Of a stretch of 64,000 nt of DNA, positions 1 through 64,000 are shown one piece after another; position 1 is the stretch's first letter; every line of letters starts with the position of its first letter. The stretch is from a phage. The stretch lies in sequence record OZ346222.1. One strand, written 5' to 3'. The translations under genes were made by a program, and so were the position numbers. A model generated the notes under the pieces. That model was not told where the DNA came from. It made no database searches and was given only the letters and a program-made list of their open reading frames with translations.

Positions 1-1
1 G

Positions 2-166
2 CCAGTTAGTGCAGAAGGTGGTCCAAACTGGATATACAGCGCATGGAGAAAGGTTGACATTCTCCCAAACCCAGGTAAAGATATGGTAGTTTGGCAGCTT
101 ATCAACAACATCGGGATTCCAATCTTTGATGAAGCTGTTAAAATCTATTTTGAACTTGACGATTAA
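2..166 (+). CDS. 3' end of an upstream gene (partial, hypothetical)
   Basis: Open frame from window edge to TAA at about 164-166, directly before the RBS of the next gene. Confidence 0.35.
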   Translation, partial: PVSAEGGPNWIYSAWRKVDILPNPGKDMVVWQLINNIGIPIFDEAVKIYFELDD

Positions 167-183
167 TATCAGGAGACCTTAAG

Positions 184-429
184 ATGACTGAAGCAGTTGC
201 TCGCGCAGGACAGAAAGTACGTTGTGTTGAAGTAGGTTTTGGTGGCAAAGGGTGTCAAAACTTGACTCAAGGCAAGGAATATGCTGTTATCTCTGGTGGT
301 GGCGACGAAAGTATTGTGTTCGAGGGTCACATCCTGGATGCTGAAAACTTTGAAATCTTTGACGACGATGGGGATCCGATCACCTGCCTGCTGGACGGGA
401 ATTGGGGAACTTTCGAAGTGATTGGCTAA
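184..429 (+). CDS. hypothetical protein (81 aa)
   Basis: Track ORF; AGGAGA RBS upstream of ATG. Confidence 0.6.
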   Translation: MTEAVARAGQKVRCVEVGFGGKGCQNLTQGKEYAVISGGGDESIVFEGHILDAENFEIFDDDGDPITCLLDGNWGTFEVIG

Positions 430-512
430 CAAATACCTATTGTAATTTACAGAAGGGGATGCTAAAATAGTGTCTCCTTCTATGTTGTTCAAATAAAATC
501 GGAGATTCCATA

Positions 513-881
513 ATGGAACAAATGAACGATCAAGAGTCGGTTGCGATGAACGAGCAAGAACAACCTCAAGAATTTTTCTTAGGGTTAAGTAAAGATCAAG
601 TGTCTCTTTTGCTAGTGCTTTCTTCTTTCATGGGAAGACTTCAGGAGCTCACACAACAACCGGAGGCTGAACAATTATTTCAGGCTCTGCGTGAAGAAGA
701 AAAATATCGTCGTTTGGACTATGCCTTAGGTTGGGTAGCTCAACAACGAGATATGCTGATGGCCCTCTCTGGGACCACAAGTTTTGCAATGGGCCTGTTG
801 GCTCAAGTTCAGGACAAATTAATTCAAGCAGGGTTTGCACACACGGCAAACACTAACGAAGAACAAGGAGACAAAGAATGA
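513..881 (+). CDS. hypothetical acidic protein (122 aa)
   Basis: Track ORF; GGAG RBS; stop overlaps next start (ATGA). Confidence 0.6.
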   Translation: MEQMNDQESVAMNEQEQPQEFFLGLSKDQVSLLLVLSSFMGRLQELTQQPEAEQLFQALREEEKYRRLDYALGWVAQQRDMLMALSGTTSFAMGLLAQVQDKLIQAGFAHTANTNEEQGDKE

Positions 882-2092
882 GCGTTATTCAACAATTCGC
901 TAACCCGATGAATCCGCGTGAAACTGTTTTACTGGCTCACGGCATGATTAAACGCGTCAGCATCAAGCCTATCAAAGGTGCTGATCCTACAACAGGTATT
1001 AAAACCACTGTGTGGCAAGGTAAGAAAATTGAATCCAGCCACACCATCTCTTTACTGATTTCTGAACTGGATTCCTCTGATAACCTACTTCAAGGTGGTG
1101 AAGAAGTTTGGATCAGTATGGGCGATAAGCTGCTTAAACCGGGTCATCAAGACTCTGTCTCTGTTAAAATTGATGACAAGTGGGAAACCGTAACGCCAGG
1201 ATGGATCGTAAATATTCCTTTGAAGGCAAACGAGCATAACGGTAAGACCTATTACAAAGGCTCACTGGCTAAGATGGTTAAGCTGGGTGTAGGAGAGGCT
1301 CCAGCAGCGACTCAGCAGCAAAAACAGCAACAAGGTGTACAATCACAAGGCCAGAAGCAGAATGCCAATCAGGACGTTTTACGCATCTATGGCGATGTGA
1401 CTCAGATTGTTGGCAACGTGGTTACTGTCAATGACCACAAGATTGGCGAAGGTGCTATGGTTGTCACCGATGAGCAGCTTAAAGATCTGGTGGTAGGTGG
1501 TCGTGTTGCAGCCATTGTTGACAAAGACACCGGAAACATTATCAGTGGTTTCAAAGCCTACCCCCCTAAGGCAGAGAACGGCACTCAAGGCTCCGGTGGC
1601 AAGCGTAAATCCTCTTACGACCCTATCGGTGTGGAAACGGGGCATAGCATCAATGCGTTGCAGATCATCCTGGATCGCGGGTTTAAGGTAGACGACCCAC
1701 TGGGCGTGGCTAAAACACTGCACGTAGTCACCATTGAGCTTAAGAAAGAGTATGCTCAGGCCACCAACCGAACTGAAGATGAAGTAGGTGCCAGTGTCGG
1801 TAATGCGGTGTTGAACGCTTGTCGCCGTATTGACAAGAAAACGAAAGTTGATGATTTTGCAGCGGCAATTACTGCAGAAGCAAAAGATGTCTTGACTAAT
1901 CTGGCTGAGCCGTTGTACGATTGGATCAAGAACGGTGCTGGGTCAACTGACCATCAAGAACCTCAGGCTACCAAACAGGAAGCAGCTCCACAGCAAAACA
2001 CTGTAGACGCTCCTCCTGTAAATGATGAGGAAGATGACCCAATGGATCAGAATCCAGCACAGTACTCCTTTGATGATGACATCCCTTTTTAA
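878..2092 (+). CDS. SSB-like protein with bacterial SSB-type C-terminal tip (DDDIPF)
   Basis: 404-aa track ORF, translationally coupled to upstream gene; Q-rich linker and acidic tail ending DDDIPF, the hallmark C-terminus of E. coli SSB; OB fold not verifiable by eye. Confidence 0.55.
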   Translation: MSVIQQFANPMNPRETVLLAHGMIKRVSIKPIKGADPTTGIKTTVWQGKKIESSHTISLLISELDSSDNLLQGGEEVWISMGDKLLKPGHQDSVSVKIDDKWETVTPGWIVNIPLKANEHNGKTYYKGSLAKMVKLGVGEAPAATQQQKQQQGVQSQGQKQNANQDVLRIYGDVTQIVGNVVTVNDHKIGEGAMVVTDEQLKDLVVGGRVAAIVDKDTGNIISGFKAYPPKAENGTQGSGGKRKSSYDPIGVETGHSINALQIILDRGFKVDDPLGVAKTLHVVTIELKKEYAQATNRTEDEVGASVGNAVLNACRRIDKKTKVDDFAAAITAEAKDVLTNLAEPLYDWIKNGAGSTDHQEPQATKQEAAPQQNTVDAPPVNDEEDDPMDQNPAQYSFDDDIPF

Positions 2093-2107
2093 CAATTAGT
2101 TAACATA

Positions 2108-2137
2108 GCCCTGCCCGAAAGGGTGGGGCATTTTTAT
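2108..2137 (+). terminator. intrinsic terminator
   Basis: GC stem (CCCTGCCC / GGGTGGGG) followed by TTTTT. Confidence 0.6.
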
Positions 2138-2154
2138 ATAAGGAGATCTGAAAA

Positions 2155-2571
2155 ATGACATTAGAAGATATCATTGTTAAACCTGAGAACTATGACCAAT
2201 ACAACCTGTCAACTCAATCTGTAGACCTTGGATGCGCCACGGTCAGTGCGTGGCCGGTTAACGGAAAAGAGCTAGATAAATGCTTAGAAGCTCACATGTC
2301 TATTAACAAGTTTCTGGATGAAAATACTCACTGGCTTGAGGGTGCAGGAGTATATGCTTCATGGTTGGAGAGTATGGGATTCGACTACCAATCTGAAGAA
2401 GGGTGGTGGAGCTATTTAGCTATCTGTCCAGAGACGCTACAATGCTTCATGAAATACTCTGAAGATTTAGAGTACCGGGCGGTGGTTGATAGTGCTATTG
2501 CCCGTTATAGCCGTAAACCTTTTTCCCACGACATTAAAACTGTGGAAGAGTTTGTTGAAGTTTTCTGTTGA
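2155..2571 (+). CDS. hypothetical protein (138 aa)
   Basis: Track ORF; AAGGAGA RBS. Confidence 0.6.
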   Translation: MTLEDIIVKPENYDQYNLSTQSVDLGCATVSAWPVNGKELDKCLEAHMSINKFLDENTHWLEGAGVYASWLESMGFDYQSEEGWWSYLAICPETLQCFMKYSEDLEYRAVVDSAIARYSRKPFSHDIKTVEEFVEVFC

Positions 2572-2596
2572 CACAGGTTGAAAGGTGTGCAATTAT
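2568..2596 (+). promoter_or_regulatory. sigma70-like promoter
   Basis: TTGACA, 17-nt spacer, AATTAT; overlaps stop of upstream gene. Confidence 0.4.
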
Positions 2597-2667
2597 AACT
2601 TCATATGACTGGAGGACGTGATGAACGAAGAAAACTGGGATGTATAACTAACAGGAGGCCACTGCCC

Positions 2668-2865
2668 ATGATTTATCGAATCCGTGTAAGAGAAGATGCA
2701 CCAGGCTGTTACTTTGACTGGCGTGGGTGGTGGTTTCTCCACCCAATGGATGGACTCACAGATAGAATGCTGGATGCTGCCCTTTATACAGATACCGACA
2801 TAGAGTATAATCTCTATCTGAAGGACGGTATAGATAACGGCCTGTTTGAAGCAATTCCTGTGTAA
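2668..2865 (+). CDS. hypothetical protein (65 aa)
   Basis: Track ORF 2605..2865 trimmed to the ATG that follows an AGGAGG RBS. Confidence 0.5.
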   Translation: MIYRIRVREDAPGCYFDWRGWWFLHPMDGLTDRMLDAALYTDTDIEYNLYLKDGIDNGLFEAIPV

Positions 2866-2933
2866 GAGACTGTGATAGCTATGTTTTATGATCTTCCTGT
2901 AGCGCCACCACCTGTTGAACCCGGAGAACTAAG

Positions 2934-3359
2934 ATGATCTATGAAATGCCAAAACTGATTCGTGACGATGCCCAAAACGCTCACACCATTATTATGGGCA
3001 AACGCATGGATATTATTTGTCATAAAGATTTCTGGGAAGGAAGTTACTTCACAGAGTATTTTGGTAAACTGGATAATGGTCTGCTGATCCAGTTCTACAC
3101 CGATGCGGAAAACAACATTCCCTGGGAGTTCGAAACTGAAGATATTCATAAACTTTTCACCTTCCTCGATATTAAGGTTAAGGCCAAGTTTGAAGAGGGT
3201 GAGTGCGACGATTGTGGATTTTATGAGGTAACAGATTTCTATCTTCCAAGTGGTAAGAACCTTTACTATGAAAGCCACTTCGGTAACTCAAATATGCCAC
3301 AGTGCTGGACTGAGTTTTTTGAAATTGTGGAAGAGGAGCTGGCATATCGTGATTATTGA
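2934..3359 (+). CDS. hypothetical protein (141 aa)
   Basis: Track ORF; GGAGA RBS. Confidence 0.55.
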   Translation: MIYEMPKLIRDDAQNAHTIIMGKRMDIICHKDFWEGSYFTEYFGKLDNGLLIQFYTDAENNIPWEFETEDIHKLFTFLDIKVKAKFEEGECDDCGFYEVTDFYLPSGKNLYYESHFGNSNMPQCWTEFFEIVEEELAYRDY

Positions 3360-3807
3360 TACTGTAGAGGGAGATTTAATCTCCCTTTTTAAGAGCGGTG
3401 CTGGTCACCTGATCCACGGTTGTAACTGCTTCCACACAATGGGTAAGGGTGTAGCAAAACAGATTGCCCGTGAGTTCCCTCAAGCATTGGAAGCTGATAA
3501 AATGACTATGCACGGTTGCCTAAGTAAACTGGGCGCGTTCTCCCGCTGGGAGCACTTATCTCCGAGAGGTATTGTCTACGGAATAAATCTGTATACTCAG
3601 TTCTACCCAGGGCCTAATGCTGAATATTTCTCAATACTGAAAGGCTTTGAGCGAGTCAATGAAGTATTTGAGGGGTCGATTTTACCATTCTACATCCCTA
3701 AGATCGGGTGCGGCATAGGTGGTTTGAAGTGGGAACATGTAGAGGACATTATTAACCTTGCCACTTTTGATATAGATATTATCGTGGTGGAGTACAAAGA
3801 GTGTTGA
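3250..3807 (+). CDS. macro-domain-like protein (putative ADP-ribose binding/processing)
   Basis: Track ORF; glycine-rich segments HGCNCFHTMGKGVAKQIA and KIGCGIGG resemble macro domain loops; start uncertain because the 5' end overlaps the upstream ORF. Confidence 0.5.
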   Translation: MVRTFTMKATSVTQICHSAGLSFLKLWKRSWHIVIIDTVEGDLISLFKSGAGHLIHGCNCFHTMGKGVAKQIAREFPQALEADKMTMHGCLSKLGAFSRWEHLSPRGIVYGINLYTQFYPGPNAEYFSILKGFERVNEVFEGSILPFYIPKIGCGIGGLKWEHVEDIINLATFDIDIIVVEYKEC

Positions 3808-3832
3808 CAGCTATATTTTAAGATGGTATAGT
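3804..3832 (+). promoter_or_regulatory. sigma70-like promoter
   Basis: TTGACA, 17-nt spacer, TATAGT. Confidence 0.5.
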
Positions 3833-3861
3833 CGCCACAACGATTAAGACAGAGGAGCACT

Positions 3862-4056
3862 ATGGAGACTAAAATCTTAATTCTAGCTGTGATAGATACA
3901 ACAGAAGGAGCCATGTTTGAATCTGCAGGAGGGTATTTCTACCTGCCCTATGGAAAAAGAACTTCCGAGCCGAGTAAAGATTCAATCCTTAAAGTGTTCC
4001 CGTGTGCTTTCTGGCTGGAGATCTTGGTAGAAGATTGCAGAGGACTAGGGAGATAA
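3862..4056 (+). CDS. hypothetical protein (64 aa)
   Basis: Track ORF; GAGGAG RBS. Confidence 0.5.
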   Translation: METKILILAVIDTTEGAMFESAGGYFYLPYGKRTSEPSKDSILKVFPCAFWLEILVEDCRGLGR

Positions 4057-4058
4057 TT

Positions 4059-4253
4059 ATGAGAAACAAGAAAGAGCTTTACTCTGGTGAGTGGATAAAC
4101 GATCAACAGGTAGGAGAGGTAACCTGCTTCCGGTGCTTTACTAGGTACAATCTTAAAACTGCACCAAAAAGTGTTCCAAAGACTGACGGTTATTACATAA
4201 AAGAACCTCATTGCCCAAAATGCAAATGCCGATTATACTGGAGTAACCTGTAA
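4059..4253 (+). CDS. small zinc-ribbon protein (64 aa)
   Basis: Track ORF 4002..4253 trimmed to internal ATG; CxxC...CPKCKC pairs. Confidence 0.5.
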   Translation: MRNKKELYSGEWINDQQVGEVTCFRCFTRYNLKTAPKSVPKTDGYYIKEPHCPKCKCRLYWSNL

Positions 4254-4257
4254 AAGA

Positions 4258-4285
4258 TTGACATCTGAAAACTGCGGTGTATAAT
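4258..4285 (+). promoter_or_regulatory. sigma70-like promoter
   Basis: TTGACA, 16-nt spacer, TATAAT. Confidence 0.6.
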
Positions 4286-4316
4286 ATAAACATAAACTAG
4301 CAGAGAGTGATATATT

Positions 4317-4508
4317 ATGGTAATTTTTAATCGAGACGGTATCATAGTTAGACAGCACCCATTCCTTGAATACTATCAAATTGAGCAATGGTGCTACGGG
4401 GATTGCAGTCACTCCTATGGGCAAAGTTGGGGATATCGCACAGTTTTTGAATCAACAGATCTTGATAAGGTAAGACAGAAAGTTTTAGAACTTATTAACA
4501 ACAAGTGA
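4317..4508 (+). CDS. hypothetical protein (63 aa)
   Basis: Track ORF downstream of consensus promoter. Confidence 0.55.
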   Translation: MVIFNRDGIIVRQHPFLEYYQIEQWCYGDCSHSYGQSWGYRTVFESTDLDKVRQKVLELINNK

Positions 4509-4515
4509 GTATGAT

Positions 4516-4851
4516 ATGGTAACATTAGAAAGACGTAAAGCTATCGCCGCCACACTGGCAGACATCTTTTGGGAGTGCAATTTAAAAGATACCCGATATT
4601 GTGGCGCATCTGTAGATGCATTATTCCCACGGCCCACTATTGTTGCAATGGGAAACCTGTCAAACGTGGTGTATGGAGCATGGGACAAAGAAGGTGGATT
4701 TTATATCTGGCAACCTGACTACGGGACCTGGAAAGAGGTAAGGGGTGCGGATGACTTTGGGCCTGCAGTTGCCAAAACGATGGATGGCTGGAAAATCTAT
4801 GTCGGTAACGACATGAAGCTGAAAGGCGAGATTGTTTACTGGTTACCTTAA
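4516..4851 (+). CDS. hypothetical protein (111 aa)
   Basis: Track ORF in co-oriented array. Confidence 0.55.
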   Translation: MVTLERRKAIAATLADIFWECNLKDTRYCGASVDALFPRPTIVAMGNLSNVVYGAWDKEGGFYIWQPDYGTWKEVRGADDFGPAVAKTMDGWKIYVGNDMKLKGEIVYWLP

Positions 4852-4872
4852 TAAAACGCAGGAGATAAAGTT

Positions 4873-5118
4873 ATGAACAAAGGGTGGACATTTGTAGACG
4901 GCGTTAAAAACATGCCTCTAGGAAAGTATATTGTAGCCATGGCAGATGAGAATGGCAAGGTGGATTTCGGAGTTTGCGAGGTTGTTCTTGCAGGATCTGG
5001 TGACTATGCTCACAAAACTGGGATAATTAACGGTCATTTCTACTTTGATTACAACCCTGTTGTGGCGTATATGGCTATGCCAGAGTTCGAGCTCCCAAAG
5101 GAGGGTGCGGATGTTTAA
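4873..5118 (+). CDS. hypothetical protein (81 aa)
   Basis: Track ORF; GGAGA RBS. Confidence 0.55.
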   Translation: MNKGWTFVDGVKNMPLGKYIVAMADENGKVDFGVCEVVLAGSGDYAHKTGIINGHFYFDYNPVVAYMAMPEFELPKEGADV

Positions 5119-5308
5119 GCTTAAATCTGCATGGAACATCGCTGTGGGGGACGAGATCCGCATCCCAGGTGGAAAGACCATTATGAAGATATCTCGTATC
5201 GAGTACGAAGGTGATCGTGTATTTCATATCTTTGCAGAAGATGGTCGAGAAATTTATATACAGGCAGGCTCTCACATCTATATTCGTAAGAAAGGGGACG
5301 ACAAATGA
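5111..5308 (+). CDS. hypothetical protein (65 aa)
   Basis: Track ORF 5045..5308 trimmed to ATG after AAGGAGGG RBS. Confidence 0.45.
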   Translation: MFKLKSAWNIAVGDEIRIPGGKTIMKISRIEYEGDRVFHIFAEDGREIYIQAGSHIYIRKKGDDK

Positions 5309-5634
5309 CAGAGATCATCATTTCAACTGCAGGGTATGTGTTCCTGACAATCATTGCACTGACCATTCTGGTGGTGGTATATGGAATTGTTATTCTCCCT
5401 ATTCTTGAGACAATTAGTTTGTGTCGGTGTTGGAGAAAGGCTTACGGTCCACAGCCGTGGAAGGACTGGCCCCACCTGGTGCACATAGCGTTCTCTTATG
5501 CTTATGATCACGCCAGCAGTGCATGCATAACCGGGTATCACGCCCACAACTGGAGCTGGGAAGGGTTGAGGAAATGGAATGTTACAAAGACCATACCTCT
5601 GCGCATGTACAAACCTAAAAACAAAGACAGCTGA
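5305..5634 (+). CDS. membrane protein (109 aa)
   Basis: Track ORF; ATGA coupling; hydrophobic N-terminal helix. Confidence 0.55.
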   Translation: MTEIIISTAGYVFLTIIALTILVVVYGIVILPILETISLCRCWRKAYGPQPWKDWPHLVHIAFSYAYDHASSACITGYHAHNWSWEGLRKWNVTKTIPLRMYKPKNKDS

Positions 5635-5947
5635 TACTTGAAAATCCCTGGCATATCAAGTGTAAGGAGGATTTCTAAAATGGATTTCCTCCTTTTGATA
5701 TTTCACCGGGCCAGATATTTTAAAATTCTTAGAAAATCAGAAAATGGATCGAAAACTAAAATGGATTTTTCAAGACAGGCACGATAAGATGTGCTGCTCA
5801 TTCTATCGTTCGCACCGTACTTTAAGTCACTATTCCAGATTTTTCCGCACATACTCTCACCCTTCTACCAGAACTTTCCCAGCTTACCTCTGACCTTTTA
5901 TAACAATAAGTCCATTATTATCAGAAAGTTTCGGCACATCTCTTTCG

Positions 5948-6140
5948 GTACTCGATCTGTTTTTCATTTCAAAGACCTGATTTTCTGAAAATTTTTCTCG
6001 ATAAATTTCTTAGTACTCGATCTGTTTTTCATTTCAAAGACCTGATTTTCTGAAAATTTTTCTCGATAAATTTCTTAGTACTCGATCTGTTTTTCGTTTT
6101 CTGAATCGGATTTTCTGGAAATCGTTCCAGCTCTCGACCT
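5948..6140. repeat. tandem direct repeat, about 64-bp unit, two full copies plus a diverged third
   Basis: Unit GTACTCGATCTGTTTTTCATTTCAAAGACCTGATTTTCTGAAAATTTTTCTCGATAAATTTCTTA repeated exactly twice, third copy diverges. Confidence 0.8.
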
Positions 6141-6305
6141 GAAATTTTTGGGGACGAAATCGATTTTTCGTTTTCAGAAATGGATTTTTAAAATTTCTAT
6201 ATGGGAATATTTTATGGGATACTGTTTTATAGGAAATTGTTACGGAGGGTAATTAGCATGCTAATTAAATTTATTAAATGCGAGGAGTTCTCATTTAGAA
6301 TTTTG

Positions 6306-6495
6306 AATGATAATCATTCTCGTTTGCAGAATAACGGGCAGGCCCGGTGATTGTCTCCCGGCCCCTACTGCCCCGGCTTGTTATTATAGTATCACACAGG
6401 ACAAAGAAAGCAAGGATTTTTTGCATAAATTTTTAAATGATAATGATAACCGTTCTCATTTTATGCAGCGCCCATCCCCGGTGGTTGTCTCCCCC
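6306..6495. repeat. two about 60-bp direct repeats ending in GC-rich core CCGGTG(A/G)TTGTCTCCC
   Basis: AATGATAAT...TTGCAG...CCGGTGATTGTCTCCCGG at about 6306-6365 and a variant at about 6436-6495; third inverted copy of the core at about 16115-16139. Confidence 0.7.
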
Positions 6496-6716
6496 GTCAC
6501 CGGTGCCTGCCGTCCTTTCGATAGGTATATCGTGCCACCTGGCGGGGCCGCTGTCAACACTTTTCAAAAAATTTTTCTAACCTGATGCGCTAACCGCTGC
6601 AACCTGGCGGGGTCAGCCTGGCAGGACCTAACTGACCGGGTAGGAGAGAATGAAGGCTTGTAAACCTGGTGGGCCTATGCTACAGGATAGGTAACAATTG
6701 AAGAGGAGGTACAAAA

Positions 6717-6884
6717 ATGAAAGGTAATATGATCCCCCTAGAAAATGTAGCTATTAATGACGCTGAGGCTATCGCCCTGGTTGAAAAGGCTATGGCGGGA
6801 GCGTTGGAACATAAAGAAGAGTACGAAAAATGGTGGTTAACCTGGCGGGGGCGGCAGGTGGATTCTATCATAAAAATAATTTAA
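6717..6884 (+). CDS. hypothetical small protein (55 aa)
   Basis: Below track cutoff; GAAGAGGAGG RBS then ATG; open frame to TAA. Confidence 0.4.
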   Translation: MKGNMIPLENVAINDAEAIALVEKAMAGALEHKEEYEKWWLTWRGRQVDSIIKII

Positions 6885-6892
6885 AATAGTCG

Positions 6893-6922
6893 TTGACAAC
6901 AAGGTTAATCATGGTATTATTA
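6893..6922 (+). promoter_or_regulatory. sigma70-like promoter
   Basis: TTGACA, 17/18-nt spacer, TATTAT-like. Confidence 0.5.
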
Positions 6923-6970
6923 CCCTACAAGGTGAACAACACCGCACTAACCAGTAAAGAGGATAAATTT

Positions 6971-7168
6971 ATGAACGCATACGGGATCAAAGTACGTCGC
7001 AACACTCGCCAGGTGGTCACCAATCAAGTGATTTGCCGGGTGGATGTAACCATCAACAACGGGCAAGGCCTTTATAAATTTCGTCGCGGTCATAGCTATA
7101 CCCTGCAACAGCTTAATCGTTGCGCCCTGACAAAAGGTCAGATCAACCATTGGTTTAATAAAAAATAA
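6971..7168 (+). CDS. hypothetical protein (65 aa)
   Basis: Track ORF 6893..7168 trimmed to ATG after AAGAGGA RBS (upstream part is the promoter). Confidence 0.5.
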   Translation: MNAYGIKVRRNTRQVVTNQVICRVDVTINNGQGLYKFRRGHSYTLQQLNRCALTKGQINHWFNKK

Positions 7169-7171
7169 GTA

Positions 7172-7200
7172 TTGACATACAGTCCGACACCAAATACACT
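7172..7200 (+). promoter_or_regulatory. sigma70-like promoter
   Basis: TTGACA, 17-nt spacer, TACACT. Confidence 0.55.
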
Positions 7201-7232
7201 AAAAGCACAAAAGACACTAAGAGGATAAAATC

Positions 7233-7631
7233 ATGAAAACCACTACCTTTAATTTTGATAATGCAGACTTTTCTTTTTCTGATGTCAAGAACTGCCGCCG
7301 TGATCGTGGATTTTACAAGGCTTATAATCTGGTGGGCCTGGACGATGACAATAATTTGCACGAAGTAGCTGAGATCCGGTATTATGCCGCCGCCAGCGGT
7401 AACACTAACTACTGCGTTTTTTGGATACACGACAACAAGAACAATAAGTACGGTTATACTGGTGGCAAGGCGAGCGGTCACGGTTACGATAAAGCTAATG
7501 CAGCACTTGAGAGCGCATTAAATGCTATGGGGATCACTGCCAACGGCTGGATCTATGAAGAAGAGTTTTTGTCGGCACTTGCTGACCACCTGGGCTATAA
7601 AAAGCACATTGTAACATGCGCCCACGAATAA
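7233..7631 (+). CDS. hypothetical protein (132 aa)
   Basis: Track ORF; AAGAGGA RBS. Confidence 0.6.
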   Translation: MKTTTFNFDNADFSFSDVKNCRRDRGFYKAYNLVGLDDDNNLHEVAEIRYYAAASGNTNYCVFWIHDNKNNKYGYTGGKASGHGYDKANAALESALNAMGITANGWIYEEEFLSALADHLGYKKHIVTCAHE

Positions 7632-7637
7632 AAATTG

Positions 7638-7665
7638 TTGACACGCTGCAAAATTCAAGTAAACT
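7638..7665 (+). promoter_or_regulatory. sigma70-like promoter with 5' UTR hairpin
   Basis: TTGACA, 16-nt spacer, TAAACT; followed by hairpin GGCGGGAATGTTTCCCGCC and AAAGGA RBS. Confidence 0.45.
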
Positions 7666-7713
7666 AGTCACAAAAGGCGGGAATGTTTCCCGCCAACACA
7701 AAGGAAAAAGATC

Positions 7714-8118
7714 ATGAATAAGAACGTACGCCGCATCATGAACGAACTGGCAAACGATGAAAAAATTATTGACATGCATTTGATCAACATTTGCCGCCGT
7801 TGTGTAACATACAACAACCGCGCCGCAAAAGCGCGTGAGATGAACGCAAAAGGCACCTTAAAGCCATTCCAGGTGGTGGTAAAGGCCATTAAAGATGTAA
7901 CTAATACGGCAAACCAGGTACAGGGGAACACCAACGAGAGTACCAATATTGATCCGGCTTACATCATGAAACGGATCCGGACCTGCAAGAACAAAGAGCA
8001 AGTGTATAATGTCATAGACTGGTTGGATTCTATGGGCGATGTGGTGTACAATAGATTCTCGGCAGCTATTGAGATCCAGCTTGACAGGTTAGACGGTAAA
8101 GTACTTAAAACTTACTAA
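7714..8118 (+). CDS. hypothetical protein (134 aa)
   Basis: Track ORF. Confidence 0.6.
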   Translation: MNKNVRRIMNELANDEKIIDMHLINICRRCVTYNNRAAKAREMNAKGTLKPFQVVVKAIKDVTNTANQVQGNTNESTNIDPAYIMKRIRTCKNKEQVYNVIDWLDSMGDVVYNRFSAAIEIQLDRLDGKVLKTY

Positions 8119-8124
8119 ATTTAT

Positions 8125-8164
8125 TTTTAGATGGCCTTGACTCCAGGGCCATCAATAAAGTAAA
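8125..8164 (+). repeat. conserved intergenic element, copy 1
   Basis: TTTTTAGATGGCCTTGACTCCAGGGCCATCAATAAAGTAAA; palindromic arms GATGGCC/GGCCATC around an embedded TTGACT. Confidence 0.8.
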
Positions 8165-8208
8165 TTAATCTCAGCTAAGCGAAAAAGGGGGCTTTAAGAT
8201 GAGCACTA

Positions 8209-8318
8209 CACGCCAATACACAAAGGTAACTATTATCGCCTGCGTTGTCGGTTACATCCTGGCGCAAATGTTAATGAGTAGCGCTAACAGTTTTGCAAAA
8301 TTTTTCTTAAATTTTTAA
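8209..8318 (+). CDS. hypothetical hydrophobic micro-protein (36 aa)
   Basis: Below track cutoff; purine-rich RBS then ATG; hydrophobic core. Confidence 0.3.
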
Positions 8319-8346
8319 TTGACAAGCTAACTTAGATTGATATACT
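8319..8346 (+). promoter_or_regulatory. sigma70-like promoter
   Basis: TTGACA, 16-nt spacer, TATACT. Confidence 0.5.
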
Positions 8347-8397
8347 TAAACACGTAAACGGGAAAACTTCCCAGAACACACAAAAGGAGAAAACACC

Positions 8398-8739
8398 ATG
8401 ACTACTATGGCCGCCGCAGAAAAAGCTATTCAGATCGCCGCACTGAAAAAACAGATCGCAGACCTTGAGAACAAGATCGATAACTTTGAAATCGACGAGG
8501 ACAAGTACGACGAAAACTATGATGAATGGTTAGACGAGATCTACGGCGAAATTATGATCGGAAACATTTCTTTTCTTCCGTCGCGTATCCTCAAGGAGCT
8601 AGATCCTATCGCTTACCGCTGCGGATTTAGCGACTACATCGACAGCCTGGATATTGAGGACGATGAAGAATACCAGGAATTACAGACAGAGTTAGAAGAA
8701 GCAAAAGAAGAGCTTGCAGAACTGGAAGAAAACGAGTAA
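8398..8739 (+). CDS. hypothetical acidic coiled-coil protein (113 aa)
   Basis: Track ORF; AAAGGAGAA RBS. Confidence 0.6.
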   Translation: MTTMAAAEKAIQIAALKKQIADLENKIDNFEIDEDKYDENYDEWLDEIYGEIMIGNISFLPSRILKELDPIAYRCGFSDYIDSLDIEDDEEYQELQTELEEAKEELAELEENE

Positions 8740-8745
8740 GATTAT

Positions 8746-8785
8746 TTTTAGATGGCCTTGACTCCAGGGCCATCAATAAAGTAAA
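8746..8785 (+). repeat. conserved intergenic element, copy 2
   Basis: Identical 40-mer to copy 1. Confidence 0.8.
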
Positions 8786-8828
8786 CTTTATACTGTTAAC
8801 ACTGAACTAATGCATAGGAGTTAAAACC

Positions 8829-9074
8829 ATGGCAGCACTAATCACCAAATATTATGCCCCTACCAACACCAAAAGCGCCCGTATCATGGTAAAAGGCTTC
8901 GGACGTAAAAAGGTGTACACCTGGGATTATGCCTTAGACACGGAAGACAACTACACCAACGCGATGACCGATTTTATTAATGATCTGAACACGCGGATCT
9001 TGACAAATTATAAAATTACCGATATTGCCTATATAGGGGAAGGCGGGATCTGTTTTGTCGGTATCGTCAAATAA
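8829..9074 (+). CDS. hypothetical protein (81 aa)
   Basis: Track ORF; TAGGAG RBS. Confidence 0.6.
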   Translation: MAALITKYYAPTNTKSARIMVKGFGRKKVYTWDYALDTEDNYTNAMTDFINDLNTRILTNYKITDIAYIGEGGICFVGIVK

Positions 9075-9080
9075 GCTGTT

Positions 9081-9120
9081 TTTTCGGTGGTCCTGGTAGC
9101 AGGGCCATCTATAAAGATAG
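9081..9120 (+). repeat. conserved intergenic element, diverged copy
   Basis: TTTTCGGTGGTCCTGGTAGCAGGGCCATCTATAAAGATAG, same position class after a stop codon. Confidence 0.5.
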
Positions 9121-9149
9121 TTTATCAATACAATGAAAGGAGAAAGTAC

Positions 9150-9503
9150 ATGATCAGCGGGGCAAGTTTTATTATTGGCGCTATTGCTACGGCTTTAATT
9201 GTAAACAAGATCCAATCTAAAAACGAAAAAGATAGCAACGCCCTTACAGAATACCCGTTTTGGGTATTCAACGACAATGAAGACTATATTATCAAGTACA
9301 AGAATGAGAAGGGCGACCAGGTAACACCGCGACCGATCCCGGCTTACAAGATGCAAGAAACACTATACCGCCTAAAGGCTGGAGGCGCAAAAATCGTAGA
9401 CTTTTGGGGATACGATCACACAGATCAGGAAGTTATAAAGCGCCGTATCCGGGCTATTCAGGCCAATATTGAAGTTAGCAAGGGGGGAATATATGAAGAT
9501 TAA
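9150..9503 (+). CDS. membrane protein (117 aa)
   Basis: Track ORF 9087..9503 trimmed to ATG after AAAGGAGAAAG RBS; N-terminal TM helix. Confidence 0.55.
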   Translation: MISGASFIIGAIATALIVNKIQSKNEKDSNALTEYPFWVFNDNEDYIIKYKNEKGDQVTPRPIPAYKMQETLYRLKAGGAKIVDFWGYDHTDQEVIKRRIRAIQANIEVSKGGIYED

Positions 9504-9690
9504 TTTTGAGAAGATTGTAAAGCGATCTCATGCTTCCGAAGAGCTGCCGGAACGCCGCCAGCGCAACAATAAACTGAATAAGCCAAAAAGATTTGGGAAG
9601 ATCTGGCGGAATCATTATGATCGCAAATTACCGGGCCTGCTTTTGGAACGTGAACGACAGGCGGAACGATACCGCCACAAAGGCAAATAA
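9493..9690 (+). CDS. hypothetical basic protein (65 aa)
   Basis: Track ORF 9469..9690 trimmed to ATG after AAGGGGGGA RBS. Confidence 0.45.
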   Translation: MKINFEKIVKRSHASEELPERRQRNNKLNKPKRFGKIWRNHYDRKLPGLLLERERQAERYRHKGK

Positions 9691-9698
9691 CAACCAAC

Positions 9699-9726
9699 GC
9701 CCCGCCATTGTGCGGGGCTTTTTATT
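9699..9726 (+). terminator. intrinsic terminator
   Basis: GCCCCGC cattgt GCGGGGC followed by TTTTTATTT. Confidence 0.7.
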
Positions 9727-9871
9727 TCTATCCTACGAATAGCGCCCCTGGTTGGCCCTGTAAGCGCCAAAAAGGCCCCACCTATGCAATCGCCCACCTT
9801 TAACCTGAAAACATCGCTTAGGGCCGTTTTATGGCGTTAAAAATATCATTGACAGTGATTTTATTTAAAGC

Positions 9872-9899
9872 TTGACATCTTAAACAGGTTAGCTATACT
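9872..9899 (+). promoter_or_regulatory. sigma70-like promoter
   Basis: TTGACA, 16-nt spacer, TATACT. Confidence 0.55.
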
Positions 9900-9933
9900 A
9901 ACCACATCAAAGAGAGAGAAAGGAGTAAACGCC

Positions 9934-10194
9934 ATGCGTAAATTAAAAAATTTTGATAAAGTTGATGTTGTCCTGAATAATTTTTACTACTGCAACAACA
10001 AGGCCATTTGGTGGCGTGATAGTTCCACCGATAAAGTCAAGGCGCGCTTTCTCCAGGGGCACTGGCAAGGCCGCCCAGTGATTAAAATCATGGGGCAATT
10101 GGTAGCGTTTAAAAATTGCCGCCGTGTTGATGACGTTGAAGAGATCTTGAATATTTTACGCCACAATAATTTAAAAAATAGTGTTGACAAGTAA
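9934..10194 (+). CDS. hypothetical protein (86 aa)
   Basis: Track ORF; GAAAGGAG RBS. Confidence 0.6.
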   Translation: MRKLKNFDKVDVVLNNFYYCNNKAIWWRDSSTDKVKARFLQGHWQGRPVIKIMGQLVAFKNCRRVDDVEEILNILRHNNLKNSVDK

Positions 10195-10211
10195 ATCTCA
10201 ATAAGTATACT
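10184..10211 (+). promoter_or_regulatory. sigma70-like promoter with 5' UTR hairpin
   Basis: TTGACA, 16-nt spacer, TATACT; hairpin GGCGGGAAGTTTTCCCGCC follows. Confidence 0.5.
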
Positions 10212-10268
10212 TAAGCACACAGGCGGGAAGTTTTCCCGCCACTAACAAAGAAAATAGGAGAAAATATC

Positions 10269-10892
10269 ATGACCACCGTTAACATTACCACAGGTTGCAA
10301 TTTATCTTTCGACGTGCTGACCGACGAACAAAAAGAAAAAGCTGTTGAAATGGTCCGCGAAAGAGAAGAACACAGCGGGGATAACTTTTTTGCAGAAAGT
10401 GTAATTGAATACTATAAAGAATATGTTTTTCCAGAGTACGGGCTTGAAGATACCAAGGTACAGTGGTCCGGCTTTTGGTGTCAAGGCGACGGCGCATCAA
10501 TTAGCGCTGAAAATGTAAACTTAGAAAAATTCTTGCGTAAGGTTAAAGCGCTTACAAAATTTCGCTCAATTAGACACTTGTTCGGCACAATGCACGATGG
10601 CGAACTATCAGCCAGCGTTGAACGTATCCCGTTTAGCCATTATCATCACGAAAACACAATAGGCGGGTGCATCGATACCAACTGGCTAGACCTGACCACC
10701 AAGCAAGAGGATAAAATTGAAGAGCTGGAAGAGCTGATCACCGAGACGGTACGGGAGCTATCCCGCAAGGTTTACGTAGACCTGGAGCAGGCCTATCTTG
10801 AACAATTCACTACCGAAAACCTGATCGGCCTTATCGAGGCCAATGATTGGCGGTTTGATGTGGATGAGTATGGCGAGATGACTTTTTCATAA
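10269..10892 (+). CDS. hypothetical protein (207 aa)
   Basis: Track ORF; TAGGAGAA RBS. Confidence 0.65.
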   Translation: MTTVNITTGCNLSFDVLTDEQKEKAVEMVREREEHSGDNFFAESVIEYYKEYVFPEYGLEDTKVQWSGFWCQGDGASISAENVNLEKFLRKVKALTKFRSIRHLFGTMHDGELSASVERIPFSHYHHENTIGGCIDTNWLDLTTKQEDKIEELEELITETVRELSRKVYVDLEQAYLEQFTTENLIGLIEANDWRFDVDEYGEMTFS

Positions 10893-10900
10893 ATAAAGTG

Positions 10901-10929
10901 TTGCAATAACCTAAAAACCTGCTATATTA
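10901..10929 (+). promoter_or_regulatory. sigma70-like promoter with 5' UTR hairpin
   Basis: TTGCAA, 17-nt spacer, TATATT; hairpin GGGGCAAGACGTTTGCCCC follows. Confidence 0.45.
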
Positions 10930-10981
10930 AAACTCAAGGGGCAAGACGTTTGCCCCCACACAAAACAAAGAGGAAAACATC

Positions 10982-11362
10982 ATGAAAAACACTACTAAAG
11001 CTATTGACACCGTTATGTTTAACCTGGTTACCTTTCGCGAGGATATGAAAGATCTTCCACGTGAAACAGTGTGCGATCACATTGAAAACTATCGCAAACT
11101 AATCAAAGAGTTGCCTTTAAAACGTGACCAGTATGCGGCTAACGCCATGCTTAATGCCATGATCAAAAAGATGATTCAGTGTGATTTAACTCTGGCCTAT
11201 GACTATGCGGGTGGTCGTTTTGCAGTATACAATCAGCCCGTGCCCGGTATGGGCACCACCGAAGAATTGCACGCGCTCAATCTAAAACAAGACGTATGGG
11301 ATAACATGCCCCGCGTGGTGGTGTGGGCAGAAAGCGGAAAGATTTACGGCGATAATTTTTAA
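10982..11362 (+). CDS. hypothetical protein (126 aa)
   Basis: Track ORF; AAGAGGAAA RBS. Confidence 0.6.
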   Translation: MKNTTKAIDTVMFNLVTFREDMKDLPRETVCDHIENYRKLIKELPLKRDQYAANAMLNAMIKKMIQCDLTLAYDYAGGRFAVYNQPVPGMGTTEELHALNLKQDVWDNMPRVVVWAESGKIYGDNF

Positions 11363-11373
11363 TCAGGTAACAG

Positions 11374-11397
11374 GCGGCATATTTGCCGCCTTATTGT
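11374..11397 (+). terminator. probable intrinsic terminator
   Basis: GGCGGCA tatt TGCCGCC followed by TTATTGTT. Confidence 0.45.
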
Positions 11398-11426
11398 TAA
11401 ACAGAGTTGCAAAAGAGGTACATAGA

Positions 11427-11798
11427 ATGGAATTTATTATTTTGGCTGTAGTAGTTGCCTTGTTCAACGCCTGGATCGCTGGCAAGATGGGTAGATCCGC
11501 CTTTTTATGGTTTATTATATCTATTTTCCTGGGGGTGGTTGCAACTATTGTACTTGTTATCCTTGCAATTGTTGACAAGGGGAATAATAGAAAGGGTAAA
11601 GTATTTTCAGACCTGTACGACGCTCAAACGTTTGTCAACGCCTATTATAGTGATCTTCCAGTCTCCCTACGCTGCAGCCTGGCACAACAAGTTTTCGATG
11701 AGGCTAAAACCAGAGATCAAGCCCATGAGATATGTTTAACTGAGGCGGATCGCCTATTTGAGAGGAATAGAAAATATGTGGGCCAACCGTTTAAATAA
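11427..11798 (+). CDS. membrane protein (123 aa, two predicted TM helices)
   Basis: Track ORF 11394..11798 trimmed to ATG after AAAGAGG RBS. Confidence 0.55.
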   Translation: MEFIILAVVVALFNAWIAGKMGRSAFLWFIISIFLGVVATIVLVILAIVDKGNNRKGKVFSDLYDAQTFVNAYYSDLPVSLRCSLAQQVFDEAKTRDQAHEICLTEADRLFERNRKYVGQPFK

Positions 11799-12021
11799 TG
11801 CCACGTTAATTAATCCCTTTAGTGAAGATTTGAAGCCAGCCGCCTGGCGTGATGGATTCAATAACGAACGCTTTATTTTCAAGCCTGATCTTGAGGAATT
11901 TTATAACAATGGATCGAACAACAGCGGAGATAATTTTTCTTGGGATGTGCGTGGTGATGGTACTCCTGGGGGCCATTGTAAACCACGTCACTACTACCAG
12001 GAGGAAAGAGGGAGACGATGA
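11776..12021 (+). CDS. hypothetical protein (81 aa)
   Basis: Track ORF 11758..12021 trimmed to ATG after GAGAGGA RBS. Confidence 0.45.
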   Translation: MWANRLNNATLINPFSEDLKPAAWRDGFNNERFIFKPDLEEFYNNGSNNSGDNFSWDVRGDGTPGGHCKPRHYYQEERGRR

Positions 12022-12137
12022 CAACCAAGGATAAGCCCCGTACCGATAAGGCGCGCCGGGTTATGGTATGGCTTGAGATCATCGCCCTTGAAATATTGCT
12101 AGGCGTAGGGATGTACTTTATCGCTGTAAGTAACTAA
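12018..12137 (+). CDS. hypothetical membrane micro-protein (39 aa)
   Basis: Below track cutoff; ATGA overlap with upstream stop; hydrophobic C-terminus. Confidence 0.3.
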   Translation: MTTKDKPRTDKARRVMVWLEIIALEILLGVGMYFIAVSN

Positions 12138-12141
12138 GAGC

Positions 12142-12170
12142 GGCCCCCGATCATGGGGGCCTATCTTTTA
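12142..12170 (+). terminator. intrinsic terminator
   Basis: GGCCCCC gatcat GGGGGCC followed by TATCTTTT. Confidence 0.7.
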
Positions 12171-12191
12171 AAAAATTTTTCTTCCGGGGTG

Positions 12192-12219
12192 TTGCAATCC
12201 GGTCCGGAATGTGGATAAT
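12192..12219 (+). promoter_or_regulatory. sigma70-like promoter with 5' UTR hairpin
   Basis: TTGCAA, 16-nt spacer, GATAAT; the -10 region contains TGTGGATAA (DnaA-box-like); hairpin GGGGAGCTAATCCCC follows. Confidence 0.5.
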
Positions 12220-12275
12220 AACAATCAACGGGGAGCTAATCCCCACCACCACAAAAACCAGAAAGGAGAAACAAA

Positions 12276-12476
12276 ATGAGCAACAATATCCGCGTTATTA
12301 ACTTCAAAAAAGAAGAAAAAATTGCCGTGCTGATTGACGGTCAAGAAATCTTCAAGGGCGACTATGAAGATCATCAAACGGCGATTAGTATCACTCGCGT
12401 GATTGGTTATCATAATTTCTACCCCCAAGGCGCTGAGGCAGCAGTTAAACGAATCAAAGAGATTGTAGGCCTGTAA
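12276..12476 (+). CDS. hypothetical protein (66 aa)
   Basis: Track ORF; AAAGGAGAA RBS. Confidence 0.55.
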   Translation: MSNNIRVINFKKEEKIAVLIDGQEIFKGDYEDHQTAISITRVIGYHNFYPQGAEAAVKRIKEIVGL

Positions 12477-12483
12477 AATTTAT

Positions 12484-12524
12484 TTTTAGATGGCCTTGAC
12501 TTCAGGGCCATCGATAAAGTAAAT
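12484..12524 (+). repeat. conserved intergenic element, copy 3
   Basis: TTTTTAGATGGCCTTGACTTCAGGGCCATCGATAAAGTAAA, two mismatches to copies 1 and 2. Confidence 0.8.
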
Positions 12525-12560
12525 TTAAACCCTGTTAAAATACCACGCAGTTAACAAGGA

Positions 12561-12869
12561 GTGATAGACATGTTTATCCAGGCTAATAATCTTTATTTCT
12601 TTGATGGTCAGATCGTAGATGGTGTGGAAGTGGAGATCACCGGGTGCCCTGGCGGTCAGGCTATGACTTTTCGGAATAATGCCTTTGATGATTCTCATAT
12701 CGTTATGAGAATGGAAGTTACGAAGCTGGACGACAAGAAAACACTTATTGACTATTCTGTGAAAGATCATCCAGACTACCGCATGATCCATGGTGATTTG
12801 TGCATTGTTGACCGTGACAAGGTGGGCGGCATTGTGATCGCTATTGTGAACGATGTTTTCTCAAACTAA
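12561..12869 (+). CDS. hypothetical protein (102 aa)
   Basis: Track ORF; AAGGAG RBS. Confidence 0.6.
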   Translation: MIDMFIQANNLYFFDGQIVDGVEVEITGCPGGQAMTFRNNAFDDSHIVMRMEVTKLDDKKTLIDYSVKDHPDYRMIHGDLCIVDRDKVGGIVIAIVNDVFSN

Positions 12870-12886
12870 TTTCAGCAGGCGATTTT

Positions 12887-13237
12887 ATGAAAGTCAAACT
12901 ATATTACCTTAATGAGCTTAACCCCCTTGCCCAGGTCCGCGCCCTAGCTAATACCTTGATTTGTGAGAAATCTGTATATTGTGTTGAGCTTAACGCCATG
13001 CGTGAACGTCTCAAAGGTGGTTACTTTGACATCCATGCTGCAATCAACGGCCTGAATATGGAATTTATACGCTTACGTAACAGCCGCCGGAATCTGGCAA
13101 GAATGGAACAAGATCCGGCCCACCTTCGTAAGCTGGTTATTGAAAATCATCTGATGTTTAATGCCGAGGGTGATTATTACCATTTTCACCGCAAACGCTG
13201 GTACCGTGGCGGCAATACAGGCAAGAATGCAAAATAA
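12887..13237 (+). CDS. hypothetical protein (116 aa)
   Basis: Track ORF. Confidence 0.55.
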   Translation: MKVKLYYLNELNPLAQVRALANTLICEKSVYCVELNAMRERLKGGYFDIHAAINGLNMEFIRLRNSRRNLARMEQDPAHLRKLVIENHLMFNAEGDYYHFHRKRWYRGGNTGKNAK

Positions 13238-13272
13238 GGCCCCTAGCAGGGCCTGCAGCAATATAATCACAT

Positions 13273-13306
13273 AAAGGCCATGCGGTTGCATGGCCTTTAT
13301 TATTTT
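13273..13306 (+). terminator. intrinsic terminator
   Basis: AAAGGCCATGC ggtt GCATGGCCTTT followed by ATTATTTT. Confidence 0.7.
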
Positions 13307-13354
13307 GGCGTTACAACGGCATACGGGGCGCTTAAAAAATTTTTAAAGAAGTAC

Positions 13355-13382
13355 TTGCATCATTCCCGACAATATGGATAAT
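13355..13382 (+). promoter_or_regulatory. sigma70-like promoter with 5' UTR hairpin
   Basis: TTGCAT, 16-nt spacer, GATAAT; hairpin GGGGGAGGCCCCC follows. Confidence 0.5.
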
Positions 13383-13439
13383 AAGAGTTGTCGAGGGGGA
13401 GGCCCCCAATCGTTGACCAGATAGATAGGAGTTAAAATC

Positions 13440-13724
13440 ATGGCTATTGTTACCGCTGGCGATGTAGTAGAAATGGAAGCAAAATACTTAAAAGCGGGTA
13501 TGCACATCCTACGGAATGATCAAGAGCTATTATTAACGATGGTTGACTATAATCACGGCCAGGATTATCCAAGCATCGACTACTTTTTTGAGTATGTTGA
13601 TGAAGAGTTGAAAGAGGATGAGGCCTATTGCGGTGAGTTCTGCAACTTCTTTTGTCCTGATGAGGTTGTAAAGGTTATTTATCAACCTGGCGTAGCTTTC
13701 CCGCTGCACGCTATCAATAAATAA
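13440..13724 (+). CDS. hypothetical protein (94 aa)
   Basis: Track ORF; TAGGAG RBS. Confidence 0.6.
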   Translation: MAIVTAGDVVEMEAKYLKAGMHILRNDQELLLTMVDYNHGQDYPSIDYFFEYVDEELKEDEAYCGEFCNFFCPDEVVKVIYQPGVAFPLHAINK

Positions 13725-13779
13725 ACCTGGCGGGGCCGAAAAGGCCCCCAATTATGAAAATAAAGAGAGGCAAATCATC

Positions 13780-14013
13780 ATGATGGAACAAATTAAACGC
13801 GCCGAGGCTATTAATGGCAACGTGATCTATTTTGTCAGCAAAAACGAAAAAGGCGTACCATATGCGGCAGTAATAGTACAACCTGACGGCGATTATTGGT
13901 TTACTGTGTACGGCGCTTATTCTTTTGGGCGTCCAGTGCATGATAAAATTTTGAAAGTAGCGAACCCTACCGGGAAGAATATCACAGCAGAAAAATTTTT
14001 TGAAAATAGTTGA
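13780..14013 (+). CDS. hypothetical protein (77 aa)
   Basis: Track ORF; AAGAGAGG RBS; preceded by hairpin GGGGCCGAAAAGGCCCC. Confidence 0.55.
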   Translation: MMEQIKRAEAINGNVIYFVSKNEKGVPYAAVIVQPDGDYWFTVYGAYSFGRPVHDKILKVANPTGKNITAEKFFENS

Positions 14014-14038
14014 CATGACCATATAAGACTGTAATATA
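14010..14038 (+). promoter_or_regulatory. sigma70-like promoter with 5' UTR hairpin
   Basis: TTGACA, 17-nt spacer, TAATAT; hairpin GGGGGCAACGAACCCC follows. Confidence 0.5.
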
Positions 14039-14088
14039 TAAATCAAAGGGGGCAACGAACCCCACCAACTACAAAGAGGATAAAAATC

Positions 14089-14268
14089 ATGGCTATTATT
14101 GCAAAGACTGAGATCATAGGCTTAGATTCTATTCTCCTCGCATATGAGGAAGCTATAGAAATGTATGTGGTTTCCTATGGTGAGTATATCCGTGAATATA
14201 AATCTATTGATCTGGCTTTTGAATGTTATATCCGCCAGGTTAATAAAGCGTACGATGATTATCGTTAA
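14089..14268 (+). CDS. hypothetical protein (59 aa)
   Basis: Below track cutoff; AAAGAGGATAAAAATC then ATG; open to TAA. Confidence 0.45.
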   Translation: MAIIAKTEIIGLDSILLAYEEAIEMYVVSYGEYIREYKSIDLAFECYIRQVNKAYDDYR

Positions 14269-14274
14269 AATAGT

Positions 14275-14303
14275 TTGACAACAGCCATCTTACAAAGCAT
14301 AAT
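14275..14303 (+). promoter_or_regulatory. sigma70-like promoter with 5' UTR hairpin
   Basis: TTGACA, 17-nt spacer, CATAAT; hairpin GGCGGTGGAATGGTCCGCCACC follows. Confidence 0.5.
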
Positions 14304-14355
14304 ACATAAGGCGGTGGAATGGTCCGCCACCTGGAACAAAGAAGAGGTAAACACC

Positions 14356-14601
14356 ATGAAAAGCAATAAAGGTTATAACGGTTACAAAAACAAAACTCAT
14401 TGGAATGTAAGCCTTTGGATTAATAACGATGAGTCATTGTACCGGTTGGCCCAAGGCTTTATTAACGCCAATGCTAATCGTAATGATGCGGCGCGGGATA
14501 TGATGCTTTTTCTGGAGCTAACCGGACAAGATAAGACCCTGGACGGCTTCAAGTACAGCACTACGGCGATCCGTGCCGCGATGGTTGGAATGAAACACTA
14601 A
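14356..14601 (+). CDS. hypothetical protein (81 aa)
   Basis: Track ORF 14275..14601 trimmed to ATG after AAGAAGAGG RBS. Confidence 0.55.
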   Translation: MKSNKGYNGYKNKTHWNVSLWINNDESLYRLAQGFINANANRNDAARDMMLFLELTGQDKTLDGFKYSTTAIRAAMVGMKH

Positions 14602-14792
14602 AAGCACATAGCTGCCTTACCCTGGGGCTGTGGTAGCGGCCCCATGAATAAGGTTACTAACAGAAGAGAATAAACACCATGAAACAGAAATTAATCGATG
14701 CAGTGATCTTGGTTATTGCCCTGGGTATTGGCCTGATTGCAACCATGTCTAATATGATCTTGTCTTCCAACGGTATCGGGTGAGGTTGGCAA

Positions 14793-15008
14793 ATGATCAC
14801 TAACAAAACAGGCAAAACGGAATTTTTACGCAACTTACAGATCGGCAAGCCTGAGATCTGGTACTGCACTAAAACACCGCGTGACGAAATGAAAGACTTC
14901 ACCGCCACGCTGCAACGGGTAAAGATATCTATCACGCAGAAAAAGGCCTTACTAGTGGTGGAAGGGGAGATCCCCCAAACCGTTGTTATAGTTGATCGTA
15001 CAGCATAG
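14793..15008 (+). CDS. hypothetical protein (71 aa)
   Basis: Track ORF. Confidence 0.5.
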   Translation: MITNKTGKTEFLRNLQIGKPEIWYCTKTPRDEMKDFTATLQRVKISITQKKALLVVEGEIPQTVVIVDRTA

Positions 15009-15099
15009 TTTAATTTATACAGATACCTGAAAATTAACCAACAAAGCATAAACAGGCGGTTACCGCCGCCTTAAACGTAGCAGAAAGAGGATAGGCACA

Positions 15100-15384
15100 A
15101 TGAAAAAGATGATCGCAGTGGTTACCCTGGTTGTTGGACTTAATGCGCCTGTAATGGCTAAAGAGCTGGCAAAAGAGGTTAATCTAACGGATATTCATGC
15201 CGTCAATCAAATCGGGGTTACTTATCGCTTATGCCTTGCCGCTAAAACTTTTAAGGACGGCACAACAGAGTACTACGGATTCGAGGGTATCCGGTGCGGT
15301 GAGCTTGCTCGCGACCTTAAGGAAGATCCAGACCTGGAGGATCTGCCCATAACCGTGAACGGGAAAACTTACGTGAACCGTTAA
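15100..15384 (+). CDS. secreted protein with N-terminal signal peptide (94 aa)
   Basis: Track ORF; AAAGAGGATAGG RBS; MKKMIAVVTLVVGLNAPVMA signal-like N-terminus. Confidence 0.6.
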   Translation: MKKMIAVVTLVVGLNAPVMAKELAKEVNLTDIHAVNQIGVTYRLCLAAKTFKDGTTEYYGFEGIRCGELARDLKEDPDLEDLPITVNGKTYVNR

Positions 15385-15529
15385 CCATGAGAAAGATAAT
15401 TATTACCATGGGGATCGTGGCGGCAATGTTGGCGATCTTTCCCTTTATGGTTAGGTATGTGCTGATTAATGTTGTCCTGGTAGTCAGCGATCTGGTGTTA
15501 TATATTAACTCATTGTTTTAGGCGCGATA

Positions 15530-15721
15530 ATGACAGCGGAAGAAGTTAAAAAAGTACTGGCGGTACTGCGTTATCATAATCATTGCAAGGTGAAGAATGA
15601 TCCTGATTATCTTGATTCATCCCTTGAAGAGGATACACTACAAGCCATAAGCAACATGCAAGAATTGCTTAAGCGTATGACAGAGAAAAACCGACCGGAC
15701 TACATAGGGGGTAAAATATGA
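15530..15721 (+). CDS. hypothetical protein (63 aa)
   Basis: Track ORF. Confidence 0.5.
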   Translation: MTAEEVKKVLAVLRYHNHCKVKNDPDYLDSSLEEDTLQAISNMQELLKRMTEKNRPDYIGGKI

Positions 15722-16029
15722 TCGCTATTACGCCAACCGTTTTAGATTGGTATCGGCAACGCATAGCGCCTCCGCTGGCTATCTTCAAAGATGCGGAAGC
15801 AAAACAACGCCGGATCTCAATACATGAGATCATCAACCTTAACGCTGGAGGCACACCATACCGCCCAGGACCTGGCCGTGAGATGGACAATACATTGGCG
15901 ATCCTGAAGATACGCCGTAAACGGTCCTCCCTTACGCTGGATTCATTACACACAATGCAGTCTCCGTTCCAGGTGACTGGGAAACGGATCGCCAGGTCCT
16001 GGACAAAGGCCAATGACCGGACCGTATAA
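15718..16029 (+). CDS. hypothetical protein (103 aa)
   Basis: Track ORF; ATGA coupling to upstream gene. Confidence 0.5.
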   Translation: MIAITPTVLDWYRQRIAPPLAIFKDAEAKQRRISIHEIINLNAGGTPYRPGPGREMDNTLAILKIRRKRSSLTLDSLHTMQSPFQVTGKRIARSWTKANDRTV

Positions 16030-16165
16030 ATAAAAAGTGTTTTGGTACTGATTTTGGGGTTGACTTGTTCGGCCCCTTTTGCTATTCTTATTAAACGGGC
16101 GGCACTTGGGAACAGGGGGAGACAATCACCAGGCCTGCCTGTCATATAAGAACTATAAAAACCGT

Positions 16166-16195
16166 TGACATCTGCCAGGGGGTGGGGTAACATTT
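16166..16195 (+). promoter_or_regulatory. sigma70-like promoter with 5' UTR hairpin
   Basis: TTGACA, 17-nt spacer, TAACAT; hairpin GGGGCAAAGGTGCCCC follows. Confidence 0.5.
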
Positions 16196-16247
16196 ATCTT
16201 GAAGGGGCAAAGGTGCCCACACAACAACCAGAAGAGAGGAAAACACT

Positions 16248-16520
16248 ATGTCAAGCTGGATTAATCAAGAAGTCGAATCACGTTTTAATGCTATTTGGGA
16301 TCTCATCGAAAAAGAAGACGGCACATCAAGCCCCTACCTCAACAATTTGGAATTCCATTTTGTGGAAGCGATGAACGCAGAACATGATCACGAAGGTGGT
16401 GCGGACGAGTTCGCTAAAGGGTATGGCTTCAACAATGCCAACGAAATGATCGAGGCGGTTGTACTCCAGGCTGAGGAAGATTATCAATTAAAAACGCTTG
16501 AATTCTGCCGCCGCAAGTAA
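16248..16520 (+). CDS. hypothetical acidic protein (90 aa)
   Basis: Track ORF; AGAGAGGAAAA RBS. Confidence 0.55.
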   Translation: MSSWINQEVESRFNAIWDLIEKEDGTSSPYLNNLEFHFVEAMNAEHDHEGGADEFAKGYGFNNANEMIEAVVLQAEEDYQLKTLEFCRRK

Positions 16521-16580
16521 TAAGATAATGACACGGGCCGGGAGGCCCACTAATCAGAACCACACAAAGAGGTAAACATC

Positions 16581-16844
16581 ATGAAACGTCTTGATCAGCT
16601 TAAACTAGTTCAGTACATGGCCTACAAAGTTCTTGAAGTCCAAAAAGGTAGCAAAAAAGAGGTTTGCGAGAAAGCGTACAAGATCTTTACCCGTAAAAAA
16701 GATGATTGGATGTTACGCCAGACCAAAAAAGCCGATATCTTGGGGTACCTGGAAGAAGAGATCCGACTTGAAGAGCAAGAAGAGATCCGCCGCAGTGAGG
16801 CAGATTATCAGGCAGCCTGGGAAAACTGGATGAGCAACAAATAA
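16581..16844 (+). CDS. hypothetical protein (87 aa)
   Basis: Track ORF; AAAGAGG RBS; 5' UTR hairpin GGGCCGGGAGGCCC. Confidence 0.55.
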   Translation: MKRLDQLKLVQYMAYKVLEVQKGSKKEVCEKAYKIFTRKKDDWMLRQTKKADILGYLEEEIRLEEQEEIRRSEADYQAAWENWMSNK

Positions 16845-16910
16845 TACAACAAGTTGCACGATCAGGGGGCAATAAAGCCCCTTGATCACATAAAAATTAT
16901 GCTATCCTTG

Positions 16911-16940
16911 GTTGACAAGGATCGGCAGTTTTGCTATATT
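16911..16940 (+). promoter_or_regulatory. sigma70-like promoter
   Basis: TTGACA, 17-nt spacer, TATATT. Confidence 0.55.
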
Positions 16941-16988
16941 CTTTTTGAAGGGAAGTTGTAAGAAAATTAACTAAGAGGTAAAAACACC

Positions 16989-17408
16989 ATGAACATTAAA
17001 TCTAATAATCCGGCATATAGCTTTGATAACGCTTTTTGTCACGGTCCGGCGGCGAAAGGATTCGAAATCGATGGTAAACTAATTATTGTCAATGTTGACG
17101 GGGAAGAGGTTGCAGTATATCCGGTGGCAGACGTAAAAAGCCGTTTACAATGCCGCATGGATGTTACCGCCTATCAGCTTGATCCGGTCCGCATAGTTGC
17201 CCTGGTCCTGGAAGAAGAAATTAAAGCCATGCACCATAGCAACAGATTTATTGGTGACGCGCAGGATAATATGAAAGTATGCCGCCATAAAGTTAATGAA
17301 GTGCTTAAAGAGTACGGCTATAAAGATCTTATGATCAAACGTGAGGAAAAATTCCGCTACCGTAACGACCTGGCAAATCGGATTTTTGAAATATACGAAT
17401 CATTATAA
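16989..17408 (+). CDS. hypothetical protein (139 aa)
   Basis: Track ORF; TAAGAGG RBS. Confidence 0.6.
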   Translation: MNIKSNNPAYSFDNAFCHGPAAKGFEIDGKLIIVNVDGEEVAVYPVADVKSRLQCRMDVTAYQLDPVRIVALVLEEEIKAMHHSNRFIGDAQDNMKVCRHKVNEVLKEYGYKDLMIKREEKFRYRNDLANRIFEIYESL

Positions 17409-17426
17409 TTTTTTAACTGAATTATC

Positions 17427-17452
17427 AAGGGGCTTAGGCCCCTTTCTTTTTG
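17427..17452 (+). terminator. intrinsic terminator closing the rightward early array
   Basis: AAGGGGC tta GGCCCCTT followed by TCTTTTT. Confidence 0.7.
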
Positions 17453-17889
17453 TCTGCTCTTCCCCCTACCATAAACGGCCCTACCTGGCAAGTGGAATAA
17501 TTGACGAGCCATCAATCCCACACACTGTACAAATATACATGTAAAATAACTATTGCATAACCTTTCATTGTGTGGTAGCGGTGCTATTTTTTACCTGTTT
17601 TCCTTCCAAAATTGCACGTAATGCAGCTATTGCACAAAATTTAACCTGATGCACATCTCCAATATCCTGTCAACAACTAAAAATCTTTATAAGTCATACA
17701 CTTACACAGCATCGAAAGCGTGTTCTACGCGAAAAATCGAGTATAACTATAGCCGCCAGATCTCAGAATTCACGTACGCACGCCATTCTATAGCCTGCAA
17801 AGTATTTATTCCAACCACAGAATAACGGAATAGTCAATACCTGAATAAAATAATTATTCGTTTAAACTGCATAACATAAATCAGCTCAG

Positions 17890-19410
17890 GTGTCAACATT
17901 TTTCGTAAACAGTCTGAAATTGTCACTGTGAGTTATCATAAACAGAGAAATCTTTAGTCGTATAATGTTTACTGTACGTTACTATACTGACTGGAATCAT
18001 TAGATGACTAATAGAAAGATAAGAAATAATTAACAATACAATTATTTTACCTGTAACAATAAGACAACTATGCAAACGAATGGCATGGCGCGACGGAGTC
18101 GCGACATAATATAAAAGCAGTAACCATCACCCCCGTGATGGTTTGTCTGCAATCTATTAATCAGATCATAGTTGCCTTGTATTCAGTTAATCATGACATA
18201 ATAAGCAAGGCAACTATAGATCTGCTAATAGTTGCCCTGCTTTTATATTATGTCATATATTATTAACTTGTTAATTGTTAACTTGCTAATTGTTTTCATG
18301 CAAACGAATGTCATGGCTTATCCTATCTGTGTAAACAGTTAAGGTGTAAACTATCCAGGCGTAAACAGTCTATGCGGGAACAATCTATACGTGAACAGTG
18401 AAACATGAAATAATAACAGTCGTTATTGTGTCGAAAGTGTATAAGGTGTCAGACAAGTTTTTCTCCTCTTTGTCAAGTGCTGCATGAAAAATTTACAAGC
18501 TTGTATGGTAGCATTTTTGCGGCCCTGTTTACATTCAGCGATGTATGTATAATCCTTGTTGTGTGGGCGTTTAGACGTCTAGACGGTCAGAAGTCTGCAG
18601 GTTAATACCTAATCTATCGGCTGCTAACTATATCCCACACAAATAGTAAGAAATATAATTGTTATGTGCGTAAACAGTAACTCATGTTATCAATCCCTGT
18701 ATGTATCGCCAGTGGTGCGCATAATGGGTATTATGTTAAATTGCCCGTAATGATAACTATTCTCACAATGATAGGTATTCTCATTCACTCCCACAAGATA
18801 GGTTGCAAATGTTGTGCCACTGTGTGAACGGCCTAACCTATTAATTTGCCTCACTGCCTCGATATTTGAGAATTGTTATAAGAATGAGAAGTATTCCCAT
18901 TTCGTCCGCCTGGCAGCACTCCAGTCGCTACCGCTCATGACAGGGCAGAACTAGACCCTCTTCAGATATTTCTGGCTGACTCTTCAGGTCTGTGTGGGAA
19001 AAGCCAACCTCTCCGGCGGCGGGGAGGGGGTCAATTAAAAAAAATTACGTGGTGCATGAAGCGCTCTTCAGGTAAGGCATGTGTTATGGGATGAAACCCT
19101 CTTCAGGCAATGATATTTGTGGGTGTGATATTTGCTGGAAAGCCAGATATGACGGGACTCCTGGCGGGGCAGGGGTAGTACAGACAGGGAAAATATGGGG
19201 GATGTAGTTGGGGAAATTGATCAGACAGGTAGAGTATGGAATATGTTACAAGTATGTTAAATAGGGAGGATGAATATCTGCAGGATTTGTGTGTAAAATC
19301 AAAGACTTAAGTGGTGTTGTGGTATTTTCTATAAATAATTCAAGTTTAATAGGTAATATTTGTCTCTATCCACTTTGTGTGGTAAACAGATTCAGATGAA
19401 ATTGGTTTAC
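17890..19410. repeat. iteron field: at least 8 copies of GTAAACAG(T) in both orientations
   Basis: Copies at about 17899, 17969(-), 18332, 18361, 18527(-), 18669, 19381 plus variants GTAAACTA, GTGAACAG; no ORF of 60 aa or more in 17545-19823. Confidence 0.6.
18150..18320. repeat. nested inverted and direct repeats
   Basis: ATAGTTGCCTTG / CAAGGCAACTAT perfect 12-bp inverted repeat, ATGACATAATA / TATTATGTCAT inverted repeat, TAATTGTT direct repeats, flanked by direct repeats ATGCAAACGAATG(G/T)CATGGC at about 18070 and 18298. Confidence 0.7.
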
Positions 19411-19873
19411 AAGTGTATACATAATATACAAATTAAAGATACAAGAAACCCCCCTCCCCCTTCGGCTACCATTCACCTTTTCCTCTGACTGGTACTTAAA
19501 CACTTATTCAGACTCTTCAGGTTATCACCCATATATCATATGGCAGTGACTGGTGTCCTCCGGCCCCTCTTTCGTCACCCGTCCGCTTCGCCATGCTAAT
19601 GCCATAGCCAATGGTTCGGTTGTTCACTCTGTTCACTCAGGTGTATCTCCATACCCCTTCAAACCGAAGAGAACAGAAAACCCGAATTACTCGGTAAAAG
19701 AAAAGAGAAGAACTTAATTTTATCAGGATAGGCAAGAATGTCAAGGCATGACTGCTCACTAAACAAGCAAACAGTCATGTGTGGAAGGTAAGTGATTGTG
19801 GTGGTGGGAAATTTAGTTGAAAGATGTGTTATAGGTGCGCTTCCAGCACTTTGGCCGGGCAGCTAATTGTGTG

Positions 19874-20089
19874 TCAGTCCAGCGGTTCATCCTCTACTTC
19901 ACTGAAATCAATGTTCATGGTCTCCTCCCAACCATCGATCTCAGCACAAGAGTGGAGTTCTTTAGGGTTTACTCCCAAAGCCTCAGCAACAGAGTCTATA
20001 TTTAACACCTCTGGCAGGTATGATTCATCGAATTCAAGGTAAATCAGGCCACGAGTGTTGTCAGCTCCACCAAATATCTCTATCTTCAT
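19874..20089 (-). CDS. hypothetical acidic protein (71 aa)
   Basis: Track ORF; last gene of leftward array. Confidence 0.5.
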   Translation of the reverse strand: MKIEIFGGADNTRGLIYLEFDESYLPEVLNIDSVAEALGVNPKELHSCAEIDGWEETMNIDFSEVEDEPLD

Positions 20090-20210
20090 GAAATCTCCTC
20101 TGGAAATGAGAGTGTGAACAGGGTTTTATACGTTCTAATGCACAGGAATTATACACGTTTGCCTCTTCAGGCCATGCTTTAGCATGAGGAACCTGTGTGG
20201 GCTCGGTGCT

Positions 20211-20423
20211 TCATAGTCTACCACCTCTGAACTCTTCGTGCTCAGGCATAATAGAGAACCAGATATCTACGATGTCCTCCCACGTCAGGTCATCAGCCTC
20301 AGGATCTGTCTGGGACGAAGATGAAGAGTCCTCAGAATCTAAGTTTTCCTCTTTAACTGGCTCATCCAAGGGACATATGGTCACTCCTTCGGATGTCTCT
20401 TCAGATGCATGTGTGTTGATCAT
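20211..20423 (-). CDS. hypothetical acidic protein (70 aa)
   Basis: Track ORF. Confidence 0.5.
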   Translation of the reverse strand: MINTHASEETSEGVTICPLDEPVKEENLDSEDSSSSSQTDPEADDLTWEDIVDIWFSIMPEHEEFRGGRL

Positions 20424-20521
20424 GTTCCCCCCGTGAGTATTCCGGCAACAGCCGCTATGGAAGTAATGATCATCAGGATCACCACTAAAACTTCAGACAA
20501 TGTTCTCATTGTGTATTCCAT
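20420..20521 (-). CDS. hypothetical membrane micro-protein (33 aa)
   Basis: Below track cutoff; GGAGAA RBS; stop overlaps ATG of downstream gene (ATGA). Confidence 0.4.
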   Translation of the reverse strand: MEYTMRTLSEVLVVILMIITSIAAVAGILTGGT

Positions 20522-20783
20522 ATTCTCCAAACTGTGTGTGGATACTATCACGGGAGCGGTAATGTGTCAACAGCAACGCCGCGAGGGTTTGGTTAAAATC
20601 CGAGCGTATGGTGATTTGGGTCAAAACGGACGTGCGTTCTCGCTACGCTCGAAAGAGAGACTTGTTTGTAGAAAGCTCTTAAACGCTCTGTAACGAGATT
20701 ATCTGTCCAAGGTATGCAATCGTGCACCAGATAAAGAAAAGGACGCCACAGAGCGTCCTAGGTGTCTTAAATTTGATATTTTG

Positions 20784-21095
20784 CTATACCCATGAGGGCT
20801 TATCAAGGTTGGAGTAGCTGAAAGGTGTCAAAAGGTGACTGTCAAAATCCCTCAAACTATCCAAATCTTTTTCCTCGTCCTGACACCATCTGTGCCTACA
20901 TTTATTGTTGTAGTGCATAGAATGCATAGCGTTCTGCAACTTAACAGGTACAAGTGATTCAGGAGTAGATAGTATTGTTGGGTATGCCAGAATCACCTCA
21001 AACAGTGGAAACACATCGAAACTAAAGTCTATCTCTGCAGAGGTTGATGGCATATAGGAGTATTTAGCCGCCTTTGTAGACATAATCCACCTCAC
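20784..21095 (-). CDS. hypothetical protein (103 aa)
   Basis: Track ORF in leftward array. Confidence 0.5.
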   Translation of the reverse strand: MRWIMSTKAAKYSYMPSTSAEIDFSFDVFPLFEVILAYPTILSTPESLVPVKLQNAMHSMHYNNKCRHRWCQDEEKDLDSLRDFDSHLLTPFSYSNLDKPSWV

Positions 21096-21209
21096 ACAGG
21101 TTTGATAATACCTTTACCGAATAATTCTTCGTATCTAATCTTATCCGGATCCCACTCTTGGATAATTTCGAAGACAATATCCAACCCAGGGATAATCACT
21201 TCTCCAGTG

Positions 21210-21419
21210 TCAAGTTTGGCAAGAACAAAACCAGAAGGCTGAATGGTTTCCCAGTTGTGCTTCATTGGAATAGAAGACCTCGAAAATATCGCCGACCTTT
21301 ATCTGTTGATCAAGATGTTCAAGATTCTCTTTCATATAGACGCAGCGGATTTTTCGTGCAGGCCAGAGACCACCTGCATCACGTTCATTTAGCTCTTTTA
21401 CAGTAATCGGTATACCCAT
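21210..21419 (-). CDS. hypothetical protein (69 aa)
   Basis: Track ORF in leftward array. Confidence 0.5.
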   Translation of the reverse strand: MGIPITVKELNERDAGGLWPARKIRCVYMKENLEHLDQQIKVGDIFEVFYSNEAQLGNHSAFWFCSCQT

Positions 21420-21436
21420 CTCAAATCTCCTTCATA

Positions 21437-21468
21437 GATAGTAAAAAGAGGGGCCCAAGCCCCCCTCT
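21437..21468 (-). terminator. intrinsic terminator (hairpin symmetric, may act on both strands)
   Basis: AGAGGGGGGCTTGGGCCCCTCTT flanked by T-runs on the minus strand. Confidence 0.5.
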
Positions 21469-21474
21469 TTGTCA

Positions 21475-21780
21475 TTATTCTACAGAGCGTTTGAACAGAA
21501 TGTCTGCCTCAGACATGTGCTCAACCTCTTCTTCGATTTTAGCGCGACGTTTTTCAGCCTCATAGCGAATATCGAACTCGGTAGCCACCAGAGATTTGAT
21601 GAATTTAGGAGAATACAGGTGATCCTGCTTCTCAACGAGAATGATATCCTTAATGGCATCTTTCAGATCTTTAATCTGAAGTTGGAGTTCTACCAGTTCT
21701 TCGATTGTTTTGCGAAGGCGATCACGCTCTGCAGTGTCAGAAGGAAGAGAGGTGAACAGTTCAACTTTAGATTTAGCCAT
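21475..21780 (-). CDS. hypothetical coiled-coil protein (101 aa)
   Basis: Track ORF. Confidence 0.55.
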   Translation of the reverse strand: MAKSKVELFTSLPSDTAERDRLRKTIEELVELQLQIKDLKDAIKDIILVEKQDHLYSPKFIKSLVATEFDIRYEAEKRRAKIEEEVEHMSEADILFKRSVE

Positions 21781-21808
21781 AGTAAGAGTCTCCTTATGTT
21801 GTTTTAAA

Positions 21809-22126
21809 TTAACGTTCTACAAAAATACCGTTCAGTTCAATAACCAGGAATTTCTGGTCTTCACTATCGTCTCGTGCCAGCACCTCACAGACGTATCGGT
21901 CATCCCCATCATCATCGCAGTCAAATACAAGACTGAGGACTTTATCATGGTAAACCTTCGCCACTACCGCCTCGTAAGTATTGCCGATTGTGAATCCAAG
22001 ATAATCTCCGATGCATTTGACAACAACATGGTCTCCAGCATTTAAGTCAATCTTCGTCATTACTGCGCTCCTTGGGTAATAATACTGTATGTAAAACTTT
22101 AACCAGAGATGTGAATAACGCCCCAA
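21809..22126 (-). CDS. hypothetical protein (105 aa)
   Basis: Track ORF. Confidence 0.55.
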   Translation of the reverse strand: MGRYSHLWLKFYIQYYYPRSAVMTKIDLNAGDHVVVKCIGDYLGFTIGNTYEAVVAKVYHDKVLSLVFDCDDDGDDRYVCEVLARDDSEDQKFLVIELNGIFVER

Positions 22127-22215
22127 AACACACCGATAGCGCTAAAACAGACAAGGCCATCATTAAAGCTTCAGTAAAATCAGTCATTCCTCACCTCTTG
22201 TTAGTCACTGTACTA

Positions 22216-22479
22216 TCATTTATCCTTGTCGTCAAGAACTTTTTTAAATCTTTCAGGGATATCTCCCGTTCTTAGATAGTTCATGACCTCGCAAGGTTCC
22301 CACTTGAATTTCTTACAGAGCAGGGCGGCTGAGATTGTTTCATTGCGAAAAGAAAGGATATTAATATCCCACTCTGAGAACCCCAACTTCCGAAGGGTAG
22401 CTACAGAAATCCTCACCGCAACCCAGCAGCAAAAACATGCAACAAACGCCACTGCTACAACCCACATCAGGATGTTCAT
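22216..22479 (-). CDS. membrane protein (87 aa)
   Basis: Track ORF; N-terminal TM helix. Confidence 0.5.
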   Translation of the reverse strand: MNILMWVVAVAFVACFCCWVAVRISVATLRKLGFSEWDINILSFRNETISAALLCKKFKWEPCEVMNYLRTGDIPERFKKVLDDKDK

Positions 22480-22568
22480 ATAAGCACCTTACTGAAATAC
22501 AAGACACAGTGTTAAGGTTACTGACCAGCAAATAATTAACAGTGCCGTTGCAACCTTTGCAAGATTTA

Positions 22569-22856
22569 TCATAGTGCCTCTAAGATTTCATATCCTTCGG
22601 GTCGGAATACAAGCCACTCCGTGGCTCCGTTTGGTCGATACGCTTTATACAGAACAACCTGGTCTCGGCACATGCACATGGCTACATAGTTTTCATCCAC
22701 ACCTGCAGCCTGCATTGCATCTTCTTCTCCGGCAACTGCTTTGCTTACAACTTCCTTGGTAGGCAGGTGTGCGATCAGCTCGTCACCATCATTAATTCCA
22801 AAATGGCTGAGTTCGCCGTTGGTATCTTTAATCTTAATCTTAACCAGATCTTTCAT
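22569..22856 (-). CDS. small acidic protein, paralog family B (95 aa)
   Basis: Track ORF; MK start and C-terminal YE(I/V)(V/L) motif shared with neighbours. Confidence 0.55.
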   Translation of the reverse strand: MKDLVKIKIKDTNGELSHFGINDGDELIAHLPTKEVVSKAVAGEEDAMQAAGVDENYVAMCMCRDQVVLYKAYRPNGATEWLVFRPEGYEILEAL

Positions 22857-23185
22857 TAGTCTTCCCCCAGGTTCAAAGGTCCTAAGATTTCATATGCCAG
22901 ATTAGAAGTTACAAGAGGGTCTTCTGCGTCTTTAGTATTATACCACCCGTGAATAACCAGAGTCCCACTTTGTTTCATGTCCAACTGGAACTCTTCTGCC
23001 GTTTCCTCATCCAGCTCCAAGATTTCCATAAGGTATTTGATGTTAGGGAGGTATGCAGCTGTTACAGTCCCCTCTACCAGACCTTCAGGCCAACCTACAT
23101 CTGGATGACAAGTAGGAACCAGGTTGGTCAGCTTAATGGTGTACGCTTTTTCTGCACGAGCCTTCAGTAACGGGTCAATCTTCAT
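22856..23185 (-). CDS. small acidic protein, paralog family B (109 aa)
   Basis: Track ORF; start/stop overlap with neighbours. Confidence 0.55.
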   Translation of the reverse strand: MKIDPLLKARAEKAYTIKLTNLVPTCHPDVGWPEGLVEGTVTAAYLPNIKYLMEILELDEETAEEFQLDMKQSGTLVIHGWYNTKDAEDPLVTSNLAYEILGPLNLGED

Positions 23186-23535
23186 TATTCGTCCTCCTCT
23201 TCGGTACCTGCTTCCAGTAATAAGTTAAGAATATCTTCTGCACAAGGTTCATAGAACTCTTGGCCTTCATTATCGATGATTTTGTAGTCATCTCCACGAA
23301 TAATCAGGGGATCACTATCAAAATTATCGAGACCTTTAACAACGACAACACGATCGATTGCCATCATTGTAAGAACTTTATCGACATCTTCCTCTGCTAC
23401 ACCATACTGCAGCAGAATGTCTTTGGTAGGAGGAACAGCATCCACCACAACGCCGTTACCAAAACCTTCTGGAAGTTTAGCTAAAATATCTTCCGGAACC
23501 ACATTCACATCAAAACCGGTAATTTCTACTTTCAT
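23185..23535 (-). CDS. small acidic protein, paralog family B (116 aa)
   Basis: Track ORF; MKVEITG start, acidic tail. Confidence 0.55.
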   Translation of the reverse strand: MKVEITGFDVNVVPEDILAKLPEGFGNGVVVDAVPPTKDILLQYGVAEEDVDKVLTMMAIDRVVVVKGLDNFDSDPLIIRGDDYKIIDNEGQEFYEPCAEDILNLLLEAGTEEEDE

Positions 23536-23796
23536 TTACAGCACCTCTTCGTCAACTACTTCATAAAAATGGCCTGGGATTGCAATAGCGTTCTCACCTT
23601 CACCTACAAACACAGTTCCGTCAAGAATCAACATCATAAGAATTTCTGTAATATCCTCTTCCGGAACGTTGCCAAAACCTTTAATCAGCTCGTAGGTTGG
23701 AATATTTACCTCTAAGATGTCACCATCTTTAGAACGGAAATCAACACCGTCCTGAATCTCTGCCGTTTCAAGGTTTTTCAATTTAATCTTCATCAA
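23536..23796 (-). CDS. small acidic protein, paralog family B (86 aa)
   Basis: Track ORF; ends FYEVVDEEVL. Confidence 0.55.
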   Translation of the reverse strand: MMKIKLKNLETAEIQDGVDFRSKDGDILEVNIPTYELIKGFGNVPEEDITEILMMLILDGTVFVGEGENAIAIPGHFYEVVDEEVL

Positions 23797-23872
23797 TCGG
23801 TCCCCTGTCTTGTTAAGATGAAGGTATTATTTCACACAGGGTTGGCGTTGTCAACACCTGTGTGCAAGAAAA

Positions 23873-24268
23873 TTACTGAAACAGTGCGGATAAATTACCT
23901 TCTGGTGGGAACTTATCTGCCAAAAACGGTGTTAGCACAGTAGCCTTCTGAAGATCTGGGGTCCACTCGTTGTTCAGAACATCCCAGTAGTACGCAATGT
24001 TGCTGTGTGGGTGCCGCATTACGAACTTTTTCCCTTCGTAGTCATCTGAAACCTCTACAGAAGAAATAACAACAGAATCTTCAAGGGTTTCTTCATAGAA
24101 AGATCCACCTTCAAATTTCCAACGAGATGCAAGAGCCCCTGCCTTGAACGCTGCAGATAACGGACTGTCGGCAAGAACATACATTTCTTGCACTCTGTCG
24201 CTGCGATCTTTGCTTCTTACGTTGTATACAGTATCTGAGCTATACTCAACACGGTATAGTCTTACCAT
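23873..24268 (-). CDS. hypothetical protein, paralog family C (131 aa)
   Basis: Track ORF; shares HP...YW...W(T)P motif with 26074..26472. Confidence 0.55.
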   Translation of the reverse strand: MVRLYRVEYSSDTVYNVRSKDRSDRVQEMYVLADSPLSAAFKAGALASRWKFEGGSFYEETLEDSVVISSVEVSDDYEGKKFVMRHPHSNIAYYWDVLNNEWTPDLQKATVLTPFLADKFPPEGNLSALFQ

Positions 24269-24627
24269 TACCGCACCTCCTCAATAACTTCCACATCTGA
24301 ACCCACCACAAATGCAAAAGGACAGGTTTCATGAAAGACATCCGGATCTCCGCCAAGCTTGCTAACAATTTCTCCACCACTAATAAACACAAGCTCACCG
24401 ATATTCATCAGATTGCTGAAATAGTATCCATAATGATTAAAGAATGCAGCAGGGTCAGGTAGACTAGTAGCCTCAAGTTCTACATCGGTTGAGATTACTT
24501 TCTTATCATAACCTCTCGCCTTCTGAGATGCAAGATCCGCAGAATCTTCAGGCGACCTGAGATGCACAGGAATTGTTTCACCAATAAAGCGTACTTTCAT
24601 ATTATCACCCAACAACCATAGCTTCAA
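24268..24627 (-). CDS. small acidic protein, paralog family A-like (119 aa)
   Basis: Track ORF; internal MKVRFIGE may be the true start; ends VEVIEEVR. Confidence 0.5.
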   Translation of the reverse strand: MKLWLLGDNMKVRFIGETIPVHLRSPEDSADLASQKARGYDKKVISTDVELEATSLPDPAAFFNHYGYYFSNLMNIGELVFISGGEIVSKLGGDPDVFHETCPFAFVVGSDVEVIEEVR

Positions 24628-24868
24628 AAGGGGTCATGAACGAATAAACGGCATCATCATCTGCTTCAGGGAATGCTCCCAAAGACTTCATGTCTGAGCC
24701 CTTGACAAATACAAGGTTTTGATCAAAAGCTTCTTGGGGATCAATCCGATACATATTTCGTAGAATATCGCTTACCTCCTCATCAAGAGGTGAGTATGCT
24801 GTGCACGTTTTTCCGATCAAGCTTTGAGAATCAGGGTATCCACCTGAAGTTTTAAAATAAACAATCAT
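24605..24868 (-). CDS. hypothetical protein (87 aa)
   Basis: Track ORF. Confidence 0.5.
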   Translation of the reverse strand: MIVYFKTSGGYPDSQSLIGKTCTAYSPLDEEVSDILRNMYRIDPQEAFDQNLVFVKGSDMKSLGAFPEADDDAVYSFMTPFEAMVVG

Positions 24869-24958
24869 ATAGTATCACCTCTGGTAAGAGATGGGATTCC
24901 TTTCCCACAAATAATTACAAACCTTCCTTATCGAGGAAGTATGCTAATCCAAGCAGGA

Positions 24959-25228
24959 TTATTCCTCTACAATCTCATACACATCAGGAGTTACAATCAA
25001 CTCTTCTCCGTTACCCGGTGCAATAAACACCACCAAACCTTCAGGTGTGTGCTTTTTAGCCATCTCGATAACATCTTCCCGCAGGGCTGGCTCCATCAGA
25101 TCAAAACCTTCACCCAGGGCATCACGAACCACCTTCATATAGTCCACTGGTTGTGCTTCAACAATCATGCCTTCAACCAGACCACAATTTTTGTCTGCCA
25201 GCTCAGTTTTGAATAATTTAATTTTCAT
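24959..25228 (-). CDS. small acidic protein, paralog family B (89 aa)
   Basis: Track ORF; MKIKLFK start, ends VYEIVEE. Confidence 0.55.
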   Translation of the reverse strand: MKIKLFKTELADKNCGLVEGMIVEAQPVDYMKVVRDALGEGFDLMEPALREDVIEMAKKHTPEGLVVFIAPGNGEELIVTPDVYEIVEE

Positions 25229-25261
25229 TTAGAGGTCTCCTCAATTATTTGATATTAATAG

Positions 25262-25363
25262 CCGTAACCTAACACATTAACTACAACTGCGATTGCAAAC
25301 ATAATTTCAAAGCATGCAATCTCTACATTTGGGACTAATTTCTTGATCACACCCATTGTAGCA
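25262..25363 (-). CDS. hypothetical hydrophobic micro-protein (33 aa)
   Basis: Below track cutoff; GAGGTG RBS 6 nt before ATG. Confidence 0.3.
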
Positions 25364-25365
25364 CC

Positions 25366-25683
25366 TCATTCTCTAAAGTCAATCTTTACTTTGCCTTTCC
25401 CCTTACCTTTCTTTCCACCGCATTTAGCCAGTTGACGTGCTGCAACATCTACCATACGGTCAGTTGCCTCGTAAGCATCACTGCCTTTAGCTTTGGCAAT
25501 AACTTCTTTTCCAGAATTGTCAAAAATGAACGCCATAACTTCCTGGTGATCATTTTCAACTTTTACACTCACACGTGCATAGTTGGCAGAGGGATGCAAA
25601 CGCTCCAGCTTAGACATTTTGTGGGAAATGAAAGACACCATACCTTCAGTGATTTCTACGTTGCCAGTGATTTCAATTTGCAT
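25366..25683 (-). CDS. hpf: ribosome hibernation promoting factor / RaiA-like protein
   Basis: Track ORF; MQIEITGNVEITEGM...KLERL...SVKVEN...AKAKGSDAYEATDRMVDVAARQLAK follows the bacterial HPF/YfiA pattern. Confidence 0.8.
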   Translation of the reverse strand: MQIEITGNVEITEGMVSFISHKMSKLERLHPSANYARVSVKVENDHQEVMAFIFDNSGKEVIAKAKGSDAYEATDRMVDVAARQLAKCGGKKGKGKGKVKIDFRE

Positions 25684-25765
25684 AACGTGTTCCTTTTAAA
25701 GAAGAGGGAACCAAACCCTCTTTGAAAACAATGATACTAAATCTGAAGCGTTGTGTCAACAGTTT

Positions 25766-26056
25766 TTACAGATTGTTGTCGATAGTTTTTAAAATATCCA
25801 CAGCAAGATCTGCCATTTTTCGAACATACTCTGCAAACTCAACAGGATCCTTGATCAAAGAATTCACAGGGTCGTACCCTAGAGCGTTCAAAATGGCTGC
25901 AGCATCTACAACCTTCTCATCATTTGCGAAGATCTCTCCATCAAACTTGTAGGTCCATTTTGAGTCAATCTTGGCAGGGAATGATTGGTCAACGCTTGTT
26001 ACACCATCCTTTTTAAACGCTCCGGTGTTATCAGTGTCTAGAACTAAATCCATCAT
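25766..26056 (-). CDS. hypothetical protein (96 aa)
   Basis: Track ORF. Confidence 0.5.
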   Translation of the reverse strand: MMDLVLDTDNTGAFKKDGVTSVDQSFPAKIDSKWTYKFDGEIFANDEKVVDAAAILNALGYDPVNSLIKDPVEFAEYVRKMADLAVDILKTIDNNL

Positions 26057-26073
26057 GTTAGTACCTCACCGTT

Positions 26074-26472
26074 TCAGTTTAGCTTTTCTTCAACAACCCC
26101 ATAGCTCGGGACAGAGTCAAGAGCTTTCTGGTTTAAAAGTGGTGTAGCAGAATCTGCAAACGGTGTCCAAGTTTTTGTTCTGGCGTTCCAGTAATGCTTC
26201 ACTCTGGAATCTGGATGCACTATAACAAAAACTTTTTCACTTGTCAACACATTAATTTCTTCCACACCCCTGCTGATAATTTCTCCGTCATATCCCCCGG
26301 TCTGGTATCCTTCGTACCAGGTTCTTGCATAGGCATAGCCAGCCTGCCAGCATGCAGCCTCCTCCGAGGTGGAGACTACGTAGAAGTCTTTCTCAAATTC
26401 TGGGATACGCCCTTGCTTTACGCTCCAAGCTCCGCGAATTTTCATTGTAACTTTGAATAGTTTATTTTTCAC
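26074..26472 (-). CDS. hypothetical protein, paralog family C (132 aa)
   Basis: Track ORF; paralog of 23873..24268. Confidence 0.55.
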   Translation of the reverse strand: MKNKLFKVTMKIRGAWSVKQGRIPEFEKDFYVVSTSEEAACWQAGYAYARTWYEGYQTGGYDGEIISRGVEEINVLTSEKVFVIVHPDSRVKHYWNARTKTWTPFADSATPLLNQKALDSVPSYGVVEEKLN

Positions 26473-26484
26473 AACGGTTACCCA

Positions 26485-26739
26485 TCACAGTTCTACAATA
26501 TCTGCATCTGACCCTGCCCCAAAGGCATAATAGGACTCTTCCCCGAAATAATATTCCGGTGCACCAGCAGCGATCAGGTCTGATCCCAAAATGAATACCA
26601 CGTTGTGGCCTACATAGCTGTGATTTTGCCGCACAGGATCATCCCACGGCAACCCTTCGAAGTATACCGCAGGGACGACCTTTCCTTTCAGGAAGGATTG
26701 CCCCAAGTAGACGTTAGAATCAAGAATTTTAACCTTCAT
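26485..26739 (-). CDS. small protein, paralog family A (84 aa)
   Basis: Track ORF; MKVKILD...GK(V)...LIAAGA motif. Confidence 0.55.
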   Translation of the reverse strand: MKVKILDSNVYLGQSFLKGKVVPAVYFEGLPWDDPVRQNHSYVGHNVVFILGSDLIAAGAPEYYFGEESYYAFGAGSDADIVEL

Positions 26740-26956
26740 GATCGTCCTCCACTATCTCTACATCCTCACCTAGGGCAAAGTTGTAGGTCCACTGACTGTC
26801 AAAGCATTCCTGAGATGCACCAGCGGCAATAAGATCTGCCCCTTTTATTTTTAAAAGGTCAGGGTAATCTTCGTTAGGGACAGCAGTAAACACTTTCCCT
26901 ACTAAAGGCTCCTGACCAATATAGAAGCTTGAATCTAAAACTTTAACTTTCATCAA
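26729..26956 (-). CDS. small acidic protein, paralog family A (75 aa)
   Basis: Track ORF; MKVKVLD...DLIAAGA; ends VEIVEDDHEG. Confidence 0.55.
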   Translation of the reverse strand: MMKVKVLDSSFYIGQEPLVGKVFTAVPNEDYPDLLKIKGADLIAAGASQECFDSQWTYNFALGEDVEIVEDDHEG

Positions 26957-27240
26957 CGGTCTCCATCAGGTGGTTGTGGGACGTAAACACTGTTACGAAT
27001 ATCGTCCGCAGTATAGTAATAAGTGTCTCCAACCCTATCTCTGGCTGCAATGTACTCTGCTATACCAATAAGTGCCATTGATTTGGTGGCGTATCTTCCC
27101 CACTCGTTAGCTCCCCAGTAGAATTTAGACCAGTAGGGAATAATACCGAACAAATATACCTTTTGACGAACTTCCCAGTAAGTGCCTTTTCCGACAAGTT
27201 TAAACTCTACTTCACTACTGTTAATCTTTTTCATTATCAA
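26953..27240 (-). CDS. hypothetical protein (95 aa)
   Basis: Track ORF; ATGA coupling. Confidence 0.5.
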   Translation of the reverse strand: MIMKKINSSEVEFKLVGKGTYWEVRQKVYLFGIIPYWSKFYWGANEWGRYATKSMALIGIAEYIAARDRVGDTYYYTADDIRNSVYVPQPPDGDR

Positions 27241-27533
27241 TCTCCCTCTACCGTGGTCGGATTGTCAGTAAGAAATTGAGCATTGGCTGGAGGCACGCCT
27301 GACATTTTCCACACAACCATAAGTTTGTAACCAGGAACTCTATTAAGTGCAGATCGAGTAGAGTTTGTGCACGTATACTTTCGCTTTCCAAACCCGTTCT
27401 CCATCATAATCCAGTACCCAGTATCTTTGTCACCAGGTATCGGTAGACCACCTTCATCAACCCACTGAATGGACCACGGCACGATGGCTACAGCTTTATA
27501 TTTAAACTTTTTAAACCACTCAAAAAGTTTCAT
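27237..27533 (-). CDS. hypothetical protein (98 aa)
   Basis: Track ORF. Confidence 0.5.
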   Translation of the reverse strand: MKLFEWFKKFKYKAVAIVPWSIQWVDEGGLPIPGDKDTGYWIMMENGFGKRKYTCTNSTRSALNRVPGYKLMVVWKMSGVPPANAQFLTDNPTTVEGD

Positions 27534-27628
27534 AATTCAGCCTCGCATAGACATAATCACTATAAACAGGCAAACAATGAATCCGAATGCCACGCCACCC
27601 ATAAACGTTAATATTGATGCAATCATAG

Positions 27629-27826
27629 TCAATCAGCCTCGCTTGGCAACTCTTCTACCTTAACATGCCGAAAAGTGTTACCGTAATGGTTGATCCATGA
27701 CATCAGCTCGCTTTCTTGCTCTTCCTCTGGGATGAACTCTCGAATGCTGACAAGTTTTAAGAAAACCCAATCACAATCTGCACCCATTCTACCAGACAGG
27801 CAATAGTGCTTCATAAAACCCCCCAC
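27629..27826 (-). CDS. hypothetical protein (65 aa)
   Basis: Track ORF. Confidence 0.5.
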   Translation of the reverse strand: MGGFMKHYCLSGRMGADCDWVFLKLVSIREFIPEEEQESELMSWINHYGNTFRHVKVEELPSEAD

Positions 27827-27831
27827 CTGGT

Positions 27832-28026
27832 TTAGAATATTGCTTCTTCCATTGCACCTGAGAGCAACAAAGAGGTGATCTGGCTAACATTCATCTCAGA
27901 CTCTACTTCCTCCCCTTTGAAAGGTTCGCGGCAGAATAGGACTGTTTCAGGACTTTTACTTCGAACAATATAATACAAATCATTCAATGTGTTGTAGTAA
28001 TAAGTGTTAAAACGTAAGTTTTTCAT
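27832..28026 (-). CDS. hypothetical protein (64 aa)
   Basis: Track ORF. Confidence 0.5.
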   Translation of the reverse strand: MKNLRFNTYYYNTLNDLYYIVRSKSPETVLFCREPFKGEEVESEMNVSQITSLLLSGAMEEAIF

Positions 28027-28310
28027 TTTCTAGTCCCCTTCTTAGATTTTTGTGTAGAAACGCTTTCTGCAATACGAGACAAACGTTCTTCTGAAGCCTT
28101 GCCTATTCCAGGTTTTTTGAGTGGGTTATCTTTATGACCACAATCCAATTGGATATTGGATACCTCTCCAACCTTGTAAGTCAATTCTAGCAAAAGGTTG
28201 TCGTCCTTGTCAAATGTTCTTACGATAAATTTTTTATCGTTCTCCTGAACTTCGTATCGGGTACCCGCAGTATACAGCATGGTGCCATCCGCATAGGATA
28301 TCCAGATCAT
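28023..28310 (-). CDS. hypothetical protein (95 aa)
   Basis: Track ORF; ATGA coupling. Confidence 0.5.
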   Translation of the reverse strand: MIWISYADGTMLYTAGTRYEVQENDKKFIVRTFDKDDNLLLELTYKVGEVSNIQLDCGHKDNPLKKPGIGKASEERLSRIAESVSTQKSKKGTRK

Positions 28311-28654
28311 TGAACCTCCTTCTGCTGCAACAGCATTAACTCTTTGTTGGAGATTTTTACTGCTGTTTTTATTGTTCCATCTTCACGAAACCACGACCAG
28401 AACTCTACAGTGTCACCACTATCAAGTAAAGCATGCCCATGGTAAAAATCTTTGTCCTTAGACAGTTTCTCATCTATATCTGCATCAACACATTCGTGAT
28501 CCATAGCATTTTGCCTGAACGCATCGGTTATGCCAATGCACGCCTTGCTCTCAAGACTGGTATATCCGATATCTTTTAATTCAGTTTCCCAAGTCCAGTA
28601 CCCTATAAAAGCTAAAACAGCTACCCACAGTAATAACGTTTTAATCTTTGGCAT
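28307..28654 (-). CDS. signal-anchored/secreted protein (115 aa)
   Basis: Track ORF; hydrophobic N-terminus LLLWVAVLAFIGYW. Confidence 0.5.
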   Translation of the reverse strand: MPKIKTLLLWVAVLAFIGYWTWETELKDIGYTSLESKACIGITDAFRQNAMDHECVDADIDEKLSKDKDFYHGHALLDSGDTVEFWSWFREDGTIKTAVKISNKELMLLQQKEVQ

Positions 28655-28716
28655 TCTCTCTACCTCTTTCTTAGTTTATTTCACTATGGCACATCCTTTG
28701 TGCCATATCTCAACTA

Positions 28717-28959
28717 CTACTTAAATAGTAGTTCAAAATAGTGCAAAATTAACAGAAGTTGAACTACACCTAGTGCAACGGCGAGTATGTTAATCTTAGA
28801 ATCGAAAAACTTCTTAACTTTTACTCTAAAAGGTTCCTTAATGTCCTTTACGATCCTATCTATAGATGACCTCATATCTCTGATTACCATCCTGAACATT
28901 AAAGACGGATGCTCCCCCCATCTCTGTAACGGAATCAAAAACATACTCTCTTCGGTCAT
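28717..28959 (-). CDS. hypothetical membrane protein (start uncertain)
   Basis: Track ORF overlapping the upstream gene by about 100 nt; true start probably an internal Met; hydrophobic C-terminus. Confidence 0.35.
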   Translation of the reverse strand: MTEESMFLIPLQRWGEHPSLMFRMVIRDMRSSIDRIVKDIKEPFRVKVKKFFDSKINILAVALGVVQLLLILHYFELLFK

Positions 28960-29188
28960 AAGGGCCGCCAGCTCTGCGTATTAACCTCTCCACAGAGACT
29001 TCGAACGTCACACCTGTAACGTAATCATCTATAACAAGTCGTGACGGGTCTTTACCTTTACTATCAAGAGGTATCAAAGTTATCTTTCCAGATTTTGTTA
29101 AAATTTCCCCTTTTTCAAGCAAGGTGTACCAATGCTCTCTGCCAAGACTGTTGAGGCACGTTTTTACATATTTAACAAACATCGTCAC
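28856..29188 (-). CDS. hypothetical protein (110 aa)
   Basis: Track ORF. Confidence 0.5.
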   Translation of the reverse strand: MTMFVKYVKTCLNSLGREHWYTLLEKGEILTKSGKITLIPLDSKGKDPSRLVIDDYVTGVTFEVSVERLIRRAGGPYDRREYVFDSVTEMGGASVFNVQDGNQRYEVIYR

Positions 29189-29388
29189 CCCTCATCGCAC
29201 GTCTGATATAACCACTCTATAAAATCTTGATACCATTCGCCCTCTGAGCGCTCCGTAGGCCAATAATCTTCACCCTCTCGTGCATTAAAATCTGAGTATT
29301 CAACTTTCCACTCCTTTACCAGCTCGTGGAGAAGGTTTTCAGCCTGCTCTAAAGATTTATTTTTTACCATTGCTGTCTCCTTTTTCAA
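29185..29388 (-). CDS. hypothetical protein (67 aa; second ATG with AAGGAGA RBS may be the true start)
   Basis: Track ORF. Confidence 0.5.
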   Translation of the reverse strand: MKKETAMVKNKSLEQAENLLHELVKEWKVEYSDFNAREGEDYWPTERSEGEWYQDFIEWLYQTCDEG

Positions 29389-29589
29389 GATAGTTATACA
29401 TCAGAACTGCACCACCTAAGATGGCTACCAGTAACAATACCCCAGATAGCATCTCAATAAACATGGCTTGAAACACTGGAAGGCCTCCCTAAATTAACGC
29501 ACCATTTTAAATACATGCTCTTTTCCCATAAAGGTGCCTGGCTAAGATCTGCGTAGAACGCAATCTCTTTAAGAACAGTATAAACAGTT

Positions 29590-29826
29590 TTAGGTGCGGT
29601 CTCCATCCCTACCCTCCTTTTTCTCCTTCCTGATATTCTTGTAGTAATCAACTAGGCACATTATTACGATGAAGATAACAACAGGCCAAAAAGGTGCAGC
29701 AGTGATGATGGTGATAAAATCATCAAACTTCACCCTTCGTCTGGACACGATGCATACACCTGTCAAGAATACCGCTGTTATAACGGACATTACCAGGTAA
29801 CCTATTAGCACAACATTTATACTCAT
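29590..29826 (-). CDS. membrane protein (78 aa, two TM helices)
   Basis: Track ORF. Confidence 0.55.
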   Translation of the reverse strand: MSINVVLIGYLVMSVITAVFLTGVCIVSRRRVKFDDFITIITAAPFWPVVIFIVIMCLVDYYKNIRKEKKEGRDGDRT

Positions 29827-29856
29827 TGGTCCTCCCTTTGTAGGTTAAATTGTATA

Positions 29857-30390
29857 CTACAAATGGTCGCTGAGGGTGTCAAGAAAATTATCCCGTTCTT
29901 TCTCAGAGTTTTCATGTGTGTAGCTGAAAAACATATCGAGAATAACCTTATTGATATATTCCAGCTCCTCTGTGTTCAGATGCTTAGCAGGATCTACAAT
30001 GACATCCCAAATATCATACAGACCACACTCATGATACCCATAACGCCACTCAATTGTCAAGCTGAGCGGCAAATCTTTACCTTCACAAACAACCTTCCAT
30101 CTACATATGTTGGTATCTGGTCGTACCTGTGCACGGTACACCTGCACAAAATCCAATTTGAATTTGAGGTACTCGTCATACAATTTAAGCACAAAGCTCT
30201 CGATTTGTGGAGACACTTTTGCAGCAAACTGTGCGTATTTGTACTTGCACTGGATGATCTTTCTGCGTTTTGCAGTTAAATTTTTTGCCGCCAGTTGTTC
30301 TTCAGTGTATCTCCACCTACGATCAACAAACGCAACAGGGTCTTTGTCCCCATAGAGGTCTTCCCAGTTAATCAGAAGCATACCTGTCAC
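29857..30390 (-). CDS. hypothetical protein (177 aa)
   Basis: Track ORF. Confidence 0.55.
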   Translation of the reverse strand: MTGMLLINWEDLYGDKDPVAFVDRRWRYTEEQLAAKNLTAKRRKIIQCKYKYAQFAAKVSPQIESFVLKLYDEYLKFKLDFVQVYRAQVRPDTNICRWKVVCEGKDLPLSLTIEWRYGYHECGLYDIWDVIVDPAKHLNTEELEYINKVILDMFFSYTHENSEKERDNFLDTLSDHL

Positions 30391-30620
30391 TCCTCCACAA
30401 CTTCAAGGCCTTTACCGCCTCGCTCTGGCAGATTACTTAAAGATAGGTAATACATATAATCAGGAGAGATCCTGCCAGACTCTGCACCTGCAGCTAGTAA
30501 ATCCTTCCCTTTAACCAGGACAACATTCTCGTTTGCAGATAGCCGTTTTGCTTCCACAATTTTACCAACACAGTCAACCAAGGAAGGGTACCCTAAATCT
30601 GTAAGAAATTTAACTTTCAT
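30387..30620 (-). CDS. small protein, paralog family A (77 aa)
   Basis: Track ORF; MKVKFLTD...GK(I)VEA...DLLAAGA; ends LEVVEE. Confidence 0.55.
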   Translation of the reverse strand: MKVKFLTDLGYPSLVDCVGKIVEAKRLSANENVVLVKGKDLLAAGAESGRISPDYMYYLSLSNLPERGGKGLEVVEE

Positions 30621-30657
30621 GCTACCTCCTACCTACCGTCCCTGGTAAGATAAATTA

Positions 30658-31056
30658 TTACTGAACAGAGCGCGGTGCTGGGAAGGATAACTCTTCTAAA
30701 GAGAAGATTTCATTTCCTACCACCCAAGTTGCTGGGTCATCTGGATCAACAGGTTGGATAATCATTACCTCATCCGCCTCGCACACACGTTTCCCACCCA
30801 TAGTAGCGTCAGCCACTAACATACGCGGCTCTTCAGAAATGCACAGGTAGCCACCTCGGCCCACTGTTCCTTCCACGGGATCCTGCCCTTTGACCACAAT
30901 GAATACCTTCTCTCCTGTGGAGATATTACTTTTCACACTAACAGTTTGACCAACTTTAGATGTACCGATCTTGGTGGCTTCAAACATTAAATCCCGAATT
31001 ACTGTTGCATAGTTGCCGGACACTTTCTTACCTTCTTTAGTAATCTCAATCTTCAT
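30658..31056 (-). CDS. hypothetical protein (132 aa)
   Basis: Track ORF. Confidence 0.55.
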   Translation of the reverse strand: MKIEITKEGKKVSGNYATVIRDLMFEATKIGTSKVGQTVSVKSNISTGEKVFIVVKGQDPVEGTVGRGGYLCISEEPRMLVADATMGGKRVCEADEVMIIQPVDPDDPATWVVGNEIFSLEELSFPAPRSVQ

Positions 31057-31328
31057 AATCTAGGCTCCTTAAATGAATCTATGTAATCAATTAAATCCCA
31101 AGCATCGCGATGGGCTGTCAGAGGGTATACTTCTCCGAGAGGGATCATAGCAATAAGTCTATCAAAAACCCAGTCTGGACGCAACATTTTATGGTGATAT
31201 TCCCACTCACCTTCCACAGATTTTTTCTGAGTGATCAGGATCTCTGTGTAGTGTTTCGCCTGTCTTGAGTAGATTGAAAATGACTTGTACATAAATGACC
31301 CCCTCTTGTTGAAAACAACAATACACAA
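31053..31328 (-). CDS. hypothetical protein (91 aa)
   Basis: Track ORF. Confidence 0.5.
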   Translation of the reverse strand: MCIVVFNKRGSFMYKSFSIYSRQAKHYTEILITQKKSVEGEWEYHHKMLRPDWVFDRLIAMIPLGEVYPLTAHRDAWDLIDYIDSFKEPRL

Positions 31329-31643
31329 CTACCAGGTTACTGTCAAGTAGGCAACCGTATTATTTTTCTCTGGGGAGATGCCAACAACATCTACCTGCAG
31401 ACCTCCTGCCCTTAAATCTCCAACAATGTGCGGGAAGTAATCTGAGAGATGCGAGGGTAGATTTATCGAAAATCCGCACCCCAGAAAGCCTGCTAACGCT
31501 TTATTTTGTATCTCCCCTACAATCGCATCATAAATGGAGTTAAGCTCGTCAGGGAGTGTTACAGGGCGTTTTAGCGCTAGCTGGTGTAATTTGTCCTTAG
31601 CACTCATTTTCATTTCAGGTCTACCTCTGGGGGTGCCAACCAC
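31329..31643 (-). CDS. hypothetical protein (104 aa)
   Basis: Track ORF. Confidence 0.5.
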   Translation of the reverse strand: MVGTPRGRPEMKMSAKDKLHQLALKRPVTLPDELNSIYDAIVGEIQNKALAGFLGCGFSINLPSHLSDYFPHIVGDLRAGGLQVDVVGISPEKNNTVAYLTVTW

Positions 31644-32143
31644 ATAAACGGCGGCAAGTCTAAACGGTTTTTCTTATCCCACACAAAATATGCATATGCT
31701 TGCCCGTCAGTTCTGCCGTTTGATTGAAATGATGGACGCTTAGATATTGTGATCACAGTAGTAGGTGCATTATCAAGCCACCATTCAAATCTGGCTTTGC
31801 TTTCCAGAAAATTAAGACGCAAAAGCATAATAACTACGTCAGCATCTTTCAACGCCTTGTCTACAAACTCACGAGCCAGGCTGTATGGTGGGTTGGTGAT
31901 AATACAGTCAACATGGTTGTATTCTGTATTCAGATAGTCAACACCTTCTTGTATTTCTCCCCATGCAGATCCTAACGGCATACGGGAGTAGAACACACCT
32001 GAGGCACTATTCCTGCAAGGCTCTAAGTAGGTCCAGTCTTCTGGGAACGGAATAAGGTCATACAGCCCTTCTGCACACCACTCCGGTGTCACATACTCAT
32101 CGTAGGCGTTACGTTGTTCATCAGGTTTTCTAGCACAAGTCAT
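31610..32143 (-). CDS. phage-type DNA N6-adenine methyltransferase (Dam-like)
   Basis: Track ORF; YVTPEWCAEG N-terminal segment and catalytic NPPY motif. Confidence 0.75.
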   Translation of the reverse strand: MTCARKPDEQRNAYDEYVTPEWCAEGLYDLIPFPEDWTYLEPCRNSASGVFYSRMPLGSAWGEIQEGVDYLNTEYNHVDCIITNPPYSLAREFVDKALKDADVVIMLLRLNFLESKARFEWWLDNAPTTVITISKRPSFQSNGRTDGQAYAYFVWDKKNRLDLPPFMWLAPPEVDLK

Positions 32144-32194
32144 GCAAATCTCCAGATCATAAAAGCCCTCCGAAGAGGGCTTTAGAATTAATGT

Positions 32195-33244
32195 TTAAGC
32201 TTCTTCGACAATTCCTGCACCCAGGATTTTTTCATTGAGCTCTTTTGCTGTTTTAATAATATTGTCCACCAGACGCTTGCGAGTCTTATCTTTCACCTTA
32301 ACCTCTTCACCGCCGTTCAGAGTAGTCTTCAATTGAGACAGAATATCCTGAAGTTCAACGACAGAGAATCTCTGCAGATCTTCTGAAGTAATCTCACTCA
32401 GGGCAATTCTGACGGTCTCGCCACTTTCCATCTGCAGATTCAGGAACACAGTGTGAACATCACCTTTCGAACCACCCGCTTTTGCAGATTCAACAGCATG
32501 AACTAACTCATCTAAAGATGTGCACTGGTGAATCTCCGGAAGACCTGCTTCACCTAACACGCCTTCTTCATCACCTTTTGCCAGAAGCTTTTTCGGTTTT
32601 TGTCCGTTCTGGATGCGTTGTATGTTGCCTTCATCCAGAATAATAGCTCCAGTGCGTGCTGCCAGCTCTTCTCCGTCCAACCACACTTCGCCACCAGCTG
32701 TGATGGATGCGATCTCATCTTCTGTCAGCACCCCACCGTAGTATTTTTCGATCAGGCGTTCAAAACGTTTTTTCCAGTAGCTGACCTGAGTATTCATGTT
32801 CACACCGTTACCATAAGTGCCACCTTGATAGTAGTGGAACATAAACTCTGTGTCCGGAGCCACAGTACGTTCTTTACAACCAAGCCATAAGATTGTTCCA
32901 GCAGAGCAGCACATCCCTTCAGCATGTGCAACAACGCTTGCCTGAGACTCTCGGAATGCCTGCAGATAAGCCATTGCAATGTGCACGCAACCCCCAGGGC
33001 TATTGATGATCACCCGAATGCTTTCTTCCGGCTGAGCCATACGGATCGTCTGCAGACGAGACATATGATCTTGTAAGTCTTCCAAATCGTCGATATAAAG
33101 AACGTGGTCAACAACAGGTGTTGGGTAGCTGTATGTTTCCATGATACCGCCCGGCATACCAAACATTTTATTACTCATAGGTTCGAAACCGTTCTGTTTT
33201 TCTTTCATGCCGTGCACCATGGTTCTGCGAGGTGTTAAATTCAT
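32195..33244 (-). CDS. ClpP-family serine peptidase with C-terminal extension
   Basis: Track ORF; VIINSPGGCVHIAMAYL and GMCCSAGTIL match the ClpP active-site region. Confidence 0.7.
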   Translation of the reverse strand: MNLTPRRTMVHGMKEKQNGFEPMSNKMFGMPGGIMETYSYPTPVVDHVLYIDDLEDLQDHMSRLQTIRMAQPEESIRVIINSPGGCVHIAMAYLQAFRESQASVVAHAEGMCCSAGTILWLGCKERTVAPDTEFMFHYYQGGTYGNGVNMNTQVSYWKKRFERLIEKYYGGVLTEDEIASITAGGEVWLDGEELAARTGAIILDEGNIQRIQNGQKPKKLLAKGDEEGVLGEAGLPEIHQCTSLDELVHAVESAKAGGSKGDVHTVFLNLQMESGETVRIALSEITSEDLQRFSVVELQDILSQLKTTLNGGEEVKVKDKTRKRLVDNIIKTAKELNEKILGAGIVEEA

Positions 33245-33304
33245 GAGAAATCCTTAATATTGGAAGTTGAAAGCTATTTATTTAAACCTGATTCACATTT
33301 ACCT

Positions 33305-33616
33305 TTATTTAGCAATCACTATGGAATACTTACGATTGTCAGAAGCATCACAACTCAATGATTGCCAGTCTACCACATACCACGTATCATTGTCAACAAT
33401 TACTTTATCGCCTGTTCTGTAGCAAGTGCTGCTTTCAATAATTCGAGACTCGATAAAGAATCTGTGTCGGCGCTCACGTAGCAACGCTAAGTTAATTATA
33501 TTACCACCGCTGTCCTTGGTCCACACATTCTTGGATCCCTTATTTGCCAAAATTGTCTCGCCGTTATAGACAAACAGGCAGTATATTTTATTCAGTTTCT
33601 CTTGTATTGTAGCCAT
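33305..33616 (-). CDS. hypothetical protein (103 aa)
   Basis: Track ORF. Confidence 0.5.
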   Translation of the reverse strand: MATIQEKLNKIYCLFVYNGETILANKGSKNVWTKDSGGNIINLALLRERRHRFFIESRIIESSTCYRTGDKVIVDNDTWYVVDWQSLSCDASDNRKYSIVIAK

Positions 33617-33717
33617 ACTGTCCTTCTCTCTGTTTTGTCCGATAATAATATCTAAAGCTTACCTATTTGTCAACAACTGTTTTAGATATTTAAGGGTGGA
33701 ATAACCACCCTTCTGTA

Positions 33718-34506
33718 TTACTCGGAAACAGGGGTCCAAATATGATTTGCACGATCCTCAATAAGATTGAGTGCGATCTGACGACCCAACCCAGAACGAA
33801 CGACATCGTCTGGACTATCAAAGCTGATCATTCCAACCTCAGGATCTGGATGACGAGTAAAGAAATCCGTCACCCATGCAAGGCCAGATTTACCAGGGAT
33901 GTCACGTTGGCTATTATCACCCATAATTACAAGGGTGGCTTGATCAGAGATCCTTGTGATAATTGACAACATTTCTTCAGGGTTAGTTTGCTGTGCCTCG
34001 TCAATCAGGACAAAGCATCGCTCATCGAAACTACGACCACGAATGCTTTCAACTTCACAAATCTCGATACGGCTGTTCTGACCGTCTCCCAGCATTGCGG
34101 CAAAAGCACCTTTGCCAACACGACGACAAATCGTGTCCATCATGCTTCGAAGATAGGGCCACAGTTTCTGCATTGCATTTCCAGGTTTAAATCCTGAAGT
34201 CTTTCCTGTCTGAACGTAAGGACGTGCAACAATAATCTTATCAATCTCGTTCTTACGCAGAAGATCACCTGCATATGCAGATGCCATGAATGTCTTACCG
34301 GATCCAAACACACCGTTTACAATAATAATCTTACGTGACCCTAGATAATCAAGATACTTTTGCTGCTTCTTATTCATTGGTCGGAGAGCTGGAGCGGTGT
34401 GCTCTCTTTCGTCAGCAAATTTCTCAGCAGCCTTACGCAGGCGATCAGATTTGCGAGCCTCTCTAGCTTCATCACGCATGCGTTTTGTTTCTTTAGCTCG
34501 ACCCAT
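33718..34506 (-). CDS. phoH: PhoH-like ATPase
   Basis: Track ORF; Walker A GVFGSGKTF and PhoH-like downstream motifs. Confidence 0.85.
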   Translation of the reverse strand: MGRAKETKRMRDEAREARKSDRLRKAAEKFADEREHTAPALRPMNKKQQKYLDYLGSRKIIIVNGVFGSGKTFMASAYAGDLLRKNEIDKIIVARPYVQTGKTSGFKPGNAMQKLWPYLRSMMDTICRRVGKGAFAAMLGDGQNSRIEICEVESIRGRSFDERCFVLIDEAQQTNPEEMLSIITRISDQATLVIMGDNSQRDIPGKSGLAWVTDFFTRHPDPEVGMISFDSPDDVVRSGLGRQIALNLIEDRANHIWTPVSE

Positions 34507-34544
34507 GTTGGGACTCCTTTCAGATTGAGATGTGCCAAGTACTT

Positions 34545-34895
34545 TTACTGCAACAGTTTTTCAATAGCCGCTTCCATGCTGCTTGCAACAGCCTGAACTC
34601 GGATATTCATCTCTTCTTGGTGGATCAGCTCCTTAAGCTCTTTAATGGTAAATTCTTTAGAGAAACCTTCCACCATAATCTTGTGCAAGGCTTCTTGCGT
34701 GTCTACTTGCAAGAACTTTTCCAGTTTGTTGGCAGAGGCTTCTAAATCAGCCCGAATACGAGGGTCATCTGTGCGATTCAGCATTAGGCGTAAGCCATCA
34801 AGATTAGTAGAAATAGCATCTGCATGTTGAGTAACTAACCGTGGCAAAATGAGATCTACAAACTTATTAGCCAAATCGATACGTTCTTGTGTCAC
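34545..34895 (-). CDS. hypothetical protein (116 aa, GTG start)
   Basis: Track ORF. Confidence 0.5.
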   Translation of the reverse strand: MTQERIDLANKFVDLILPRLVTQHADAISTNLDGLRLMLNRTDDPRIRADLEASANKLEKFLQVDTQEALHKIMVEGFSKEFTIKELKELIHQEEMNIRVQAVASSMEAAIEKLLQ

Positions 34896-35005
34896 TGTTG
34901 CACCCCCTCTTCATCTTCATGATGTTTCTTTTCACGCTTGTGTTTTTTCTTAAGCTCAAGCGCAATCTCTTTCTTGTACGCCTTCTTCAAGGCTTTTTTA
35001 GCCAT
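34892..35005 (-). CDS. hypothetical lysine-rich micro-protein (37 aa)
   Basis: Below track cutoff; GGAGGTG RBS; stop overlaps downstream GTG start. Confidence 0.45.
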   Translation of the reverse strand: MAKKALKKAYKKEIALELKKKHKREKKHHEDEEGVQQ

Positions 35006-35067
35006 TTGGCACCTCCTCTGCTTTCATTACGGCAATTATAACCAACTCAACAAAGCTTTGTCAACAA

Positions 35068-35541
35068 CTAGTCTACCTGAACCCAACCGCCTGATACTTT
35101 TTTAAACATTCTTTGGTTATCACTGCCTCGGAACGGTTTCTTGGTTGGTAAATCTTTTACATACTTACCGTCAATGATGATATCAGCCAGTTTAAGAACA
35201 TCACTAGAGATATGGTCAAATGTGAACCCAGTATATACAAGAATAGTTTTCTTGTCACCAAATTTTTCCTTAATTTTCTCCATCAGGCTAATAATATCTG
35301 GCTCATTATAGTATGCTAAGGGTTCTCCACCCAGTAGAGAGATACCGCACACAGACGGGTTATCTAAATCTGACAAGATTTTTTGCAAGTCTTCTTCAGT
35401 GAACTTCCTCCCCTTATCTTTTGACCAAAATGCCTGATTAAAGCAACCAGGGCAATCGTGTGGGCACCCAGATACCCACAAGGCAGTTCTAATACCTGGT
35501 CCTTCGGTGTAAGATATTTCTGTGTATCCAGCAATGTTCAT
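35068..35541 (-). CDS. nrdG: anaerobic ribonucleotide reductase activating protein
   Basis: Track ORF; radical SAM CPHDCPGC motif; directly downstream of nrdD. Confidence 0.9.
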   Translation of the reverse strand: MNIAGYTEISYTEGPGIRTALWVSGCPHDCPGCFNQAFWSKDKGRKFTEEDLQKILSDLDNPSVCGISLLGGEPLAYYNEPDIISLMEKIKEKFGDKKTILVYTGFTFDHISSDVLKLADIIIDGKYVKDLPTKKPFRGSDNQRMFKKVSGGWVQVD

Positions 35542-35654
35542 AGATACTCCGCATCACATTTAGGGCAATGCCAAATAAAATCGTCTAGTGCCTTGCACCA
35601 ACGAAGATTACAACTACAGCCGCACTTGCAAATTTTATAAATACCTGATGACAT
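35538..35654 (-). CDS. Cys-rich zinc-ribbon micro-protein (38 aa)
   Basis: Below track cutoff; GGAGGTG RBS; seven Cys including CKCGCSC and HCPKC; stop overlaps nrdG ATG. Confidence 0.45.
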   Translation of the reverse strand: MSSGIYKICKCGCSCNLRWCKALDDFIWHCPKCDAEYL

Positions 35655-35717
35655 ACTGCACCTCCTAGCTCACTGTGTGTCAATAATATGCCACATCCTT
35701 GTGGCTTTTGTCAAGAA

Positions 35718-37841
35718 TCAGCAACCACAACTTCCGTAGTGCTTAACTCGCTCGATAACTTCCGCTTGCTTACCTTTATTGTAAGGACGGGAGTTAGGAC
35801 TGGAAAGGTATCCAGACACACGTCGAATTACACTGATCGTTCCCTCTTCATGGTTTCCACACTCTGGGCATACAAAGCCTTTAGCTGTTGCACTGAACTC
35901 ACCAGAGAAACCACACTTGAGACATTTATCCACAGGTTGGTTAATACCAAAATACATAATGTGTTTATACCCGAAGTCAACAAGAGCCTCTAAAGCATCC
36001 AGGTTGTTTTTCAGGTTAGGTGTTTCTACGTATCCGATGTTGCCACCAGAGGAGATCATAGCAAAACCTTCCTCATACTCCCACTTATCAAAAGGAGAGC
36101 TATTTATCCATACTGGCTGATGGAAACTGTTGGTGAGATATTCATGCTCGTGCTTCAACACTTCCGGATATTCACGATCCAGACAGGTTGCAGCTTTATA
36201 GCATAGACTCTCAGAAGGAGTGCCGTACAAGCTAAATGCTAGTCTACTTTCCTTCTTGTATCGCTCACAAGCATCTCTCATGTGCTGAAGGATTCCAAGA
36301 GCTAAAGCCTTGTCACCCTCTCTGCCCAAAATCTGACAGGTTTCATACACACCGATATACCCAATACTGATGGAAGCGTACCCGTCATAGAAGAGTTTAT
36401 CAATACTCTCTTCAGGATCCAGGCGAGCAAGAGCGCCTTCACACCACATGATGGGGTTCTGCCCTGCCTTTGTTCCTTTTAGACGATTAACCCTTACAAG
36501 GTGAGCCTCGTATGCAAGATCCAAGTATTCGTCAAGAACTGCAAAGAAATCAACACCTTCCGTCTTAGCTTTTGCCGCAATCATTGGCAGGTTAAGGCTA
36601 ACAACGCCTAAGTTAAATCTGCCAAGGTATTTCTCCTCGCCTGTTTCCAAGTCATTGTATTTGCTAAGAAAACTCCTGCAACCCATGCTAGTTACTTTGC
36701 CATCTGTCGAGCCTGTCACTTTTCTATTTAGTGGTACAGATACGAAGTCAGGATAGATACGTTCTGCACAGCATTCCAGAGCTAATCGTTTCAAATCATA
36801 GTTAGGATCCCCAGGGTTCATGTTGACACCCTCTTCCAGGAAGAACAGCACTTTAGGGAACACAGGTGTGATACGTTCTTCACCAAGACCCATTTTGTGG
36901 ACTTTCAGGTAGTTTTTGGTAATCATTCTACCAAAGACCGAGGTATCCAGTCCTAAACTCAATGTGATGAATGGAGTTTGCCCGTTGACAGAAGTTAACG
37001 TGTTGATTTGATAGAGCAAAGTCTGCATGCTGTCAAATACGTCTTTATCTGTCATTTGCATTGCAACAGTTTCAGCATCCGGCAACCAATGTTCCTGGCA
37101 AAATTTAAGGTTCTTCTCATAGGTTGCTTCAGCATACTGTGCCAGATAATGATCAATATGGCTCATAGTCTGACCACCATATTGAGCACTAGCTACCGCA
37201 CTAGAGATTTGGCTAAGGATTGTTGTTGCAACCCCTATTGACTTCGGCTTACTGACATGGGCGTTACCAATGTTGAATCCGTTTTCCAACATATCTGGAT
37301 AATTTACCAAACAACAGTTTGTTAACGGACTGATCAAGTAGTCAAGATCATGCACATGGATGAATCCTTTATTGTGCTCTTCGGAGACACGGTCTGGCAG
37401 GATCTGTGTTGATGCAAGGTGTTTGCTAAGAATACCTGCAAGCAGGTCGCGATGAGTGTGTACATGATTAGTAGGCTTATTTGCGTTTTCTTTTGTAAAT
37501 TCATCACAAGTTCGATCCAAGAAGCCACTAATATCTGCAAGCAGTTTTCCACCTGCCTCTCTGTTATTATCTCTTGTCTGTCTATACTGGATGTATTCTC
37601 TGGCTGCACATTTTAAACCCATATCCATAAGAGCATCTTCAACAAGGATATGGATATTTTTTACAGAGATCGTGCACTGGTCGGTTGGTAGATTGTTAGC
37701 AACAACTTCATTAACCGCGCAGGCGATCCGGTAAGCTTCTTCTTCAGTATGTCCAGACTCAAGTAAGGCGGACTCTGCCGCCTTGATCACCTTAATTCCG
37801 TTATAGAACTCTTCTCTACCGTCCCGTTTTACAACTTTCAC
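35718..37841 (-). CDS. nrdD: anaerobic ribonucleoside-triphosphate reductase (class III)
   Basis: 707-aa track ORF; C-terminal glycyl-radical-like RRVSGYL and zinc ribbon CLKCGF...CPECG. Confidence 0.9.
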   Translation of the reverse strand: MKVVKRDGREEFYNGIKVIKAAESALLESGHTEEEAYRIACAVNEVVANNLPTDQCTISVKNIHILVEDALMDMGLKCAAREYIQYRQTRDNNREAGGKLLADISGFLDRTCDEFTKENANKPTNHVHTHRDLLAGILSKHLASTQILPDRVSEEHNKGFIHVHDLDYLISPLTNCCLVNYPDMLENGFNIGNAHVSKPKSIGVATTILSQISSAVASAQYGGQTMSHIDHYLAQYAEATYEKNLKFCQEHWLPDAETVAMQMTDKDVFDSMQTLLYQINTLTSVNGQTPFITLSLGLDTSVFGRMITKNYLKVHKMGLGEERITPVFPKVLFFLEEGVNMNPGDPNYDLKRLALECCAERIYPDFVSVPLNRKVTGSTDGKVTSMGCRSFLSKYNDLETGEEKYLGRFNLGVVSLNLPMIAAKAKTEGVDFFAVLDEYLDLAYEAHLVRVNRLKGTKAGQNPIMWCEGALARLDPEESIDKLFYDGYASISIGYIGVYETCQILGREGDKALALGILQHMRDACERYKKESRLAFSLYGTPSESLCYKAATCLDREYPEVLKHEHEYLTNSFHQPVWINSSPFDKWEYEEGFAMISSGGNIGYVETPNLKNNLDALEALVDFGYKHIMYFGINQPVDKCLKCGFSGEFSATAKGFVCPECGNHEEGTISVIRRVSGYLSSPNSRPYNKGKQAEVIERVKHYGSCGC

Positions 37842-38116
37842 TTTTTCTCTCCAAAACCATTCTTAACAAAAGAGATGAAATCGTCGGCACCGCCTATATG
37901 GACACTGTCAAGATCGCTTTCTAAGAAGATCTGTGGCAACGTTCTGGGGACAATTGGACTGCACTTCTCAATAAGCTCTTCTTTTGTGTAGCCCTCGCCA
38001 AGTGTCTTATATACAAAAGGCAGACCTTTGCTGATTGCAAATTCTTTTGCTCTGACACAATGTGGGCAGTTATCCTTACCGTAAATGATGATGAAAAAAG
38101 ATTTTTCGCAGCTCAT
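37838..38116 (-). CDS. glutaredoxin/NrdH-like redoxin
   Basis: Track ORF; CPHC active site; between nrdD and nrdB. Confidence 0.8.
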   Translation of the reverse strand: MSCEKSFFIIIYGKDNCPHCVRAKEFAISKGLPFVYKTLGEGYTKEELIEKCSPIVPRTLPQIFLESDLDSVHIGGADDFISFVKNGFGEKK

Positions 38117-38119
38117 ATA

Positions 38120-39268
38120 TTAAAACTCCCAAATTTCTTCTTCAGCGTCGTTAACAGTTGTGTTGACGCGGTAGTCAGTGTTCGACATTTCTTGGTTCGC
38201 CGTCTGTTGTAATGAAGGTTTCATCCACACCTGCATAAACGGTAGCGGGTCCTTTGTTGGCGGCACAAAGTCTTTGTCGATGTCGTAGTAATCATAAATC
38301 GGTGAGCAGTTATAGTCAACCCACTCTTTAAGCAACGGTGAGTTAAGACCTATAATCGCTCTTCCTTCGCTGAAAATATAGTCACTCCAACCGTACTCTT
38401 TGGTTCGTACTTCATCAAGAATCTCTTTTAACTCCCCCTTTATCTCAAGGAAGCTTTTCTCCCATGCGGGATCATTAAGCAAGATATCAATGATGGCAAA
38501 ATCACCTTTCGAATGTAGCATTTCGTCAAGCATGATTTTTTGAACAAGCTGCGCCACCTGAACAAAGATACCCTGTTCAGCTACTGCGAAAGTGCATGCA
38601 AAACTTGCAATAAACTCAATACTTTCCAGAGCTAAAAGCGCAAAAAGCGCTCTAAGAATGCATTTCCGCACAATATCTTCTTCAACACTAGAAGGATCCA
38701 GGCGGTATTTTGCACCAATAACCTCAAGCTCTTGCATGTATTTGACAATAACGCCGGATCTGCTCAGAACGTTTTGGTTTTCCTGAATCTCTTCTATAAT
38801 CTCACGGGCATTGGGGAGGCATTGTCTAACAATCTCTGAGTAAGTTAGTGCGTGAAGAACTTCAATCTCTGACTGTTTCATCAATAGAGTGAAAAGCTCA
38901 CTATTAGTGATGAATGGTGAAAAGAGGCAGATGATCGATCTTGCCGCAACGCTATCAGCCTCCCATTGCCACATCAAGGTCTGCACCATCACGTCATAAG
39001 TTGACTTTGAGCATGTTACAAAATCTGAAATAGATTGCGACAAATCCACTTCATCCTCTGCCCAATCTTGCTCTTTTTGTTTTTTGTATAGTTCAAACAG
39101 TTGTGGATATTTTTTGTTGATAGAGTCGTACATACCCATTTGCTGTCCCAGAAACAGCGGATAGTCACCAGTTTTATGAGCGGTGTTCTCAGCATTAAAT
39201 ACAGCCATTATTCTACCTCTAAAATGGGGCCGAAGCCCCTTTAAAATTATAGTGCACAGCTTTCGCAA
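38120..39268 (-). CDS. nrdB: ribonucleotide reductase small subunit (class I)
   Basis: 382-aa track ORF immediately downstream of nrdA; ferritin-like composition. Confidence 0.85.
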   Translation of the reverse strand: MRKLCTIILKGLRPHFRGRIMAVFNAENTAHKTGDYPLFLGQQMGMYDSINKKYPQLFELYKKQKEQDWAEDEVDLSQSISDFVTCSKSTYDVMVQTLMWQWEADSVAARSIICLFSPFITNSELFTLLMKQSEIEVLHALTYSEIVRQCLPNAREIIEEIQENQNVLSRSGVIVKYMQELEVIGAKYRLDPSSVEEDIVRKCILRALFALLALESIEFIASFACTFAVAEQGIFVQVAQLVQKIMLDEMLHSKGDFAIIDILLNDPAWEKSFLEIKGELKEILDEVRTKEYGWSDYIFSEGRAIIGLNSPLLKEWVDYNCSPIYDYYDIDKDFVPPTKDPLPFMQVWMKPSLQQTANQEMSNTDYRVNTTVNDAEEEIWEF

Positions 39269-41562
39269 TACGGATCTTCAACTGAACTATCTGCAATCAA
39301 AGGATAGTTCTTTCTGGTTTCATCTTCAGCCTGTTTCTTGGCATGAAGTTCCTCTGCCAAGGAGTCACCAGCACCAACCCTAGAGTTTAAATAATACCAT
39401 GTCTTCATCCCGAATTTAGTGGCACGGATAAGGTACCCTAACTGCTCCTTCATTGAAATTTTACCATCTTTCAACTTGGTGTAGTCTATGTATAAATCCG
39501 CGCTGATTGCCTGACCTGTGAATTTTTGAATCACGGCATACATATCGATCATGTCGTTAGTATCAACGTCCCAAGCCGAGGTGTAATACTCTTTCAACTC
39601 ATCATAGTCAGGAACGATAAACAGCACCTGCCCTTGTGGCGACTTTTTAAAGATAATGTGCTCACGGACAGGATAAACCCCGTTAGTGGTGTTTGTTGCC
39701 AGCGAAGAGCTTTCATTAGGCATATATGCTTCAAGAACGCTATTACGTAGCCCACCATTCTCAATGATTTCTTTACGTAACCCTTCCCAATCCTGTTTAA
39801 GAGAAGGATCTTTCACCACGCTATCGACCTCTTTGTTATAGGTGTCGATTGGTAACCAACCTTCTGGATATTTTGTTTTATGCATCCACTCGCAGACACC
39901 ACGCTCTTTTGCCAACCGTAAACTTGCCTTATGCAAGCTGTAGCTGTGAAGTTCTGCAAGATCGTGAACGAGCTGTTTACTTTCAGGAGACCCGTAAGTA
40001 ACCTTGTGGCTGGCAATAAAATGTGCAACATTGGTAAGGCCAACCCCGATGGATCTGCGTTTTTTAACTGTGCTTTCCATATTTTCATACGGATATGTCA
40101 TGATTTCCATAACATTGTCAATCATAAGCACCGTATAGTATGCAACATCCTCATACTCCTCTGGAGTAACCCTCCCAGCTACAAGAGATGACAGGAAGCA
40201 CAATGCAACCTCTCCATCATCAGCATCGTACTTGAAGATATTACGCATATCTGAATAGCCTTTTGTCGGGAGGGCTATTTCTGCACACAGGTTGCTTGAA
40301 TAGATCACATCTTTAAAAGGTGTATGTCTATTCATCTCATCTGTCCAGTATACGTACAGCCTTCCCACCTCAGTGCGCTGCGTGATCAGTTCAACAGCAA
40401 GATCTCTAGCTCGGATCCATGTTTTAGGAATACTGTCATCTTTAGCAATACGATCAACCTCTGCATCAAACTCCTCCATAGACATGGTGAAGATACCCTC
40501 ATGCAGTTGAGGCGCGTGCTTATAAGAAACAAGCATCCAATCTAAATTCTTAGCCACACGGTTGATAAACGACCTATTAATACCGATGGAGTAGTCCATG
40601 GTGTTGATTCTTTTTGAAGCAACAGTCATAGGGTTTCTCAAACGGATTAGCTCATCAATCTGCGGGTCCAGTGCAAGGAATGATACTGTTGCAGAACCAC
40701 CACGTGATTGTTGTCTGTTCTCCTTAACCCCAGCATCAATACCTCGATAATATGGAATCTTACCCATATGTTTAATAGTGTTACCACGAACACCATCGCC
40801 TGCAGATCTTGAGGATAAGTAGTAGCCGATACCTGCTTGGTTAACCGTCATTGTGTACGCAACTTCACGTGCCACACCAATAGATTTTGCTGTATCGTCA
40901 GCTTTTATTACACAACAAGATGCATACCCTGTCTTACCTGTGCGCAGCCCGTTTAAGTACGGTGTTGGGGCATTGATCTTTAAGTCGGACAGATAAGTGT
41001 ATAATTTTACAACATCGTTGATACGACGTTCTTTCGGCATATTCTTCATGACAGCCATTGCTATCCCCATAAACATCATCTGGGGAGATTCAAACAAGGT
41101 GTCTTTAAGAGTATCCTTGATCCCGTATTTGTCGCGAAACTGTTTAAGGACTGCATAGCCATAACCGAGATCTTTACTGTGGTCAATAACAGCGTCTAAA
41201 GTGTTTAGCTCGGTAAAGCTATAACCCATATCCTCCCAATAACCTTTCTCAACCATGTCATTGTAAAATGATGGTAAGGAAGGGATCTTTGTAAACCCTC
41301 CAAAAGCCTCTTTATAGATCTGACCAATAAGAACACGACCAGCCATACGGGAATGTGCTTCGTCTTTACGGCTAACACAAGAGTCTATAATAGCTTGGTT
41401 AACTTCTTTGGTTGTACATCCATCATACAACCGCTTGTAGGCATCCAGTGCAATATGTGACCAATTGCCGTTACCATCGTCACCGAAAATAGCTGCCTTA
41501 TTTAAACGTTCTGGATCGAATGCCACTTCACATCCGTTGCTTTTAATTACCTTGGTGATCAA
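39247..41562 (-). CDS. nrdA: ribonucleotide reductase large subunit (class I)
   Basis: 771-aa track ORF; N-terminal ATP-cone-like VIKSNGCEVAFDPERL; C-terminal Cys pair. Confidence 0.9.
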   Translation of the reverse strand: MITKVIKSNGCEVAFDPERLNKAAIFGDDGNGNWSHIALDAYKRLYDGCTTKEVNQAIIDSCVSRKDEAHSRMAGRVLIGQIYKEAFGGFTKIPSLPSFYNDMVEKGYWEDMGYSFTELNTLDAVIDHSKDLGYGYAVLKQFRDKYGIKDTLKDTLFESPQMMFMGIAMAVMKNMPKERRINDVVKLYTYLSDLKINAPTPYLNGLRTGKTGYASCCVIKADDTAKSIGVAREVAYTMTVNQAGIGYYLSSRSAGDGVRGNTIKHMGKIPYYRGIDAGVKENRQQSRGGSATVSFLALDPQIDELIRLRNPMTVASKRINTMDYSIGINRSFINRVAKNLDWMLVSYKHAPQLHEGIFTMSMEEFDAEVDRIAKDDSIPKTWIRARDLAVELITQRTEVGRLYVYWTDEMNRHTPFKDVIYSSNLCAEIALPTKGYSDMRNIFKYDADDGEVALCFLSSLVAGRVTPEEYEDVAYYTVLMIDNVMEIMTYPYENMESTVKKRRSIGVGLTNVAHFIASHKVTYGSPESKQLVHDLAELHSYSLHKASLRLAKERGVCEWMHKTKYPEGWLPIDTYNKEVDSVVKDPSLKQDWEGLRKEIIENGGLRNSVLEAYMPNESSSLATNTTNGVYPVREHIIFKKSPQGQVLFIVPDYDELKEYYTSAWDVDTNDMIDMYAVIQKFTGQAISADLYIDYTKLKDGKISMKEQLGYLIRATKFGMKTWYYLNSRVGAGDSLAEELHAKKQAEDETRKNYPLIADSSVEDPYCESCAL

Positions 41563-41867
41563 TTTGCTTCCTCCACTTCACTAACGTATTTATCAAGGCA
41601 GGTATCAGTATCTTGCTGGATAAAAGTATCCTCTTCTACAGAGATATTTATAATTTTACCTGTATACTCGTCATAATAGACATCATCATACATTTTAATA
41701 TCGTTTGTCAGGCCATTGAACCAAAGCCAACCAACATACTCTGCCCGACTTGCAAAACCAAGATCCTTCCACTTGGAGTTATGACTCATCTTCACCACCT
41801 TAGCTTTCAATACCGAATAATTTTTCCAGGCGATGCAGATCTTCAAAATTGAAAGGTTCATCAACAA
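41559..41867 (-). CDS. hypothetical protein (102 aa)
   Basis: Track ORF. Confidence 0.5.
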   Translation of the reverse strand: MLMNLSILKICIAWKNYSVLKAKVVKMSHNSKWKDLGFASRAEYVGWLWFNGLTNDIKMYDDVYYDEYTGKIINISVEEDTFIQQDTDTCLDKYVSEVEEAN

Positions 41868-42300
41868 TATGAATATCTTCAGCCTTTTCAGATTGTTTTG
41901 TATACTTTCTTACATTAACACGATCCTCTACGGGGATATCATACGGGAGATCTTGAACAAGCATTGCCTCACCAGGTGCTTTATCTACATCTAAAATATC
42001 TACACCGTTATACATTTGTGGGTATCTAAAGTCTGCACGCATGACACCAGCAAATACATCTGCCTTTCGATAATGTGTTGGCTTATTTTTGCATCGAACG
42101 TTTTTTCCACGAAGAACATCAATACTTTTTAAATCAAACCCTACGGCAAAGAGTGCAGCTCGGAGACCGTTTCGTGTGCGAACGTTAAACCCGGGGACGG
42201 TAGATAGAAAATCTAAAGTAACTGAAATAAATGTCTTTTTAGGAATCATAACATTACTCATATCTGTCTCCATTTCTGGCTCACCAACAAAGTGAGCCAT
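41800..42300 (-). CDS. hypothetical protein (up to 166 aa; start likely internal)
   Basis: Track ORF; overlaps upstream gene. Confidence 0.5.
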   Translation of the reverse strand: MAHFVGEPEMETDMSNVMIPKKTFISVTLDFLSTVPGFNVRTRNGLRAALFAVGFDLKSIDVLRGKNVRCKNKPTHYRKADVFAGVMRADFRYPQMYNGVDILDVDKAPGEAMLVQDLPYDIPVEDRVNVRKYTKQSEKAEDIHIVDEPFNFEDLHRLEKLFGIES

Positions 42301-42359
42301 TATTATAGATTATCTAATACTATTAGTCAACACAAAAGTTACCTATCGCTGTGATAGGA

Positions 42360-43343
42360 TTAACCTTTCACGAAGTGGTTATTAAGCAGTTGTCTGTGCT
42401 GAACCCACCCACAAAAGTTGGCAGACCAGAATTTACCATCACGGTCTTGATGGGTTACACCTTCCTGCCAAGTACTGATGTCTTGTGTGATTTCACATGA
42501 AGACAGGTAGTAGTTTAAACGTTCCATTGCGTTATCGTGATCCATAGGTGTTGCCTGGTGCTCGTAAGGGCTTGCATGAATACGATCCCCACCAATCAAT
42601 TTTTTAGCCACACTATCTGCCTTTTCAAACGTGCTGTCAATATTTCGATAAGATACTTGTGCACAGCAACTAGCACTGATAGACAGAGCTTCTTTAGTAT
42701 CGAGAATGCAGAGCTTTCCTTCTGTGTCACGTACAGCGTAGTTAAACTCTCCGTCCAAATAAACGTGCTCTACATATGGGGTGTGCCATTGACCCGGTTT
42801 AAGGATTTCAGGAGTGCTATTCTCAAGAGCCTCCCACATACAATTAGCTAACATCTGAATCGTAGGATCCGCATCGTGCCAGCAACGGAGGTGGAAAAAA
42901 TTATTCCACTCGGTGCTTGTTACAACTGTTTTCATGCGCTGGAACGGCTCCACTAAGCGGTTACATACTTGCTTATGGTAACCAGCAAGGGCGAACTTCT
43001 CTGCATGCCAAGCGGCGTTTTTTGCAGCTTCTTTCCAAAACTCTTCAGGAGTTAGCTCCATGTCAGTGTACTCTACACGGATCTTTTGATCGTGTTCCCC
43101 ACCATCTTCCATTCCTCGCTTATTTACACCGAAGCGAACTGGCATTGCCGGATTCTCCACAATCTGTTGCAGCATCTTGCCGACAGGTACTGCACGGGAA
43201 GACATGGCGTTTCGGCTGAACACTCGGTGCGTCATAAGCTCTGAGTGAATAATTCGAGGATACTCTAGTTCAAAAGTGGTGATACGCTTACCTTTCTCGG
43301 AAATGCTGTCAGCAATAATCTTTGCAGTGCACAGTTTTAGCAT
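42360..43343 (-). CDS. thyX: flavin-dependent thymidylate synthase
   Basis: Track ORF; ThyX-like MTHRVFSRNAMSSRA motif region. Confidence 0.8.
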   Translation of the reverse strand: MLKLCTAKIIADSISEKGKRITTFELEYPRIIHSELMTHRVFSRNAMSSRAVPVGKMLQQIVENPAMPVRFGVNKRGMEDGGEHDQKIRVEYTDMELTPEEFWKEAAKNAAWHAEKFALAGYHKQVCNRLVEPFQRMKTVVTSTEWNNFFHLRCWHDADPTIQMLANCMWEALENSTPEILKPGQWHTPYVEHVYLDGEFNYAVRDTEGKLCILDTKEALSISASCCAQVSYRNIDSTFEKADSVAKKLIGGDRIHASPYEHQATPMDHDNAMERLNYYLSSCEITQDISTWQEGVTHQDRDGKFWSANFCGWVQHRQLLNNHFVKG

Positions 43344-43543
43344 TATTTAGCTCTCCTTGTTTTAATTTTGGAAATTTCGTCTGGGTTTATGTTGGCCTTA
43401 AATGCAAGGTATCTGTTGAACATGTCAGAGCACATATCTTGGGTGATCCTAGAGGCATACACTAGCTTACCTCCTAGATCATACACCTCTAGCCAGTCAC
43501 CGTATCTGACTACAGGATCGCCACCTTTAGAACATCTGCCCAT
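43343..43543 (-). CDS. hypothetical protein (66 aa)
   Basis: Track ORF. Confidence 0.5.
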   Translation of the reverse strand: MGRCSKGGDPVVRYGDWLEVYDLGGKLVYASRITQDMCSDMFNRYLAFKANINPDEISKIKTRRAK

Positions 43544-43544
43544 T

Positions 43545-44138
43545 TCAAATACCTTCTAAAAATTTTCCTATTTTATACCAGCTATTAGCGGTATAGTCAA
43601 CACTGACCTTTAACTCCTCGAATTGCTCATAAGGCGTATCTTTTAGGATTTTAATAACTTCAGGTCGTGAAGCGAATTGGTTCAGGTATTCATGCCTGTC
43701 GTCAATTATAACATCTACAGCCACATTCCCTTTGAAATGTGTGGCGTAGAAGCCGTGGCCCTGGGTGTGATCGTCCAGATCCATAAAATCACTGGTCCAA
43801 CGCTTTAAGAACCTTGATTTAGATGCAAGGTGACCTTTCTTGCATACCGAGATAAATGCAAGCTTGTGACCACGAGCCACCAAATCTTTCATAACCTCAA
43901 TAGCCCCCTCTTCAGGCTTAAGGAAGTCGTAGAGGAACGGATCACTCCAGAAATCAAAAGGTCCTATGATGTTTTCTTTGGGACGATCAGGCCAATACTT
44001 TGACAGATCGTAATACATTAGCCCATTAGAAGGTTTAGCTACTGTCTTACTGGCTGGACCATACAAACGCTCCAACCACTCCCACCATGCTGTTCCTGAA
44101 TCTACCAGTGTCAAATCTACATCAATTCCGATTAACAT
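43545..44138 (-). CDS. HAD-family nucleotidase/phosphatase (putative 5'-deoxyribonucleotidase)
   Basis: Track ORF; N-terminal IGIDVDLTL (DxD) motif and C-terminal IIDD. Confidence 0.65.
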   Translation of the reverse strand: MLIGIDVDLTLVDSGTAWWEWLERLYGPASKTVAKPSNGLMYYDLSKYWPDRPKENIIGPFDFWSDPFLYDFLKPEEGAIEVMKDLVARGHKLAFISVCKKGHLASKSRFLKRWTSDFMDLDDHTQGHGFYATHFKGNVAVDVIIDDRHEYLNQFASRPEVIKILKDTPYEQFEELKVSVDYTANSWYKIGKFLEGI

Positions 44139-44749
44139 TCTTCTTGGGCCTCTTTAGCATCAATATACTTGAACACAATCTCCGATGCACACTCCCAAGG
44201 TGCACCTTCAGGGTTTACAACATCAAACTCAACCCCTTTTATTCCGTTCTTTTCCAGACTTAGATAGGTTCTGGAATCATTTCCCCAGTCATATCCTACA
44301 CGGTGAATACGGAACAACAACAGATCTCCACCTGTGCTGTATGCGTACTCGCTAAGGCATGCCAGCTCCTCTTTGAATCCACCATCGGAGTAAACAACAG
44401 CCCCTTTACCTTCAGGGAAATCTTTCTTCAAAGATGCGACTGCGGCTTTACCGAAAGCATCTTCACCAAAGATAGGTTTAATCAGATTTTCACTACAATG
44501 GATCATCCATTCTCGCGGAGAAACATGCTTGCCGTCTATCATTAAGAAAGGGCAAGGCTCTTCTTTGTAGTGGCGGTCATAAAGTGCATTCCAGAGTTGA
44601 GGAGTTACACCAGCTGCCTTAATTGCCACACTGAAGAGCATCTCCTTAACCTCACGGTGGTGTGAGTTAGGAATAGCTTCCAACAAGAGATCTGCAATGT
44701 GATCCTTACCACTGCTAGGTGGGGCGTTAAGAACAATAATATCCATCAA
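44132..44749 (-). CDS. deoxynucleoside monophosphate kinase
   Basis: Track ORF; P-loop NAPPSSGKD resembles T4 gp1 dNMP kinase. Confidence 0.65.
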   Translation of the reverse strand: MMDIIVLNAPPSSGKDHIADLLLEAIPNSHHREVKEMLFSVAIKAAGVTPQLWNALYDRHYKEEPCPFLMIDGKHVSPREWMIHCSENLIKPIFGEDAFGKAAVASLKKDFPEGKGAVVYSDGGFKEELACLSEYAYSTGGDLLLFRIHRVGYDWGNDSRTYLSLEKNGIKGVEFDVVNPEGAPWECASEIVFKYIDAKEAQEEC

Positions 44750-44949
44750 AAACCTCCGTGGTATTCTTCAACTGCATCAATAATACTTTTACACTTATCT
44801 ACCAGCTCGTTAGCCACTACAGCATCGTCTTCCCAAACAGCTTCCTCAATCTGATCAAGCAATGATCGCATCTTACCCATCATTTCTGGGATAAAGTTTT
44901 CTGAAAAGCTGTCTGGAATTGTTAACTTTAGTGTCATTGTGGTCTCCAA
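44746..44949 (-). CDS. hypothetical protein (67 aa)
   Basis: Track ORF. Confidence 0.5.
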   Translation of the reverse strand: METTMTLKLTIPDSFSENFIPEMMGKMRSLLDQIEEAVWEDDAVVANELVDKCKSIIDAVEEYHGGF

Positions 44950-44964
44950 TCATACTATGCGTTA

Positions 44965-45423
44965 TTAGAAGTTTGTTTTTACACGTCCCTTCTCATCAAC
45001 CTCGTTGTTAGCTAAAAGCGTTACAAAGTCTGTGAAACGAACATGAAGAACCCTTTTCTTATCAAGGTATCCTAAAGCCACCCCTGAGAAATTTAGCATC
45101 AAAGGGGCTAAAGAAGCTCTGGCACTGAAATGCTGTTGTTCTACCCTTCCAACACCCTTAGTGTAGGATGGGTTAAGATTGTAAGTTCTGAATCCCAGTT
45201 TTGTTGGAGCTTTAGAATTAAAAACGACTTTATAGCGTTTCTTACTCAACTTATGCTCCAGGATAAGCATTCCCTTATCACCTTTGATAAGTTGAAAATC
45301 TGTAAAGTGCTCTTTTAAGACGAAAGGTAGTGCCAGTCCCATCGCCTGTCCTCTTTGTACCGCTGTCTCACCAAAAGCTTTTGCATCAGTAAGTTCTTTG
45401 GTCAAGTCTATGCTTTTGATCAT
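44965..45423 (-). CDS. hypothetical protein (152 aa)
   Basis: Track ORF. Confidence 0.55.
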   Translation of the reverse strand: MIKSIDLTKELTDAKAFGETAVQRGQAMGLALPFVLKEHFTDFQLIKGDKGMLILEHKLSKKRYKVVFNSKAPTKLGFRTYNLNPSYTKGVGRVEQQHFSARASLAPLMLNFSGVALGYLDKKRVLHVRFTDFVTLLANNEVDEKGRVKTNF

Positions 45424-46234
45424 ACCTGGTCTCCAAAATGTATTGTAGTTCTTTCTTACCTATACTCTTCATTCCAGCAGTCTTACCTGCTTCTTCTTGA
45501 AAAGAAGAATAGCATTCAGCAAACACTCTGTCAACACCGTTAACTAAAGATTTTATGAAATATGTTGATTCTTCAGATTTTGGGTCATCATCCCCCAATA
45601 CTTTTCCAGCATTATACCCAACACGTCTTACACAGAAGTCGTAGTCATCTGGTGTGCTAAAAGAAAATAACTTATTCTCTCCAATCTCTACAGGATCCCT
45701 ATTGCACGCCTTTTTCTCCCAAATTTGGAAAACACATGGCACGTCATAAGGTTTGCCATTAAGTAAAAACGAATTCTTAGGGCACCTTTCGCTGTAGACA
45801 AGGTGCATCGACATGTCCAGTTTGTTTGCAAAAAATATTTTTTCAAATGTCCGTGGCAAGATGAAGGCTATAGCCCCTCCAAGCTCTAGCAATGATGCAC
45901 AATGGTTAAAGAATTTGCAAGCTAAGGATGAATTCTTGCCAAATGGTGGGTTACCTATGAAGACATCTGCCTTGGGATGCACCTCCAAGAAGTTTGCCTG
46001 AATGCACGGTGTTGGTCCTTCAAATTCAGGATCTGGTACTAAATCGTACGACAGTATCTCTGAAAATAGTTTTGAAAAAGAACCCCTTCCAGCAGAAGGC
46101 TCAACGTATGCACAATTCCCATACTTATCTTTTACTTTACCAACAAGATATTCTGCATACTCAGGGTTTGTGTAGTATTTGTCGTTGGACTCTTTCTTGC
46201 TCAAAGTGCCTCCAAAAGGAAAAGGGAGGCGCAA
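45386..46234 (-). CDS. DNA N6-adenine methyltransferase (second, distinct family)
   Basis: Track ORF; SAM motif VEPSAGRGSF then catalytic NPPF. Confidence 0.75.
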   Translation of the reverse strand: MRLPFPFGGTLSKKESNDKYYTNPEYAEYLVGKVKDKYGNCAYVEPSAGRGSFSKLFSEILSYDLVPDPEFEGPTPCIQANFLEVHPKADVFIGNPPFGKNSSLACKFFNHCASLLELGGAIAFILPRTFEKIFFANKLDMSMHLVYSERCPKNSFLLNGKPYDVPCVFQIWEKKACNRDPVEIGENKLFSFSTPDDYDFCVRRVGYNAGKVLGDDDPKSEESTYFIKSLVNGVDRVFAECYSSFQEEAGKTAGMKSIGKKELQYILETRYDQKHRLDQRTY

Positions 46235-46249
46235 GCCTCCCTATAATTG

Positions 46250-47233
46250 TTAGATTATCTGAATCAGGGTATTTTTCATTTCTTCTCTGGTGCGGATGTT
46301 GTTACGGTCACGAACAACAGATCCACAACCTTCGCAGCGGTATGTTTTAAATGCACTCAGTTGAGTATACGCCAAAGCTTCTTCCTCGTGAAGGTGTTCT
46401 CCACCACAGCGTGGGCAACGAACTTTTGGCTCCTCATCCTGGTAGTACAATGACATGTTGGGGTGCTGCTTAGCAAACGGGCGAGCCAGCAAATACAGGC
46501 CTTCCAGAGATAGGATATCGCCAACATTGTACTCCCGCATCTGTTTAAACGCCTCAAGATCACCGTGAACACACTTGATCCACATTTCAAATGTGTGGTC
46601 AATCAGTTTCTGTCGGGCAAGTTGGAAGTATTTGCATGCATACTCCAAAGTGTTTGCATTCAAACGGAATGCCTTCTTGATCATTTTAAGGGTGTCAACC
46701 TCTTTGTAGGGGCTTGTTGGAGGCAATCCGTGAAATGCAAATCGTTGGTTGGCCCACCCACAGTCAAAACCTGAATTGTGGGCTACTGCGACATCACATT
46801 TATCCAGATAATACCACAAATCCTGAATCAATTCGAGATCATTGTGAATATCCTCATCCCACATTTTGTAATCAGGAAGAGCGCAGTCAACCACACTAGG
46901 ACTGTCTAACCACTTACCTGCGAAAGTTAGCATGTAGGGCATAATTTCAATACCGCAGGTTTGAATGTTGGTCTTATAGTGCCCAAAGAACCAGCCGTTT
47001 GTTGGAGATGTCTCTGTATCATACACCCAAACTTTAGCACCTTTGTGCTCTTCAAGGAAGCGCTCCGTTGCTTCTCCTACAATCTCTGACATATTCTCTT
47101 GTGCACGTTTAAGCTGTAGTCGGATCCAGCTCTCACGTGACTCACGGCCTAAAAATTCACGAGCAATTTGTCTATTAGTGTATCCCTGTTGCTTTAGTGT
47201 TAAAATTTGCTCAAGAGTTAACTTTGTCATCAT
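46250..47233 (-). CDS. DnaQ-like 3'-5' exonuclease (DEDD family)
   Basis: Track ORF; Exo motifs VYDTETS, HNSGFD, YNVGD; C-terminal Cys cluster. Confidence 0.7.
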   Translation of the reverse strand: MMTKLTLEQILTLKQQGYTNRQIAREFLGRESRESWIRLQLKRAQENMSEIVGEATERFLEEHKGAKVWVYDTETSPTNGWFFGHYKTNIQTCGIEIMPYMLTFAGKWLDSPSVVDCALPDYKMWDEDIHNDLELIQDLWYYLDKCDVAVAHNSGFDCGWANQRFAFHGLPPTSPYKEVDTLKMIKKAFRLNANTLEYACKYFQLARQKLIDHTFEMWIKCVHGDLEAFKQMREYNVGDILSLEGLYLLARPFAKQHPNMSLYYQDEEPKVRCPRCGGEHLHEEEALAYTQLSAFKTYRCEGCGSVVRDRNNIRTREEMKNTLIQII

Positions 47234-47245
47234 CGTTAAGATTCC

Positions 47246-47467
47246 TTAGTAAAACTGAAGAATGTCTTTTAAAGCGAAGTCACGATATTCGCCCTTGTCT
47301 ACATCGAAGGCACGCATCAACCACTGCTCTTCTTTATGATACTCTGTAGAGCCAAACCATAAATTAGGCTCAGTAACGCAGCGATCTGCAACAACACCTT
47401 TCCAGTTACGGTATTTCATCCTGATCAGAACTGAATCGCAAGGATTGAATACCTTTTTCATCCCCAT
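47246..47467 (-). CDS. hypothetical protein (73 aa)
   Basis: Track ORF. Confidence 0.45.
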   Translation of the reverse strand: MGMKKVFNPCDSVLIRMKYRNWKGVVADRCVTEPNLWFGSTEYHKEEQWLMRAFDVDKGEYRDFALKDILQFY

Positions 47468-48011
47468 AGAAATCTCTCTCCTCAGTTTTCTTTATAAACT
47501 CCTGCATGTAGAACTCAATAGCCTCATGCTTGGTGCACTCCGGATTAATGACAAGATTGAGATCTGATTCTGCTCGTGCAATGATCGTAGCTTTAGAGCA
47601 TCTCCTCAAGAACTTTGTCATATCATCTCTGTAGTTTTTGTGGAGCGGGAAGTCGCTGTAGTCTTTCTCCAAATAGTCAGCCATCCGGCGCAACGCCTCT
47701 GATAAACTGCAATCTGTATACTCGTTACAGTATTTCATCCAGTATTTAAGCACATACCCCTCAAAGGTATTAGTGCATTGGGACAAAACACCCCTGCAAC
47801 GACCAGTCAGATGGTCATGATCCAAACAAGGCTTACGAAGTGGCTCGCACAAGATAGGATCAAGACCATCCTGCTCCTCTGACAATTCTTTTCGAAAGTT
47901 GGCTATGTCCTTAGAATCTTTTAACCACCCGTTATGAACGGGGGCTTTGACAGCTTTCTTTCTTATTTTACGCTTTGCGATAATCCCTCCAGATGCGCCC
48001 TGCCTATCCAA
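47406..48011 (-). CDS. endonuclease VII-like (HNH) nuclease
   Basis: Track ORF; CLDHDHLTGRCRGVL...CTN matches Endo VII core. Confidence 0.6.
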   Translation of the reverse strand: MDRQGASGGIIAKRKIRKKAVKAPVHNGWLKDSKDIANFRKELSEEQDGLDPILCEPLRKPCLDHDHLTGRCRGVLSQCTNTFEGYVLKYWMKYCNEYTDCSLSEALRRMADYLEKDYSDFPLHKNYRDDMTKFLRRCSKATIIARAESDLNLVINPECTKHEAIEFYMQEFIKKTEERDFYGDEKGIQSLRFSSDQDEIP

Positions 48012-48592
48012 TAAGCATCTGCGAGATCGGCCTTACCTTGTACCAAATTGATCCCATCTAGGAACCCAGGTTCAGATACTTCGCAGGCCTTAACCATCAA
48101 CTTTTTATCCATCGTAACAGGTTTCTTCACAGTATGCTCTTTACCTGTCTTTTTGTCAAGCTTTTTCTTCTCCTCGAAAGCAAGTTCCTCAGGAAGATGA
48201 CCACGAGCAAACTTTTTGGCAGTTGTTGGTGTCACTGTGTGGACCTTAAACAGGCCGTCATTTTCACAATCCGCTAAGGCATCCCAAAGCATAACTTCAA
48301 GACCGTAAAACAACCCAGCCAGTTCACGTGTGGCATCCCCGCGTGATCCAAAGGAAAGCCCTTCCATAACTACAGTGTCAACGCCGTGCGTGTGGATATA
48401 ATATCTGACCTGTTTGCAGATCCAGTCAATACGCTCAGCAGCTGTTGCAAAAGAAACCGTCCCTGGTTTCTTCTCTTTTGCAGATGAGCTTTGAGTTCGT
48501 AACACAACCTTATGAACAGGCTTTCCATCGTCCCATACAACGCAAGCTGTGTGTGTCAACGACTGGTCTATGGATAATAGACGCTCTCTCAT
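47963..48592 (-). CDS. RuvC-like Holliday junction resolvase
   Basis: Track ORF; LSIDQS (Asp), MEGLSFG (Glu), KADLADAYWIGRAH (Asp pair) in RuvC order. Confidence 0.6.
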   Translation of the reverse strand: MRERLLSIDQSLTHTACVVWDDGKPVHKVVLRTQSSSAKEKKPGTVSFATAAERIDWICKQVRYYIHTHGVDTVVMEGLSFGSRGDATRELAGLFYGLEVMLWDALADCENDGLFKVHTVTPTTAKKFARGHLPEELAFEEKKKLDKKTGKEHTVKKPVTMDKKLMVKACEVSEPGFLDGINLVQGKADLADAYWIGRAHLEGLSQSVK

Positions 48593-48924
48593 GCTTCCTC
48601 ATCCTCCTCTCCTTCATCAGGAGCATAAGCCTTATCTTTGAACAATACGAGAGAGCAAAGCTTAACATCTGTTTCCACACTGGTGAACATGCATAACCGC
48701 TCGCCCTCAATCAGCTCACAATCCTCTTTTAAAACAGCAGACCATACACGGTCATCTGCGTAATCATCCGTGTACAGGATGTATGAAATGGTGTCATCTT
48801 CATACAACCGCCACATACCTGTGGCAACAACGAATGTATTTTTTGTTTTAAGTGTCCCTGTTGTGTGATCATCCTCAAAAACAGCTTCCATAATTGCGTT
48901 ATCTACAGAATTTTTAGTCATCAA
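48589..48924 (-). CDS. hypothetical protein (111 aa)
   Basis: Track ORF. Confidence 0.5.
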   Translation of the reverse strand: MMTKNSVDNAIMEAVFEDDHTTGTLKTKNTFVVATGMWRLYEDDTISYILYTDDYADDRVWSAVLKEDCELIEGERLCMFTSVETDVKLCSLVLFKDKAYAPDEGEEDEEA

Positions 48925-50060
48925 ATTGCTCCAACATTTCTAAGAACGTTAACAAGTTTTGTTTGATCATTGAATGTTCGCTTCATATACAAACAGTCAA
49001 AAATTATACTCATCCATTGACCTACGGAGATTCTACGATCAATACCATTGAAGTCAGTATACTTAACAACACCTTTCGGGAACCACTTCTTGTACTGATC
49101 AATAATAGCCACCCACATCTCCTTTGGAGTGCTGCACTGAGACAGTAGGTAGAATGCTGAGGCATCTCCGAACTTACCCTTACCGATAAGTCCTTGATAC
49201 GGCTTGATGTTGTCAGCAGAGTCACCACACAGCATTTGGTATCCGAAGAACAGCATTCCGTAACCACCAACCTCTCCATTAGGCTTCATGAAGATGTTCC
49301 CCATACCGTTATCGATCAGCATAGGGGTTTCCCTTACAAAATCTCCCTTATCGTTTCGCATGGGATCGAACACAAGCCCCGGTAGTGTTCTTTGGTCCTT
49401 ATCAATAGAGATAATAAACTTGTTGAACTTACCTGTTTTTTGGTAGTGGTTCCAACCTTCAAATTGCTGGATAGCTAACCAGTCATCAGCCTCGATACCG
49501 TTGATCACTTGAGCATTATACTGCTTTTGGAGATACTGTCTTGCATCTCCAAGCAGCAGTGGTCGAAGAGTATTGTTACGGTTGGCTTTGTATCTTTCCG
49601 GCATTGGAAGATCTAGTCTGAAGTTACCTGTGCCTCCCAACACCCCGACACATCGCTCTTCCGGAATACCAAGATAGTTAAGAACTGCATTTGCCTTACA
49701 TTTTATTGTGTGCAAGCAGTTCTCTACAGGGTCAGGTGTTTGGATATCCAAGACATCAAAATCTTCACGTGTCCACGGAATAAACTCCTTACCAGACTTT
49801 TTACATGCGGCTTCACGGTTGGTATTCTCAGCTTTTAGCCAACCACCAACGGTGTTCTTCTGCCGCCCCCAGAACTCTGTTCGTGTTTTAAACATCTTCT
49901 TACGTCCGGAGGCTTTGTGTGTTACCTCAATTGTCCTTTTTTCACAACTTGCTGCAGCTTGATATGCAACCTGATCGAAGTCATAATAAACTATAGCGTC
50001 AGGTTCAAGAAGATCAGCCAGACAATCTATGGACTCAATAAGTGGATATTCTCTACTCAA
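48921..50060 (-). CDS. 5'-3' exonuclease / flap endonuclease (RNase H-like)
   Basis: Track ORF; GIEADDWLA, ISIDKDQ and helix-hairpin-helix CGDSADNIKPYQGLIGKG motifs. Confidence 0.75.
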   Translation of the reverse strand: MSREYPLIESIDCLADLLEPDAIVYYDFDQVAYQAAASCEKRTIEVTHKASGRKKMFKTRTEFWGRQKNTVGGWLKAENTNREAACKKSGKEFIPWTREDFDVLDIQTPDPVENCLHTIKCKANAVLNYLGIPEERCVGVLGGTGNFRLDLPMPERYKANRNNTLRPLLLGDARQYLQKQYNAQVINGIEADDWLAIQQFEGWNHYQKTGKFNKFIISIDKDQRTLPGLVFDPMRNDKGDFVRETPMLIDNGMGNIFMKPNGEVGGYGMLFFGYQMLCGDSADNIKPYQGLIGKGKFGDASAFYLLSQCSTPKEMWVAIIDQYKKWFPKGVVKYTDFNGIDRRISVGQWMSIIFDCLYMKRTFNDQTKLVNVLRNVGAI

Positions 50061-50361
50061 AGACCCTCCTGTTAGTTATTCTGCAAGATGGTTGGATGCT
50101 GTAATGGAATGCATCATCACTCTCTGCAATAAGTGACTCAACATCCCAATACTTTTCAAAAAGGAACGGATTAGACCCCCAGTGGTGGGTTATTTTCATC
50201 AAGGAGTCTGGTATCATATAACCACAGATCTTAATTACATCGCCAGGTTGAATTGTGTTTTCATGAAGGTTGCTTGCCTTCTTCAGAATCATACCTTTAT
50301 GATTCTCGTTTGCATACAACTGGACAATATCTTTATCTTCAACAATAAAAATTTTAAGCAT
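50053..50361 (-). CDS. hypothetical protein (102 aa)
   Basis: Track ORF. Confidence 0.5.
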   Translation of the reverse strand: MLKIFIVEDKDIVQLYANENHKGMILKKASNLHENTIQPGDVIKICGYMIPDSLMKITHHWGSNPFLFEKYWDVESLIAESDDAFHYSIQPSCRITNRRVFE

Positions 50362-50420
50362 ACCTAGTTCTCCTAGTTTATAGATATCTGACCGATAATA
50401 TCAGATTAATAACACTTTTG

Positions 50421-50714
50421 TCAAGACTTTTTAGTCTTTCTTGGAGAGCTTTTTGTTGATCTTTTCCTTTTGTGGTAGATTCCAAGTGCAGCGTTTTCTT
50501 GGGCGCACGTTTTAACAGTTCTCAGACAAGAGCTTTCAGCTTTAGGCAGGTTTAACTCCCACCAACCAAGCCAGTAAAGTTCTGATTCAGACAACTGCTC
50601 AGATTCAGCCTTCCGATACAAGGCTTGCATACCCCTGATGATATCGTCCAGAGGTGTATCGAATACAAAAGCTGTCTTATCGAATTTCTCTTTTACAGAT
50701 CTCTTAGCCATCAA
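50421..50714 (-). CDS. hypothetical protein (97 aa)
   Basis: Track ORF. Confidence 0.5.
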   Translation of the reverse strand: MMAKRSVKEKFDKTAFVFDTPLDDIIRGMQALYRKAESEQLSESELYWLGWWELNLPKAESSCLRTVKTCAQENAALGIYHKRKRSTKSSPRKTKKS

Positions 50715-51168
50715 GGTAACCCTCTATCCACGAAAAGTCAGTCTTCCATTCTGGAACTTTACTAAGCTCGCGCCACTCTGCAAAGCAGTCTCGGTAATAC
50801 GCCTCTGCCATACCTCTGGTGATCTTATTCACCTTAGCCAACTGATTAACTGCCTGAGCATACTTTCCACGGATATTTGCTAATCCAGGATGTACCGATG
50901 TGTGACAATCTGGGCACAACGCTATCAGTCCGACAAGCCGGATCACTCCCTCTTCGAAAGTGTAAAGTTCATGACACTCCACTGGATGTTTGCTGCCTTT
51001 ACCGCCGCACACCTCGCAAGTGTAGTTTGCCTCTCTGTAGCACTTCTTACGGATCTTATCCCACTCACTCTTCTTCACAGCGTTTCGGAGGTTATTATAC
51101 CAAGCTGTTTCTGGGATCAGTTGCACAATAAGCCTGCGTTCAGACCTCATTAAACGTCCGTCTTCCAC
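50704..51168 (-). CDS. HNH-like zinc-binding nuclease (putative)
   Basis: Track ORF; CEVCGG...H...CH and CPDCH motifs. Confidence 0.45.
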   Translation of the reverse strand: MEDGRLMRSERRLIVQLIPETAWYNNLRNAVKKSEWDKIRKKCYREANYTCEVCGGKGSKHPVECHELYTFEEGVIRLVGLIALCPDCHTSVHPGLANIRGKYAQAVNQLAKVNKITRGMAEAYYRDCFAEWRELSKVPEWKTDFSWIEGYLDG

Positions 51169-51177
51169 GTATCCCCC

Positions 51178-51399
51178 TTATTCAAAGAAATGGGTGCGAG
51201 GGCAGGAACCTGCCTCGCCTTGTTTCACAAGCTCGTAGAGCTCACCTTGGCTTGTCTCATAAAGGCAAATACGTTTACCATTGTCCCGATACACATCGAC
51301 AAGATACGCTGTTTCACCTGCAAACACGACACCACAGGCCAGACATGCTGCCATGAACAAAATTGCCAACAGAAAATCTTTCATGGTTAAACACTCCAT
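51178..51399 (-). CDS. small secreted protein with signal peptide (73 aa)
   Basis: Track ORF; N-terminal LAILFMAACLACGVVFA. Confidence 0.5.
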   Translation of the reverse strand: MECLTMKDFLLAILFMAACLACGVVFAGETAYLVDVYRDNGKRICLYETSQGELYELVKQGEAGSCPRTHFFE

Positions 51400-51447
51400 A
51401 ACATTTTATGAGGTAACAATACCACGTCCGTGTGGTTATGTCAATGA

Positions 51448-51963
51448 TCAATCCAGGACAATGCCGCCTGCCTTTTTAAACACCTCGATCAACTTCTCGA
51501 TCTTCTGTTCATGCTGACCATATCCAGCGCCGGGTAACGAAGCCCAGCGGGAACGGCATTTGCGGATAGCTTCGTGGATACGCCCTTCGTCAATGTCGGC
51601 GAGAGCCTTGCACTCACGGATCAGTTGCAACGCAATCTTGTCCTGACTGGCAGGGCCAAAATCTGGTAATCCTAGCTGTTTCATGTAGTGTTTAGCAAAC
51701 TTCTCCAAAACCTGGTAACGACCAGCAGCGGAGGAGGTAAGTTTAGCATTTAGCTTAACGTAAACACCTGGATGCTTGCTGTAATCGCTGAACAGCTTGC
51801 CGCCGACTATGACATCGTACCCCCGATCCTTGGTAGGTTGTCTACCATTATCTGTTCCTTCCGAATATGCGATCATATCCAAGAAAGCTTTTCGTTGAAC
51901 ATTTTTATCAAGTTTCATTTTCATACTCTCCAGTTTGCTCATAACTAACCCGATCAACAACAC
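51448..51963 (-). CDS. endolysin, lambda R-type lytic transglycosylase
   Basis: Track ORF; AFLDMIAYSEGTDNGRQPTKDRGYDVIVGG...WASLPGAGYGQ near-colinear with lambda R; true start probably the internal MKMKLDK. Confidence 0.9.
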   Translation of the reverse strand: MLLIGLVMSKLESMKMKLDKNVQRKAFLDMIAYSEGTDNGRQPTKDRGYDVIVGGKLFSDYSKHPGVYVKLNAKLTSSAAGRYQVLEKFAKHYMKQLGLPDFGPASQDKIALQLIRECKALADIDEGRIHEAIRKCRSRWASLPGAGYGQHEQKIEKLIEVFKKAGGIVLD

Positions 51964-52041
51964 TGCATAGTGTGGTTATGTAGGTGCCAATTGAAAAACC
52001 ATCATTCAATTGGCTACCGTTACCTACTAAACCATCCTACA

Positions 52042-53325
52042 TCATTCCAGAACCTCCCAAGTATCTGGGTTAACATTTCGGACGCAGATACCGACAGGGA
52101 ATTGGTAGTTGTTGTCTTCTGTCCTTGCTTGATATTTGAAGGTGACAAACTTGCCGATCATTTCCTGCATCCTGTCATAGCTACGCTCCTCGTGCGTGCC
52201 TTTCATCTTCATTTTAACAACAACACCTTCCTTGTCAACACAGATAAGAACACCTTCATCATTCTTATCTTTCTCAACGTCAATAACTTTCACCTCTGCG
52301 TCGTTGAACTTTTTCCATTTCAATGCTTCAGATGTTCGCTGACCATACTCATATTTACCACAGAAGTTACGCATAATGGTACCTTCATATCCTTCAGACA
52401 TAAATATACCAACAGACTCTTCGCACCGATCAACCGTATATGCAAGCTCTGCATCAACAACCTTAATATGATCAAGCATCAAAGAAGTAATAGCACCGTT
52501 TGCCTCCATAAGATCCTTACAGCGACCAGACTCTGTTTCAGGATCCCACCACACCTTATCGCTAGGAATATCGAAAATATGATACTCTAAGTCGTAGCTG
52601 CAGTACCCTTCGTAACGCAAATCATCACGAACAGGCTCAACATCAACAGGAATGTCCACCTTGTTGAAGTTTTTGTATGTTGCTAAACCTGCTTTAATCG
52701 CAGCCTGACGGCGTTTTTTATCTGCCTTGTAGTCTTTATCGATCTCGGCCTGAATTTCTTCCTGTGTGCGCCACCGTTTAGCAAGAGACACTATTTTCTG
52801 CAGAGGTAGACCATGAATATAGAGCTCTCCGTCGAGCTGTTTAATCCCGGTGGTTAGGTGGAAAGAGCGAAGTTGCTCCAGAAGCTTTCCTTGAATAGGG
52901 TAGGACTTATTACCACGGGAAATAAATTTAGGCTCACCATTCTGGAAAACAACAAGTAGACGAAGGCCATCTAACTTACGCAAGATCCAGCAAGGTAATT
53001 TAAGTGCCTTGCCACGCTTCAGGTAGTCATGCACCAACATGGGTAAAAGATCAACACCTTGCTCACAATCTTCCATACTCTCCACGTACCCGAGTCGGAC
53101 CTGTTTTTCCCACTTACTGATCGCTTCCAGCTCGGCCTGTTGCTCAGCTGTAGTTTCATTGGCGCGACCCACGTTCTTAGGTGTGCAGATCGTCTCTTTG
53201 TATTGCAGTTTACCATCAAGCTTGCCAAACTCTACGATAACCTTATCACCATCCGTGAATACTTTCCACTGTTGGTAGCTGCCATCTTTGTTCAGTGCGT
53301 ACAGTGTTGTTTTGATTTGATGCAT
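52042..53325 (-). CDS. DNA ligase (probably ATP-dependent)
   Basis: 427-aa track ORF; adenylation motif KLDGLR (KxDGxR). Confidence 0.7.
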   Translation of the reverse strand: MHQIKTTLYALNKDGSYQQWKVFTDGDKVIVEFGKLDGKLQYKETICTPKNVGRANETTAEQQAELEAISKWEKQVRLGYVESMEDCEQGVDLLPMLVHDYLKRGKALKLPCWILRKLDGLRLLVVFQNGEPKFISRGNKSYPIQGKLLEQLRSFHLTTGIKQLDGELYIHGLPLQKIVSLAKRWRTQEEIQAEIDKDYKADKKRRQAAIKAGLATYKNFNKVDIPVDVEPVRDDLRYEGYCSYDLEYHIFDIPSDKVWWDPETESGRCKDLMEANGAITSLMLDHIKVVDAELAYTVDRCEESVGIFMSEGYEGTIMRNFCGKYEYGQRTSEALKWKKFNDAEVKVIDVEKDKNDEGVLICVDKEGVVVKMKMKGTHEERSYDRMQEMIGKFVTFKYQARTEDNNYQFPVGICVRNVNPDTWEVLE

Positions 53326-53594
53326 TACTCGGCCTCTTCCTTAAAAATTTTAAACATCTCTTCTTTACTCATTACCAACCAGTCCCCCATAAAATCAACA
53401 AGCCAATCACCCTGGTACAAGACTAGGTTACCAAACGGCTCTACAAGCTCACACATGCGACGAAGATCTCTGGTCCGAACAGGTGACGATGTAAACACAC
53501 CTGTATCAATCCACCGTTGCAGATCAGATACTGATGAAGAGCTTCCGTCAAACTGGTGTGCTTCTACAGGTTTAGCAAGATTAAATAACGGCAT
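53325..53594 (-). CDS. hypothetical protein (89 aa)
   Basis: Track ORF. Confidence 0.5.
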   Translation of the reverse strand: MPLFNLAKPVEAHQFDGSSSSVSDLQRWIDTGVFTSSPVRTRDLRRMCELVEPFGNLVLYQGDWLVDFMGDWLVMSKEEMFKIFKEEAE

Positions 53595-53919
53595 TGCAGT
53601 CCTCCTTATCTAATAGATCTTTTATTGGGTAAACAAGCAGGTGTGGATCGTAATAATTTATAGTTTTATTCTGCCACACTATGAACTTAATTACAACTAA
53701 ATTTACCACATCTTTATCTCCATGTAGTCCAACACACAGATTTGTCCATATTTTGTGGTTGAATACTTTGCTGTCGATGTAGATCTTAGTGTCAAACTTA
53801 TCCTCTATCCTGCCTATAAGTTTAACCAACTCTTTCATCTGATCCCCAAACACAGCATCGTTTTCAAGATCTCTAGAGTGCTTGTACATAACTATCTGCC
53901 TCACTTGCATACTTTCCAC
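53581..53919 (-). CDS. hypothetical protein (112 aa)
   Basis: Track ORF. Confidence 0.5.
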   Translation of the reverse strand: MESMQVRQIVMYKHSRDLENDAVFGDQMKELVKLIGRIEDKFDTKIYIDSKVFNHKIWTNLCVGLHGDKDVVNLVVIKFIVWQNKTINYYDPHLLVYPIKDLLDKEDCNAVI

Positions 53920-53952
53920 AACAAGTAAAGCCGGGTAATCCCGGCCATGTTG

Positions 53953-54666
53953 TTAAATATACTCTGCTACATCCTTGAAGCTCGAAGGCTTCATGATCTT
54001 ACCTTTACTGTCAAGGAATATGATAACTTTATTACCGTTGTAGAATTCTTCCTTAGCAACAAAACCTTCATATCGACCATCAAAGCGTCGCTCAAGATCT
54101 TTAATCTCCAACTCTATGAGTTGTTCAGCAGGCATATCTGCACTGGCACCGTGTGAATACCGTAGATGGTTGACCCGTGCAAACTTGCTGTCATTCGATT
54201 TGAGAACCTTACGCATCATCCCGCACACATCGCCGCGAAGCTGGAACAGCAAAGCTGTTGACAACTCCGCTAAACGGTAAGCTGACGCTCTTTGCTTGGA
54301 TGTGTTTTTCGCAGCGATCAGTGTGTCATAGAACTCACCGATCTTGAACTTAAGACCTCGTGGATTATCAAACAGGTTTGACCACTTTTCGTGATTGTCA
54401 TTAACAAGATAAGCTGCATAACTTGTGACAACGTGAAGATCGCAGGCCTCCTTTAGCAGGTGATCTCCACCATCACCTTTCTCCAGCTCTTCCAAAACTT
54501 CATTGAACTCTTCCTCAATGAAGCTAAGCTGTAATTCGAATGGTGTGTATGATTTTTTCACTTTAGCTGCCACACGGTTCCAGTTTTCCACCCAGTTGGC
54601 AGACCAAAGGTAGTTTTCAGGTTGGGATAGTTTTTCCAGGTTGTCAATTAATTTAGTATTCAGCAT
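53953..54666 (-). CDS. hypothetical protein (237 aa), possible MazG-like nucleotide pyrophosphohydrolase
   Basis: Track ORF; EEEFNEVLEELE...D acidic helix reminiscent of MazG; weak. Confidence 0.3.
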   Translation of the reverse strand: MLNTKLIDNLEKLSQPENYLWSANWVENWNRVAAKVKKSYTPFELQLSFIEEEFNEVLEELEKGDGGDHLLKEACDLHVVTSYAAYLVNDNHEKWSNLFDNPRGLKFKIGEFYDTLIAAKNTSKQRASAYRLAELSTALLFQLRGDVCGMMRKVLKSNDSKFARVNHLRYSHGASADMPAEQLIELEIKDLERRFDGRYEGFVAKEEFYNGNKVIIFLDSKGKIMKPSSFKDVAEYI

Positions 54667-54679
54667 TAAAGGTCTCCTT

Positions 54680-55441
54680 TTAAAGTTCCATAAAGTTTTC
54701 TACAGTCTCAATGAATGTTTTATCAGAGAAGGCATCAACCGCACCGTTAAACCAAACTGGGATGCCACGATCCTCATACTGGTAAATATCACTACGTGAA
54801 ATGCCATTCTCCTCTAGATGCTGTGAGTCGTATTTATTAACGATCAGTAGTTTGGTTCCCTTATTGCAGGCAGGGAATAGCTCCCAGTTAAAATTGATAA
54901 CTGTGTTGGAGCACCCTACAAGGATAACCATATCATTGCTCGTAAGAGAAGTCAACAGGTCATACATGTCTGTATACTTCGGAGCTACTTCTCCGAAGAA
55001 CACCACATTAGGCTTAACCCAGGTATACTTTCCTGCGTCTACCTCAGAGTATCCAATGTCCTTAATGACGTCACTTCCTTCATCGTCCTCATAGACTATT
55101 TCTGGCAAATACCCGTGGACATGTAAAATATCTTCATGTTTTACACCAGCACGCTCCAGCAAATCATCTACATTGGTGGTAAGGTTGATCACACGACCAG
55201 ACCAGCGGGAATACCACTCAGCGATCCGAAGATGTGCAAGGTTAGGCTCAACACTGCCTAAAGCTACACGACGTGCATTGTAAAAGTCATGCACCTTATA
55301 GTAGTTCTTGGCAAAGGTGTGGATGTTGCACACCTCATCGATGCTGAAATTCTCCCACATTGCAGTGCTACCAGATCGGAAAGTGGGAATACCAGATTCA
55401 GCGCTCAAACCAGCACCGGAGATAATAATCAGTCGTCGCAT
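54680..55441 (-). CDS. Sir2-family NAD-dependent deacylase-like protein
   Basis: Track ORF; GAGLSAESGIPTFR NAD-binding signature, HG and FFGE motifs. Confidence 0.8.
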   Translation of the reverse strand: MRRLIIISGAGLSAESGIPTFRSGSTAMWENFSIDEVCNIHTFAKNYYKVHDFYNARRVALGSVEPNLAHLRIAEWYSRWSGRVINLTTNVDDLLERAGVKHEDILHVHGYLPEIVYEDDEGSDVIKDIGYSEVDAGKYTWVKPNVVFFGEVAPKYTDMYDLLTSLTSNDMVILVGCSNTVINFNWELFPACNKGTKLLIVNKYDSQHLEENGISRSDIYQYEDRGIPVWFNGAVDAFSDKTFIETVENFMEL

Positions 55442-55449
55442 AAGTGTCC

Positions 55450-55800
55450 TCAGTAGATGTTTTGTTTAATCTCTATTCCAAACTTTTTAAACGAGTCAGC
55501 TGCAAGCATGAATTTACGAGCCGCTGATGGGTTAGAAGTATGCACGAAAATCTTCACGTTGTCAACTACAGGAGGCTTACCAAATACAAATTTTTCCTCC
55601 AACATAGATAGGCAATCGTACCCTTCGAATACCTCTCCAAGGTCGTTGTCCATATGCCACTCAGAAACGCGTCTGTAGAGCTTTCTATTATCGTTAATAA
55701 AATCTATAAACTCGGAGGAATTCTTTAGCCAAACAGCGTCTTGGAGCCCGTACTTTGACGGATCTCTCAAGTCATCTAGCCACACAATCAACTTCTTCAT
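55450..55800 (-). CDS. hypothetical protein (116 aa)
   Basis: Track ORF; ATGA coupling to rnlA. Confidence 0.5.
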   Translation of the reverse strand: MKKLIVWLDDLRDPSKYGLQDAVWLKNSSEFIDFINDNRKLYRRVSEWHMDNDLGEVFEGYDCLSMLEEKFVFGKPPVVDNVKIFVHTSNPSAARKFMLAADSFKKFGIEIKQNIY

Positions 55801-56732
55801 TGCATATAGTTCTCGTTGTGGAAATAGTAATCGAGTATCTCACGGCGTTCCTGCTCCAGGAGGCAGTTCCATACATCCTCTGTGTAGTTGTTACGAATGA
55901 AGTTTACCATGCCGTAAAACTCTTCGTCAACACGTTTAAAGATATCATCATCCCAAATCTTCCAAGCTTTACCCCTCATTACGGCCTTCCGTGCCAGATA
56001 GTATGGAGACTTAATCTTCAGCTGCAGATCATAAGGGTAGTAAGGCTTACGAATCATATACCCTTCACCTCTTGTTTCTGCAGCTAATTCTTTTGCATAA
56101 CTGAACGGAATTTCACGCACAGTGTGAGGACGTTTTGCACCAAGGTATTTGGCAATCCCATCTAAAGCTGCTTCTGGTAGCATTATTCCAGAATCATTAT
56201 ATCTGCAACCTATCAAATATGCGCCACGATCTTCCTGAACAATATGCGGATCTGAGGGGTGACAAATTTCAAACATGAATGTCATATTTTCATTGCCCAT
56301 AACCTTCTTGATAAGATCTAAATTACCACATTGCTCCTGGATGGTTTCCTTTGCAAGGTTACAATATGGAGAATCAAGAGACCCGGTTGTTGAGAACAAT
56401 AGTTCACCTTTATGAGATGACACCACACCAAGGAATCCGTTCTTTTTCTCTACCGCCGTCACAAGCTTATTGTCAGGCAGGTTGGTGGAGTTTTCTCCCA
56501 AGTTAAACACTTTTGTAAAGGGCCATGCCACAACATTTCCTTCATTACCGACAACAATGCCTCGGCACTCCAGTAATCGAGGAGACAAATGCCATAAGTT
56601 GTTGTAGAATACTTTTCTGGCATATTTATAGATCTTTAACCCAAGGTCTGGGTGATATCTGCTGGTTACAAGACCTTTGTCAACTAGGTCGTCTGCATTA
56701 AAATACTTCATCATACGTTCCTCATTTGTCAT
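55797..56732 (-). CDS. rnlA: RNA ligase 1 (T4 RnlA-like)
   Basis: Track ORF; LLECRGIVV, VFNLGEN and lysine motif VEKKNGFLGVVS align with T4 RnlA LLECRGIMF, FFNLNEN, LTKEDGSLVSTY. Confidence 0.75.
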   Translation of the reverse strand: MTNEERMMKYFNADDLVDKGLVTSRYHPDLGLKIYKYARKVFYNNLWHLSPRLLECRGIVVGNEGNVVAWPFTKVFNLGENSTNLPDNKLVTAVEKKNGFLGVVSSHKGELLFSTTGSLDSPYCNLAKETIQEQCGNLDLIKKVMGNENMTFMFEICHPSDPHIVQEDRGAYLIGCRYNDSGIMLPEAALDGIAKYLGAKRPHTVREIPFSYAKELAAETRGEGYMIRKPYYPYDLQLKIKSPYYLARKAVMRGKAWKIWDDDIFKRVDEEFYGMVNFIRNNYTEDVWNCLLEQERREILDYYFHNENYMQ

Positions 56733-56775
56733 TTTGTCAGTCTATCCTGCCACACAAATAACCTAGTGTCAACAC

Positions 56776-56804
56776 TTGAAATTAACAAAACAGTTAGGTA
56801 TACT
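56776..56804 (+). promoter_or_regulatory. sigma70-like promoter in divergent intergenic region
   Basis: TTGAAA, 17-nt spacer, TATACT. Confidence 0.5.
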
Positions 56805-56832
56805 ATCGTTGAAATTAAAACGGAGGATTACT

Positions 56833-57243
56833 ATGTCTAAAATGCTATATATCGTGCGTGGTCTACCAGGGTCTGGCAAATCAACACTGGCAAGTGCGCT
56901 ATCTTTAGAAGGTCTGTATCCACATTTTGAGAACGACATGTTCTGGTACGACGATGATGGAAATTACAACTGGGATGCAAGTAAAGTAACACTTGCAGCA
57001 AAATGGTGCAAAGATAACGTAGAAGATATGATGCGTATGGGATACGACCGTATCGTGGTAAGTAATACATTTACAAAAGAAAAATATGTGCAAGAATATA
57101 TTGACATGGCGATCAGTCATGGGTATAGTTATACCGTAATCGTGGTTGAAAACCGCCATGGTAGTAAAAGCATTCATGATGTTCCAGACAGGGTTGTGGA
57201 TCGTATGGAACGCCAGCTTAAAAACTGCATTAAACTTAAATGA
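56833..57243 (+). CDS. polynucleotide 5'-kinase domain protein (T4 Pnk kinase-like)
   Basis: Track ORF 56776..57243 trimmed to ATG after ACGGAGGA RBS; P-loop GLPGSGKST as in T4 Pnkp. Confidence 0.65.
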   Translation: MSKMLYIVRGLPGSGKSTLASALSLEGLYPHFENDMFWYDDDGNYNWDASKVTLAAKWCKDNVEDMMRMGYDRIVVSNTFTKEKYVQEYIDMAISHGYSYTVIVVENRHGSKSIHDVPDRVVDRMERQLKNCIKLK

Positions 57244-57250
57244 GGAATGT

Positions 57251-57805
57251 ATGAAATACTTTGTAACAAGCGACACACACTTTCTCCACCAGCGGGTCAT
57301 GGAGTTTGACTCATGTCAAAAACACAGATCTCAGTATGATCACAATCTTGACAGTATGAATGCGGGGATCATCACCAAGTGGAACTCTGTTGTGTCACCT
57401 GCAGACACTGTGTTTCACTTAGGAGATATTGCGTGCACTAATGATAAGAATATTAACAAATTGCTCCCAGATGTTCTAAATATGTTGAACGGACATATTA
57501 TTCTTGTTCGTGGTAACCATGACACAAGGACGACTGTCAGAATTATGAAAGAGTTCGGTCATGAGGTTGTAGATTATTACGAGCTTCGCCACAACAAGAA
57601 TTTGATCTGTATGAGCCATTACCAGTTTGCAAAGTGGAACAGAAAGCCTCACGGATCGGTCCAACTGTTCGGTCATGCTCACGGAACCACACAGCAGTTG
57701 TTTGGCAGGCAGTTTGATGTCGGTTGGGATGTGTGGGGGAGACTCTTACCATTAGAAGAGGCATACCGTATTGCAATGAGTCTTGCTATTGACAGCGTGG
57801 AGTAA
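57251..57805 (+). CDS. calcineurin-like metallophosphoesterase
   Basis: Track ORF 57146..57805 trimmed to ATG after GAGGAA RBS; motifs DTHF, GDIA, GNHD, GHAHG. Confidence 0.7.
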   Translation: MKYFVTSDTHFLHQRVMEFDSCQKHRSQYDHNLDSMNAGIITKWNSVVSPADTVFHLGDIACTNDKNINKLLPDVLNMLNGHIILVRGNHDTRTTVRIMKEFGHEVVDYYELRHNKNLICMSHYQFAKWNRKPHGSVQLFGHAHGTTQQLFGRQFDVGWDVWGRLLPLEEAYRIAMSLAIDSVE

Positions 57806-57852
57806 TCCCTGCTATTTTAAAGAAAATTGCCACACAAGGAGAATCAGGAGAT

Positions 57853-58203
57853 ATGAAAGATGGGGATAAGCTGCTATATCTTAAAGTCCCCCTTGAAATA
57901 CTGTCTATGTCAAAAGTTTTGAATGACACAACTGGTGAGGTTGTTGTTCTTGACTTATATGACAAGATCGTATACTGCTACCTGCACAACTGGTATAAGC
58001 TTGGAGGAAATTCACGCTTCACGCCCAGCACAAGGAAAATTGCAGCAGATATTGGGATAAAGAAAACAAAAGCAGCAGCGTGCGTTAAAACTTTAGAATG
58101 TGCAGGAGTGGTTGAAATATCCACGCAAGGGAGAGGTAAAAGATGCACATTTTCCAAAGTTTTGCCACCAGAAGAAGTTATTCGAATGTCAACAACTGGT
58201 TAG
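57853..58203 (+). CDS. hypothetical protein (116 aa)
   Basis: Track ORF; AAGGAGAA RBS. Confidence 0.55.
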   Translation: MKDGDKLLYLKVPLEILSMSKVLNDTTGEVVVLDLYDKIVYCYLHNWYKLGGNSRFTPSTRKIAADIGIKKTKAAACVKTLECAGVVEISTQGRGKRCTFSKVLPPEEVIRMSTTG

Positions 58204-58278
58204 ACCAGTAAAAACTTAAATATCTGTACTATAAGGATTCGTATGTTTTATGTTCACTCTGGAACAGAGGTTAGTAAC

Positions 58279-58361
58279 TGTCCGTGATACGGACACTACT
58301 GTCCGTCACGCGGACACATCTGTCCGTAATACGGACACTAACTGTCCGTGATACGGACACA
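58279..58361. repeat. tandem array of four palindromic sites (C)TGTCCGT-N4/5-ACGGACA(C)
   Basis: Copies at about 58279, 58299, 58320, 58343; period 20-23 bp. Confidence 0.85.
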
Positions 58362-58499
58362 TAAAGAATATAACTAAAATAACTAAATAATAAAAAAAAT
58401 AAAAGATCTAGTACTTATGGTACTAAGTACATATACTTAACTTATGTAGAATATACTAGATCCTAAGTACCATGTTTTAAATTTATTACTTACTATAGG

Positions 58500-58860
58500 T
58501 AGTGTCGGCCCTTCATTGGCACTCGCCTACGAGGGGGCGAGATGCCGGGCCTCCTTGGTGCACACAATAACAGAAGTGCATACATGAAGGTCTGTTAACA
58601 TGTGTGGGAGCGAAGCGATAGCGCAGGCCAAAGGCCGAGCACTGATGTGGACCACCGACGAAAGCTTGCCAGCGCCGTAAGGAGTCGGTTGAGAGTCTCC
58701 CGCGCGAGCTTGGATGAAGTTTATGTGTGGAAACGGACAAGAAGGCCCCTAAATCGCTCCACAGCTATATAAACTATACCAGGTAAGGCAATCGCACCAG
58801 TTTGATAGAAAAGCTCGTTACAAAGCGATACAGTGAGTTTTTCTATAACTTGAAGAGGAG
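58500..58860 (+). other. GC-rich structured non-coding segment (candidate ncRNA; strand unknown)
   Basis: No rightward ORF; many short inverted repeats (GGCCC...GGGCC, CTCGCC...GGCGAG, TGCAC...GTGCA); GC content visibly above flanks. Confidence 0.3.
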
Positions 58861-58866
58861 GCAGCT

Positions 58867-59445
58867 ATGAGTCCACGCAAAGATGACCGTGAAAAGATTG
58901 CAAAACGTTATCAGAATGAAGAACAGATGGAGAAAACTTTCAAGTGGAAGCCAGGTTTCCAGCGTAATCATTCTAACGCTCGTGATCGTAAGCATCCGGA
59001 TAAGTGGTTAACACCGCCAAATGATGGCATGCAGGTTGGGGATGAGAAGGAGCTGTCACCTGGAAAAGATGGCAACTACATTCGCACTAAGGAAGCAGGT
59101 CCAAAGGATGACAGCTATCTTGTAGATAAGGTTCTTGACGGTGTTGATGTAGGTGTTGACACTGTACGAAACCTTTTTCTTGGTTGGTATCGCACAGGGT
59201 TTTTCGACATCAAGGCTATTCGTCGTGTTTGTGATATTAAAAAGTCTGCCTACGATGATGATTCCCTACATCGCACTCTGAGACAATACTCAGAGAGGTA
59301 CGGTCATCCAGTTATCACTCTTGACGATATTAACGAAGTTATGTATCATGTAGAGGTTGTTGCAGGTAGGTTCGGTGATGCATATCTCGGTATTCTTTCT
59401 GCAAAGGATGAGGTAATGTTAAATAAGATTTACTATGAACGCTGA
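58867..59445 (+). CDS. hypothetical protein (192 aa)
   Basis: Track ORF; GAGGAGG RBS. Confidence 0.6.
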   Translation: MSPRKDDREKIAKRYQNEEQMEKTFKWKPGFQRNHSNARDRKHPDKWLTPPNDGMQVGDEKELSPGKDGNYIRTKEAGPKDDSYLVDKVLDGVDVGVDTVRNLFLGWYRTGFFDIKAIRRVCDIKKSAYDDDSLHRTLRQYSERYGHPVITLDDINEVMYHVEVVAGRFGDAYLGILSAKDEVMLNKIYYER

Positions 59446-59455
59446 GGGGCGATTA

Positions 59456-59644
59456 ATGAACAATCCGGTAGCAAAGAACTGTAATAAATTCAACAAGTCT
59501 GCGATTCACACTGACAGGAAAAAGAGTTGGTTTCCTGACATTGACGAGGAGCTTGAGAGTTACTTTGAAGATTTAGTCACCAATGCAGATGAGGTTGCGA
59601 TTAAAGAATACGCAGACAGGAGGGATAAGGCCGGAATCTGTTGA
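59456..59644 (+). CDS. hypothetical protein (62 aa)
   Basis: Track ORF 59435..59644 trimmed to ATG after GAGGGG RBS. Confidence 0.45.
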   Translation: MNNPVAKNCNKFNKSAIHTDRKKSWFPDIDEELESYFEDLVTNADEVAIKEYADRRDKAGIC

Positions 59645-59669
59645 CAAAAATAATGTTACCTGATAAGAT
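59641..59669 (+). promoter_or_regulatory. sigma70-like promoter
   Basis: TTGACA, 17-nt spacer, TAAGAT. Confidence 0.45.
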
Positions 59670-59720
59670 CTGCAATATGATGTGATACAATTTTAACTTA
59701 CGAGGTCTACAGGTAATGCT

Positions 59721-59963
59721 ATGTTTAAGGTTAAGCTCGTTTTTCGTTCCATGAATGAGGATTATTTAGAAGATGAAGGTGAATTTCGTGCACTGGATGA
59801 TGCAATAGATTTTGCCAACGACTTAGCTTGTATGAATACGGGTTATGGGCTATGCTGTTGGGATGGTGGTGTTCAGATCGGTGATAGCAAGATCTTCTAC
59901 TTCTACCCTGAGCCTGATAACAAACAAATTAAGTATGTTTTATTTATTTGTGCTTTACAATGA
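59721..59963 (+). CDS. hypothetical protein (80 aa)
   Basis: Track ORF. Confidence 0.5.
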   Translation: MFKVKLVFRSMNEDYLEDEGEFRALDDAIDFANDLACMNTGYGLCCWDGGVQIGDSKIFYFYPEPDNKQIKYVLFICALQ

Positions 59964-60251
59964 GGTTGTTTTCGTGTATCATGATGAATATCCAATTTAA
60001 AGATGAATTTGATGGCTTTATCTCCGGATGCTTTGAAACAGGGTTCGGAGAAGGCTGAGTTCCCCTTAGAGGGCTTGATAGTGCACCACACTTAAAATGG
60101 TAGGGGCAGCCAGCACATGACGATGTGACCCCAGCCAACCTGTAATAAGGTCGAGCCAAAGTGCGGTAATGGGCTCTGGTAACCCACTTGTTGGGTCTTG
60201 CTGGTCCAGGACGCTGGACAAGTCGCAGGGAATACCACCCTGCGGCGAACT

Positions 60252-60281
60252 TGACAATCAGTATTTGCTATGATAAAATCC
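60252..60281 (+). promoter_or_regulatory. sigma70-like promoter
   Basis: TTGACA, 17-nt spacer, TAAAAT. Confidence 0.5.
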
Positions 60282-60307
60282 ACCTATCACGTGATAATGG
60301 AGGAAAC

Positions 60308-60646
60308 ATGGCGGATACAACTAAAAAGCGTCGCCGTAGAGGCAGACCTCTGAAAGAGGAGTCCAACGCCATTCAGCTAGAGAAGAACATCCTTGATATG
60401 AAGGAATCTTTTATAGCGATGGTTCCAGAAGCTCACAAAGTTTTAAGAGAGCTGATGTTGGACCCGAAAACCAAACAAAATATTCGTCAAAGCATTGCAG
60501 AGTATGTTCTTGATAAGGCAGACCGAATGCAGGAAGAATATGATGAGATGTTTGGTGAAGAGGAAGAGGTGGTAGTGGAAGAGGCTGAAAAACCAGCACC
60601 TTTTATGCCATTTACTACAGAAATACAGCCTGTTAGCAATAGCTAA
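60308..60646 (+). CDS. hypothetical basic/acidic protein (112 aa)
   Basis: Track ORF 60188..60646 trimmed to ATG after TGGAGGAAAC RBS, downstream of promoter. Confidence 0.55.
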   Translation: MADTTKKRRRRGRPLKEESNAIQLEKNILDMKESFIAMVPEAHKVLRELMLDPKTKQNIRQSIAEYVLDKADRMQEEYDEMFGEEEEVVVEEAEKPAPFMPFTTEIQPVSNS

Positions 60647-60742
60647 AATATTTTCTTGACAAACTTTGCTTAACAGTGTAATATTGTAAACATGGTCTCC
60701 CACCTTTTCTGGCGGCTAAGGTGTAAAAGAAAGCCACCCAGT

Positions 60743-60817
60743 GCCCTGTTAGCTTAGTGGATAAAGCAGCGGCCTTCTAAGCCGTTGACACTGGTTCGAG
60801 TCCAGTACGGGGTGCCA
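60743..60817 (+). tRNA. tRNA-Arg (anticodon TCT)
   Basis: Manual fold: 7-bp acceptor with G-U pairs, anticodon loop CTTCTAA, T-loop TTCGAGT, 3' CCA encoded. Confidence 0.7.
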
Positions 60818-60821
60818 AATT

Positions 60822-60908
60822 GGGGAGTTATCCCGTAGAGGTAGCGGTGTAGACTGTAAATCTATTGTCATTGCGACTCGGGTGGTTCGACTCCACCACT
60901 CCCCACCA
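60822..60908 (+). tRNA. tRNA-Tyr (anticodon GTA), long variable arm
   Basis: Acceptor GGGGAGT/ACTCCCC, anticodon loop CTGTAAA, long extra arm, T-loop TTCGACT, CCA encoded. Confidence 0.75.
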
Positions 60909-61022
60909 AATTTATATTTTTAGATGCATAAATAATACAGATAATGGCATTGATATTTATCGTCGTTTATACTAGTCACTAACTGCTCGAAAATCAGTGT
61001 CATTATCAGTATAATTTATAAA

Positions 61023-61113
61023 GGAGGGTAGGGAGCAATGGTGCTCAAGCGGTATTGAAAACCGTCCCGTTGAGGATGACTCGATGATGGTTCGATTCCA
61101 TTACTCTCCGCCA
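61023..61113 (+). tRNA. tRNA-Ser (anticodon TGA), long variable arm
   Basis: Acceptor GGAGGGT/ACTCTCC, anticodon loop ATTGAAA, about 20-nt extra arm, T-loop TTCGATT, CCA encoded. Confidence 0.7.
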
Positions 61114-61211
61114 CATTGTTGACCTTGTAATTAAGCGAAAGCCGGAAGCAGAACCGGATTATCAAATGTTACAGTCGTCATCGCCGACTAGCAACATGGT
61201 CAACATACTGA

Positions 61212-61308
61212 GCTAGGTAAGCCCTTTGGCAAGGGCGAGGATTTTTAATCCTGAAAATAGACGAGGTAGTCGTTGAATACATAGGTGGTTCGATTCCATC
61301 ACCTAGCA
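61212..61308 (+). tRNA. atypical tRNA-like gene (possible anticodon TTT) with about 30-nt extra arm
   Basis: Acceptor GCTAGGT/ACCTAGC, D-arm GCCC/GGGC, 4-bp anticodon stem with loop TTTTTAA, T-arm GGTGG TTCGATT CCATC; no CCA; extra region too long for a canonical tRNA. Confidence 0.35.
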
Positions 61309-61315
61309 CCTTTTT

Positions 61316-61391
61316 GCTGATGTAGCACAATCGGTAGTGCAATTGATTTGTAATCAATAGGTTGTAGGTTCAAGTCCTGCCATCAGCACCA
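61316..61391 (+). tRNA. tRNA-Thr (anticodon TGT)
   Basis: Acceptor GCTGATG/CATCAGC, anticodon stem ATTGA/TCAAT with loop TTTGTAA, T-loop TTCAAGT, CCA encoded. Confidence 0.75.
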
Positions 61392-61392
61392 A

Positions 61393-61467
61393 GGCCCTGT
61401 AGCTGGAAGGTTCAAGCAAGCGACTCATAATCGCCAGACGGTGGTTCAATTCCACCCAGGGCCACCA
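61393..61467 (+). tRNA. tRNA-Met or Ile2 (anticodon CAT), elongator type
   Basis: Acceptor GGCCCTG/CAGGGCC (G1-C72 paired), anticodon loop CTCATAA, T-loop TTCAATT, CCA encoded. Confidence 0.7.
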
Positions 61468-61478
61468 AATAGTAAATA

Positions 61479-61555
61479 CTCCGCGTAGCTCAGCTTGGTA
61501 GAGCGCCTGATTTGGGATCAGGAGGTCGAGTGTTCGAATCACTCCGTGGAGACCA
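61479..61555 (+). tRNA. tRNA-Pro (anticodon TGG)
   Basis: Acceptor CTCCGCG/CGTGGAG, anticodon stem CCTGA/TCAGG with loop TTTGGGA, T-loop TTCGAAT, CCA encoded. Confidence 0.75.
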
Positions 61556-61601
61556 CTTTCAGTTATACTTTAAACATATATAAACAAAAGGAACCTTTAA
61601 A

Positions 61602-61871
61602 ATGTATACACTTAAAATTGTAGAGCGTGTAAATCCAACTCATACCGTAGATTTTCGTGACGATTTCAATCCTCTGGCTGTAAATCTTCGAGAGTCATAT
61701 CATGAACTCAGCTGCGATGCAGTGGTGGTCTTTTTTGAAGACAACTCTGAAGGGGCGGTAGCTTGTGTTGTTGATAGTGAGCAGAAGTTTTATATTTACA
61801 GAGATGTAGATGCATACTTGATGAATGAAAATGCAGTTACTGTTAGAATCATCCACCGAGTGCCTCGATAA
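61602..61871 (+). CDS. hypothetical protein (89 aa)
   Basis: Track ORF; AAAGGAAC RBS. Confidence 0.55.
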   Translation: MYTLKIVERVNPTHTVDFRDDFNPLAVNLRESYHELSCDAVVVFFEDNSEGAVACVVDSEQKFYIYRDVDAYLMNENAVTVRIIHRVPR

Positions 61872-61924
61872 GTATTAGTCTCCTTTTAGTTAGTTTCGAT
61901 CTATTTAGGTTACTCAATTTTAAC

Positions 61925-61958
61925 CCGCCCCGTTAGCTGTATAGCTGCGGGGTTTTTT
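61925..61958 (+). terminator. intrinsic terminator
   Basis: CCCCG ... CGGGG stem with internal AGCTGTATAGCT hairpin, followed by TTTTTTCG. Confidence 0.65.
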
Positions 61959-61976
61959 CGTTTCTGGAGCCTTAAA

Positions 61977-62375
61977 ATGATTTCAGTTTTAACATGGCTG
62001 AGCAGGTATAAAGGGATCATAAAAGGTTTAGTTTTTGCAGCTGCGATAGGTACAGCTTATCTTGGGGCCGTGTATTGGTTTAACTCTAAGCTTAATGATG
62101 CCTACCAAGAAGGTGTGTCAGCAACAGAGTTAAAGTGGGAACGGATCCTTGATCAGCAACAAAAGCAGGCCGACAAAATTAAAATGGGCCACGCAGAGGA
62201 GGTTAAAAACCTTGAAAAATCCCTTTCTGATCTGCAGGATAAATTAAATATAGCTGAGAAGGCAGGTAAAGAAAAGCAGATTATCTACCTCCAGTCACCT
62301 GAAGGCAAGAAGTCAACACTTCCTGATCAGCTTATAGATATTTATAATGAGAGTATCAATCAGGAGGATCAATGA
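61977..62375 (+). CDS. i-spanin (Rz-like): N-terminal TM anchor plus periplasmic coiled coil
   Basis: Track ORF; TM helix LVFAAAIGTAYLGAVYWF then charged helical region; stop overlaps next start. Confidence 0.55.
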   Translation: MISVLTWLSRYKGIIKGLVFAAAIGTAYLGAVYWFNSKLNDAYQEGVSATELKWERILDQQQKQADKIKMGHAEEVKNLEKSLSDLQDKLNIAEKAGKEKQIIYLQSPEGKKSTLPDQLIDIYNESINQEDQ

Positions 62376-62659
62376 GAGTTGCTACACTGTTTATTGTGTG
62401 CTTGTTATTATGTGGGTGTGCAACCAGCGTTGAGAGAGAATACAAGATTGACCCTCCTGATGTAGGAAGGTTGATTGTTAAACCCCCGGAAGGTGCCATG
62501 AAACCACCTGCTAAAGCTATGCCTTTGAAGAAAGGTGCGCCAGATGCAGTGAATTCTGGCATTATGAGGGATAATAATCTGTCTTGTAGCAATGATAGAG
62601 CTAAATTGATCATTTTGCAAGACTATATTAGAACACTTTTTCCAAAGGAGAGAGGTTAA
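62372..62659 (+). CDS. o-spanin (Rz1-like) outer-membrane lipoprotein
   Basis: Track ORF; signal peptide with Cys cluster LLLCGCAT (non-canonical lipobox) and proline-rich mature region PPDVGRLIVKPPEGAMKPPAKAMP. Confidence 0.5.
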   Translation: MRVATLFIVCLLLCGCATSVEREYKIDPPDVGRLIVKPPEGAMKPPAKAMPLKKGAPDAVNSGIMRDNNLSCSNDRAKLIILQDYIRTLFPKERG

Positions 62660-63087
62660 TGTCTAAGATTTACGGACCGTGTTCTGAAAAGCAGAAGATG
62701 ATCCTAGAAAACGATGCAGATATTTTGGTAATCGGCGGTGCCGCAGGGTCTGGCAAGTCGTTCCTCTTGCAATTGATGCCACTTAAAATTATTGATGACC
62801 CCCACAGCTCTGTGGTTATGTTCCGAAGAACAACCCCACAGTTGGAAGGTGAGGGTGGATTATGGCCTAAAGCAGTAGCTATTTATAGTGATCTGCCTGA
62901 AAACATTAAGCCAAAGTTTAGAGAGAAGGATCATAAGTTCATTTTTCCACGGTTTGATCCGAACACTGGCAAGTGGGATAGAAGCAAAAAGGGAGCTGTT
63001 GTAAAATACTGCCACATGGAGTATGTACAAGATAAGCTTAACCATCAGGGGCTTGAGTACACCATGGTTTGCTTCGATGAGGGTTAA
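62659..63087 (+). CDS. terminase large subunit, 5' exon (ATPase domain through Walker B)
   Basis: Track ORF; Walker A ILVIGGAAGSGKSFL and Walker B TMVCFDE, frame closes immediately after Walker B where intron sequence begins. Confidence 0.65.
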   Translation: MSKIYGPCSEKQKMILENDADILVIGGAAGSGKSFLLQLMPLKIIDDPHSSVVMFRRTTPQLEGEGGLWPKAVAIYSDLPENIKPKFREKDHKFIFPRFDPNTGKWDRSKKGAVVKYCHMEYVQDKLNHQGLEYTMVCFDEG

Positions 63088-63985
63088 TTTGTAGCTCTCG
63101 TAAAACCTCCCTAATTGCGGGGAAATCTTTATTATTGACACCACCAACCTGTCATGGTAACATGACAGAGGCTTCGAAGAGAGATCGAAGGTATGGTAAC
63201 AGTGTGTTAATTTAGATAATCCGCAGCGAAGCATCCGAGAGGATGAACGTTCAACGACTAGTCGAAAGACGTAGAATCAAGCGATTCGAAACGGGAGGGT
63301 GAATGTGTAATACTAAGAAATGTATGGATTGCCAAAGAGTTCTACCTATTGATGATTTCTTTTTATCATCTAAGAGCAAGGATGGATACTCAGGTACATG
63401 CAAGGAATGCTATATGTACTACAGGAAGGGTGGATCTCGTAAAAACAAAAATATGGTTAAGAGAGATGATGCAGCATTGTTTATTCAAGACTTGCTGAAG
63501 AAAGGTGAACTTTTTGAATGCAAATCTTGTCATGAAAGTATGCTCGCTGATAGTTTTTACACAAAACGTGACTATGGTAAAGTATATCTGGTTACGAACA
63601 GGTGTAAGATGTGTGAAAAGTTTTATCAGATTGAGAAGAAATTTCACATAACAAAAGATGAATACTATCGTCTACTCTCAGATCAAGATCATAAGTGTGC
63701 CATTTGTAGAATATCCCTTGATGAGTATAGGACGCAAGGGTATAGAGATTTCTTTTGTGTTGATCATGACCATAAAACTGGTGCTGTAAGAGGGTTGCTT
63801 TGTGATAAATGCAACAGAGCTTTAGGTTTCTTCCAAGAGGATGAGGAAACTATTCTTAGAGCGGCAGAGTATTTACACATTCATAAGATATAGTCTGGTC
63901 TGCATGGAGACATGCAGCTGCCTGAAAATGGCGGGGCAAGACTAGCGACCTTGCCCGAACATAAACGACACAATTCGAATGGGAG
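63088..63985 (+). mobile_element. group I self-splicing intron with internal homing endonuclease ORF (boundaries approximate, 3' end not resolved)
   Basis: Core elements P AATTGCGGGGAAA (about 63113), Q AATCCGCAGC (about 63218), R GTTCAACGACTAGTC (about 63249), S-like AAGACTAGCGACC (about 63938). Confidence 0.6.
63303..63893 (+). CDS. HNH / endonuclease VII-type homing endonuclease (intron-encoded)
   Basis: Track ORF; GGAGGG RBS; CVDHDHKTGAVRGLLCDKCNRALGFF core motif plus N-terminal Cys-rich zinc-binding segments. Confidence 0.75.
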   Translation: MCNTKKCMDCQRVLPIDDFFLSSKSKDGYSGTCKECYMYYRKGGSRKNKNMVKRDDAALFIQDLLKKGELFECKSCHESMLADSFYTKRDYGKVYLVTNRCKMCEKFYQIEKKFHITKDEYYRLLSDQDHKCAICRISLDEYRTQGYRDFFCVDHDHKTGAVRGLLCDKCNRALGFFQEDEETILRAAEYLHIHKI

Positions 63986-64000
63986 CAGATAGACTACCTG

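Follow-up and report, generated by a model that had tools for sequence, protein, structure and literature searches.

Conserved micro-ORFs in the small-ORF regions of an rV5-like phage are very probably genuine small genes

Results

Ten micro-ORFs that very probably encode proteins

The ten micro-ORFs studied here (c1–c10) are all present as open frames in the 64-kb window, that is, the whole 64,000-nucleotide stretch of phage DNA analysed, and we conclude with a probability of about 0.85 that at least nine of them are real protein-coding genes, lying as genuine small genes inside densely packed 'small-ORF' regions. The source phage is a Vequintavirus (rV5-like) of E. coli and is 98.8% identical to Escherichia phage JohannBauhin. 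The result is largely an ordinary one: almost all of the frames are real and conserved, but close relatives already list them as "hypothetical proteins". A hydrophobic single-pass segment of membrane length is found in eight of the ten, the two exceptions being the highly charged, Lys/Glu-rich c2 (for which the label 'lysine-rich' given in an earlier note on this DNA was apt) and c3 with its seven cysteines. The frames are as follows.

c1: 20420..20521, minus strand; single-pass membrane micro-protein, 33 aa from the first ATG (KD(17) hydropathy 2.83)
c2: 34892..35005, minus strand; 37 aa, Lys-rich with an acidic tail, MAKKALKKAYKKEIALELKKKHKREKKHHEDEEGVQQ (PHROG 7670, E=2e-20; rV5 ORF118)
c3: 35538..35654, minus strand; 38 aa with seven invariant Cys, MSSGIYKICKCGCSCNLRWCKALDDFIWHCPKCDAEYL, between nrdD and nrdG (PHROG 20137, E=5e-30)
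c4: 25255..25356, minus strand; 33-aa single-pass membrane micro-protein, MGVIKKLVPNVEIACFEIMFAIAVVVNVLGYGY (PHROG 15151, E=4e-26; rV5 ORF145)
c5: 27537..27626, minus strand; 29-aa single-pass membrane micro-protein, MIASILTFMGGVAFGFIVCLFIVIMSMRG
c6: 29357..29476, minus strand; 39-aa single-pass membrane micro-protein from GTG 29476, overlapping both flanking genes
c7: 8199..8318, plus strand; 39-aa single-pass membrane micro-protein (PHROG 16391, E=5e-30; rV5 ORF193)
c8: 12018..12137, plus strand; 39 aa, basic N-terminus and one TM segment (PHROG 13629, E=4e-32; rV5 ORF181)
c9: 14679..14783, plus strand; 34-aa single-pass membrane micro-protein (PHROG 14631)
c10: 15387..15521, plus strand; 44-aa hydrophobic micro-protein (PHROG 16005; rV5 ORF170)

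The earlier note had described frames of 29–48 aa, and its coordinates were exact for 20420..20521(-), 34892..35005(-) and 35538..35654(-), of 33, 37 and 38 aa respectively, as well as for 29357..29464(-), 12018..12137(+), 14679..14783(+) and 15387..15521(+). Three positions qualified there with 'about' were wrong by 1–10 nt (7 nt for c4, 10 nt at the c7 start), so that they fall out of frame and run into stops on translation; the correct ORFs are 25255..25356(-), 27537..27626(-) and 8199..8318(+). Some start codons also needed revision: c6 probably starts at a GTG that lies 12 nt further upstream, and c1 probably at an ATG 12 nt further downstream.

Substitution patterns distinguish the frames from chance ORFs

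The mere presence of an ORF is near chance in this genome, with frames of at least 29 aa occurring in 23 of 48 intergenic gaps on the coding strand versus 15 of 48 on the opposite strand. What exceeds chance is the strength of the ribosome binding sites together with conservation, and it is conservation that carries the real weight. In codon alignments built in the claimed frame, pN/pS was 0.10–0.47 in that frame versus 0.6–3.8 in the two off-frames for nine frames (c5 not among them), and the claimed frame gave the lowest of the three values in every case; divergence within the genus is only 1–15%, which keeps the counts per ORF low, and the alleles cannot be treated as phylogenetically independent. 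The pooled values were 0.26 in frame and 0.91 and 1.59 off-frame. Variable columns cluster at codon position 3, and the indels found in c3, c8 and c10 are in frame. Homologues of c2, c3 and c10 were found in clearly more distant phages, and a homologue of c5 in E. coli prophages. Conservation in related phages had been named as a check in the earlier note; the frames are indeed conserved there, with a coding-type pattern of substitution.

Because these regions are short and conserved and look intergenic, we considered whether they might be structured RNA elements (small RNAs or riboswitch-like leaders) in which the frames are incidental. Nothing was found in support of this. No Rfam family reached threshold anywhere in the micro-ORF regions, the minimum-free-energy folding z-scores of all ten (-1.83 to +1.55) carry no RNA-structure signal, and the substitutions track codon periodicity and not pairing, all of which effectively refutes the idea.

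Most of the frames are already annotated

The contention that such micro-proteins are 'routinely missed by annotation' does not describe this set as a whole. JohannBauhin, the nearest relative in GenBank, has a CDS feature for each of the ten, and the rV5 record has included seven of them from its first annotation onwards. Nine have a PHROG family of their own (E < 1e-20; for c2 the value listed above), and the exact peptides of nine are already in NCBI, the exact sequence of c2 being the one not in that collection. Where the contention does hold is mainly for c5 and, to a lesser extent, for c1 and c3, which are often skipped or mis-framed.

Translation signals and gene packing

We expressed the strength of each ribosome binding site as the energy of the SD:anti-SD duplex, for which the median is -6.8 kcal/mol at long genes and -1.8 at random positions, 0.4% of the latter reaching -10.3 or lower. 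By this measure, the 'strong RBSs' first attributed to the frames are real for about half of them: c2 (-13.3), c3 (-11.5), c7 (-10.7), c8 (-10.3) and c6 (-11.8, at GTG 29476 only). The sites of c4 (-6.9), c5 (-7.6) and c1 (-5.2 at the first ATG or -6.4 at the inner one) are moderate, and none is present at c9 (-2.9) or c10 (+0.3). The reported stop/start overlaps of c1, c2 and c3 are also real (ATGA, GTGA and ATGA, respectively). Such overlaps reflect how this genome packs its genes in general and are not a mark of micro-ORFs, 18 of 50 adjacent gene pairs overlapping in the JohannBauhin annotation.

From these sequence features we infer how the frames would be translated: c2, c3, c6 (from its GTG), c7 and c8 from their own strong Shine-Dalgarno sites, and c4, c5 and c1 from moderate ones. 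Terminating ribosomes may also reach c10 (TAA-CC-ATG), c5 (TGA-CT-ATG), c8 (ATGA) and c6, which start within or beside the preceding stop, and c1, c2, c3, c5 and c6, which end at or near the next start, would pass ribosomes on to the following gene. Judging by promoters and terminators, c1 and c2 open the transcription units to which they belong, and c8 closes its unit. A literature search for ribosome profiling, proteomics or transcriptomics of these early proteins found none; the published mass spectrometry of rV5 concerns the phage itself.

c1, c2 and c3 overlap the genes that follow them

The neighbourhood of c2 and c3 contains three further features.

35035..35064, minus strand: perfect sigma-70 consensus promoter TTGACA-18-TATAAT (12/12 matches), corresponding to P118 in the rV5 record
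35068..35541, minus strand: nrdG (class III RNR activase), annotated in relatives, with a CxxxCxxC radical-SAM motif in its translation
35718..37841, minus strand: nrdD (class III RNR), start codon uncertain, with CLKCG...CPECG...RRVSGY; annotated in relatives

c2 is the first ORF after the consensus promoter. At its stop it overlaps a 116-aa gene (34545..34895) that begins with GTG and has its own SD within c2. Homologues of 40–41 aa occupy the same position in lineages L011, L021 and L023, always overlapping the start of a downstream 119–133-aa gene upstream of PhoH. In L022 the homologue is recognised by position only, the longest-ORF listing fusing it into a 100-aa TTG-start frame with the same 4-nt overlap. 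The form of the overlap differs across lineages (GTGA, ATGA or TAATG), the protein encoded downstream shares just 33% identity in L011, and the c2 charge pattern is retained even where its sequence has diverged. The pN/pS of c2 is 0.32 versus 1.42 and 1.09 off-frame. As its overlap partner across lineages, the 116-aa protein is the one with which c2 might tentatively be supposed to work.

c3 lies directly downstream of a promoter-like site, was found in 122 phage records and has a pN/pS of 0.14 versus 0.98 and 2.76 off-frame. Across lineages, neither its seven cysteines nor the 23 residues of its C-terminal core vary, and in TP14 all seven cysteines are kept despite in-frame insertions of 6 and 3 nt. 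L011 and L022 carry a 53–54-aa version that keeps the ATGA overlap with nrdG and has a core 83–88% identical to that in the window, NrdG itself being 52–56% identical there (52–65% over the lineages that keep c2 and/or c3, namely L011, L021, L022 and L023). Synonymous sites between c3 and its L011 counterpart are saturated (pS 0.85), so the identity of the core reflects selection and not recent transfer. The overlaps of c2 and c3 thus persist where the neighbouring proteins are only 33–52% identical. In phage Alma both alleles are frameshifted, through either sequencing errors or real loss.

The description of c3 as a zinc ribbon coupled to nrdG stands in part. The Cys-knuckle pattern and an AF2 model with three strands agree with such a fold, but the model has a pLDDT of 66 and its top fold matches, which are zinc ribbons, are non-significant (E > 1); we regard c3 as probably a zinc-ribbon-like metal binder. 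Pfam gave no match to c3, nor was a remote homologue found among 1.84 billion representatives. We rejected the possibility that it is a split-off piece of nrdD, since nrdD is a complete gene in which both a Zn ribbon and the glycyl-radical site are present. The coupling is seen here in the ATGA overlap, whereas rV5, CarlMeissner and Alma have two extra genes between c3 and nrdG; in rV5-type genomes c3 stays intact at 38 aa though no longer abutting nrdG. Two lineages have related nrdDG operons entirely without c3. Composition and gene neighbourhood, on which our functional suggestions are based, would tentatively make c3 a protein folded around a metal as a zinc-ribbon-like knot and an accessory factor of nrdD-nrdG, not a required part.

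For c1, which has a promoter-like site just upstream (20570..20542, minus strand), the inner ATG at 20509, giving the 29-aa peptide MRTLSEVLVVILMIITSIAAVAGILTGGT, is the more likely start. The 29-aa profile of PHROG 34195 aligns to residues 5–33, the Murica record carries a 29-aa version, a divergent IMG/VR contig retains only the inner ATG, and in several relatives GGAG stands 6 nt upstream of it. The c1 stop overlaps the start of a 70-aa gene (20211..20423), and its pN/pS is 0.19 versus 3.77 and 0.89 off-frame.

Given these overlaps, the promoter-like sites directly upstream of all three frames, the fact that the 116-aa gene starts with GTG and has its SD inside c2, and the retention of the c2 overlap in three other lineages in varied forms, c1, c2 and c3 might instead be leader ORFs, in which only the act of translation matters and not the peptide, its sole role being to deliver ribosomes to, or unfold, the starts of the 70-aa gene, the 116-aa gene and nrdG. 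We consider this improbable as the explanation of the frames: the three peptides are under purifying selection, the c3 core and the c2 charge pattern are preserved, and c3 is maintained away from nrdG. A leader role and a coding role are compatible and do not exclude one another.

c4, c5 and c6

Two promoter-like sites, each with 10/12 matches, bear on this group.

25382..25355, minus strand: overlaps the c4 start, with the -10 hexamer on the start codon
27649..27622, minus strand: -10 hexamer on the c5 start codon

c4 sits 9 nt downstream of the gene for a ribosome-hibernation factor (25366..25683); its pN/pS is 0.14 versus 0.80 and 2.85, and one relative keeps the stop via TAA>TGA. c5 forms a cassette of ~96 nt flanked by a 10-nt direct repeat, GCGAGGCTGA, beginning 2 nt past the upstream stop and ending 3 nt before the next start. 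It is an intact 29-aa ORF in 91 Vequintavirus records, mostly unannotated, and is precisely missing from Murica, where a single repeat copy is left. Among five relatives there are 17 pairwise differences (~12 distinct changes), all at codon positions 1 or 3 and with conservative replacements. Ten E. coli prophages carry intact 29-aa homologues with 78–92% nt identity and the same junction sequence, and the most divergent differs by nine synonymous codon changes and seven replacements (six conservative and one G29D). The Gotham record marks a promoter at c5.

These signals, together with the terminator that the Murica record places within c3, where our scan found a weak hairpin (35601..35585), and the near-equal frequency of similar-sized ORFs on the non-coding strand of gaps, count in favour of some frames being chance ORFs over regulatory spacers, c5 and c4 covering promoters of the next gene and c3 a terminator or hairpin. 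We judge this very unlikely. Substitutions and indels are frame-specific, c5 persists at the same length in another context (the prophages) at 78% nt identity, and c3 is retained in the lineages with the diverged NrdG. Moreover, the c3 hairpin contains just three G-C pairs and lacks a proper T-tract, none of the folding z-scores stands out, and promoter-like matches at 10/12 stringency barely exceed the shuffled expectation (28 versus 19.6).

The ATG at 29464 previously taken as the start of c6 is probably not the true one: an SD, GGGAGG, is found 7 nt upstream of the GTG (-11.8 versus +0.6 kcal/mol at the ATG), the PHROG 15251 profile has 39 aa, and rV5 ORF131 and Murica have the 120-nt version. 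Compared with the divergent contig, c6 shows nine synonymous changes and one non-synonymous change (overall pN/pS 0.10).

Membrane peptides of the plus strand

The membrane peptides of the set would become inserted in the inner membrane of the host, where they may target membrane proteins of either host or phage; confidence in our functional suggestions as a whole is low. Since c5, c10 and c3 are missing from some relatives, none is essential. Of the neighbouring genes, only nrdD/nrdG, the hibernation factor and the 'putative holin' have an assigned function.

c7 lies alone between two promoter-like sites, with an 11/12 promoter beginning at 8319 right after its stop; its length is the same in all alleles and its pN/pS is 0.22 versus 0.81 and 1.57. 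The ATG of c8 shares an ATGA with the stop codon of the gene before it (11758..12021), and the frame is directly followed by a further feature.

12142..12161: terminator

c8 is the last gene of an operon labelled 'putative holin' by BASEL annotators, and might conceivably belong to the holin-like operon that it closes. The divergent contig has an in-frame 3-nt insertion in c8, with the TM part invariant (pN/pS 0.16).

No recognisable SD precedes c9 in the window. A second allele, 53% identical and of equal length, occurs in CarlMeissner, Alma, TP14 and L012, and both alleles share the C-terminus ATM[SA]NMILSS[NH]GIG (pN/pS 0.41 versus 0.77 and 2.52). c10 is likely translated by termination-reinitiation, because only 2 nt separate its ATG from the stop codon of the preceding gene (15100..15384). 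It has the weakest pN/pS contrast of the set (0.47 versus 0.60 and 1.61). In the divergent contig, with 72% nt identity here, the ORF is kept with an in-frame 3-nt deletion, and homologues with 66–68% identity are present in two Escherichia phages of ~150 kb.

Ten micro-genes and their place in Vequintavirus annotation

The 16-kb stretch around the micro-ORFs was matched by 128 phage records, nearly all of them from Vequintavirus (rV5-like) E. coli myoviruses, with Escherichia phage JohannBauhin as the best match at 98.8% identity. The genus is used for O157 typing and is considered for therapy. Ten short frames in the window had been proposed as translationally coupled micro-ORFs. Seven of the ten translate at the coordinates first given, and the three others, which had been offered as approximate, fall out of frame; the corrected ORFs are 25255..25356 and 27537..27626 on the minus strand and 8199..8318 on the plus strand. 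With these corrections the micro-ORF observation is real.

The ten micro-ORFs of the window
c1: 20420..20521, minus strand, upstream of a 70-aa gene (20211..20423)
c2: 34892..35005, minus strand, upstream of a 116-aa gene (34545..34895)
c3: 35538..35654, minus strand, seven-cysteine peptide upstream of nrdG (35068..35541)
c4: 25255..25356, minus strand, corrected frame
c5: 27537..27626, minus strand, 29-aa cassette gene, corrected frame
c6: 29357..29476, minus strand, 39-aa peptide from a GTG start
c7: 8199..8318, plus strand, corrected frame
c8: 12018..12137, plus strand, last gene of an operon
c9: 14679..14783, plus strand, two alleles among relatives
c10: 15387..15521, plus strand, just past the preceding stop

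The earlier note also held that such micro-proteins are routinely missed by annotation, and this is mostly wrong. The ten are the same genes as 'hypothetical protein' CDSs of Vequintavirus phages, with identical or near-identical peptides in the same positions: all ten are CDSs in JohannBauhin and CarlMeissner, seven are CDSs in rV5, and each lies where the JohannBauhin and rV5 annotations have its counterpart, one for one. For nine there is a dedicated PHROG family, whose profile they match over its whole length at E values of about 4e-21 to 4e-32, and c5 is the main one to have been skipped, giving only a weak match to an unrelated PHROG (E=0.004) while still being a CDS in the BASEL genomes. 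The exact peptides of nine of the ten checked are already in NCBI as hypothetical proteins, the exact sequence of c2 being absent there. Annotation is uneven, complete in two BASEL genomes (10/10), partial in rV5 (7/10) and about half in several others; typing phage 14, Alma, bov25_3 and Murica each leave several of the micro-ORFs unannotated.

Annotated counterparts of the micro-ORFs
rV5: ORFs 118, 131, 145, 170, 173, 181 and 193, the same genes
JohannBauhin (BASEL): ten CDSs, for example bas53_0134, bas53_0165 and bas53_0180
PHROG families of nine micro-ORFs: 34195, 7670, 20137, 15151, 15251, 16391, 13629, 14631 and 16005

The finding as posed matters little: public annotation already lists the ORFs, and closely overlapping stops and starts are nothing unusual in this phage. 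What is added here is the corrected starts of c1 and c6, selection statistics, distant homologues of c2, c3 and c10, and the recognition of rV5 ORF114 as an alternative frame without conservation. The last is a 75-aa TTG-start ORF (536..763 of the rV5 locus L006) lying over c3 in another frame and equivalent to window ~35480..35720 on the minus strand, where the frame is interrupted by stops and carries no coding signature, so that it is probably a mis-call. In the same genome, ORF162 lengthens the 70-aa gene at its N-terminus and so covers c1 in another frame. Further ORFs of 29–46 aa are CDSs in JohannBauhin, among them 20135..20224, 20593..20727 and 22047..22187 (all on the minus strand), and the window thus has more than ten micro-ORFs. 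Modest interest attaches to the c2 and c3 modules, which are deeply conserved, and to the c5 cassette, which is also found in prophages.

Junctions, ribosome-binding sites and start codons

The stop/start overlaps emphasised at the outset exist as described: ATGA between c1 and the 70-aa gene, GTGA between c2 and the 116-aa gene, and ATGA between c3 and nrdG. Further tight junctions were found where an upstream gene meets c8 (ATGA) and at c10 and c5, both of which start 2 nt past the upstream stop; for c10 this spacing makes reinitiation the likely route of translation. Such overlap is a general habit of this genome, being present in 18 of the 50 adjacent gene pairs of the JohannBauhin table, by 4 nt in seven of them, three of which involve micro-ORFs. 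Strong ribosome-binding sites had been claimed for several frames, and are found at c2, c3, c7, c8 and, only when the GTG at 29476 is taken as its start, c6; their Shine–Dalgarno (SD) duplex energies lie between -10.3 and -13.3 kcal/mol, as low as those of at most 0.4% of random positions. The sites of c4, c5 and c1 are moderate, and c9 and c10 have no SD.

In a crude gene model built from ORFs of at least 55 aa, 48 intergenic gaps were inspected, and an ORF of at least 29 aa was present on the coding strand in 23 and on the opposite strand in 15. The presence of an ORF alone is thus not above chance, and support must come from conservation.

Alignments also point to different starts for two of the frames. 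They place the start of c6 at the GTG at 29476, giving a peptide of 39 aa, the same as rV5 ORF131. For c1 the inner ATG at 20509 (29 aa) is most likely the start: Murica and the PHROG profile both have the 29-aa form, and the four codons before it, which vary freely, hold the SD in several relatives. In typing phage 14 (locus L007, 6792..7280) a deletion has fused c6 in frame to the homologue of a downstream 'possible structural protein'; the fusion ORF is 162 aa long and its N-terminus retains the c6 membrane segment.

The frames carry a coding signature

We compared the corresponding regions of JohannBauhin, bov25_3, rV5, typing phage 14, Alma, Murica, CarlMeissner, a divergent IMG/VR contig (137 kb, 72–89% nucleotide identity) and other contigs. 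For nine ORFs pN/pS is 0.10–0.47 in frame as against 0.6–3.8 in the shifted frames, and the pooled values are 0.26 for the claimed frame and 0.91 and 1.59 for the shifted ones, figures that derive from related alleles with small counts per ORF in alignments built in the claimed frame. Codon position 3 is the most frequent site of variable columns in seven of the nine, and indels keep the frame (+6 and +3 nt in c3 of typing phage 14; +3 nt in c8 and -3 nt in c10 of the divergent contig). Two alleles of c9 are only 53% identical and yet exactly equal in length, with a conserved C-terminus, and a protein homology search found c10 homologues at 66–68% identity in two Escherichia phages of ~150 kb. 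In Alma (locus L008) two frames are shifted, c2 by the loss of 1 nt from its A-run and c3 by 1 nt gained close to its end; CarlMeissner is near-identical but intact. Errors of sequencing in the Alma assembly are the likely explanation, the alternative being real loss.

These patterns bear on what else the sequences might be. A structured RNA was excluded as far as the tools used allow, there being no Rfam match and unremarkable folding. The view that c3, c4 and c5 are regulatory spacers has some support, in that promoter-like hexamers sit on the starts of c4 and c5 and the Murica record has a terminator annotated within c3, but it leaves the codon-periodic substitutions and the intact ORFs in other contexts unexplained. 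As judged from the sequences compared, the reading of the frames as expressed, coupled micro-proteins is probably correct. A literature search for Vequintavirus transcriptomics found nothing relevant.

c2 and c3 persist in distant lineages

The family of c3 was searched with the natural 41-aa variant of typing phage 14, which retrieved eight protein clusters. One of these lies on a Logan contig, L011, on which identity to the window is only 52% for NrdG and 33% for the protein encoded after c2, and on which c3 is present as a 53-aa peptide with a Lys/Glu-rich N-terminal extension, a Cys-rich core 83% identical to that of the window and the ATGA overlap with nrdG kept; its 41-aa, Lys/Glu-rich c2 homologue likewise keeps the overlap with the downstream gene. 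A scan with an NrdG alignment yielded a second lineage resembling it (L022). Two further lineages, L021 and L023 (NrdG 63–65% identical), are without c3 and retain a 40-aa c2 homologue overlapping the next gene. No c3-like ORF was found at any more distant nrdG locus examined.

Across lineages the c3 core is 83–88% identical, and the C-terminal glycyl-radical region of NrdD 78–90% in the same comparisons. Recent horizontal transfer was rejected as the cause, because c3 has saturated synonymous sites when the window is compared with L011 (pS 0.85), and the conservation is thus attributed to selection. No co-variation of c3 presence with the NrdD C-terminal tail or the NrdG N-terminus was seen. 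The overlap of c3 with nrdG seen in the window does not extend to rV5, CarlMeissner and Alma, where two genes intervene; c3 is accordingly no obligate part of an nrdD–nrdG module, being also missing from L021 and L023. The idea that c1–c3 are pure 'leader ORFs' fits their gene anatomy, but it conflicts with the constraint on their peptide sequences and leaves unexplained the survival of c3 where nrdG no longer adjoins. Conservation across lineages, coupling included, makes c2 and c3 the most promising targets for functional study among dozens of uncharacterised early genes.

The region around nrdD and nrdG is a hot spot for insertions. Between c3 and nrdG, phages of the rV5 type carry one extra gene for a Lys-rich peptide (34 aa) and another whose 78-aa product bears the label 'minor capsid protein'; in one distant lineage a 169-aa Cys-containing ORF lies upstream of c3, and in another a 264-aa ORF splits nrdD itself.

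Coordinates at the nrdD–nrdG hot spot
Window: 35542..35717
rV5 (L006): 720..1105
Locus L010: 28997..29369
Distant lineage L022: 2301..2810
Distant lineage L011: 4467..5261

A cysteine-rich peptide beside the anaerobic ribonucleotide reductase

All seven cysteines of c3 are invariant, as is the core NLRWC..LDDFIWHCPxCDAEYL, and they include two pairs, C9-x-C11 (CxxC in the variants of typing phage 14, L011 and L022) and C30-P-x-C33. The earlier description of c3 as a zinc ribbon agrees with these two pairs and with an AF2 model of three strands and modest confidence (mean pLDDT 66), but goes further than the fold comparison, in which the top Foldseek matches, Rpb9-type and other zinc ribbons, are non-significant (E >=1.9), and there is no Pfam match; hmmsearch against PDB sequences reached E=0.19. 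The nearest folds are those of haloarchaeal small CPxCG-related zinc-finger proteins (PDB 8q5b), Thermus ZifS (8yoz) and the Rpb9/TFIIS zinc ribbons. With zinc-ribbon micro-proteins c3 shares two Cys knuckles (CxC or CxxC ... CPxC) and a three-stranded sheet; it differs in three additional invariant Cys, and in its non-significant fold and sequence matches. To our knowledge no member of those families associates with class III ribonucleotide reductase (RNR). The c3 profile found nothing beyond its own family, and no domain fusion, among 1.84 billion representative proteins, and the literature searched offered nothing relevant on a zinc ribbon encoded between nrdD and nrdG.

The label 'ribonucleotide reductase' on PHROG 20137 reflects neighbourhood only: c3 matches none of the Pfam families NRDD, Gly_radical, Radical_SAM and ATP-cone, and no remote homologue was found among those representatives. 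Nor is it a detached C-terminal piece of NrdD, since the NrdD of the window is complete and has both a Zn ribbon and a glycyl-radical site of its own. We regard it as improbable that c3 is a lineage-restricted, putatively metal-binding, dedicated accessory of the phage anaerobic class III RNR, in which role it may act as a rubredoxin-like electron donor or as a metal/cluster chaperone for the radical-SAM activase NrdG. Such an accessory would explain why the core of c3 is conserved like the glycyl-radical domain while NrdG has drifted to 52%, why c3 is wedged between nrdD and nrdG, and why it has no homologue elsewhere; if c3 were indeed to partner the anaerobic RNR activase, it would bring new biochemistry to an enzyme system that is already well studied.

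Membrane peptides and the contexts of c2 and c8

Eight of the peptides contain a single 17-residue window with a mean Kyte-Doolittle hydropathy of 2.2–2.8 and so look like single-pass membrane peptides; none of the ten matched Pfam above threshold. Small single-pass inner-membrane proteins of E. coli (AcrZ, MgtS, KdpF and others) bind and modulate larger membrane proteins. The phage peptides resemble these in size (29–44 aa), in their single hydrophobic helix and in their short polar ends, and differ in having no sequence similarity to them, in being phage-encoded and, except for c5, in being lineage-restricted. The peptide of c2 has a basic N-terminus and an acidic C-terminus, and its gene lies directly behind a perfect TTGACA-18-TATAAT promoter. 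As for c8, it is the last gene of an operon that begins with a gene labelled 'putative holin' in BASEL, for which neither Pfam nor PHROG gives a functional assignment. The lysin of rV5 is described as Gp89 (PMC3606486), and no lysin annotation is present in the genome stretches read here.

c5 is a small cassette common to lytic phages and prophages

In the first set of genomes c5, at the outset the weakest of the ten candidates, was invariant, and Murica was without it. A tblastn search found it in 91 records, mostly unannotated. Five variant alleles show 17 pairwise differences (~12 distinct changes), all at codon positions 1 or 3, with replacements confined to swaps among I, V, L, M, F and A; the flanking genes differ by 10–28% in more divergent relatives. 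The unit is ~96 nt long (window 27527..27636, minus strand) and is flanked by a 10-nt direct repeat, GCGAGGCTGA, of which Murica keeps exactly one copy. This repeat encodes '...R-G-stop', and the two elements for coupling to the next ORF, the SD (GAGG) and the stop, lie within it.

A cluster look-up returned a near-identical peptide from E. coli genomes. Of 5,426 complete E. coli chromosomes, 10 carry the c5 DNA, which PGAP leaves unannotated in all ten RefSeq copies; the other nine micro-ORFs have no match in these genomes. In the prophages it lies past a holin–lysozyme–Rz cassette and a 180-aa gene, before terminase, as an intact 29-aa ORF with CGAGGCTGA-tt-ATG junctions at both sides, as in the phage. 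The most divergent prophage copy differs from c5 by nine synonymous codon changes and seven replacements, six of them conservative and one G29D.

Prophage c5 units
L038 (E. coli PAR prophage): 3487..3595, same junctions as the window
L039: 3487..3595, same junctions as the window

An intact c5 with the same junctions in phages and prophages indicates a real micro-gene and a small mobile cassette, which may move between lytic and temperate coliphages by recombination at the SD-plus-stop junction repeats. Morons, and the exchange of cassettes at boundary sequences, are known among lambdoid and other tailed phages. c5 resembles them in being a self-contained unit, here of ~100 nt, that some genomes have and others, otherwise collinear, lack; it is bounded by a short repeated junction and occurs in both lytic Vequintavirus phages and temperate E. 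coli prophages. Unlike typical morons it is far smaller and without its own terminator, its sole promoter-like sequence is a weak match over its start, and the repeat at its borders is a junction of translationally coupled genes, SD plus stop (GAGG-C-TGA). In L038 a chain of mostly unannotated hydrophobic ORFs of 22–47 aa (3590..4452) lies after the c5 homologue and before terminase, and resembles the micro-ORF arrays of the lytic phage.

Genome surroundings

Ten neighbouring proteins gave nothing above threshold in Pfam, and only 'unknown function' in PHROGs. Scans of IMG/VR returned two loci with the hibernation-factor protein and eight with the 207-aa neighbour protein. Some 19 records named 'Campylobacter phage' (MG0656xx), without annotation, are ~99% identical to these E. 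coli phages; their host label looks questionable.

Genes in the window run rightwards as far as ~17.4 kb; between ~19.9 kb and 56 kb they run leftwards. The rV5 genome paper counted '88 mainly small ORFs' in the corresponding region, adjoining a 2.6-kb ORF-free stretch (PMC3606486). Where the converging gene blocks of the window meet (~17410..19870, ~2.5 kb) no gene is annotated in any relative, and the rV5 paper terms this stretch 'non-coding' (PMC3606486); nowhere in it was the Rfam threshold reached, there is no tRNA, and its only contents are three short tandem repeats. Seven tRNA-like genes (Arg, Tyr, Ser, Thr, Met, Pro) cluster at 60743..61555 on the plus strand, and include a 99-nt element at 61212..61310 to which ARAGORN assigns a four-base anticodon, with a weak Rfam tRNA score of 35.5 bits.

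Follow-up and report, generated by a model that had tools for sequence, protein, structure and literature searches.

The block at positions 22569-30620 of the 64,000-nucleotide stretch of phage DNA that we analysed (sequence record OZ346222.1; hereafter the window) is a conserved Vequintavirus accessory region with three old paralog families. The window phage is a Vequintavirus, an rV5-like E. coli myovirus, and the block contains twelve small, mostly acidic minus-strand genes that fall into family A (n = 5), family B (n = 5) and family C (n = 2). The ten A and B genes encode acidic single-domain proteins of 74-116 aa that are predicted from structural models to share one small barrel fold. 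One module, 24605-24268-23873 (genes are named by their lower coordinate), is required in the clinical strain CFE311, though polarity may leave only its family C gene (bas54_0150 in the phage used for the experiment) needed; the second family C gene, 26074, contributes in the same strain.

The array is made up of two A-A-C modules, four B genes in a row, and one isolated copy each of B and A. In both modules the family C gene comes after two A genes, and the packing is tight: stop and start codons either overlap or are separated by 4 nt. The family genes and the other features of the array are as follows.

30387..30620, minus strand: family A, 77 aa, pI 5.4; lone copy beside a 'putative glycosidase' gene; phrog_5009 E 8e-36; hhalign to 26729 98%
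26729..26953, minus strand: family A, 74 aa, minimal barrel (predicted); first gene of A-A-C module 1
26485..26739, minus strand: family A, 84 aa, loop of ~21 aa between strands 2 and 3 (predicted); second gene of module 1, 11-nt overlap with 26729
26074..26445, minus strand: family C, 123 aa; third gene of module 1; phrog_7379 E 5e-69; hhalign to 23873 97%
25731..25759, minus strand: sigma-70-like promoter match by consensus only, 11/12 positions; lies in the array, upstream of the gene for the ribosome-hibernation factor
25366-25683: ribosome-hibernation-factor homolog, inside the array
24959..25228, minus strand: family B, 89 aa; isolated copy, flanked by the hibernation-factor gene and module 2
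24923..24939, minus strand: weak terminator-like hairpin from a pattern scan, with a stem of 6 pairs that includes 3 G-C; located between 24959 (B) and module 2
24605..24868, minus strand: family A, 87 aa, insertion of ~26 aa between strands 2 and 3 (predicted); first gene of A-A-C module 2
24268..24600, minus strand: family A, 110 aa, insertion of ~55 aa (predicted); second gene of module 2, 4-nt gap to 24605
23873..24268, minus strand: family C, 131 aa; third gene of module 2, start overlaps the 24268 stop (ATGA); phrog_7379 E 2e-66
23826..23854, minus strand: sigma-70-like promoter match by consensus only (TTGACA, 17 nt, AATAAT, TG), 11/12 positions; within the 77 nt that separate module 2 from the B run
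23536..23793, minus strand: family B, 85 aa; first in the run of four B genes
23185..23535, minus strand: family B, 116 aa, net charge -21, acidic C-terminal tail
22856..23185, minus strand: family B, 109 aa, N-terminal extension
22569..22856, minus strand: family B, 95 aa; final gene of the four-B run

All eleven genes listed in the original prediction are present on the minus strand with the low coordinates it gave, and the GenBank annotation of JohannBauhin, a 98.9% identical phage, concurs, with shorter starts for 24268-24600, 26074-26445, 23536-23793 and 26729-26953. The prediction spoke of at least twelve adjacent leftward genes; the number and the direction stand, but the genes are not adjacent, as about 18 unrelated genes are interspersed in the same 8 kb. 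Eleven of the twelve family genes lie within 22569-26953. A six-frame scan of the whole window found no further family members.

The division into three families, first made by eye, is borne out by PHROG matches, hhalign and leave-one-out profiles; all-versus-all alignment and profile building, the check proposed along with it, recovered the families. Three A proteins (26485, 26729 and 30387) match phrog_5009 over their full length (E about 5e-32 to 1e-39) and are linked to one another by hhalign probabilities of 92-99.5%, the highest being for 26485 and 26729, which are 42% identical. The lone copy 30387 is 43% identical to a prophage homolog (P0030). The fifth A member, 24605, was missing from the earlier list; it matches phrog_5009 weakly (E 1.2e-4) and is placed by hhalign (89-91% to other A members) and by its leave-one-out profile (E 9e-8). 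The gene at 24268, earlier called only a probable member, belongs to phrog_13661 and joins family A only through profile-profile comparison, which confirms the assignment through the C-terminal half (hhalign 90-95%; 95% with 26485 across 39 C-terminal columns; leave-one-out E 1e-6). The family C pair 23873 and 26074 likewise holds as predicted, with both proteins in phrog_7379 and a shuffle-based Smith-Waterman p of 2e-10.

Family B is the least secure of the three, and we considered whether it and the fold shared by A and B could be chance resemblances produced by short motifs, acidic composition and a merged AlphaFold alignment. The five B members fall into five separate PHROGs, BLAST detects no B-B similarity at whole-window scale, A profiles compared with B profiles yield nothing, and the alignment given to AlphaFold for the B model presupposes homology. 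Against this, the five genes named in the original prediction were recovered as a family despite being invisible to BLAST. Seven of the ten B-B pairs rank within the top 23 of 378 pairs by Smith-Waterman with composition-preserving shuffles; with one divergent ortholog added per gene, seven of ten are within the top 16 of 325 by hhalign, and all 16 top pairs are within-family. Whichever four B subfamilies are used to build a profile, the fifth is its best match in the block (E 8e-10 to 2.7e-5, 34 sequences). By member, 24959 is the top match at E 2.7e-5 (hhalign to 22569 49% over 84 columns), 23185 scores E 8e-9 (86% to 23536, 78% to 22856), 22856 E 2e-7 (78% to 23185, 40% to 22569) and 22569 E 1e-7 (49% to 24959, 40% to 22856, 38% to 23185). 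The B alignments are nearly full length, non-family pairs never exceed 17%, and all five AlphaFold models have a pLDDT of 80 or above. We regard chance resemblance as extremely unlikely.

The small acidic character that had been noted was upheld: ten of the twelve family proteins have a pI below 5, net charge runs from -6 to -21 in ten of the twelve, and pI in the families is below that of the other 22 block genes (Mann-Whitney p = 0.0008). Structure prediction, proposed earlier as a test for DNA-mimic folds, gave SH3-like five-stranded barrels, not all-helical folds, for both the A model (pLDDT 92) and the B model (pLDDT 89). These models have five strands in SH3 order and are superposable on solved SH3, KOW or PsaE domains. 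The barrel is constant, with strand 1 reading MK[VI]K... and strand 5 ...[VI][VI]E; between strands 2 and 3 the chain varies in length, from about 7 to about 55 residues, or forms two helices, and it is this insertion that sets the A and B models apart. The A model superposes on the BFVD structure of the 24605 ortholog from Shigella phage CM1 (TM 0.80), and Foldseek retrieved proteins of like fold and size from the T4-type phages RB49 and Merlin and from other large enterobacterial phages (TM 0.7-0.83). Profile comparison gave no sequence support for homology between A and B. There were no Pfam matches at E up to 1 for ten members, and so none to an SH3 or KOW model, no NCBIfam matches above cut-off and none in a PDB sequence search.

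The original prediction spoke of tandem amplification; a recent event of that kind does not fit paralogs that are 25-45% identical as proteins. The region 22500-31100 contains no direct DNA repeats longer than 27 nt, which indicates that the copies are old and were not recently amplified. The pooled pN/pS is 0.11 (91 synonymous, 35 non-synonymous changes), as expected for real, maintained genes under purifying selection. The family C gene 23873 is found in 119 phage records with an identity of at least 95%, and the gene order is retained in a phage that is about 50% identical at the protein level. The two closest copies, 26485 and 26729, do recombine, and in other genomes they are fused into a single 70-aa chimera. 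The families are confined to the genus with the exception of A, which also occurs on one contig with an SU10-type capsid gene and in lambdoid prophages, where it occupies the accessory slot that separates the Q antiterminator from the lysis genes; this distribution fits a horizontally traded accessory gene.

Evidence on function comes from transposon sequencing of phage Bas54 in a 2025 preprint (Extended Data Table 8; 10.1101/2025.11.20.689424). Bas54 is near-identical to the window phage, and its family orthologs are 95-100% identical; the orthologs behind the transposon results were mapped at 97-100% identity. Disruption of all twelve orthologs was tolerated on E. coli K-12, and on uropathogenic CFE311 insertions fell to zero (adjusted p = 0) in bas54_0150 (23873, family C; log2FC -6.77), bas54_0151 (24268, family A; -6.17) and bas54_0152 (24605, family A; -7.16), which together are module 2 (10.1101/2025.11.20.689424). 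In the same strain bas54_0157 (26074, family C) showed an approximately fourfold drop (log2FC -2.14, adjusted p 0), and the remaining eight of twelve genes, five B and three A, were without phenotype in this one clinical strain (10.1101/2025.11.20.689424). The need for three or four genes only in the clinical strain makes them candidate host-specific counter-defence factors. The strain and plasmid tables list deletion constructs of Bas54 for just two genes, 0063 and 0140, and, as cloned CFE311 systems, only DS-28 and Gao_Tmn; bas54_0140 was validated as needed against the defence system DS-28 (10.1101/2025.11.20.689424). Its ortholog lies at 20785-21084 of the window (99% identical), 1.5 kb downstream of the array.

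We propose, with about an even chance of being right, that the A and B proteins would act as stoichiometric binders on a barrel scaffold and that at least the A-A-C module would neutralise a strain-specific host factor. The variable strand 2-3 insertion of each copy may bind a different host protein. The factor neutralised by the module would most likely be an immune system that CFE311 has and K-12 lacks, and the remaining copies would serve against other hosts. The original prediction of a host-takeover or anti-defense locus is partly supported. In its favour are the strain-specific requirement, the tolerance of disruption on K-12, the promoter matches in the leftward block, the nearby anti-DS-28 gene and the prophage slot of family A; against it, the genes are old, conserved and not fast-evolving, and most had no phenotype in CFE311. 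Near-invariance across the genus is unusual for active arms-race loci and counts against a counter-defence explanation, and the CFE311 requirement could stem from something besides immunity. A bolder version, which we put forward only tentatively and think rather unlikely, is that A and B form a repertoire of at least ten SH3-scaffold binders whose specificity lies in the strand 2-3 insertion, each directed against a different immune or regulatory protein, with A-A-C as a three-protein counter-defence unit against a CFE311 system.

General host takeover, in which the barrels bind conserved machinery (RNA polymerase, ribosome or RNA) in the manner of KOW-type barrels and tune early transcription or translation, seems unlikely to us. 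Strong conservation and purifying selection would be expected for a conserved target, and a ribosome-hibernation-factor homolog sits within the array. However, such a target predicts like effects in both hosts, and the genes are all dispensable on K-12 with a phenotype in one clinical strain only; moreover, the proteins have no Pfam KOW or other nucleic-acid-binding signature, and their acidity disfavours RNA or DNA binding. Acidity could instead point to nucleic-acid mimicry, with acidic surfaces imitating the phosphate backbone and titrating defence proteins that bind DNA, for example restriction enzymes or BREX. The negative charge of ten of the twelve proteins and the acidic tail of 23185 suit this reading, and a barrel does not exclude it, as DNA mimics are not known to share a single fold. 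The classic DNA mimics Ocr and ArdA have all-helical folds. The models obtained here are compact barrels of 74-85 aa and not elongated helical dimers, and the absence of any Pfam match extends to the Ocr and ArdA models. In addition, Vequintavirinae are exceptionally susceptible to restriction-modification systems, seemingly without effective protection (PMC8594841, the BASEL paper), and we judge mimicry improbable.

It may also be that only family C matters, with the A genes of module 2 scoring through lowered expression of the C gene downstream and A and B being largely redundant and of low value. Both C paralogs score in CFE311, the A pair preceding the weaker C hit does not, and translation of 24605, 24268 and 23873 is coupled. 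The leftward block has several strong sigma-70-like promoter matches, and the one after 23873 implies that polar effects would stop there. On the other hand, 0158 and 0159, which lie immediately upstream of 0157, showed no depletion of insertions, which argues against strong transposon polarity; the preprint authors found insertions upstream of essential genes usually tolerated and argued against widespread polar effects (10.1101/2025.11.20.689424). A and B are also under clear purifying selection. We therefore consider a role for family C alone quite unlikely, less so than mimicry and more so than general takeover.

Phages of the rV5 type rank among the coliphages most often isolated and go into cocktails for biocontrol and therapy, and their early genes are mostly without assigned function. 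Here, two predicted architectures and a simple plan of modules take the place of twelve 'hypothetical proteins', and one module is tied to a host-strain-specific requirement that was already in published data but not followed up there. If the barrels are inhibitors, they would offer a compact natural scaffold for blocking bacterial immunity and would predict which clinical strains a therapeutic phage infects. Were the repertoire reading true, the similar fold and size of proteins in T4-type and other large enterobacterial phages would make this a widespread, unrecognised class of inhibitor scaffold.

The sequences themselves are already catalogued, as the window proteins match PHROG profiles end to end (E 1e-32 to 1e-76): phrog_5009 for A, phrog_7379 for C, and phrog_12794, 12457, 12155, 12359, 11868, 13661 and 13920 for the B and divergent A proteins. 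These entries are all labelled 'unknown function', split B into five and separate 24268 and 24605 from A. The rV5 genome paper nowhere mentions paralogs or duplication; the paralogy, shared fold and module order are recorded neither there nor in PHROGs. Compared with SH3-like small beta-barrels (SH3, KOW of Spt5/NusG/L24, PsaE and the retroviral integrase C-terminal domain), the A and B proteins show no sequence relation in Pfam, NCBIfam or PDB searches. Unlike SH3 and KOW barrels, they stand alone, are acidic and carry motifs specific to each family (G.DLIAAGA for A; EED and Y[EK][IV][IV] for B), and B and two A members bear large strand 2-3 insertions. Small size and strong acidity are shared with Ocr and ArdA, phage or plasmid proteins expressed early, but there is no sequence match, the predicted architecture differs and this phage group is reported to be highly restriction-sensitive. 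Large virulent phages of the T4 type have clusters of small early genes, known as 'hyperplastic regions'. The array resembles them in its short, tightly packed genes behind host-type promoters, which are dispensable in laboratory hosts and mostly without assigned function, but it is highly conserved within the genus, not plastic, and is dominated by ten copies of one predicted fold. A functional parallel is bas54_0140, which encodes a small protein in the same leftward block and, like the module 2 genes, is dispensable on K-12 and required in CFE311. Its sequence is unrelated to A, B or C, and unlike them it evolves fast (pN/pS ~1, 9 changes; 32% identity to the divergent phage) and has a known target, DS-28.

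The leftward block at 22569-30620 (−) had been predicted to hold three families of small paralogous proteins, and all-versus-all alignment with profile building recovered these as families A (30387, 26729, 26485, 24605 and 24268; genes are named by their low coordinate), B (24959, 23536, 23185, 22856 and 22569) and C (26074 and 23873). BLAST comparison within the window paired 26485 with 26729 (42% identity), 26729 with 30387, and 23873 with 26074; 24268 and 24605 were linked weakly. Among the PHROGs, 26485, 26729 and 30387 belong to phrog_5009 and 23873 and 26074 to phrog_7379, and each B gene, as well as 24268 and 24605, has a separate PHROG. When all 378 block pairs were scored by Smith-Waterman alignment against 300 composition-preserving shuffles, A and C pairs came out on top, and 7 of the 10 B-B pairs were among the top 23. 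Profile-profile comparison of per-gene ortholog alignments raised 24268, which the original prediction had placed only probably in family A, to clear A membership together with 24605. For a second round, one divergent ortholog per gene was added from L011, a metagenomic relative with ~50% protein identity. With these added, every one of the 16 best of 325 hhalign pairs fell within a family, and a chain of links joined all the B genes (23536-23185, 86%; 23185-22856, 78%; 24959-22569, 49%; 22856-22569, 40%; 23185-22569, 38%), the majority of these alignments being nearly full length. In leave-one-out tests, a four-subfamily profile always ranked the fifth first among block proteins (E-values of 2e-21 to 1e-6 for A and 8e-10 to 2.7e-5 for B).

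The BLAST, PHROG, shuffle, profile and leave-one-out results thus bear out the observation and extend it by a fifth A gene, 24605. All three families are upheld by the shuffles and hhalign comparisons, and A and B also by the leave-one-out profiles; for family B, which had no link in the within-window pairwise BLAST, we regard chance resemblance as extremely improbable. The proteins had also been described as acidic, and pI was indeed below 5 in 10 of the 12 family proteins, against 41% of other block genes (p = 0.0008). Scanning the window in six frames retrieved no additional family members, and Pfam, NCBIfam and PDB sequence searches of the family proteins gave no informative match.

AlphaFold modelled the A protein 26729 (alignment of 36 A sequences) as five strands and one short helix (pLDDT 91.9, pTM 0.80), and the B protein 23536 (merged alignment, 39 B sequences) as the same five strands, with strands 2 and 3 separated by an insertion of two helices (pLDDT 89.2; at least 80 in each of the five models). 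In the A alignment, the segment between strands 2 and 3 spans ~7 residues in 26729 and 30387, ~21 in 26485, ~26 in 24605 and ~55 in 24268. From these insertion lengths and the two models, one A protein and one B protein with its merged alignment, we conclude that 10 of the 12 genes encode one predicted SH3-like scaffold with one hypervariable site. Profile-profile comparison of A with B gave no sequence signal. Common ancestry of the two families is plausible rather than demonstrated, on the basis of the predicted fold, the MK[VI]K start, the [VI][VI]E end and their location. A Foldseek search of predicted viral structures returned proteins of matching size and fold (TM 0.7-0.83), none of them characterised, from RB49, Merlin, Sf20, CS01, ZCKP1 and other large enterobacterial phages.

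In family C (23873-24268 and 26074-26445), a conserved HP..S...YYW......WTP at residues ~64-107 weakly resembles a repeated YYW motif in P0102, a 1900-aa S-layer-type protein in which one copy of the motif overlaps a Pfam SH3_10 match; this is a slight indication that a small barrel may be present in family C as well. Other short genes of the block (e.g., 21809-22060 and 30658-31056) look beta-rich and start with MK.[EK][IL] (MKIEITKEG in 30658). These and others might share the barrel fold, and no profile linked them to the families.

The 9 kb around the array shares 98.9% identity with Escherichia phage JohannBauhin (BASEL Bas53) and matches 122 phage records, nearly all of them rV5-like Vequintavirus. 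Eighteen GenBank records labelled 'Campylobacter phage' (host Campylobacter jejuni) share 95-99% identity with this E. coli Vequintavirus across the region, which suggests mislabelled hosts or contamination in these deposits. The array lies within a long minus-strand block of short genes, with GC skew negative from ~20 kb to 56 kb, and the following genes are located upstream of the small-gene block.

Genes upstream of the small-gene block
PhoH-like ATPase
32195-33244, ClpP-like protease
31610-32143, N6-adenine methyltransferase

The GenBank annotation backs the ORFs, with shorter starts for 24268-24600, 26074-26445, 23536-23793 and 26729-26953. Along the direction of transcription, the array begins with an A gene (30387), followed after ~3.4 kb of other genes by a first A-A-C module (26729, 26485, 26074). 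Next come two unrelated genes, including a ribosome-hibernation-factor homolog, and a 33-codon ORF annotated in related genomes, then a B gene (24959), a second A-A-C module (24605, 24268, 23873) and a run of four B genes (23536, 23185, 22856, 22569). Within the modules and the B run, neighbours overlap or abut (11 nt, 1 nt ATGA, 4-nt spacings). Three candidate regulatory features fall among these genes.

Candidate regulatory features in the array
23826-23854, strong sigma-70-like consensus match in a gap
25731-25759, strong sigma-70-like consensus match in a gap
24923-24939, weak hairpin

Host-type promoters occur throughout the rV5 genome (PMC3606486). We infer, from consensus promoters only, that the array is probably expressed early; our literature search found no usable published transcriptomics of these phages. 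The homolog of ribosome hibernation / sigma-54 modulation factors at 25366-25683 (−) (phrog_8990, E 1.5e-6; so annotated in GenBank relatives) sits mid-array behind its own strong promoter-like site.

The small-gene block ends at ~17800-20700, a stretch with ~2.5 kb free of convincing genes that lies between divergent transcription units at the change of GC-skew sign. It contains a perfect 18-nt inverted repeat (18103-18120 / 18237-18254) and several further repeats, was termed non-coding in the rV5 paper (PMC3606486), and received zero transposon insertions in the HIDEN-SEQ preprint (10.1101/2025.11.20.689424). Rfam gave no family match there and only tRNAs across the window. The stretch may serve as an origin of replication or encode regulatory RNA. 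Elsewhere in the window, a tRNA cluster at 60743-61555 (+) holds seven genes (Arg, Tyr, Ser, Thr, Met, Pro), one of which, an unusually long call at 61212-61310, has a four-base anticodon by ARAGORN and scores as a weak tRNA in Rfam (35.5 bits).

A search of 5.8 billion proteins yielded 39 A, 53 B and 6 C clusters, nearly all on ~130-kb contigs. In these databases, families B and C were essentially confined to Vequintavirus-like contigs. When the C profile was run with HMMER against all 1.84 billion representatives, it returned 7 proteins and added nothing convincing. Two of the seven hits were no more than short repeats of a YYW motif within large surface proteins, one of them overlapping a Pfam SH3_10 match, and were rejected as too weak. 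The syntenic region of two Seunavirus phages of the same subfamily contained no A, B or C homologs. Family A alone was found elsewhere: a 75-aa homolog (43% identity to 30387) lies in lambdoid prophages among the small genes between the Q antiterminator and holin and occurs in 13 of 5,426 complete E. coli genomes, and a 107-aa homolog lies beside an HTH gene on a contig with an SU10-type capsid gene.

There were no DNA-level repeats among the family copies, which indicates that the duplications are old. Across six closely related genomes, the twelve genes carry 91 synonymous and 35 non-synonymous changes (pN/pS 0.11), and are therefore under purifying selection; 23873 is found at 95% identity or more in 119 phage records. 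L011 keeps the gene order, save that an unrelated 96-aa gene stands where the first C gene would be and a further gene is inserted, and the family genes are somewhat more diverged from it than their neighbours (median identity 49% vs 62%, p = 0.03). Two independent assemblies (L012 and L013, 3001-3213) carry a single chimeric gene of 70 aa in place of 26729 and 26485. It follows 26729 for ~145 nt and 26485 from there on, switching within the conserved stretch that encodes DLIAAGA, and so shows directly that adjacent copies have undergone homologous recombination. The two A-A-C units may stem from a segmental duplication, but by hhalign scores the A genes are not clearly paired by module position. 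The segment 27237-~29188, which carries some seven unrelated small genes, is missing from Bas54 (MaxBurger) but occurs in the window, Bas52, Bas53, Bas55, Bas56 and L011; the block is therefore polymorphic for its presence.

The functional evidence derives from a single preprint, 'Systematic mapping of bacteriophage gene essentiality with HIDEN-SEQ' (10.1101/2025.11.20.689424), in which a related phage, Bas54 (MaxBurger, MZ501093), rather than the phage of the window itself, was analysed by transposon sequencing, with one clinical strain, the uropathogenic E. coli CFE311, bearing on the array. The twelve family genes correspond to bas54_0146-0153, 0157-0159 and 0166 (95-100% protein identity). 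On K-12 they are dispensable: all twelve were scored 'non-essential' or 'intermediate', and insertions occupied 69-100% of their TA sites. From K-12 to CFE311, mean insertions fell to 0.0 throughout the second module, from 108 in bas54_0150 (23873, C; log2FC -6.8), 71 in bas54_0151 (24268, A; log2FC -6.2) and 142 in bas54_0152 (24605, A; log2FC -7.2), and from 256 to 57 in bas54_0157 (26074, C; log2FC -2.1), with an adjusted p = 0 in each case. The drop in bas54_0153 (24959, B) was non-significant, and the four other B genes and both 0158 and 0159 (A) were unchanged (10.1101/2025.11.20.689424). One module is therefore required in a host-strain-specific manner, as in part is the other C gene. 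The Bas54 counterpart of the hibernation-factor homolog was non-essential on K-12 and unchanged in CFE311.

The main text of the preprint does not discuss the family genes. It follows up 0063 and 0140, which are needed against DS-28 of CFE311, and the CFE311 systems cloned were DS-28 and Gao_Tmn only (10.1101/2025.11.20.689424). bas54_0140 corresponds to 20785-21084 (−) of the window (99% identity), 1.5 kb beyond the array in the same leftward block. This gene shows no relation to A, B or C and looks fast-evolving (pN/pS ~1 from 9 changes among close genomes; 32% identity to L011). In the copy of Extended Data Table 8 used here (sheets Data S6 and S7), the sheet labelled 'K-12 vs CFE303' (Data S6) repeats the command line and numbers of 'K-12 vs CFE311' (10.1101/2025.11.20.689424).

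We give about an even chance to a joint reading in which the barrels would bind host proteins, with the variable insertion setting specificity, and the A-A-C module would counter a strain-specific factor, most likely an immune system. That the proteins act on conserved transcription or translation machinery we consider unlikely. It is rather improbable that family C alone is functional and the remaining signals are polar artefacts: polar effects may operate inside 0152-0151-0150, but the authors argue against widespread polarity (10.1101/2025.11.20.689424), and 0158 and 0159, the genes immediately before the depleted 0157 in the direction of transcription, showed no loss of insertions, consistent with their view. 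These phages are reported to be highly sensitive to restriction (PMC8594841), which speaks against nucleic-acid mimicry, and we judge that reading very unlikely.

The sequences are already catalogued as PHROGs of unknown function and as hypothetical proteins in more than 100 genomes, and our literature search found no description of their paralogy, fold or module structure. The main value of the finding is that an obvious, specific experiment follows from it. Clusters of small accessory early genes, some of them anti-defence, are a well-known kind of locus, and this block is likewise one of them.

What the first reader, a model, noticed from the sequence alone, without database searches (positions are those of the whole stretch)
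25366..25683. Phage-encoded ribosome hibernation factor (HPF/RaiA-like)
The 105-aa ORF follows the bacterial HPF/YfiA pattern from its MQIEITGN N-terminus through KLERL, AKAKGSDAY and ARQLAK, with a lysine/glycine-rich tail. An HPF inside a block of early small genes suggests direct manipulation of host ribosome activity during infection.
Basis: partly seen in the sequence, partly recalled or inferred. Interest (0 to 1): 0.6.

Follow-up and report, generated by a model that had tools for sequence, protein, structure and literature searches.

The report
Known phage-encoded ribosome hibernation factor homologue
The ORF is a genuine homologue of the bacterial ribosome hibernation factor HPF carried by rV5-like E. 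coli phages, but it has been annotated since the rV5 genome was deposited and was tested in 2019, when it did not stay bound to salt-washed ribosomes, so what it does is still unknown.

Summary
Observation confirmed. Window 25366..25683 (minus strand) encodes a 105-aa protein that passes the curated cut-offs of Pfam PF02482 (48.3 vs 23.7 bits) and TIGR00741 (45.9 vs 40.9). It is 43% identical to E. coli HPF and 25% to RaiA. [quoted passage not shown]

The window is a Vequintavirus (99% to phage JohannBauhin). The gene is present in 118 phage records and is already annotated as HPF, RaiA or sigma-54 modulation factor.

Mizuno et al. 2019 (Nat Commun 10:752) reported this gene in rV5 and expressed it in E. 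coli. It was found in lysate but not in high-salt-purified 70S/100S ribosomes, and 100S levels did not change.

What this analysis adds:
- There was one old acquisition, shared with a 64%-identical uncultured lineage.
- Composition matches the phage, and purifying selection is strong (dN/dS about 0.04-0.2).
- The gene has its own sigma70-type promoter.
- Ribosome contacts K23, K26, E60, R83, K87 and K91 are kept; T53F, H55F, K80V and K89G are changed.
- The tail is polycationic, Gly-rich and predicted disordered, unlike RaiA's acidic tail.

Most likely it is a phage-adapted short HPF that binds idle ribosomes reversibly. This is inferred, not shown. Novelty: already known.

The parts
25366..25683 (-). 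Complete CDS of the phage HPF homologue (105 aa plus TGA stop); orthologue of rV5 ORF144/gp139
   Evidence: ORF. Pfam, NCBIfam and PHROG hits. 99-100% identical proteins annotated as ribosome hibernation factor, RaiA or hpf. rV5 record.
25423..25683 (-). Folded S30AE/HPF domain, residues 1-87 (beta1 2-7, alpha1 13-29, beta2 33-43, beta3 46-55, beta4 60-67, alpha2 70-89)
   Evidence: AlphaFold2 model from a 52-sequence alignment: block-mean pLDDT 88-95 for residues 1-80 and 78 for residues 81-90. Foldseek: top 36 PDB hits are all HPF/RaiA/pY; 4HEI rmsd 1.0 A, 6H4N_x rmsd 1.1 A.
25369..25422 (-). Polycationic Gly/Lys-rich C-terminal tail, residues 88-105 (CGGKKGKGKGKVKIDFRE), predicted disordered
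   Evidence: pLDDT below 50 for residues 91-105. 7 K+R against 2 D+E, pI 10.0; the E. coli HPF tail is HKDKLKQH and the RaiA tail is acidic. The distal end varies between alleles through a frameshift and a truncation.
25731..25759 (-). Sigma70-type promoter-like site, TTGACA-17-TATCAT (11 of 12), starting 7 nt after the stop codon of the upstream gene
   Evidence: Scan. The same element is annotated 'Sigma70-type promoter; P144' in rV5 NC_011041. The -35 element and its position after the upstream stop are conserved in the divergent lineage L006.
25702..25722 (-). Possible 5'-UTR stem-loop (AAGAGGG / TTTGGTT / CCCTCTT); weak evidence
   Evidence: MFE -9.9 kcal/mol but z = -0.53 against shuffles. 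The stem is weakened or different in other alleles and absent in L006.
25691..25695 (-). Shine-Dalgarno-like AAGGA, 7 nt upstream of the ATG
   Evidence: Read from the sequence. A ribosome_binding_site is annotated at the same place in phage Murica.
25255..25356 (-). Downstream 33-aa hydrophobic ORF, probably translationally coupled to the HPF gene (GAGGTG overlaps the HPF stop; ATG 9 nt after it)
   Evidence: phrog_15151 at E=3.7e-26. Annotated as a CDS in rV5, V18 and JES2013. Absent from L006. A functional link to the HPF gene is not shown.

Best explanation
Identity (shown): the gene encodes a single-domain (short) member of the HPF/YfiA (S30AE) ribosome hibernation factor family. It was acquired once by an ancestor of the rV5-like phages and has been kept under strong purifying selection since. 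Mechanism (inferred): it is transcribed by host sigma70 RNA polymerase from its own promoter. Like cellular HPF, it docks its two-helix face in the 30S decoding channel (the A/P-site tRNA and mRNA path) of ribosomes that are not translating. It keeps about half of the canonical 16S rRNA contacts (K23, K26, E60, R83, K87, K91 in E. coli numbering) but has replaced T53, H55, K80 and K89, and it has gained a flexible polycationic Lys/Gly tail. I therefore expect electrostatic, salt-labile and readily reversible binding that parks or shields idle ribosomes, for example from RNases such as YbeY and RNase R that attack unprotected 16S rRNA. I do not expect it to lock ribosomes into RMF-dependent 100S dimers. 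The benefit to the phage would be a preserved ribosome pool that can be reused, especially in slow-growing or starved hosts.
For: Family membership:
- Pfam PF02482 scores 48.3 bits against a gathering score of 23.7.
- TIGR00741 scores 45.9 against a cut-off of 40.9.
- The protein is 43% identical to E. coli K-12 HPF and 25% to RaiA.
- The model has pLDDT 83.7 and superposes on ribosome-bound E. coli HPF 6H4N_x at 1.1 A; the top 36 PDB hits are all HPF/RaiA/pY.

The protein is functional:
- dN/dS is 0.04 (28 synonymous against 6 non-synonymous differences, window vs L003) and 0.06-0.2 for most other pairs.
- The gene is present in 118 phage records, out of 121 that share the locus.

Old, single acquisition:
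- The two phage lineages form one clade in 200 of 200 bootstraps, on a long branch.
- An exhaustive HMMER search found no cellular representative above about 45% identity.
- GC3 is 37%, like neighbouring phage genes, against 49% for host hpf.
- Synteny and the -35 element are kept in the 64%-identical lineage.

Expression: a TTGACA-17-TATCAT promoter lies directly upstream and is annotated P144 in rV5. Eight of the nine best sigma70-like sites in 16-36 kb are on the coding strand of this small-gene block.

Contact residues, kept and lost: read against the residue lists in bioRxiv 10.1101/2025.10.07.680626 and PMC4889938. In S. aureus HPF, mutating the K80/R83 equivalents abolished dimerisation but not binding.

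Weak binding fits the published result: the protein was present in lysate but absent from high-salt-purified ribosomes (PMC6375957).

Protective role of hibernation factors against YbeY and RNase R: PMC7913689.
Against: - The only experiment found no ribosome association and no effect on 100S. That is equally compatible with complete loss of ribosome binding.
- K80 is nearly invariant in enterobacterial HPF and RaiA, and K89 is listed among the strictly conserved contact residues; both are replaced. T53 and H55, which contact m2G966 and the uS9 tail, are both Phe.
- Expression timing, ribosome binding in infected cells and any phage phenotype are all unmeasured.
- The structure model was built from an alignment of HPF/RaiA sequences, so its fold match is not independent of the homology.
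- The ribosome-protection rationale is transferred from host physiology, not from phage data.
Confidence: 0.5

Rival explanations
1. Exapted fold. The protein has lost ribosome binding and uses the HPF-like (dsRBD-like) scaffold plus its polycationic tail to bind another RNA or protein during infection, for example an mRNA, a tRNA or a host factor.
For: It was not detected in purified 70S or 100S ribosomes although it was expressed. Contact residues T53, H55, K80 and K89 are replaced in both phage lineages. Whole-protein pI rose to 9.0, against 6.5 for E. coli HPF. The phage clade sits on a long branch. Strong purifying selection shows a function but does not say which one.
Against: R83 (which contacts m4C1402), K87, K91, K23, K26 and E60, and the structural core residues D69, Y71, D75 and Q84, are all retained. 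In S. aureus HPF, binding was lost only when basic residues on both helices were mutated together. The negative experiment used a high-salt wash and exponential-phase cells, caveats the authors state themselves.
Confidence: 0.2
2. Anti-hibernation decoy. The protein occupies the HPF/RaiA site weakly and reversibly, and its basic tail reaches toward the RMF/anti-Shine-Dalgarno region. Host RaiA, or HPF with RMF, then cannot lock ribosomes into inactive 70S or 100S particles, which keeps translation available for the phage in starved or stressed cells.
For: Loss of K80 resembles the S. aureus K84A/R87A mutant, which binds but does not dimerise. Expression did not increase 100S. The tail is 18 residues, against 8 in E. 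coli HPF, and is cationic. RaiA's longer tail is reported to run toward the RMF site. An early sigma70 promoter would place the protein in the cell before any stress response.
Against: There is no direct evidence. Any occupant of this site also blocks tRNA and mRNA, so it must leave before initiation. Tail length alone is not diagnostic: P. aeruginosa HPF is 102 aa. The distal tail tolerates a frameshift and a truncation. Dimerisation by S. aureus long HPF differs mechanistically from the E. coli RMF/HPF system.
Confidence: 0.15
3. Canonical HPF used for host shut-off. It works with host RMF to convert ribosomes into inactive 100S dimers and so shuts down host translation.
For: Closest to E. 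coli HPF by sequence and by fold. This is the default reading of the database annotations.
Against: There was no rise in 100S on expression. HPF binding does not distinguish host from phage mRNAs, so it would also inhibit phage translation. The score is well below the E. coli HPF equivalog cut-off, 55.8 against 125 bits. The dimerisation-linked K80 is lost.
Confidence: 0.1
4. Decaying passenger gene with no function.
For: No phenotype or ribosome association has been reported.
Against: dN/dS is 0.04-0.2. The gene is retained in 118 phage records and in a lineage so diverged that synonymous sites are saturated. It has its own conserved promoter, and its codon composition matches the phage.
Confidence: 0.03

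Closest known systems
E. coli HPF (YhbH; PDB 2RQL, 4V8H, 6H4N), the short hibernation promoting factor
   Same: [quoted passage not shown] 43% identity over residues 1-88. Keeps K23, K26, E60, R83, K87, K91, D69, Y71, D75 and Q84. Short basic C-terminus.
   Different: Scores 55.8 bits against the 125-bit equivalog cut-off. Substitutions are R17V, T53F, H55F, G58S, E66K, K80V and K89G. One-residue insertion in the beta3-beta4 loop. The tail is 18 residues of Lys/Gly against 8 residues. pI is 9.0 against 6.5. It is driven by a sigma70 promoter in a phage small-gene block, whereas the host gene sits in the rpoN-hpf-ptsN operon. It was not recovered on salt-washed ribosomes and did not change 100S.
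E. coli RaiA (YfiA, protein Y)
   Same: Same Pfam family and fold. Both carry a C-terminal extension beyond alpha2. RefSeq names the phage protein 'RaiA'.
   Different: Only 25% identity. Scores 17.6 bits against the 158-bit cut-off of NF007654. Falls outside the RaiA clade. RaiA's tail is 26 residues and acidic (net -3), whereas the phage tail is cationic (net +5). The RaiA label is a generic naming artefact.
rV5 gp144/ABI79209 and other Vequintavirus HPFs (Mizuno et al. 2019, Nat Commun 10:752)
   Same: This is the same gene: 99% identical to the rV5 protein, at the same locus with the same promoter.
   Different: Only allelic differences, for example C-terminal ...DFRE here against ...DFGE in rV5.
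HPF-like genes of jumbo phages (Cronobacter GAP32, E. coli PBECO4, Yersinia fHe-Yen9-04, Xanthomonas XaC1)
   Same: Phage-encoded, single S30AE domain, found by fold and sequence search.
   Different: Only 20-24% identical to the window protein, so they look like independent acquisitions. The two examined (XaC1 and fHe-Yen9-04) keep K80 but lack R83 and have acidic, RaiA-like tails.
Virus-encoded ribosomal proteins bS21 and bL12
   Same: Translation-machinery genes carried by phages, reported in the same study.
   Different: Those proteins were shown to be incorporated into E. coli 70S ribosomes. The phage HPF was not.

Membership tests
HPF/YfiA (S30AE) family: Pfam PF02482, TIGR00741 | Sequence match above the curated family thresholds | tested here: met
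   PF02482 48.3 bits against GA 23.7, E=1.8e-12, profile positions 1-83 of 88. TIGR00741 45.9 against 40.9.
HPF/YfiA (S30AE) family | [quoted passage not shown] | tested here: met
   Predicted elements E2-7, H13-29, E33-43, E46-55, E60-67, H70-89, with mean pLDDT 83.7. The top 36 Foldseek PDB hits are all HPF/RaiA/pY, with TM-score (normalised to the target) up to 0.93. The single-sequence model gives the same topology. This is a prediction, and it is informed by a homologue alignment.
HPF/YfiA (S30AE) family | Conserved basic patches on alpha1 and alpha2 that contact 16S rRNA (E. coli K23, K26; K80, R83, K87, K89, K91) | tested here: inconclusive
   K23, K26, R83, K87 and K91 are kept. K80 is Val (Thr in the 64% relative) and K89 is Gly. 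Extra lysines in the tail may compensate, but this is untested.
HPF/YfiA (S30AE) family | Binds the 30S decoding region of 70S ribosomes and blocks tRNA and mRNA binding | not testable with these tools
   Published test for the rV5 allele: present in lysate but absent from high-salt-purified 70S/100S. The authors give caveats (PMC6375957).
Short HPF of gammaproteobacteria (E. coli HPF equivalog NF007780) | Equivalog-level sequence score | tested here: not met
   55.8 bits against a cut-off of 125. 41-44% identity to enterobacterial HPFs.
Short HPF of gammaproteobacteria | Converts RMF-induced 90S particles into 100S ribosome dimers | not testable with these tools
   No change in 100S on expression in exponential-phase E. 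coli. Not tested together with RMF or in stationary phase.
RaiA/YfiA (NF007654) | Equivalog-level score, and a long C-terminal extension ending in an acidic stretch | tested here: not met
   17.6 bits against 158. 25% identity. The tail is cationic rather than acidic. The protein falls outside the RaiA clade.
Long HPF (Firmicutes type) | C-terminal dimerisation domain after a linker | tested here: not met
   The protein is 105 aa. The only family-level Pfam hit is the N-terminal S30AE domain, and residues 91-105 are predicted disordered.

The most novel reading that the evidence does not exclude
The vequintavirus protein is a phage-evolved derivative of HPF with an altered job. It has traded tight, dimer-promoting binding (loss of K80, K89, T53 and H55) for fast, tail-assisted electrostatic binding. 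In that form it could shield the decoding centre and 16S 3' end of host ribosomes from RNases or ribosome-targeting defence toxins during infection. Alternatively it could compete with host RaiA or HPF/RMF and stop the infected cell from putting its ribosomes into hibernation. Either role would make it a counter-measure aimed at the host's translational shutdown, not a simple copy of a host gene.
Probability: 0.15. Interest if true: 0.7.

Novelty: already known. Interest (0 to 1): 0.28.

Why it matters
Phage genes that act on the ribosome directly are rare, and their mechanisms are poorly understood. This one is conserved in a large, therapeutically relevant group of E. coli phages, is under strong purifying selection, and still has no demonstrated activity. 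If it does bind ribosomes in infected cells, it would show how a lytic phage handles the host's idle ribosome pool or its starvation response. That bears on phage efficacy against slow-growing bacteria. As a discovery, however, it is not new: the presence and family identity of the gene are in the databases and in a 2019 paper.

Tried and rejected
1. A second HPF-like gene. The 89-aa ORF at 24959..25228 is annotated 'sigma 54 modulation factor' in many records. It has no Pfam hit and no similarity to the HPF ORF, so I rejected it as a propagated mis-annotation.

2. The 5'-UTR hairpin as a regulatory element. It is not better than shuffled sequence (z = -0.53), it varies between alleles and it is absent in the divergent lineage, so I kept it only as a weak feature.

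3. A RaiA-like tail. Rejected on charge and sequence.

4. Recent capture from the host, as suggested in the 2019 paper. This is not supported: 43% identity to host HPF, phage-like GC3, a long branch and a shared ancestor with a 64% lineage.

5. Convergent loss of K80 in other phage HPFs. Not seen: the jumbo-phage homologues keep K80 and lack R83 instead.

6. The word-indexed homologue search with the single protein found only close relatives. The viral-contig scan gave only two loci.

7. The one search hit P0006 (1160 aa) is a spurious match to a repeat protein.

8. Literature searches found no transcriptome of a vequintavirus, no knockout of this gene and no follow-up to the 2019 experiment. 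The LL12 host-factor screen paper does not mention hibernation genes.

9. The single-sequence AlphaFold model was low-confidence (pLDDT 52) and was replaced by the alignment-based model.

Full report
**1. The observation**

The window has an ATG-initiated ORF of 105 codons at 25366..25683 on the minus strand. An AAGGA Shine-Dalgarno-like sequence lies 7 nt upstream of the ATG.

The match to the hibernation-factor family is not chance:
- Pfam PF02482 (Ribosomal_S30AE): E=1.8e-12, 48.3 bits against a gathering score of 23.7, covering profile positions 1-83 of 88.
- TIGR00741 (HPF/YfiA family): 45.9 bits against a cut-off of 40.9.
- Best solved-structure matches: E. coli HPF (2RQL, 4V8H, 6H4N) at E=5e-12 to 2e-11 over residues 1-89.

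**2. What genome this is, and what is already known**

The surrounding 3 kb is 99.0% identical to Escherichia phage JohannBauhin and 95-99% identical to about 100 other Vequintavirus (rV5-like) myoviruses.

tblastn finds the protein in 118 phage records, nearly all at 95% identity or more. It is annotated there as 'ribosome hibernation factor', 'hpf', 'ribosome-associated translation inhibitor RaiA' or 'sigma 54 modulation factor', and in a few records wrongly as 'ATP-dependent protease La'. The rV5 reference record describes ORF 144 as similar to the Klebsiella sigma-54 modulation protein and annotates a sigma70-type promoter, P144, in front of it.

Mizuno et al. 2019 (Nat Commun 10:752; PMC6375957) listed this gene in rV5, FV3, JES-2013, typing phage 14 and FFH2, and then tested it. 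rV5 HPF expressed from pBAD24 in E. coli NM522 was detected by mass spectrometry in crude extract. It was not detected in 70S or 100S ribosomes purified under high salt, and the 100S peak did not change. [quoted passage not shown]

I found no follow-up study, no transcriptome and no knockout.

**3. Which kind of family member it is**

The protein is 43% identical to E. coli K-12 HPF and 25% identical to RaiA. It scores far below the equivalog cut-offs of both: 55.8 against 125 bits for HPF, and 17.6 against 158 bits for RaiA.

In a neighbour-joining tree it lies outside the RaiA clade. It forms a clade, supported in 200 of 200 bootstraps, with one other protein, P0004 (64% identity, 103 aa). 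That clade sits on a long branch and is not nested among the enterobacterial HPFs.

An exhaustive HMMER scan of 1.84 billion cluster representatives found only 22 hits at E<=1e-3. None apart from P0004 exceeded about 45% identity.

P0004 is encoded on uncultured vequintavirus-like contigs of up to 137 kb. It sits at the syntenic position and has the same TTGACA element directly after the stop codon of the upstream gene.

The gene's GC3 is 37%, like its phage neighbours (34-43%) and unlike host hpf (49%).

Together these results indicate one old acquisition followed by long residence in the phage lineage. They do not support the 'relatively recent' transfer suggested in 2019.

**4. Structure**

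A model built from a 52-sequence alignment has mean pLDDT 83.7. Block-mean pLDDT is 88-95 for residues 1-80 and 78 for residues 81-90. Residues 91-105 are below 50, which I read as a disordered tail. [quoted passage not shown]

The top 36 Foldseek matches in the PDB are all HPF, RaiA or protein Y. The best are V. cholerae HPF 4HEI (rmsd 1.0 A) and E. coli HPF in the hibernating 70S of the 100S ribosome, 6H4N_x (rmsd 1.1 A). The single-sequence model gave the same topology at low confidence.

**5. Is it functional?**

Across 12 alleles, the folded domain is almost invariant.
- Window vs L003: 28 synonymous and 6 non-synonymous differences (dS 0.63, dN 0.025, dN/dS 0.04).
- Most other pairs: dN/dS of 0.06-0.2.
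- Against the P0004 lineage: synonymous sites are saturated, and dN is 0.31.

The distal tail is less constrained. APCEc02 has a frameshifted end (...CGRKKGKGERQSKD), Murica is truncated (...GKGKAK), and some alleles carry an extra Asn that restores the E. coli-like 'GNNVEIT'. The proximal basic stretch is kept throughout the rV5-type alleles. P0004's tail differs in sequence but is also basic.

**6. Ribosome-contact residues**

Recent cryo-EM work on Gram-negative HPF and RaiA lists these contacts: K26 and Q29 (near m3U1498); T53 and H/V62 (to m2G966); H55 and E60 (to the uS9 C-terminus); and the strictly conserved alpha2 residues K80, R83, K87, K89 and K91 (bioRxiv 10.1101/2025.10.07.680626).

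In S. aureus HPF, mutating the K80/R83 equivalents abolished dimerisation but not binding. Binding was lost only when the alpha1 pair was mutated as well (PMC4889938).

In E. coli numbering, the phage protein:
- keeps K23, K26, E60, R83, K87 and K91, and the core residues D69, Y71, D75 and Q84;
- has R17V, T53F, H55F, G58S, E66K, K80V (Thr in P0004) and K89G (Ser in P0004).

K80 is at least 90% conserved in my enterobacterial HPF/RaiA alignment, although a few distant family members also lack it.

The 18-residue tail has 7 K+R against 2 D+E (pI 10.0), which raises the whole-protein pI to 9.0. E. coli HPF has pI 6.5. RaiA's 26-residue tail is acidic.

Independently acquired jumbo-phage HPFs (XaC1, fHe-Yen9-04) keep K80, lack R83 and have acidic tails. 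The vequintavirus pattern is therefore lineage-specific and not a general phage signature.

**7. Expression context**

The 82-nt spacer upstream of the gene contains TTGACA-17-TATCAT (11 of 12 matches) at 25759..25731 on the coding strand. This is the P144 promoter of the rV5 record.

Between 16 and 36 kb, eight of the nine sites scoring 11-12 of 12 lie on the minus strand, spaced through the small-gene block. This fits transcription by unmodified host RNA polymerase. The 'early' timing is an inference: the rV5 paper predicted 33 sigma70-like promoters across the whole genome and did not measure timing.

A stem-loop at 25722..25702 would sit at the 5' end of the transcript. It is not better than shuffled sequence and is not conserved.

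A 33-aa hydrophobic ORF (25356..25255) starts 9 nt after the HPF stop codon, with its GAGGTG overlapping that stop, so it is probably translationally coupled.

**8. Interpretation**

- Shown: this is a genuine, selected, single-domain HPF-family protein of phage lineage. It has an HPF-like fold, a partly altered rRNA-contact surface and a new cationic tail.
- Inferred: it still targets the decoding channel of idle ribosomes, but binds in a salt-labile, reversible way. That would reconcile the retained core contacts with the 2019 negative result. [quoted passage not shown]
- Rivals: exaptation to a non-ribosomal target, an anti-hibernation decoy, canonical 100S-promoting shut-off, or a dead passenger gene. 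The selection data effectively exclude the last.

**9. Verdict**

The finding is already known and partly tested, and the functional claim remains open. Interest is modest. The residue-level and evolutionary details above mainly sharpen which experiments would settle the function.

Noticed in passing
window 24959..25228 (-): This 89-aa ORF is annotated 'sigma 54 modulation factor' in many GenBank vequintavirus records (MN850xxx series, APCEc02 gp082, A6-1). It has no Pfam hit and no similarity to the real HPF ORF, so this looks like a propagated mis-annotation.
   Followed up: yes
window 25366..25683 (-), in other records: The genuine HPF gene is labelled 'ATP-dependent protease La type I' in MT884008-11 and OR0625xx, and 'RaiA' in RefSeq. 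Neither label fits.
   Followed up: partly
window 25255..25356 (-): A 33-aa hydrophobic ORF (MGVIKKLVPNVEIACFEIMFAIAVVVNVLGYGY, phrog_15151) starts 9 nt after the HPF stop codon, with its SD overlapping that stop. It is probably a co-translated small membrane peptide. It is absent from the divergent lineage L006.
   Followed up: partly
window 23873..24268, 26074..26472, 26485..26739, 26729..26956, 24605..24868 (all -): The HPF gene is flanked by paralogous small-gene families of unknown function: two copies of phrog_7379, and two or three copies of phrog_5009.
   Followed up: no
window 60743..61555 (+): A cluster of seven tRNA genes (Arg-tct, Tyr, Ser, Thr, Met, Pro). It includes a 99-nt 'tRNA-???' that ARAGORN reads with a four-base anticodon, atcc, at 61212..61310.
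   Followed up: no
phage collection records MG0656xx (e.g. L014): Eighteen 'Campylobacter phage' records, flagged UNVERIFIED, are about 97% identical to E. coli vequintaviruses at this locus. The host label is doubtful.
   Followed up: no
L006-L008 (Logan contigs ERR6997038_58 etc.): An uncultured vequintavirus-like lineage (contigs up to 137 kb) is absent from the phage collection. It matches known vequintaviruses at only about 80-88% nucleotide identity, in patches, and carries a 64%-identical HPF at the syntenic position.
   Followed up: partly
L017 1501..1890; L018 283..630: The jumbo phages Xanthomonas XaC1 and Yersinia fHe-Yen9-04 encode independent HPF-like proteins (129 and 115 aa). 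Both keep Lys80, lack Arg83 and have acidic tails. In XaC1 the gene lies close to a tRNA nucleotidyltransferase gene.
   Followed up: partly
window 16000..35900 (-): Near-consensus sigma70 promoter-like sites with a perfect TTGACA recur every 1.5-4 kb on the coding strand of the small-gene block: 35064, 33673, 30060, 28213, 26247, 25759, 23854 and 19744.
   Followed up: partly
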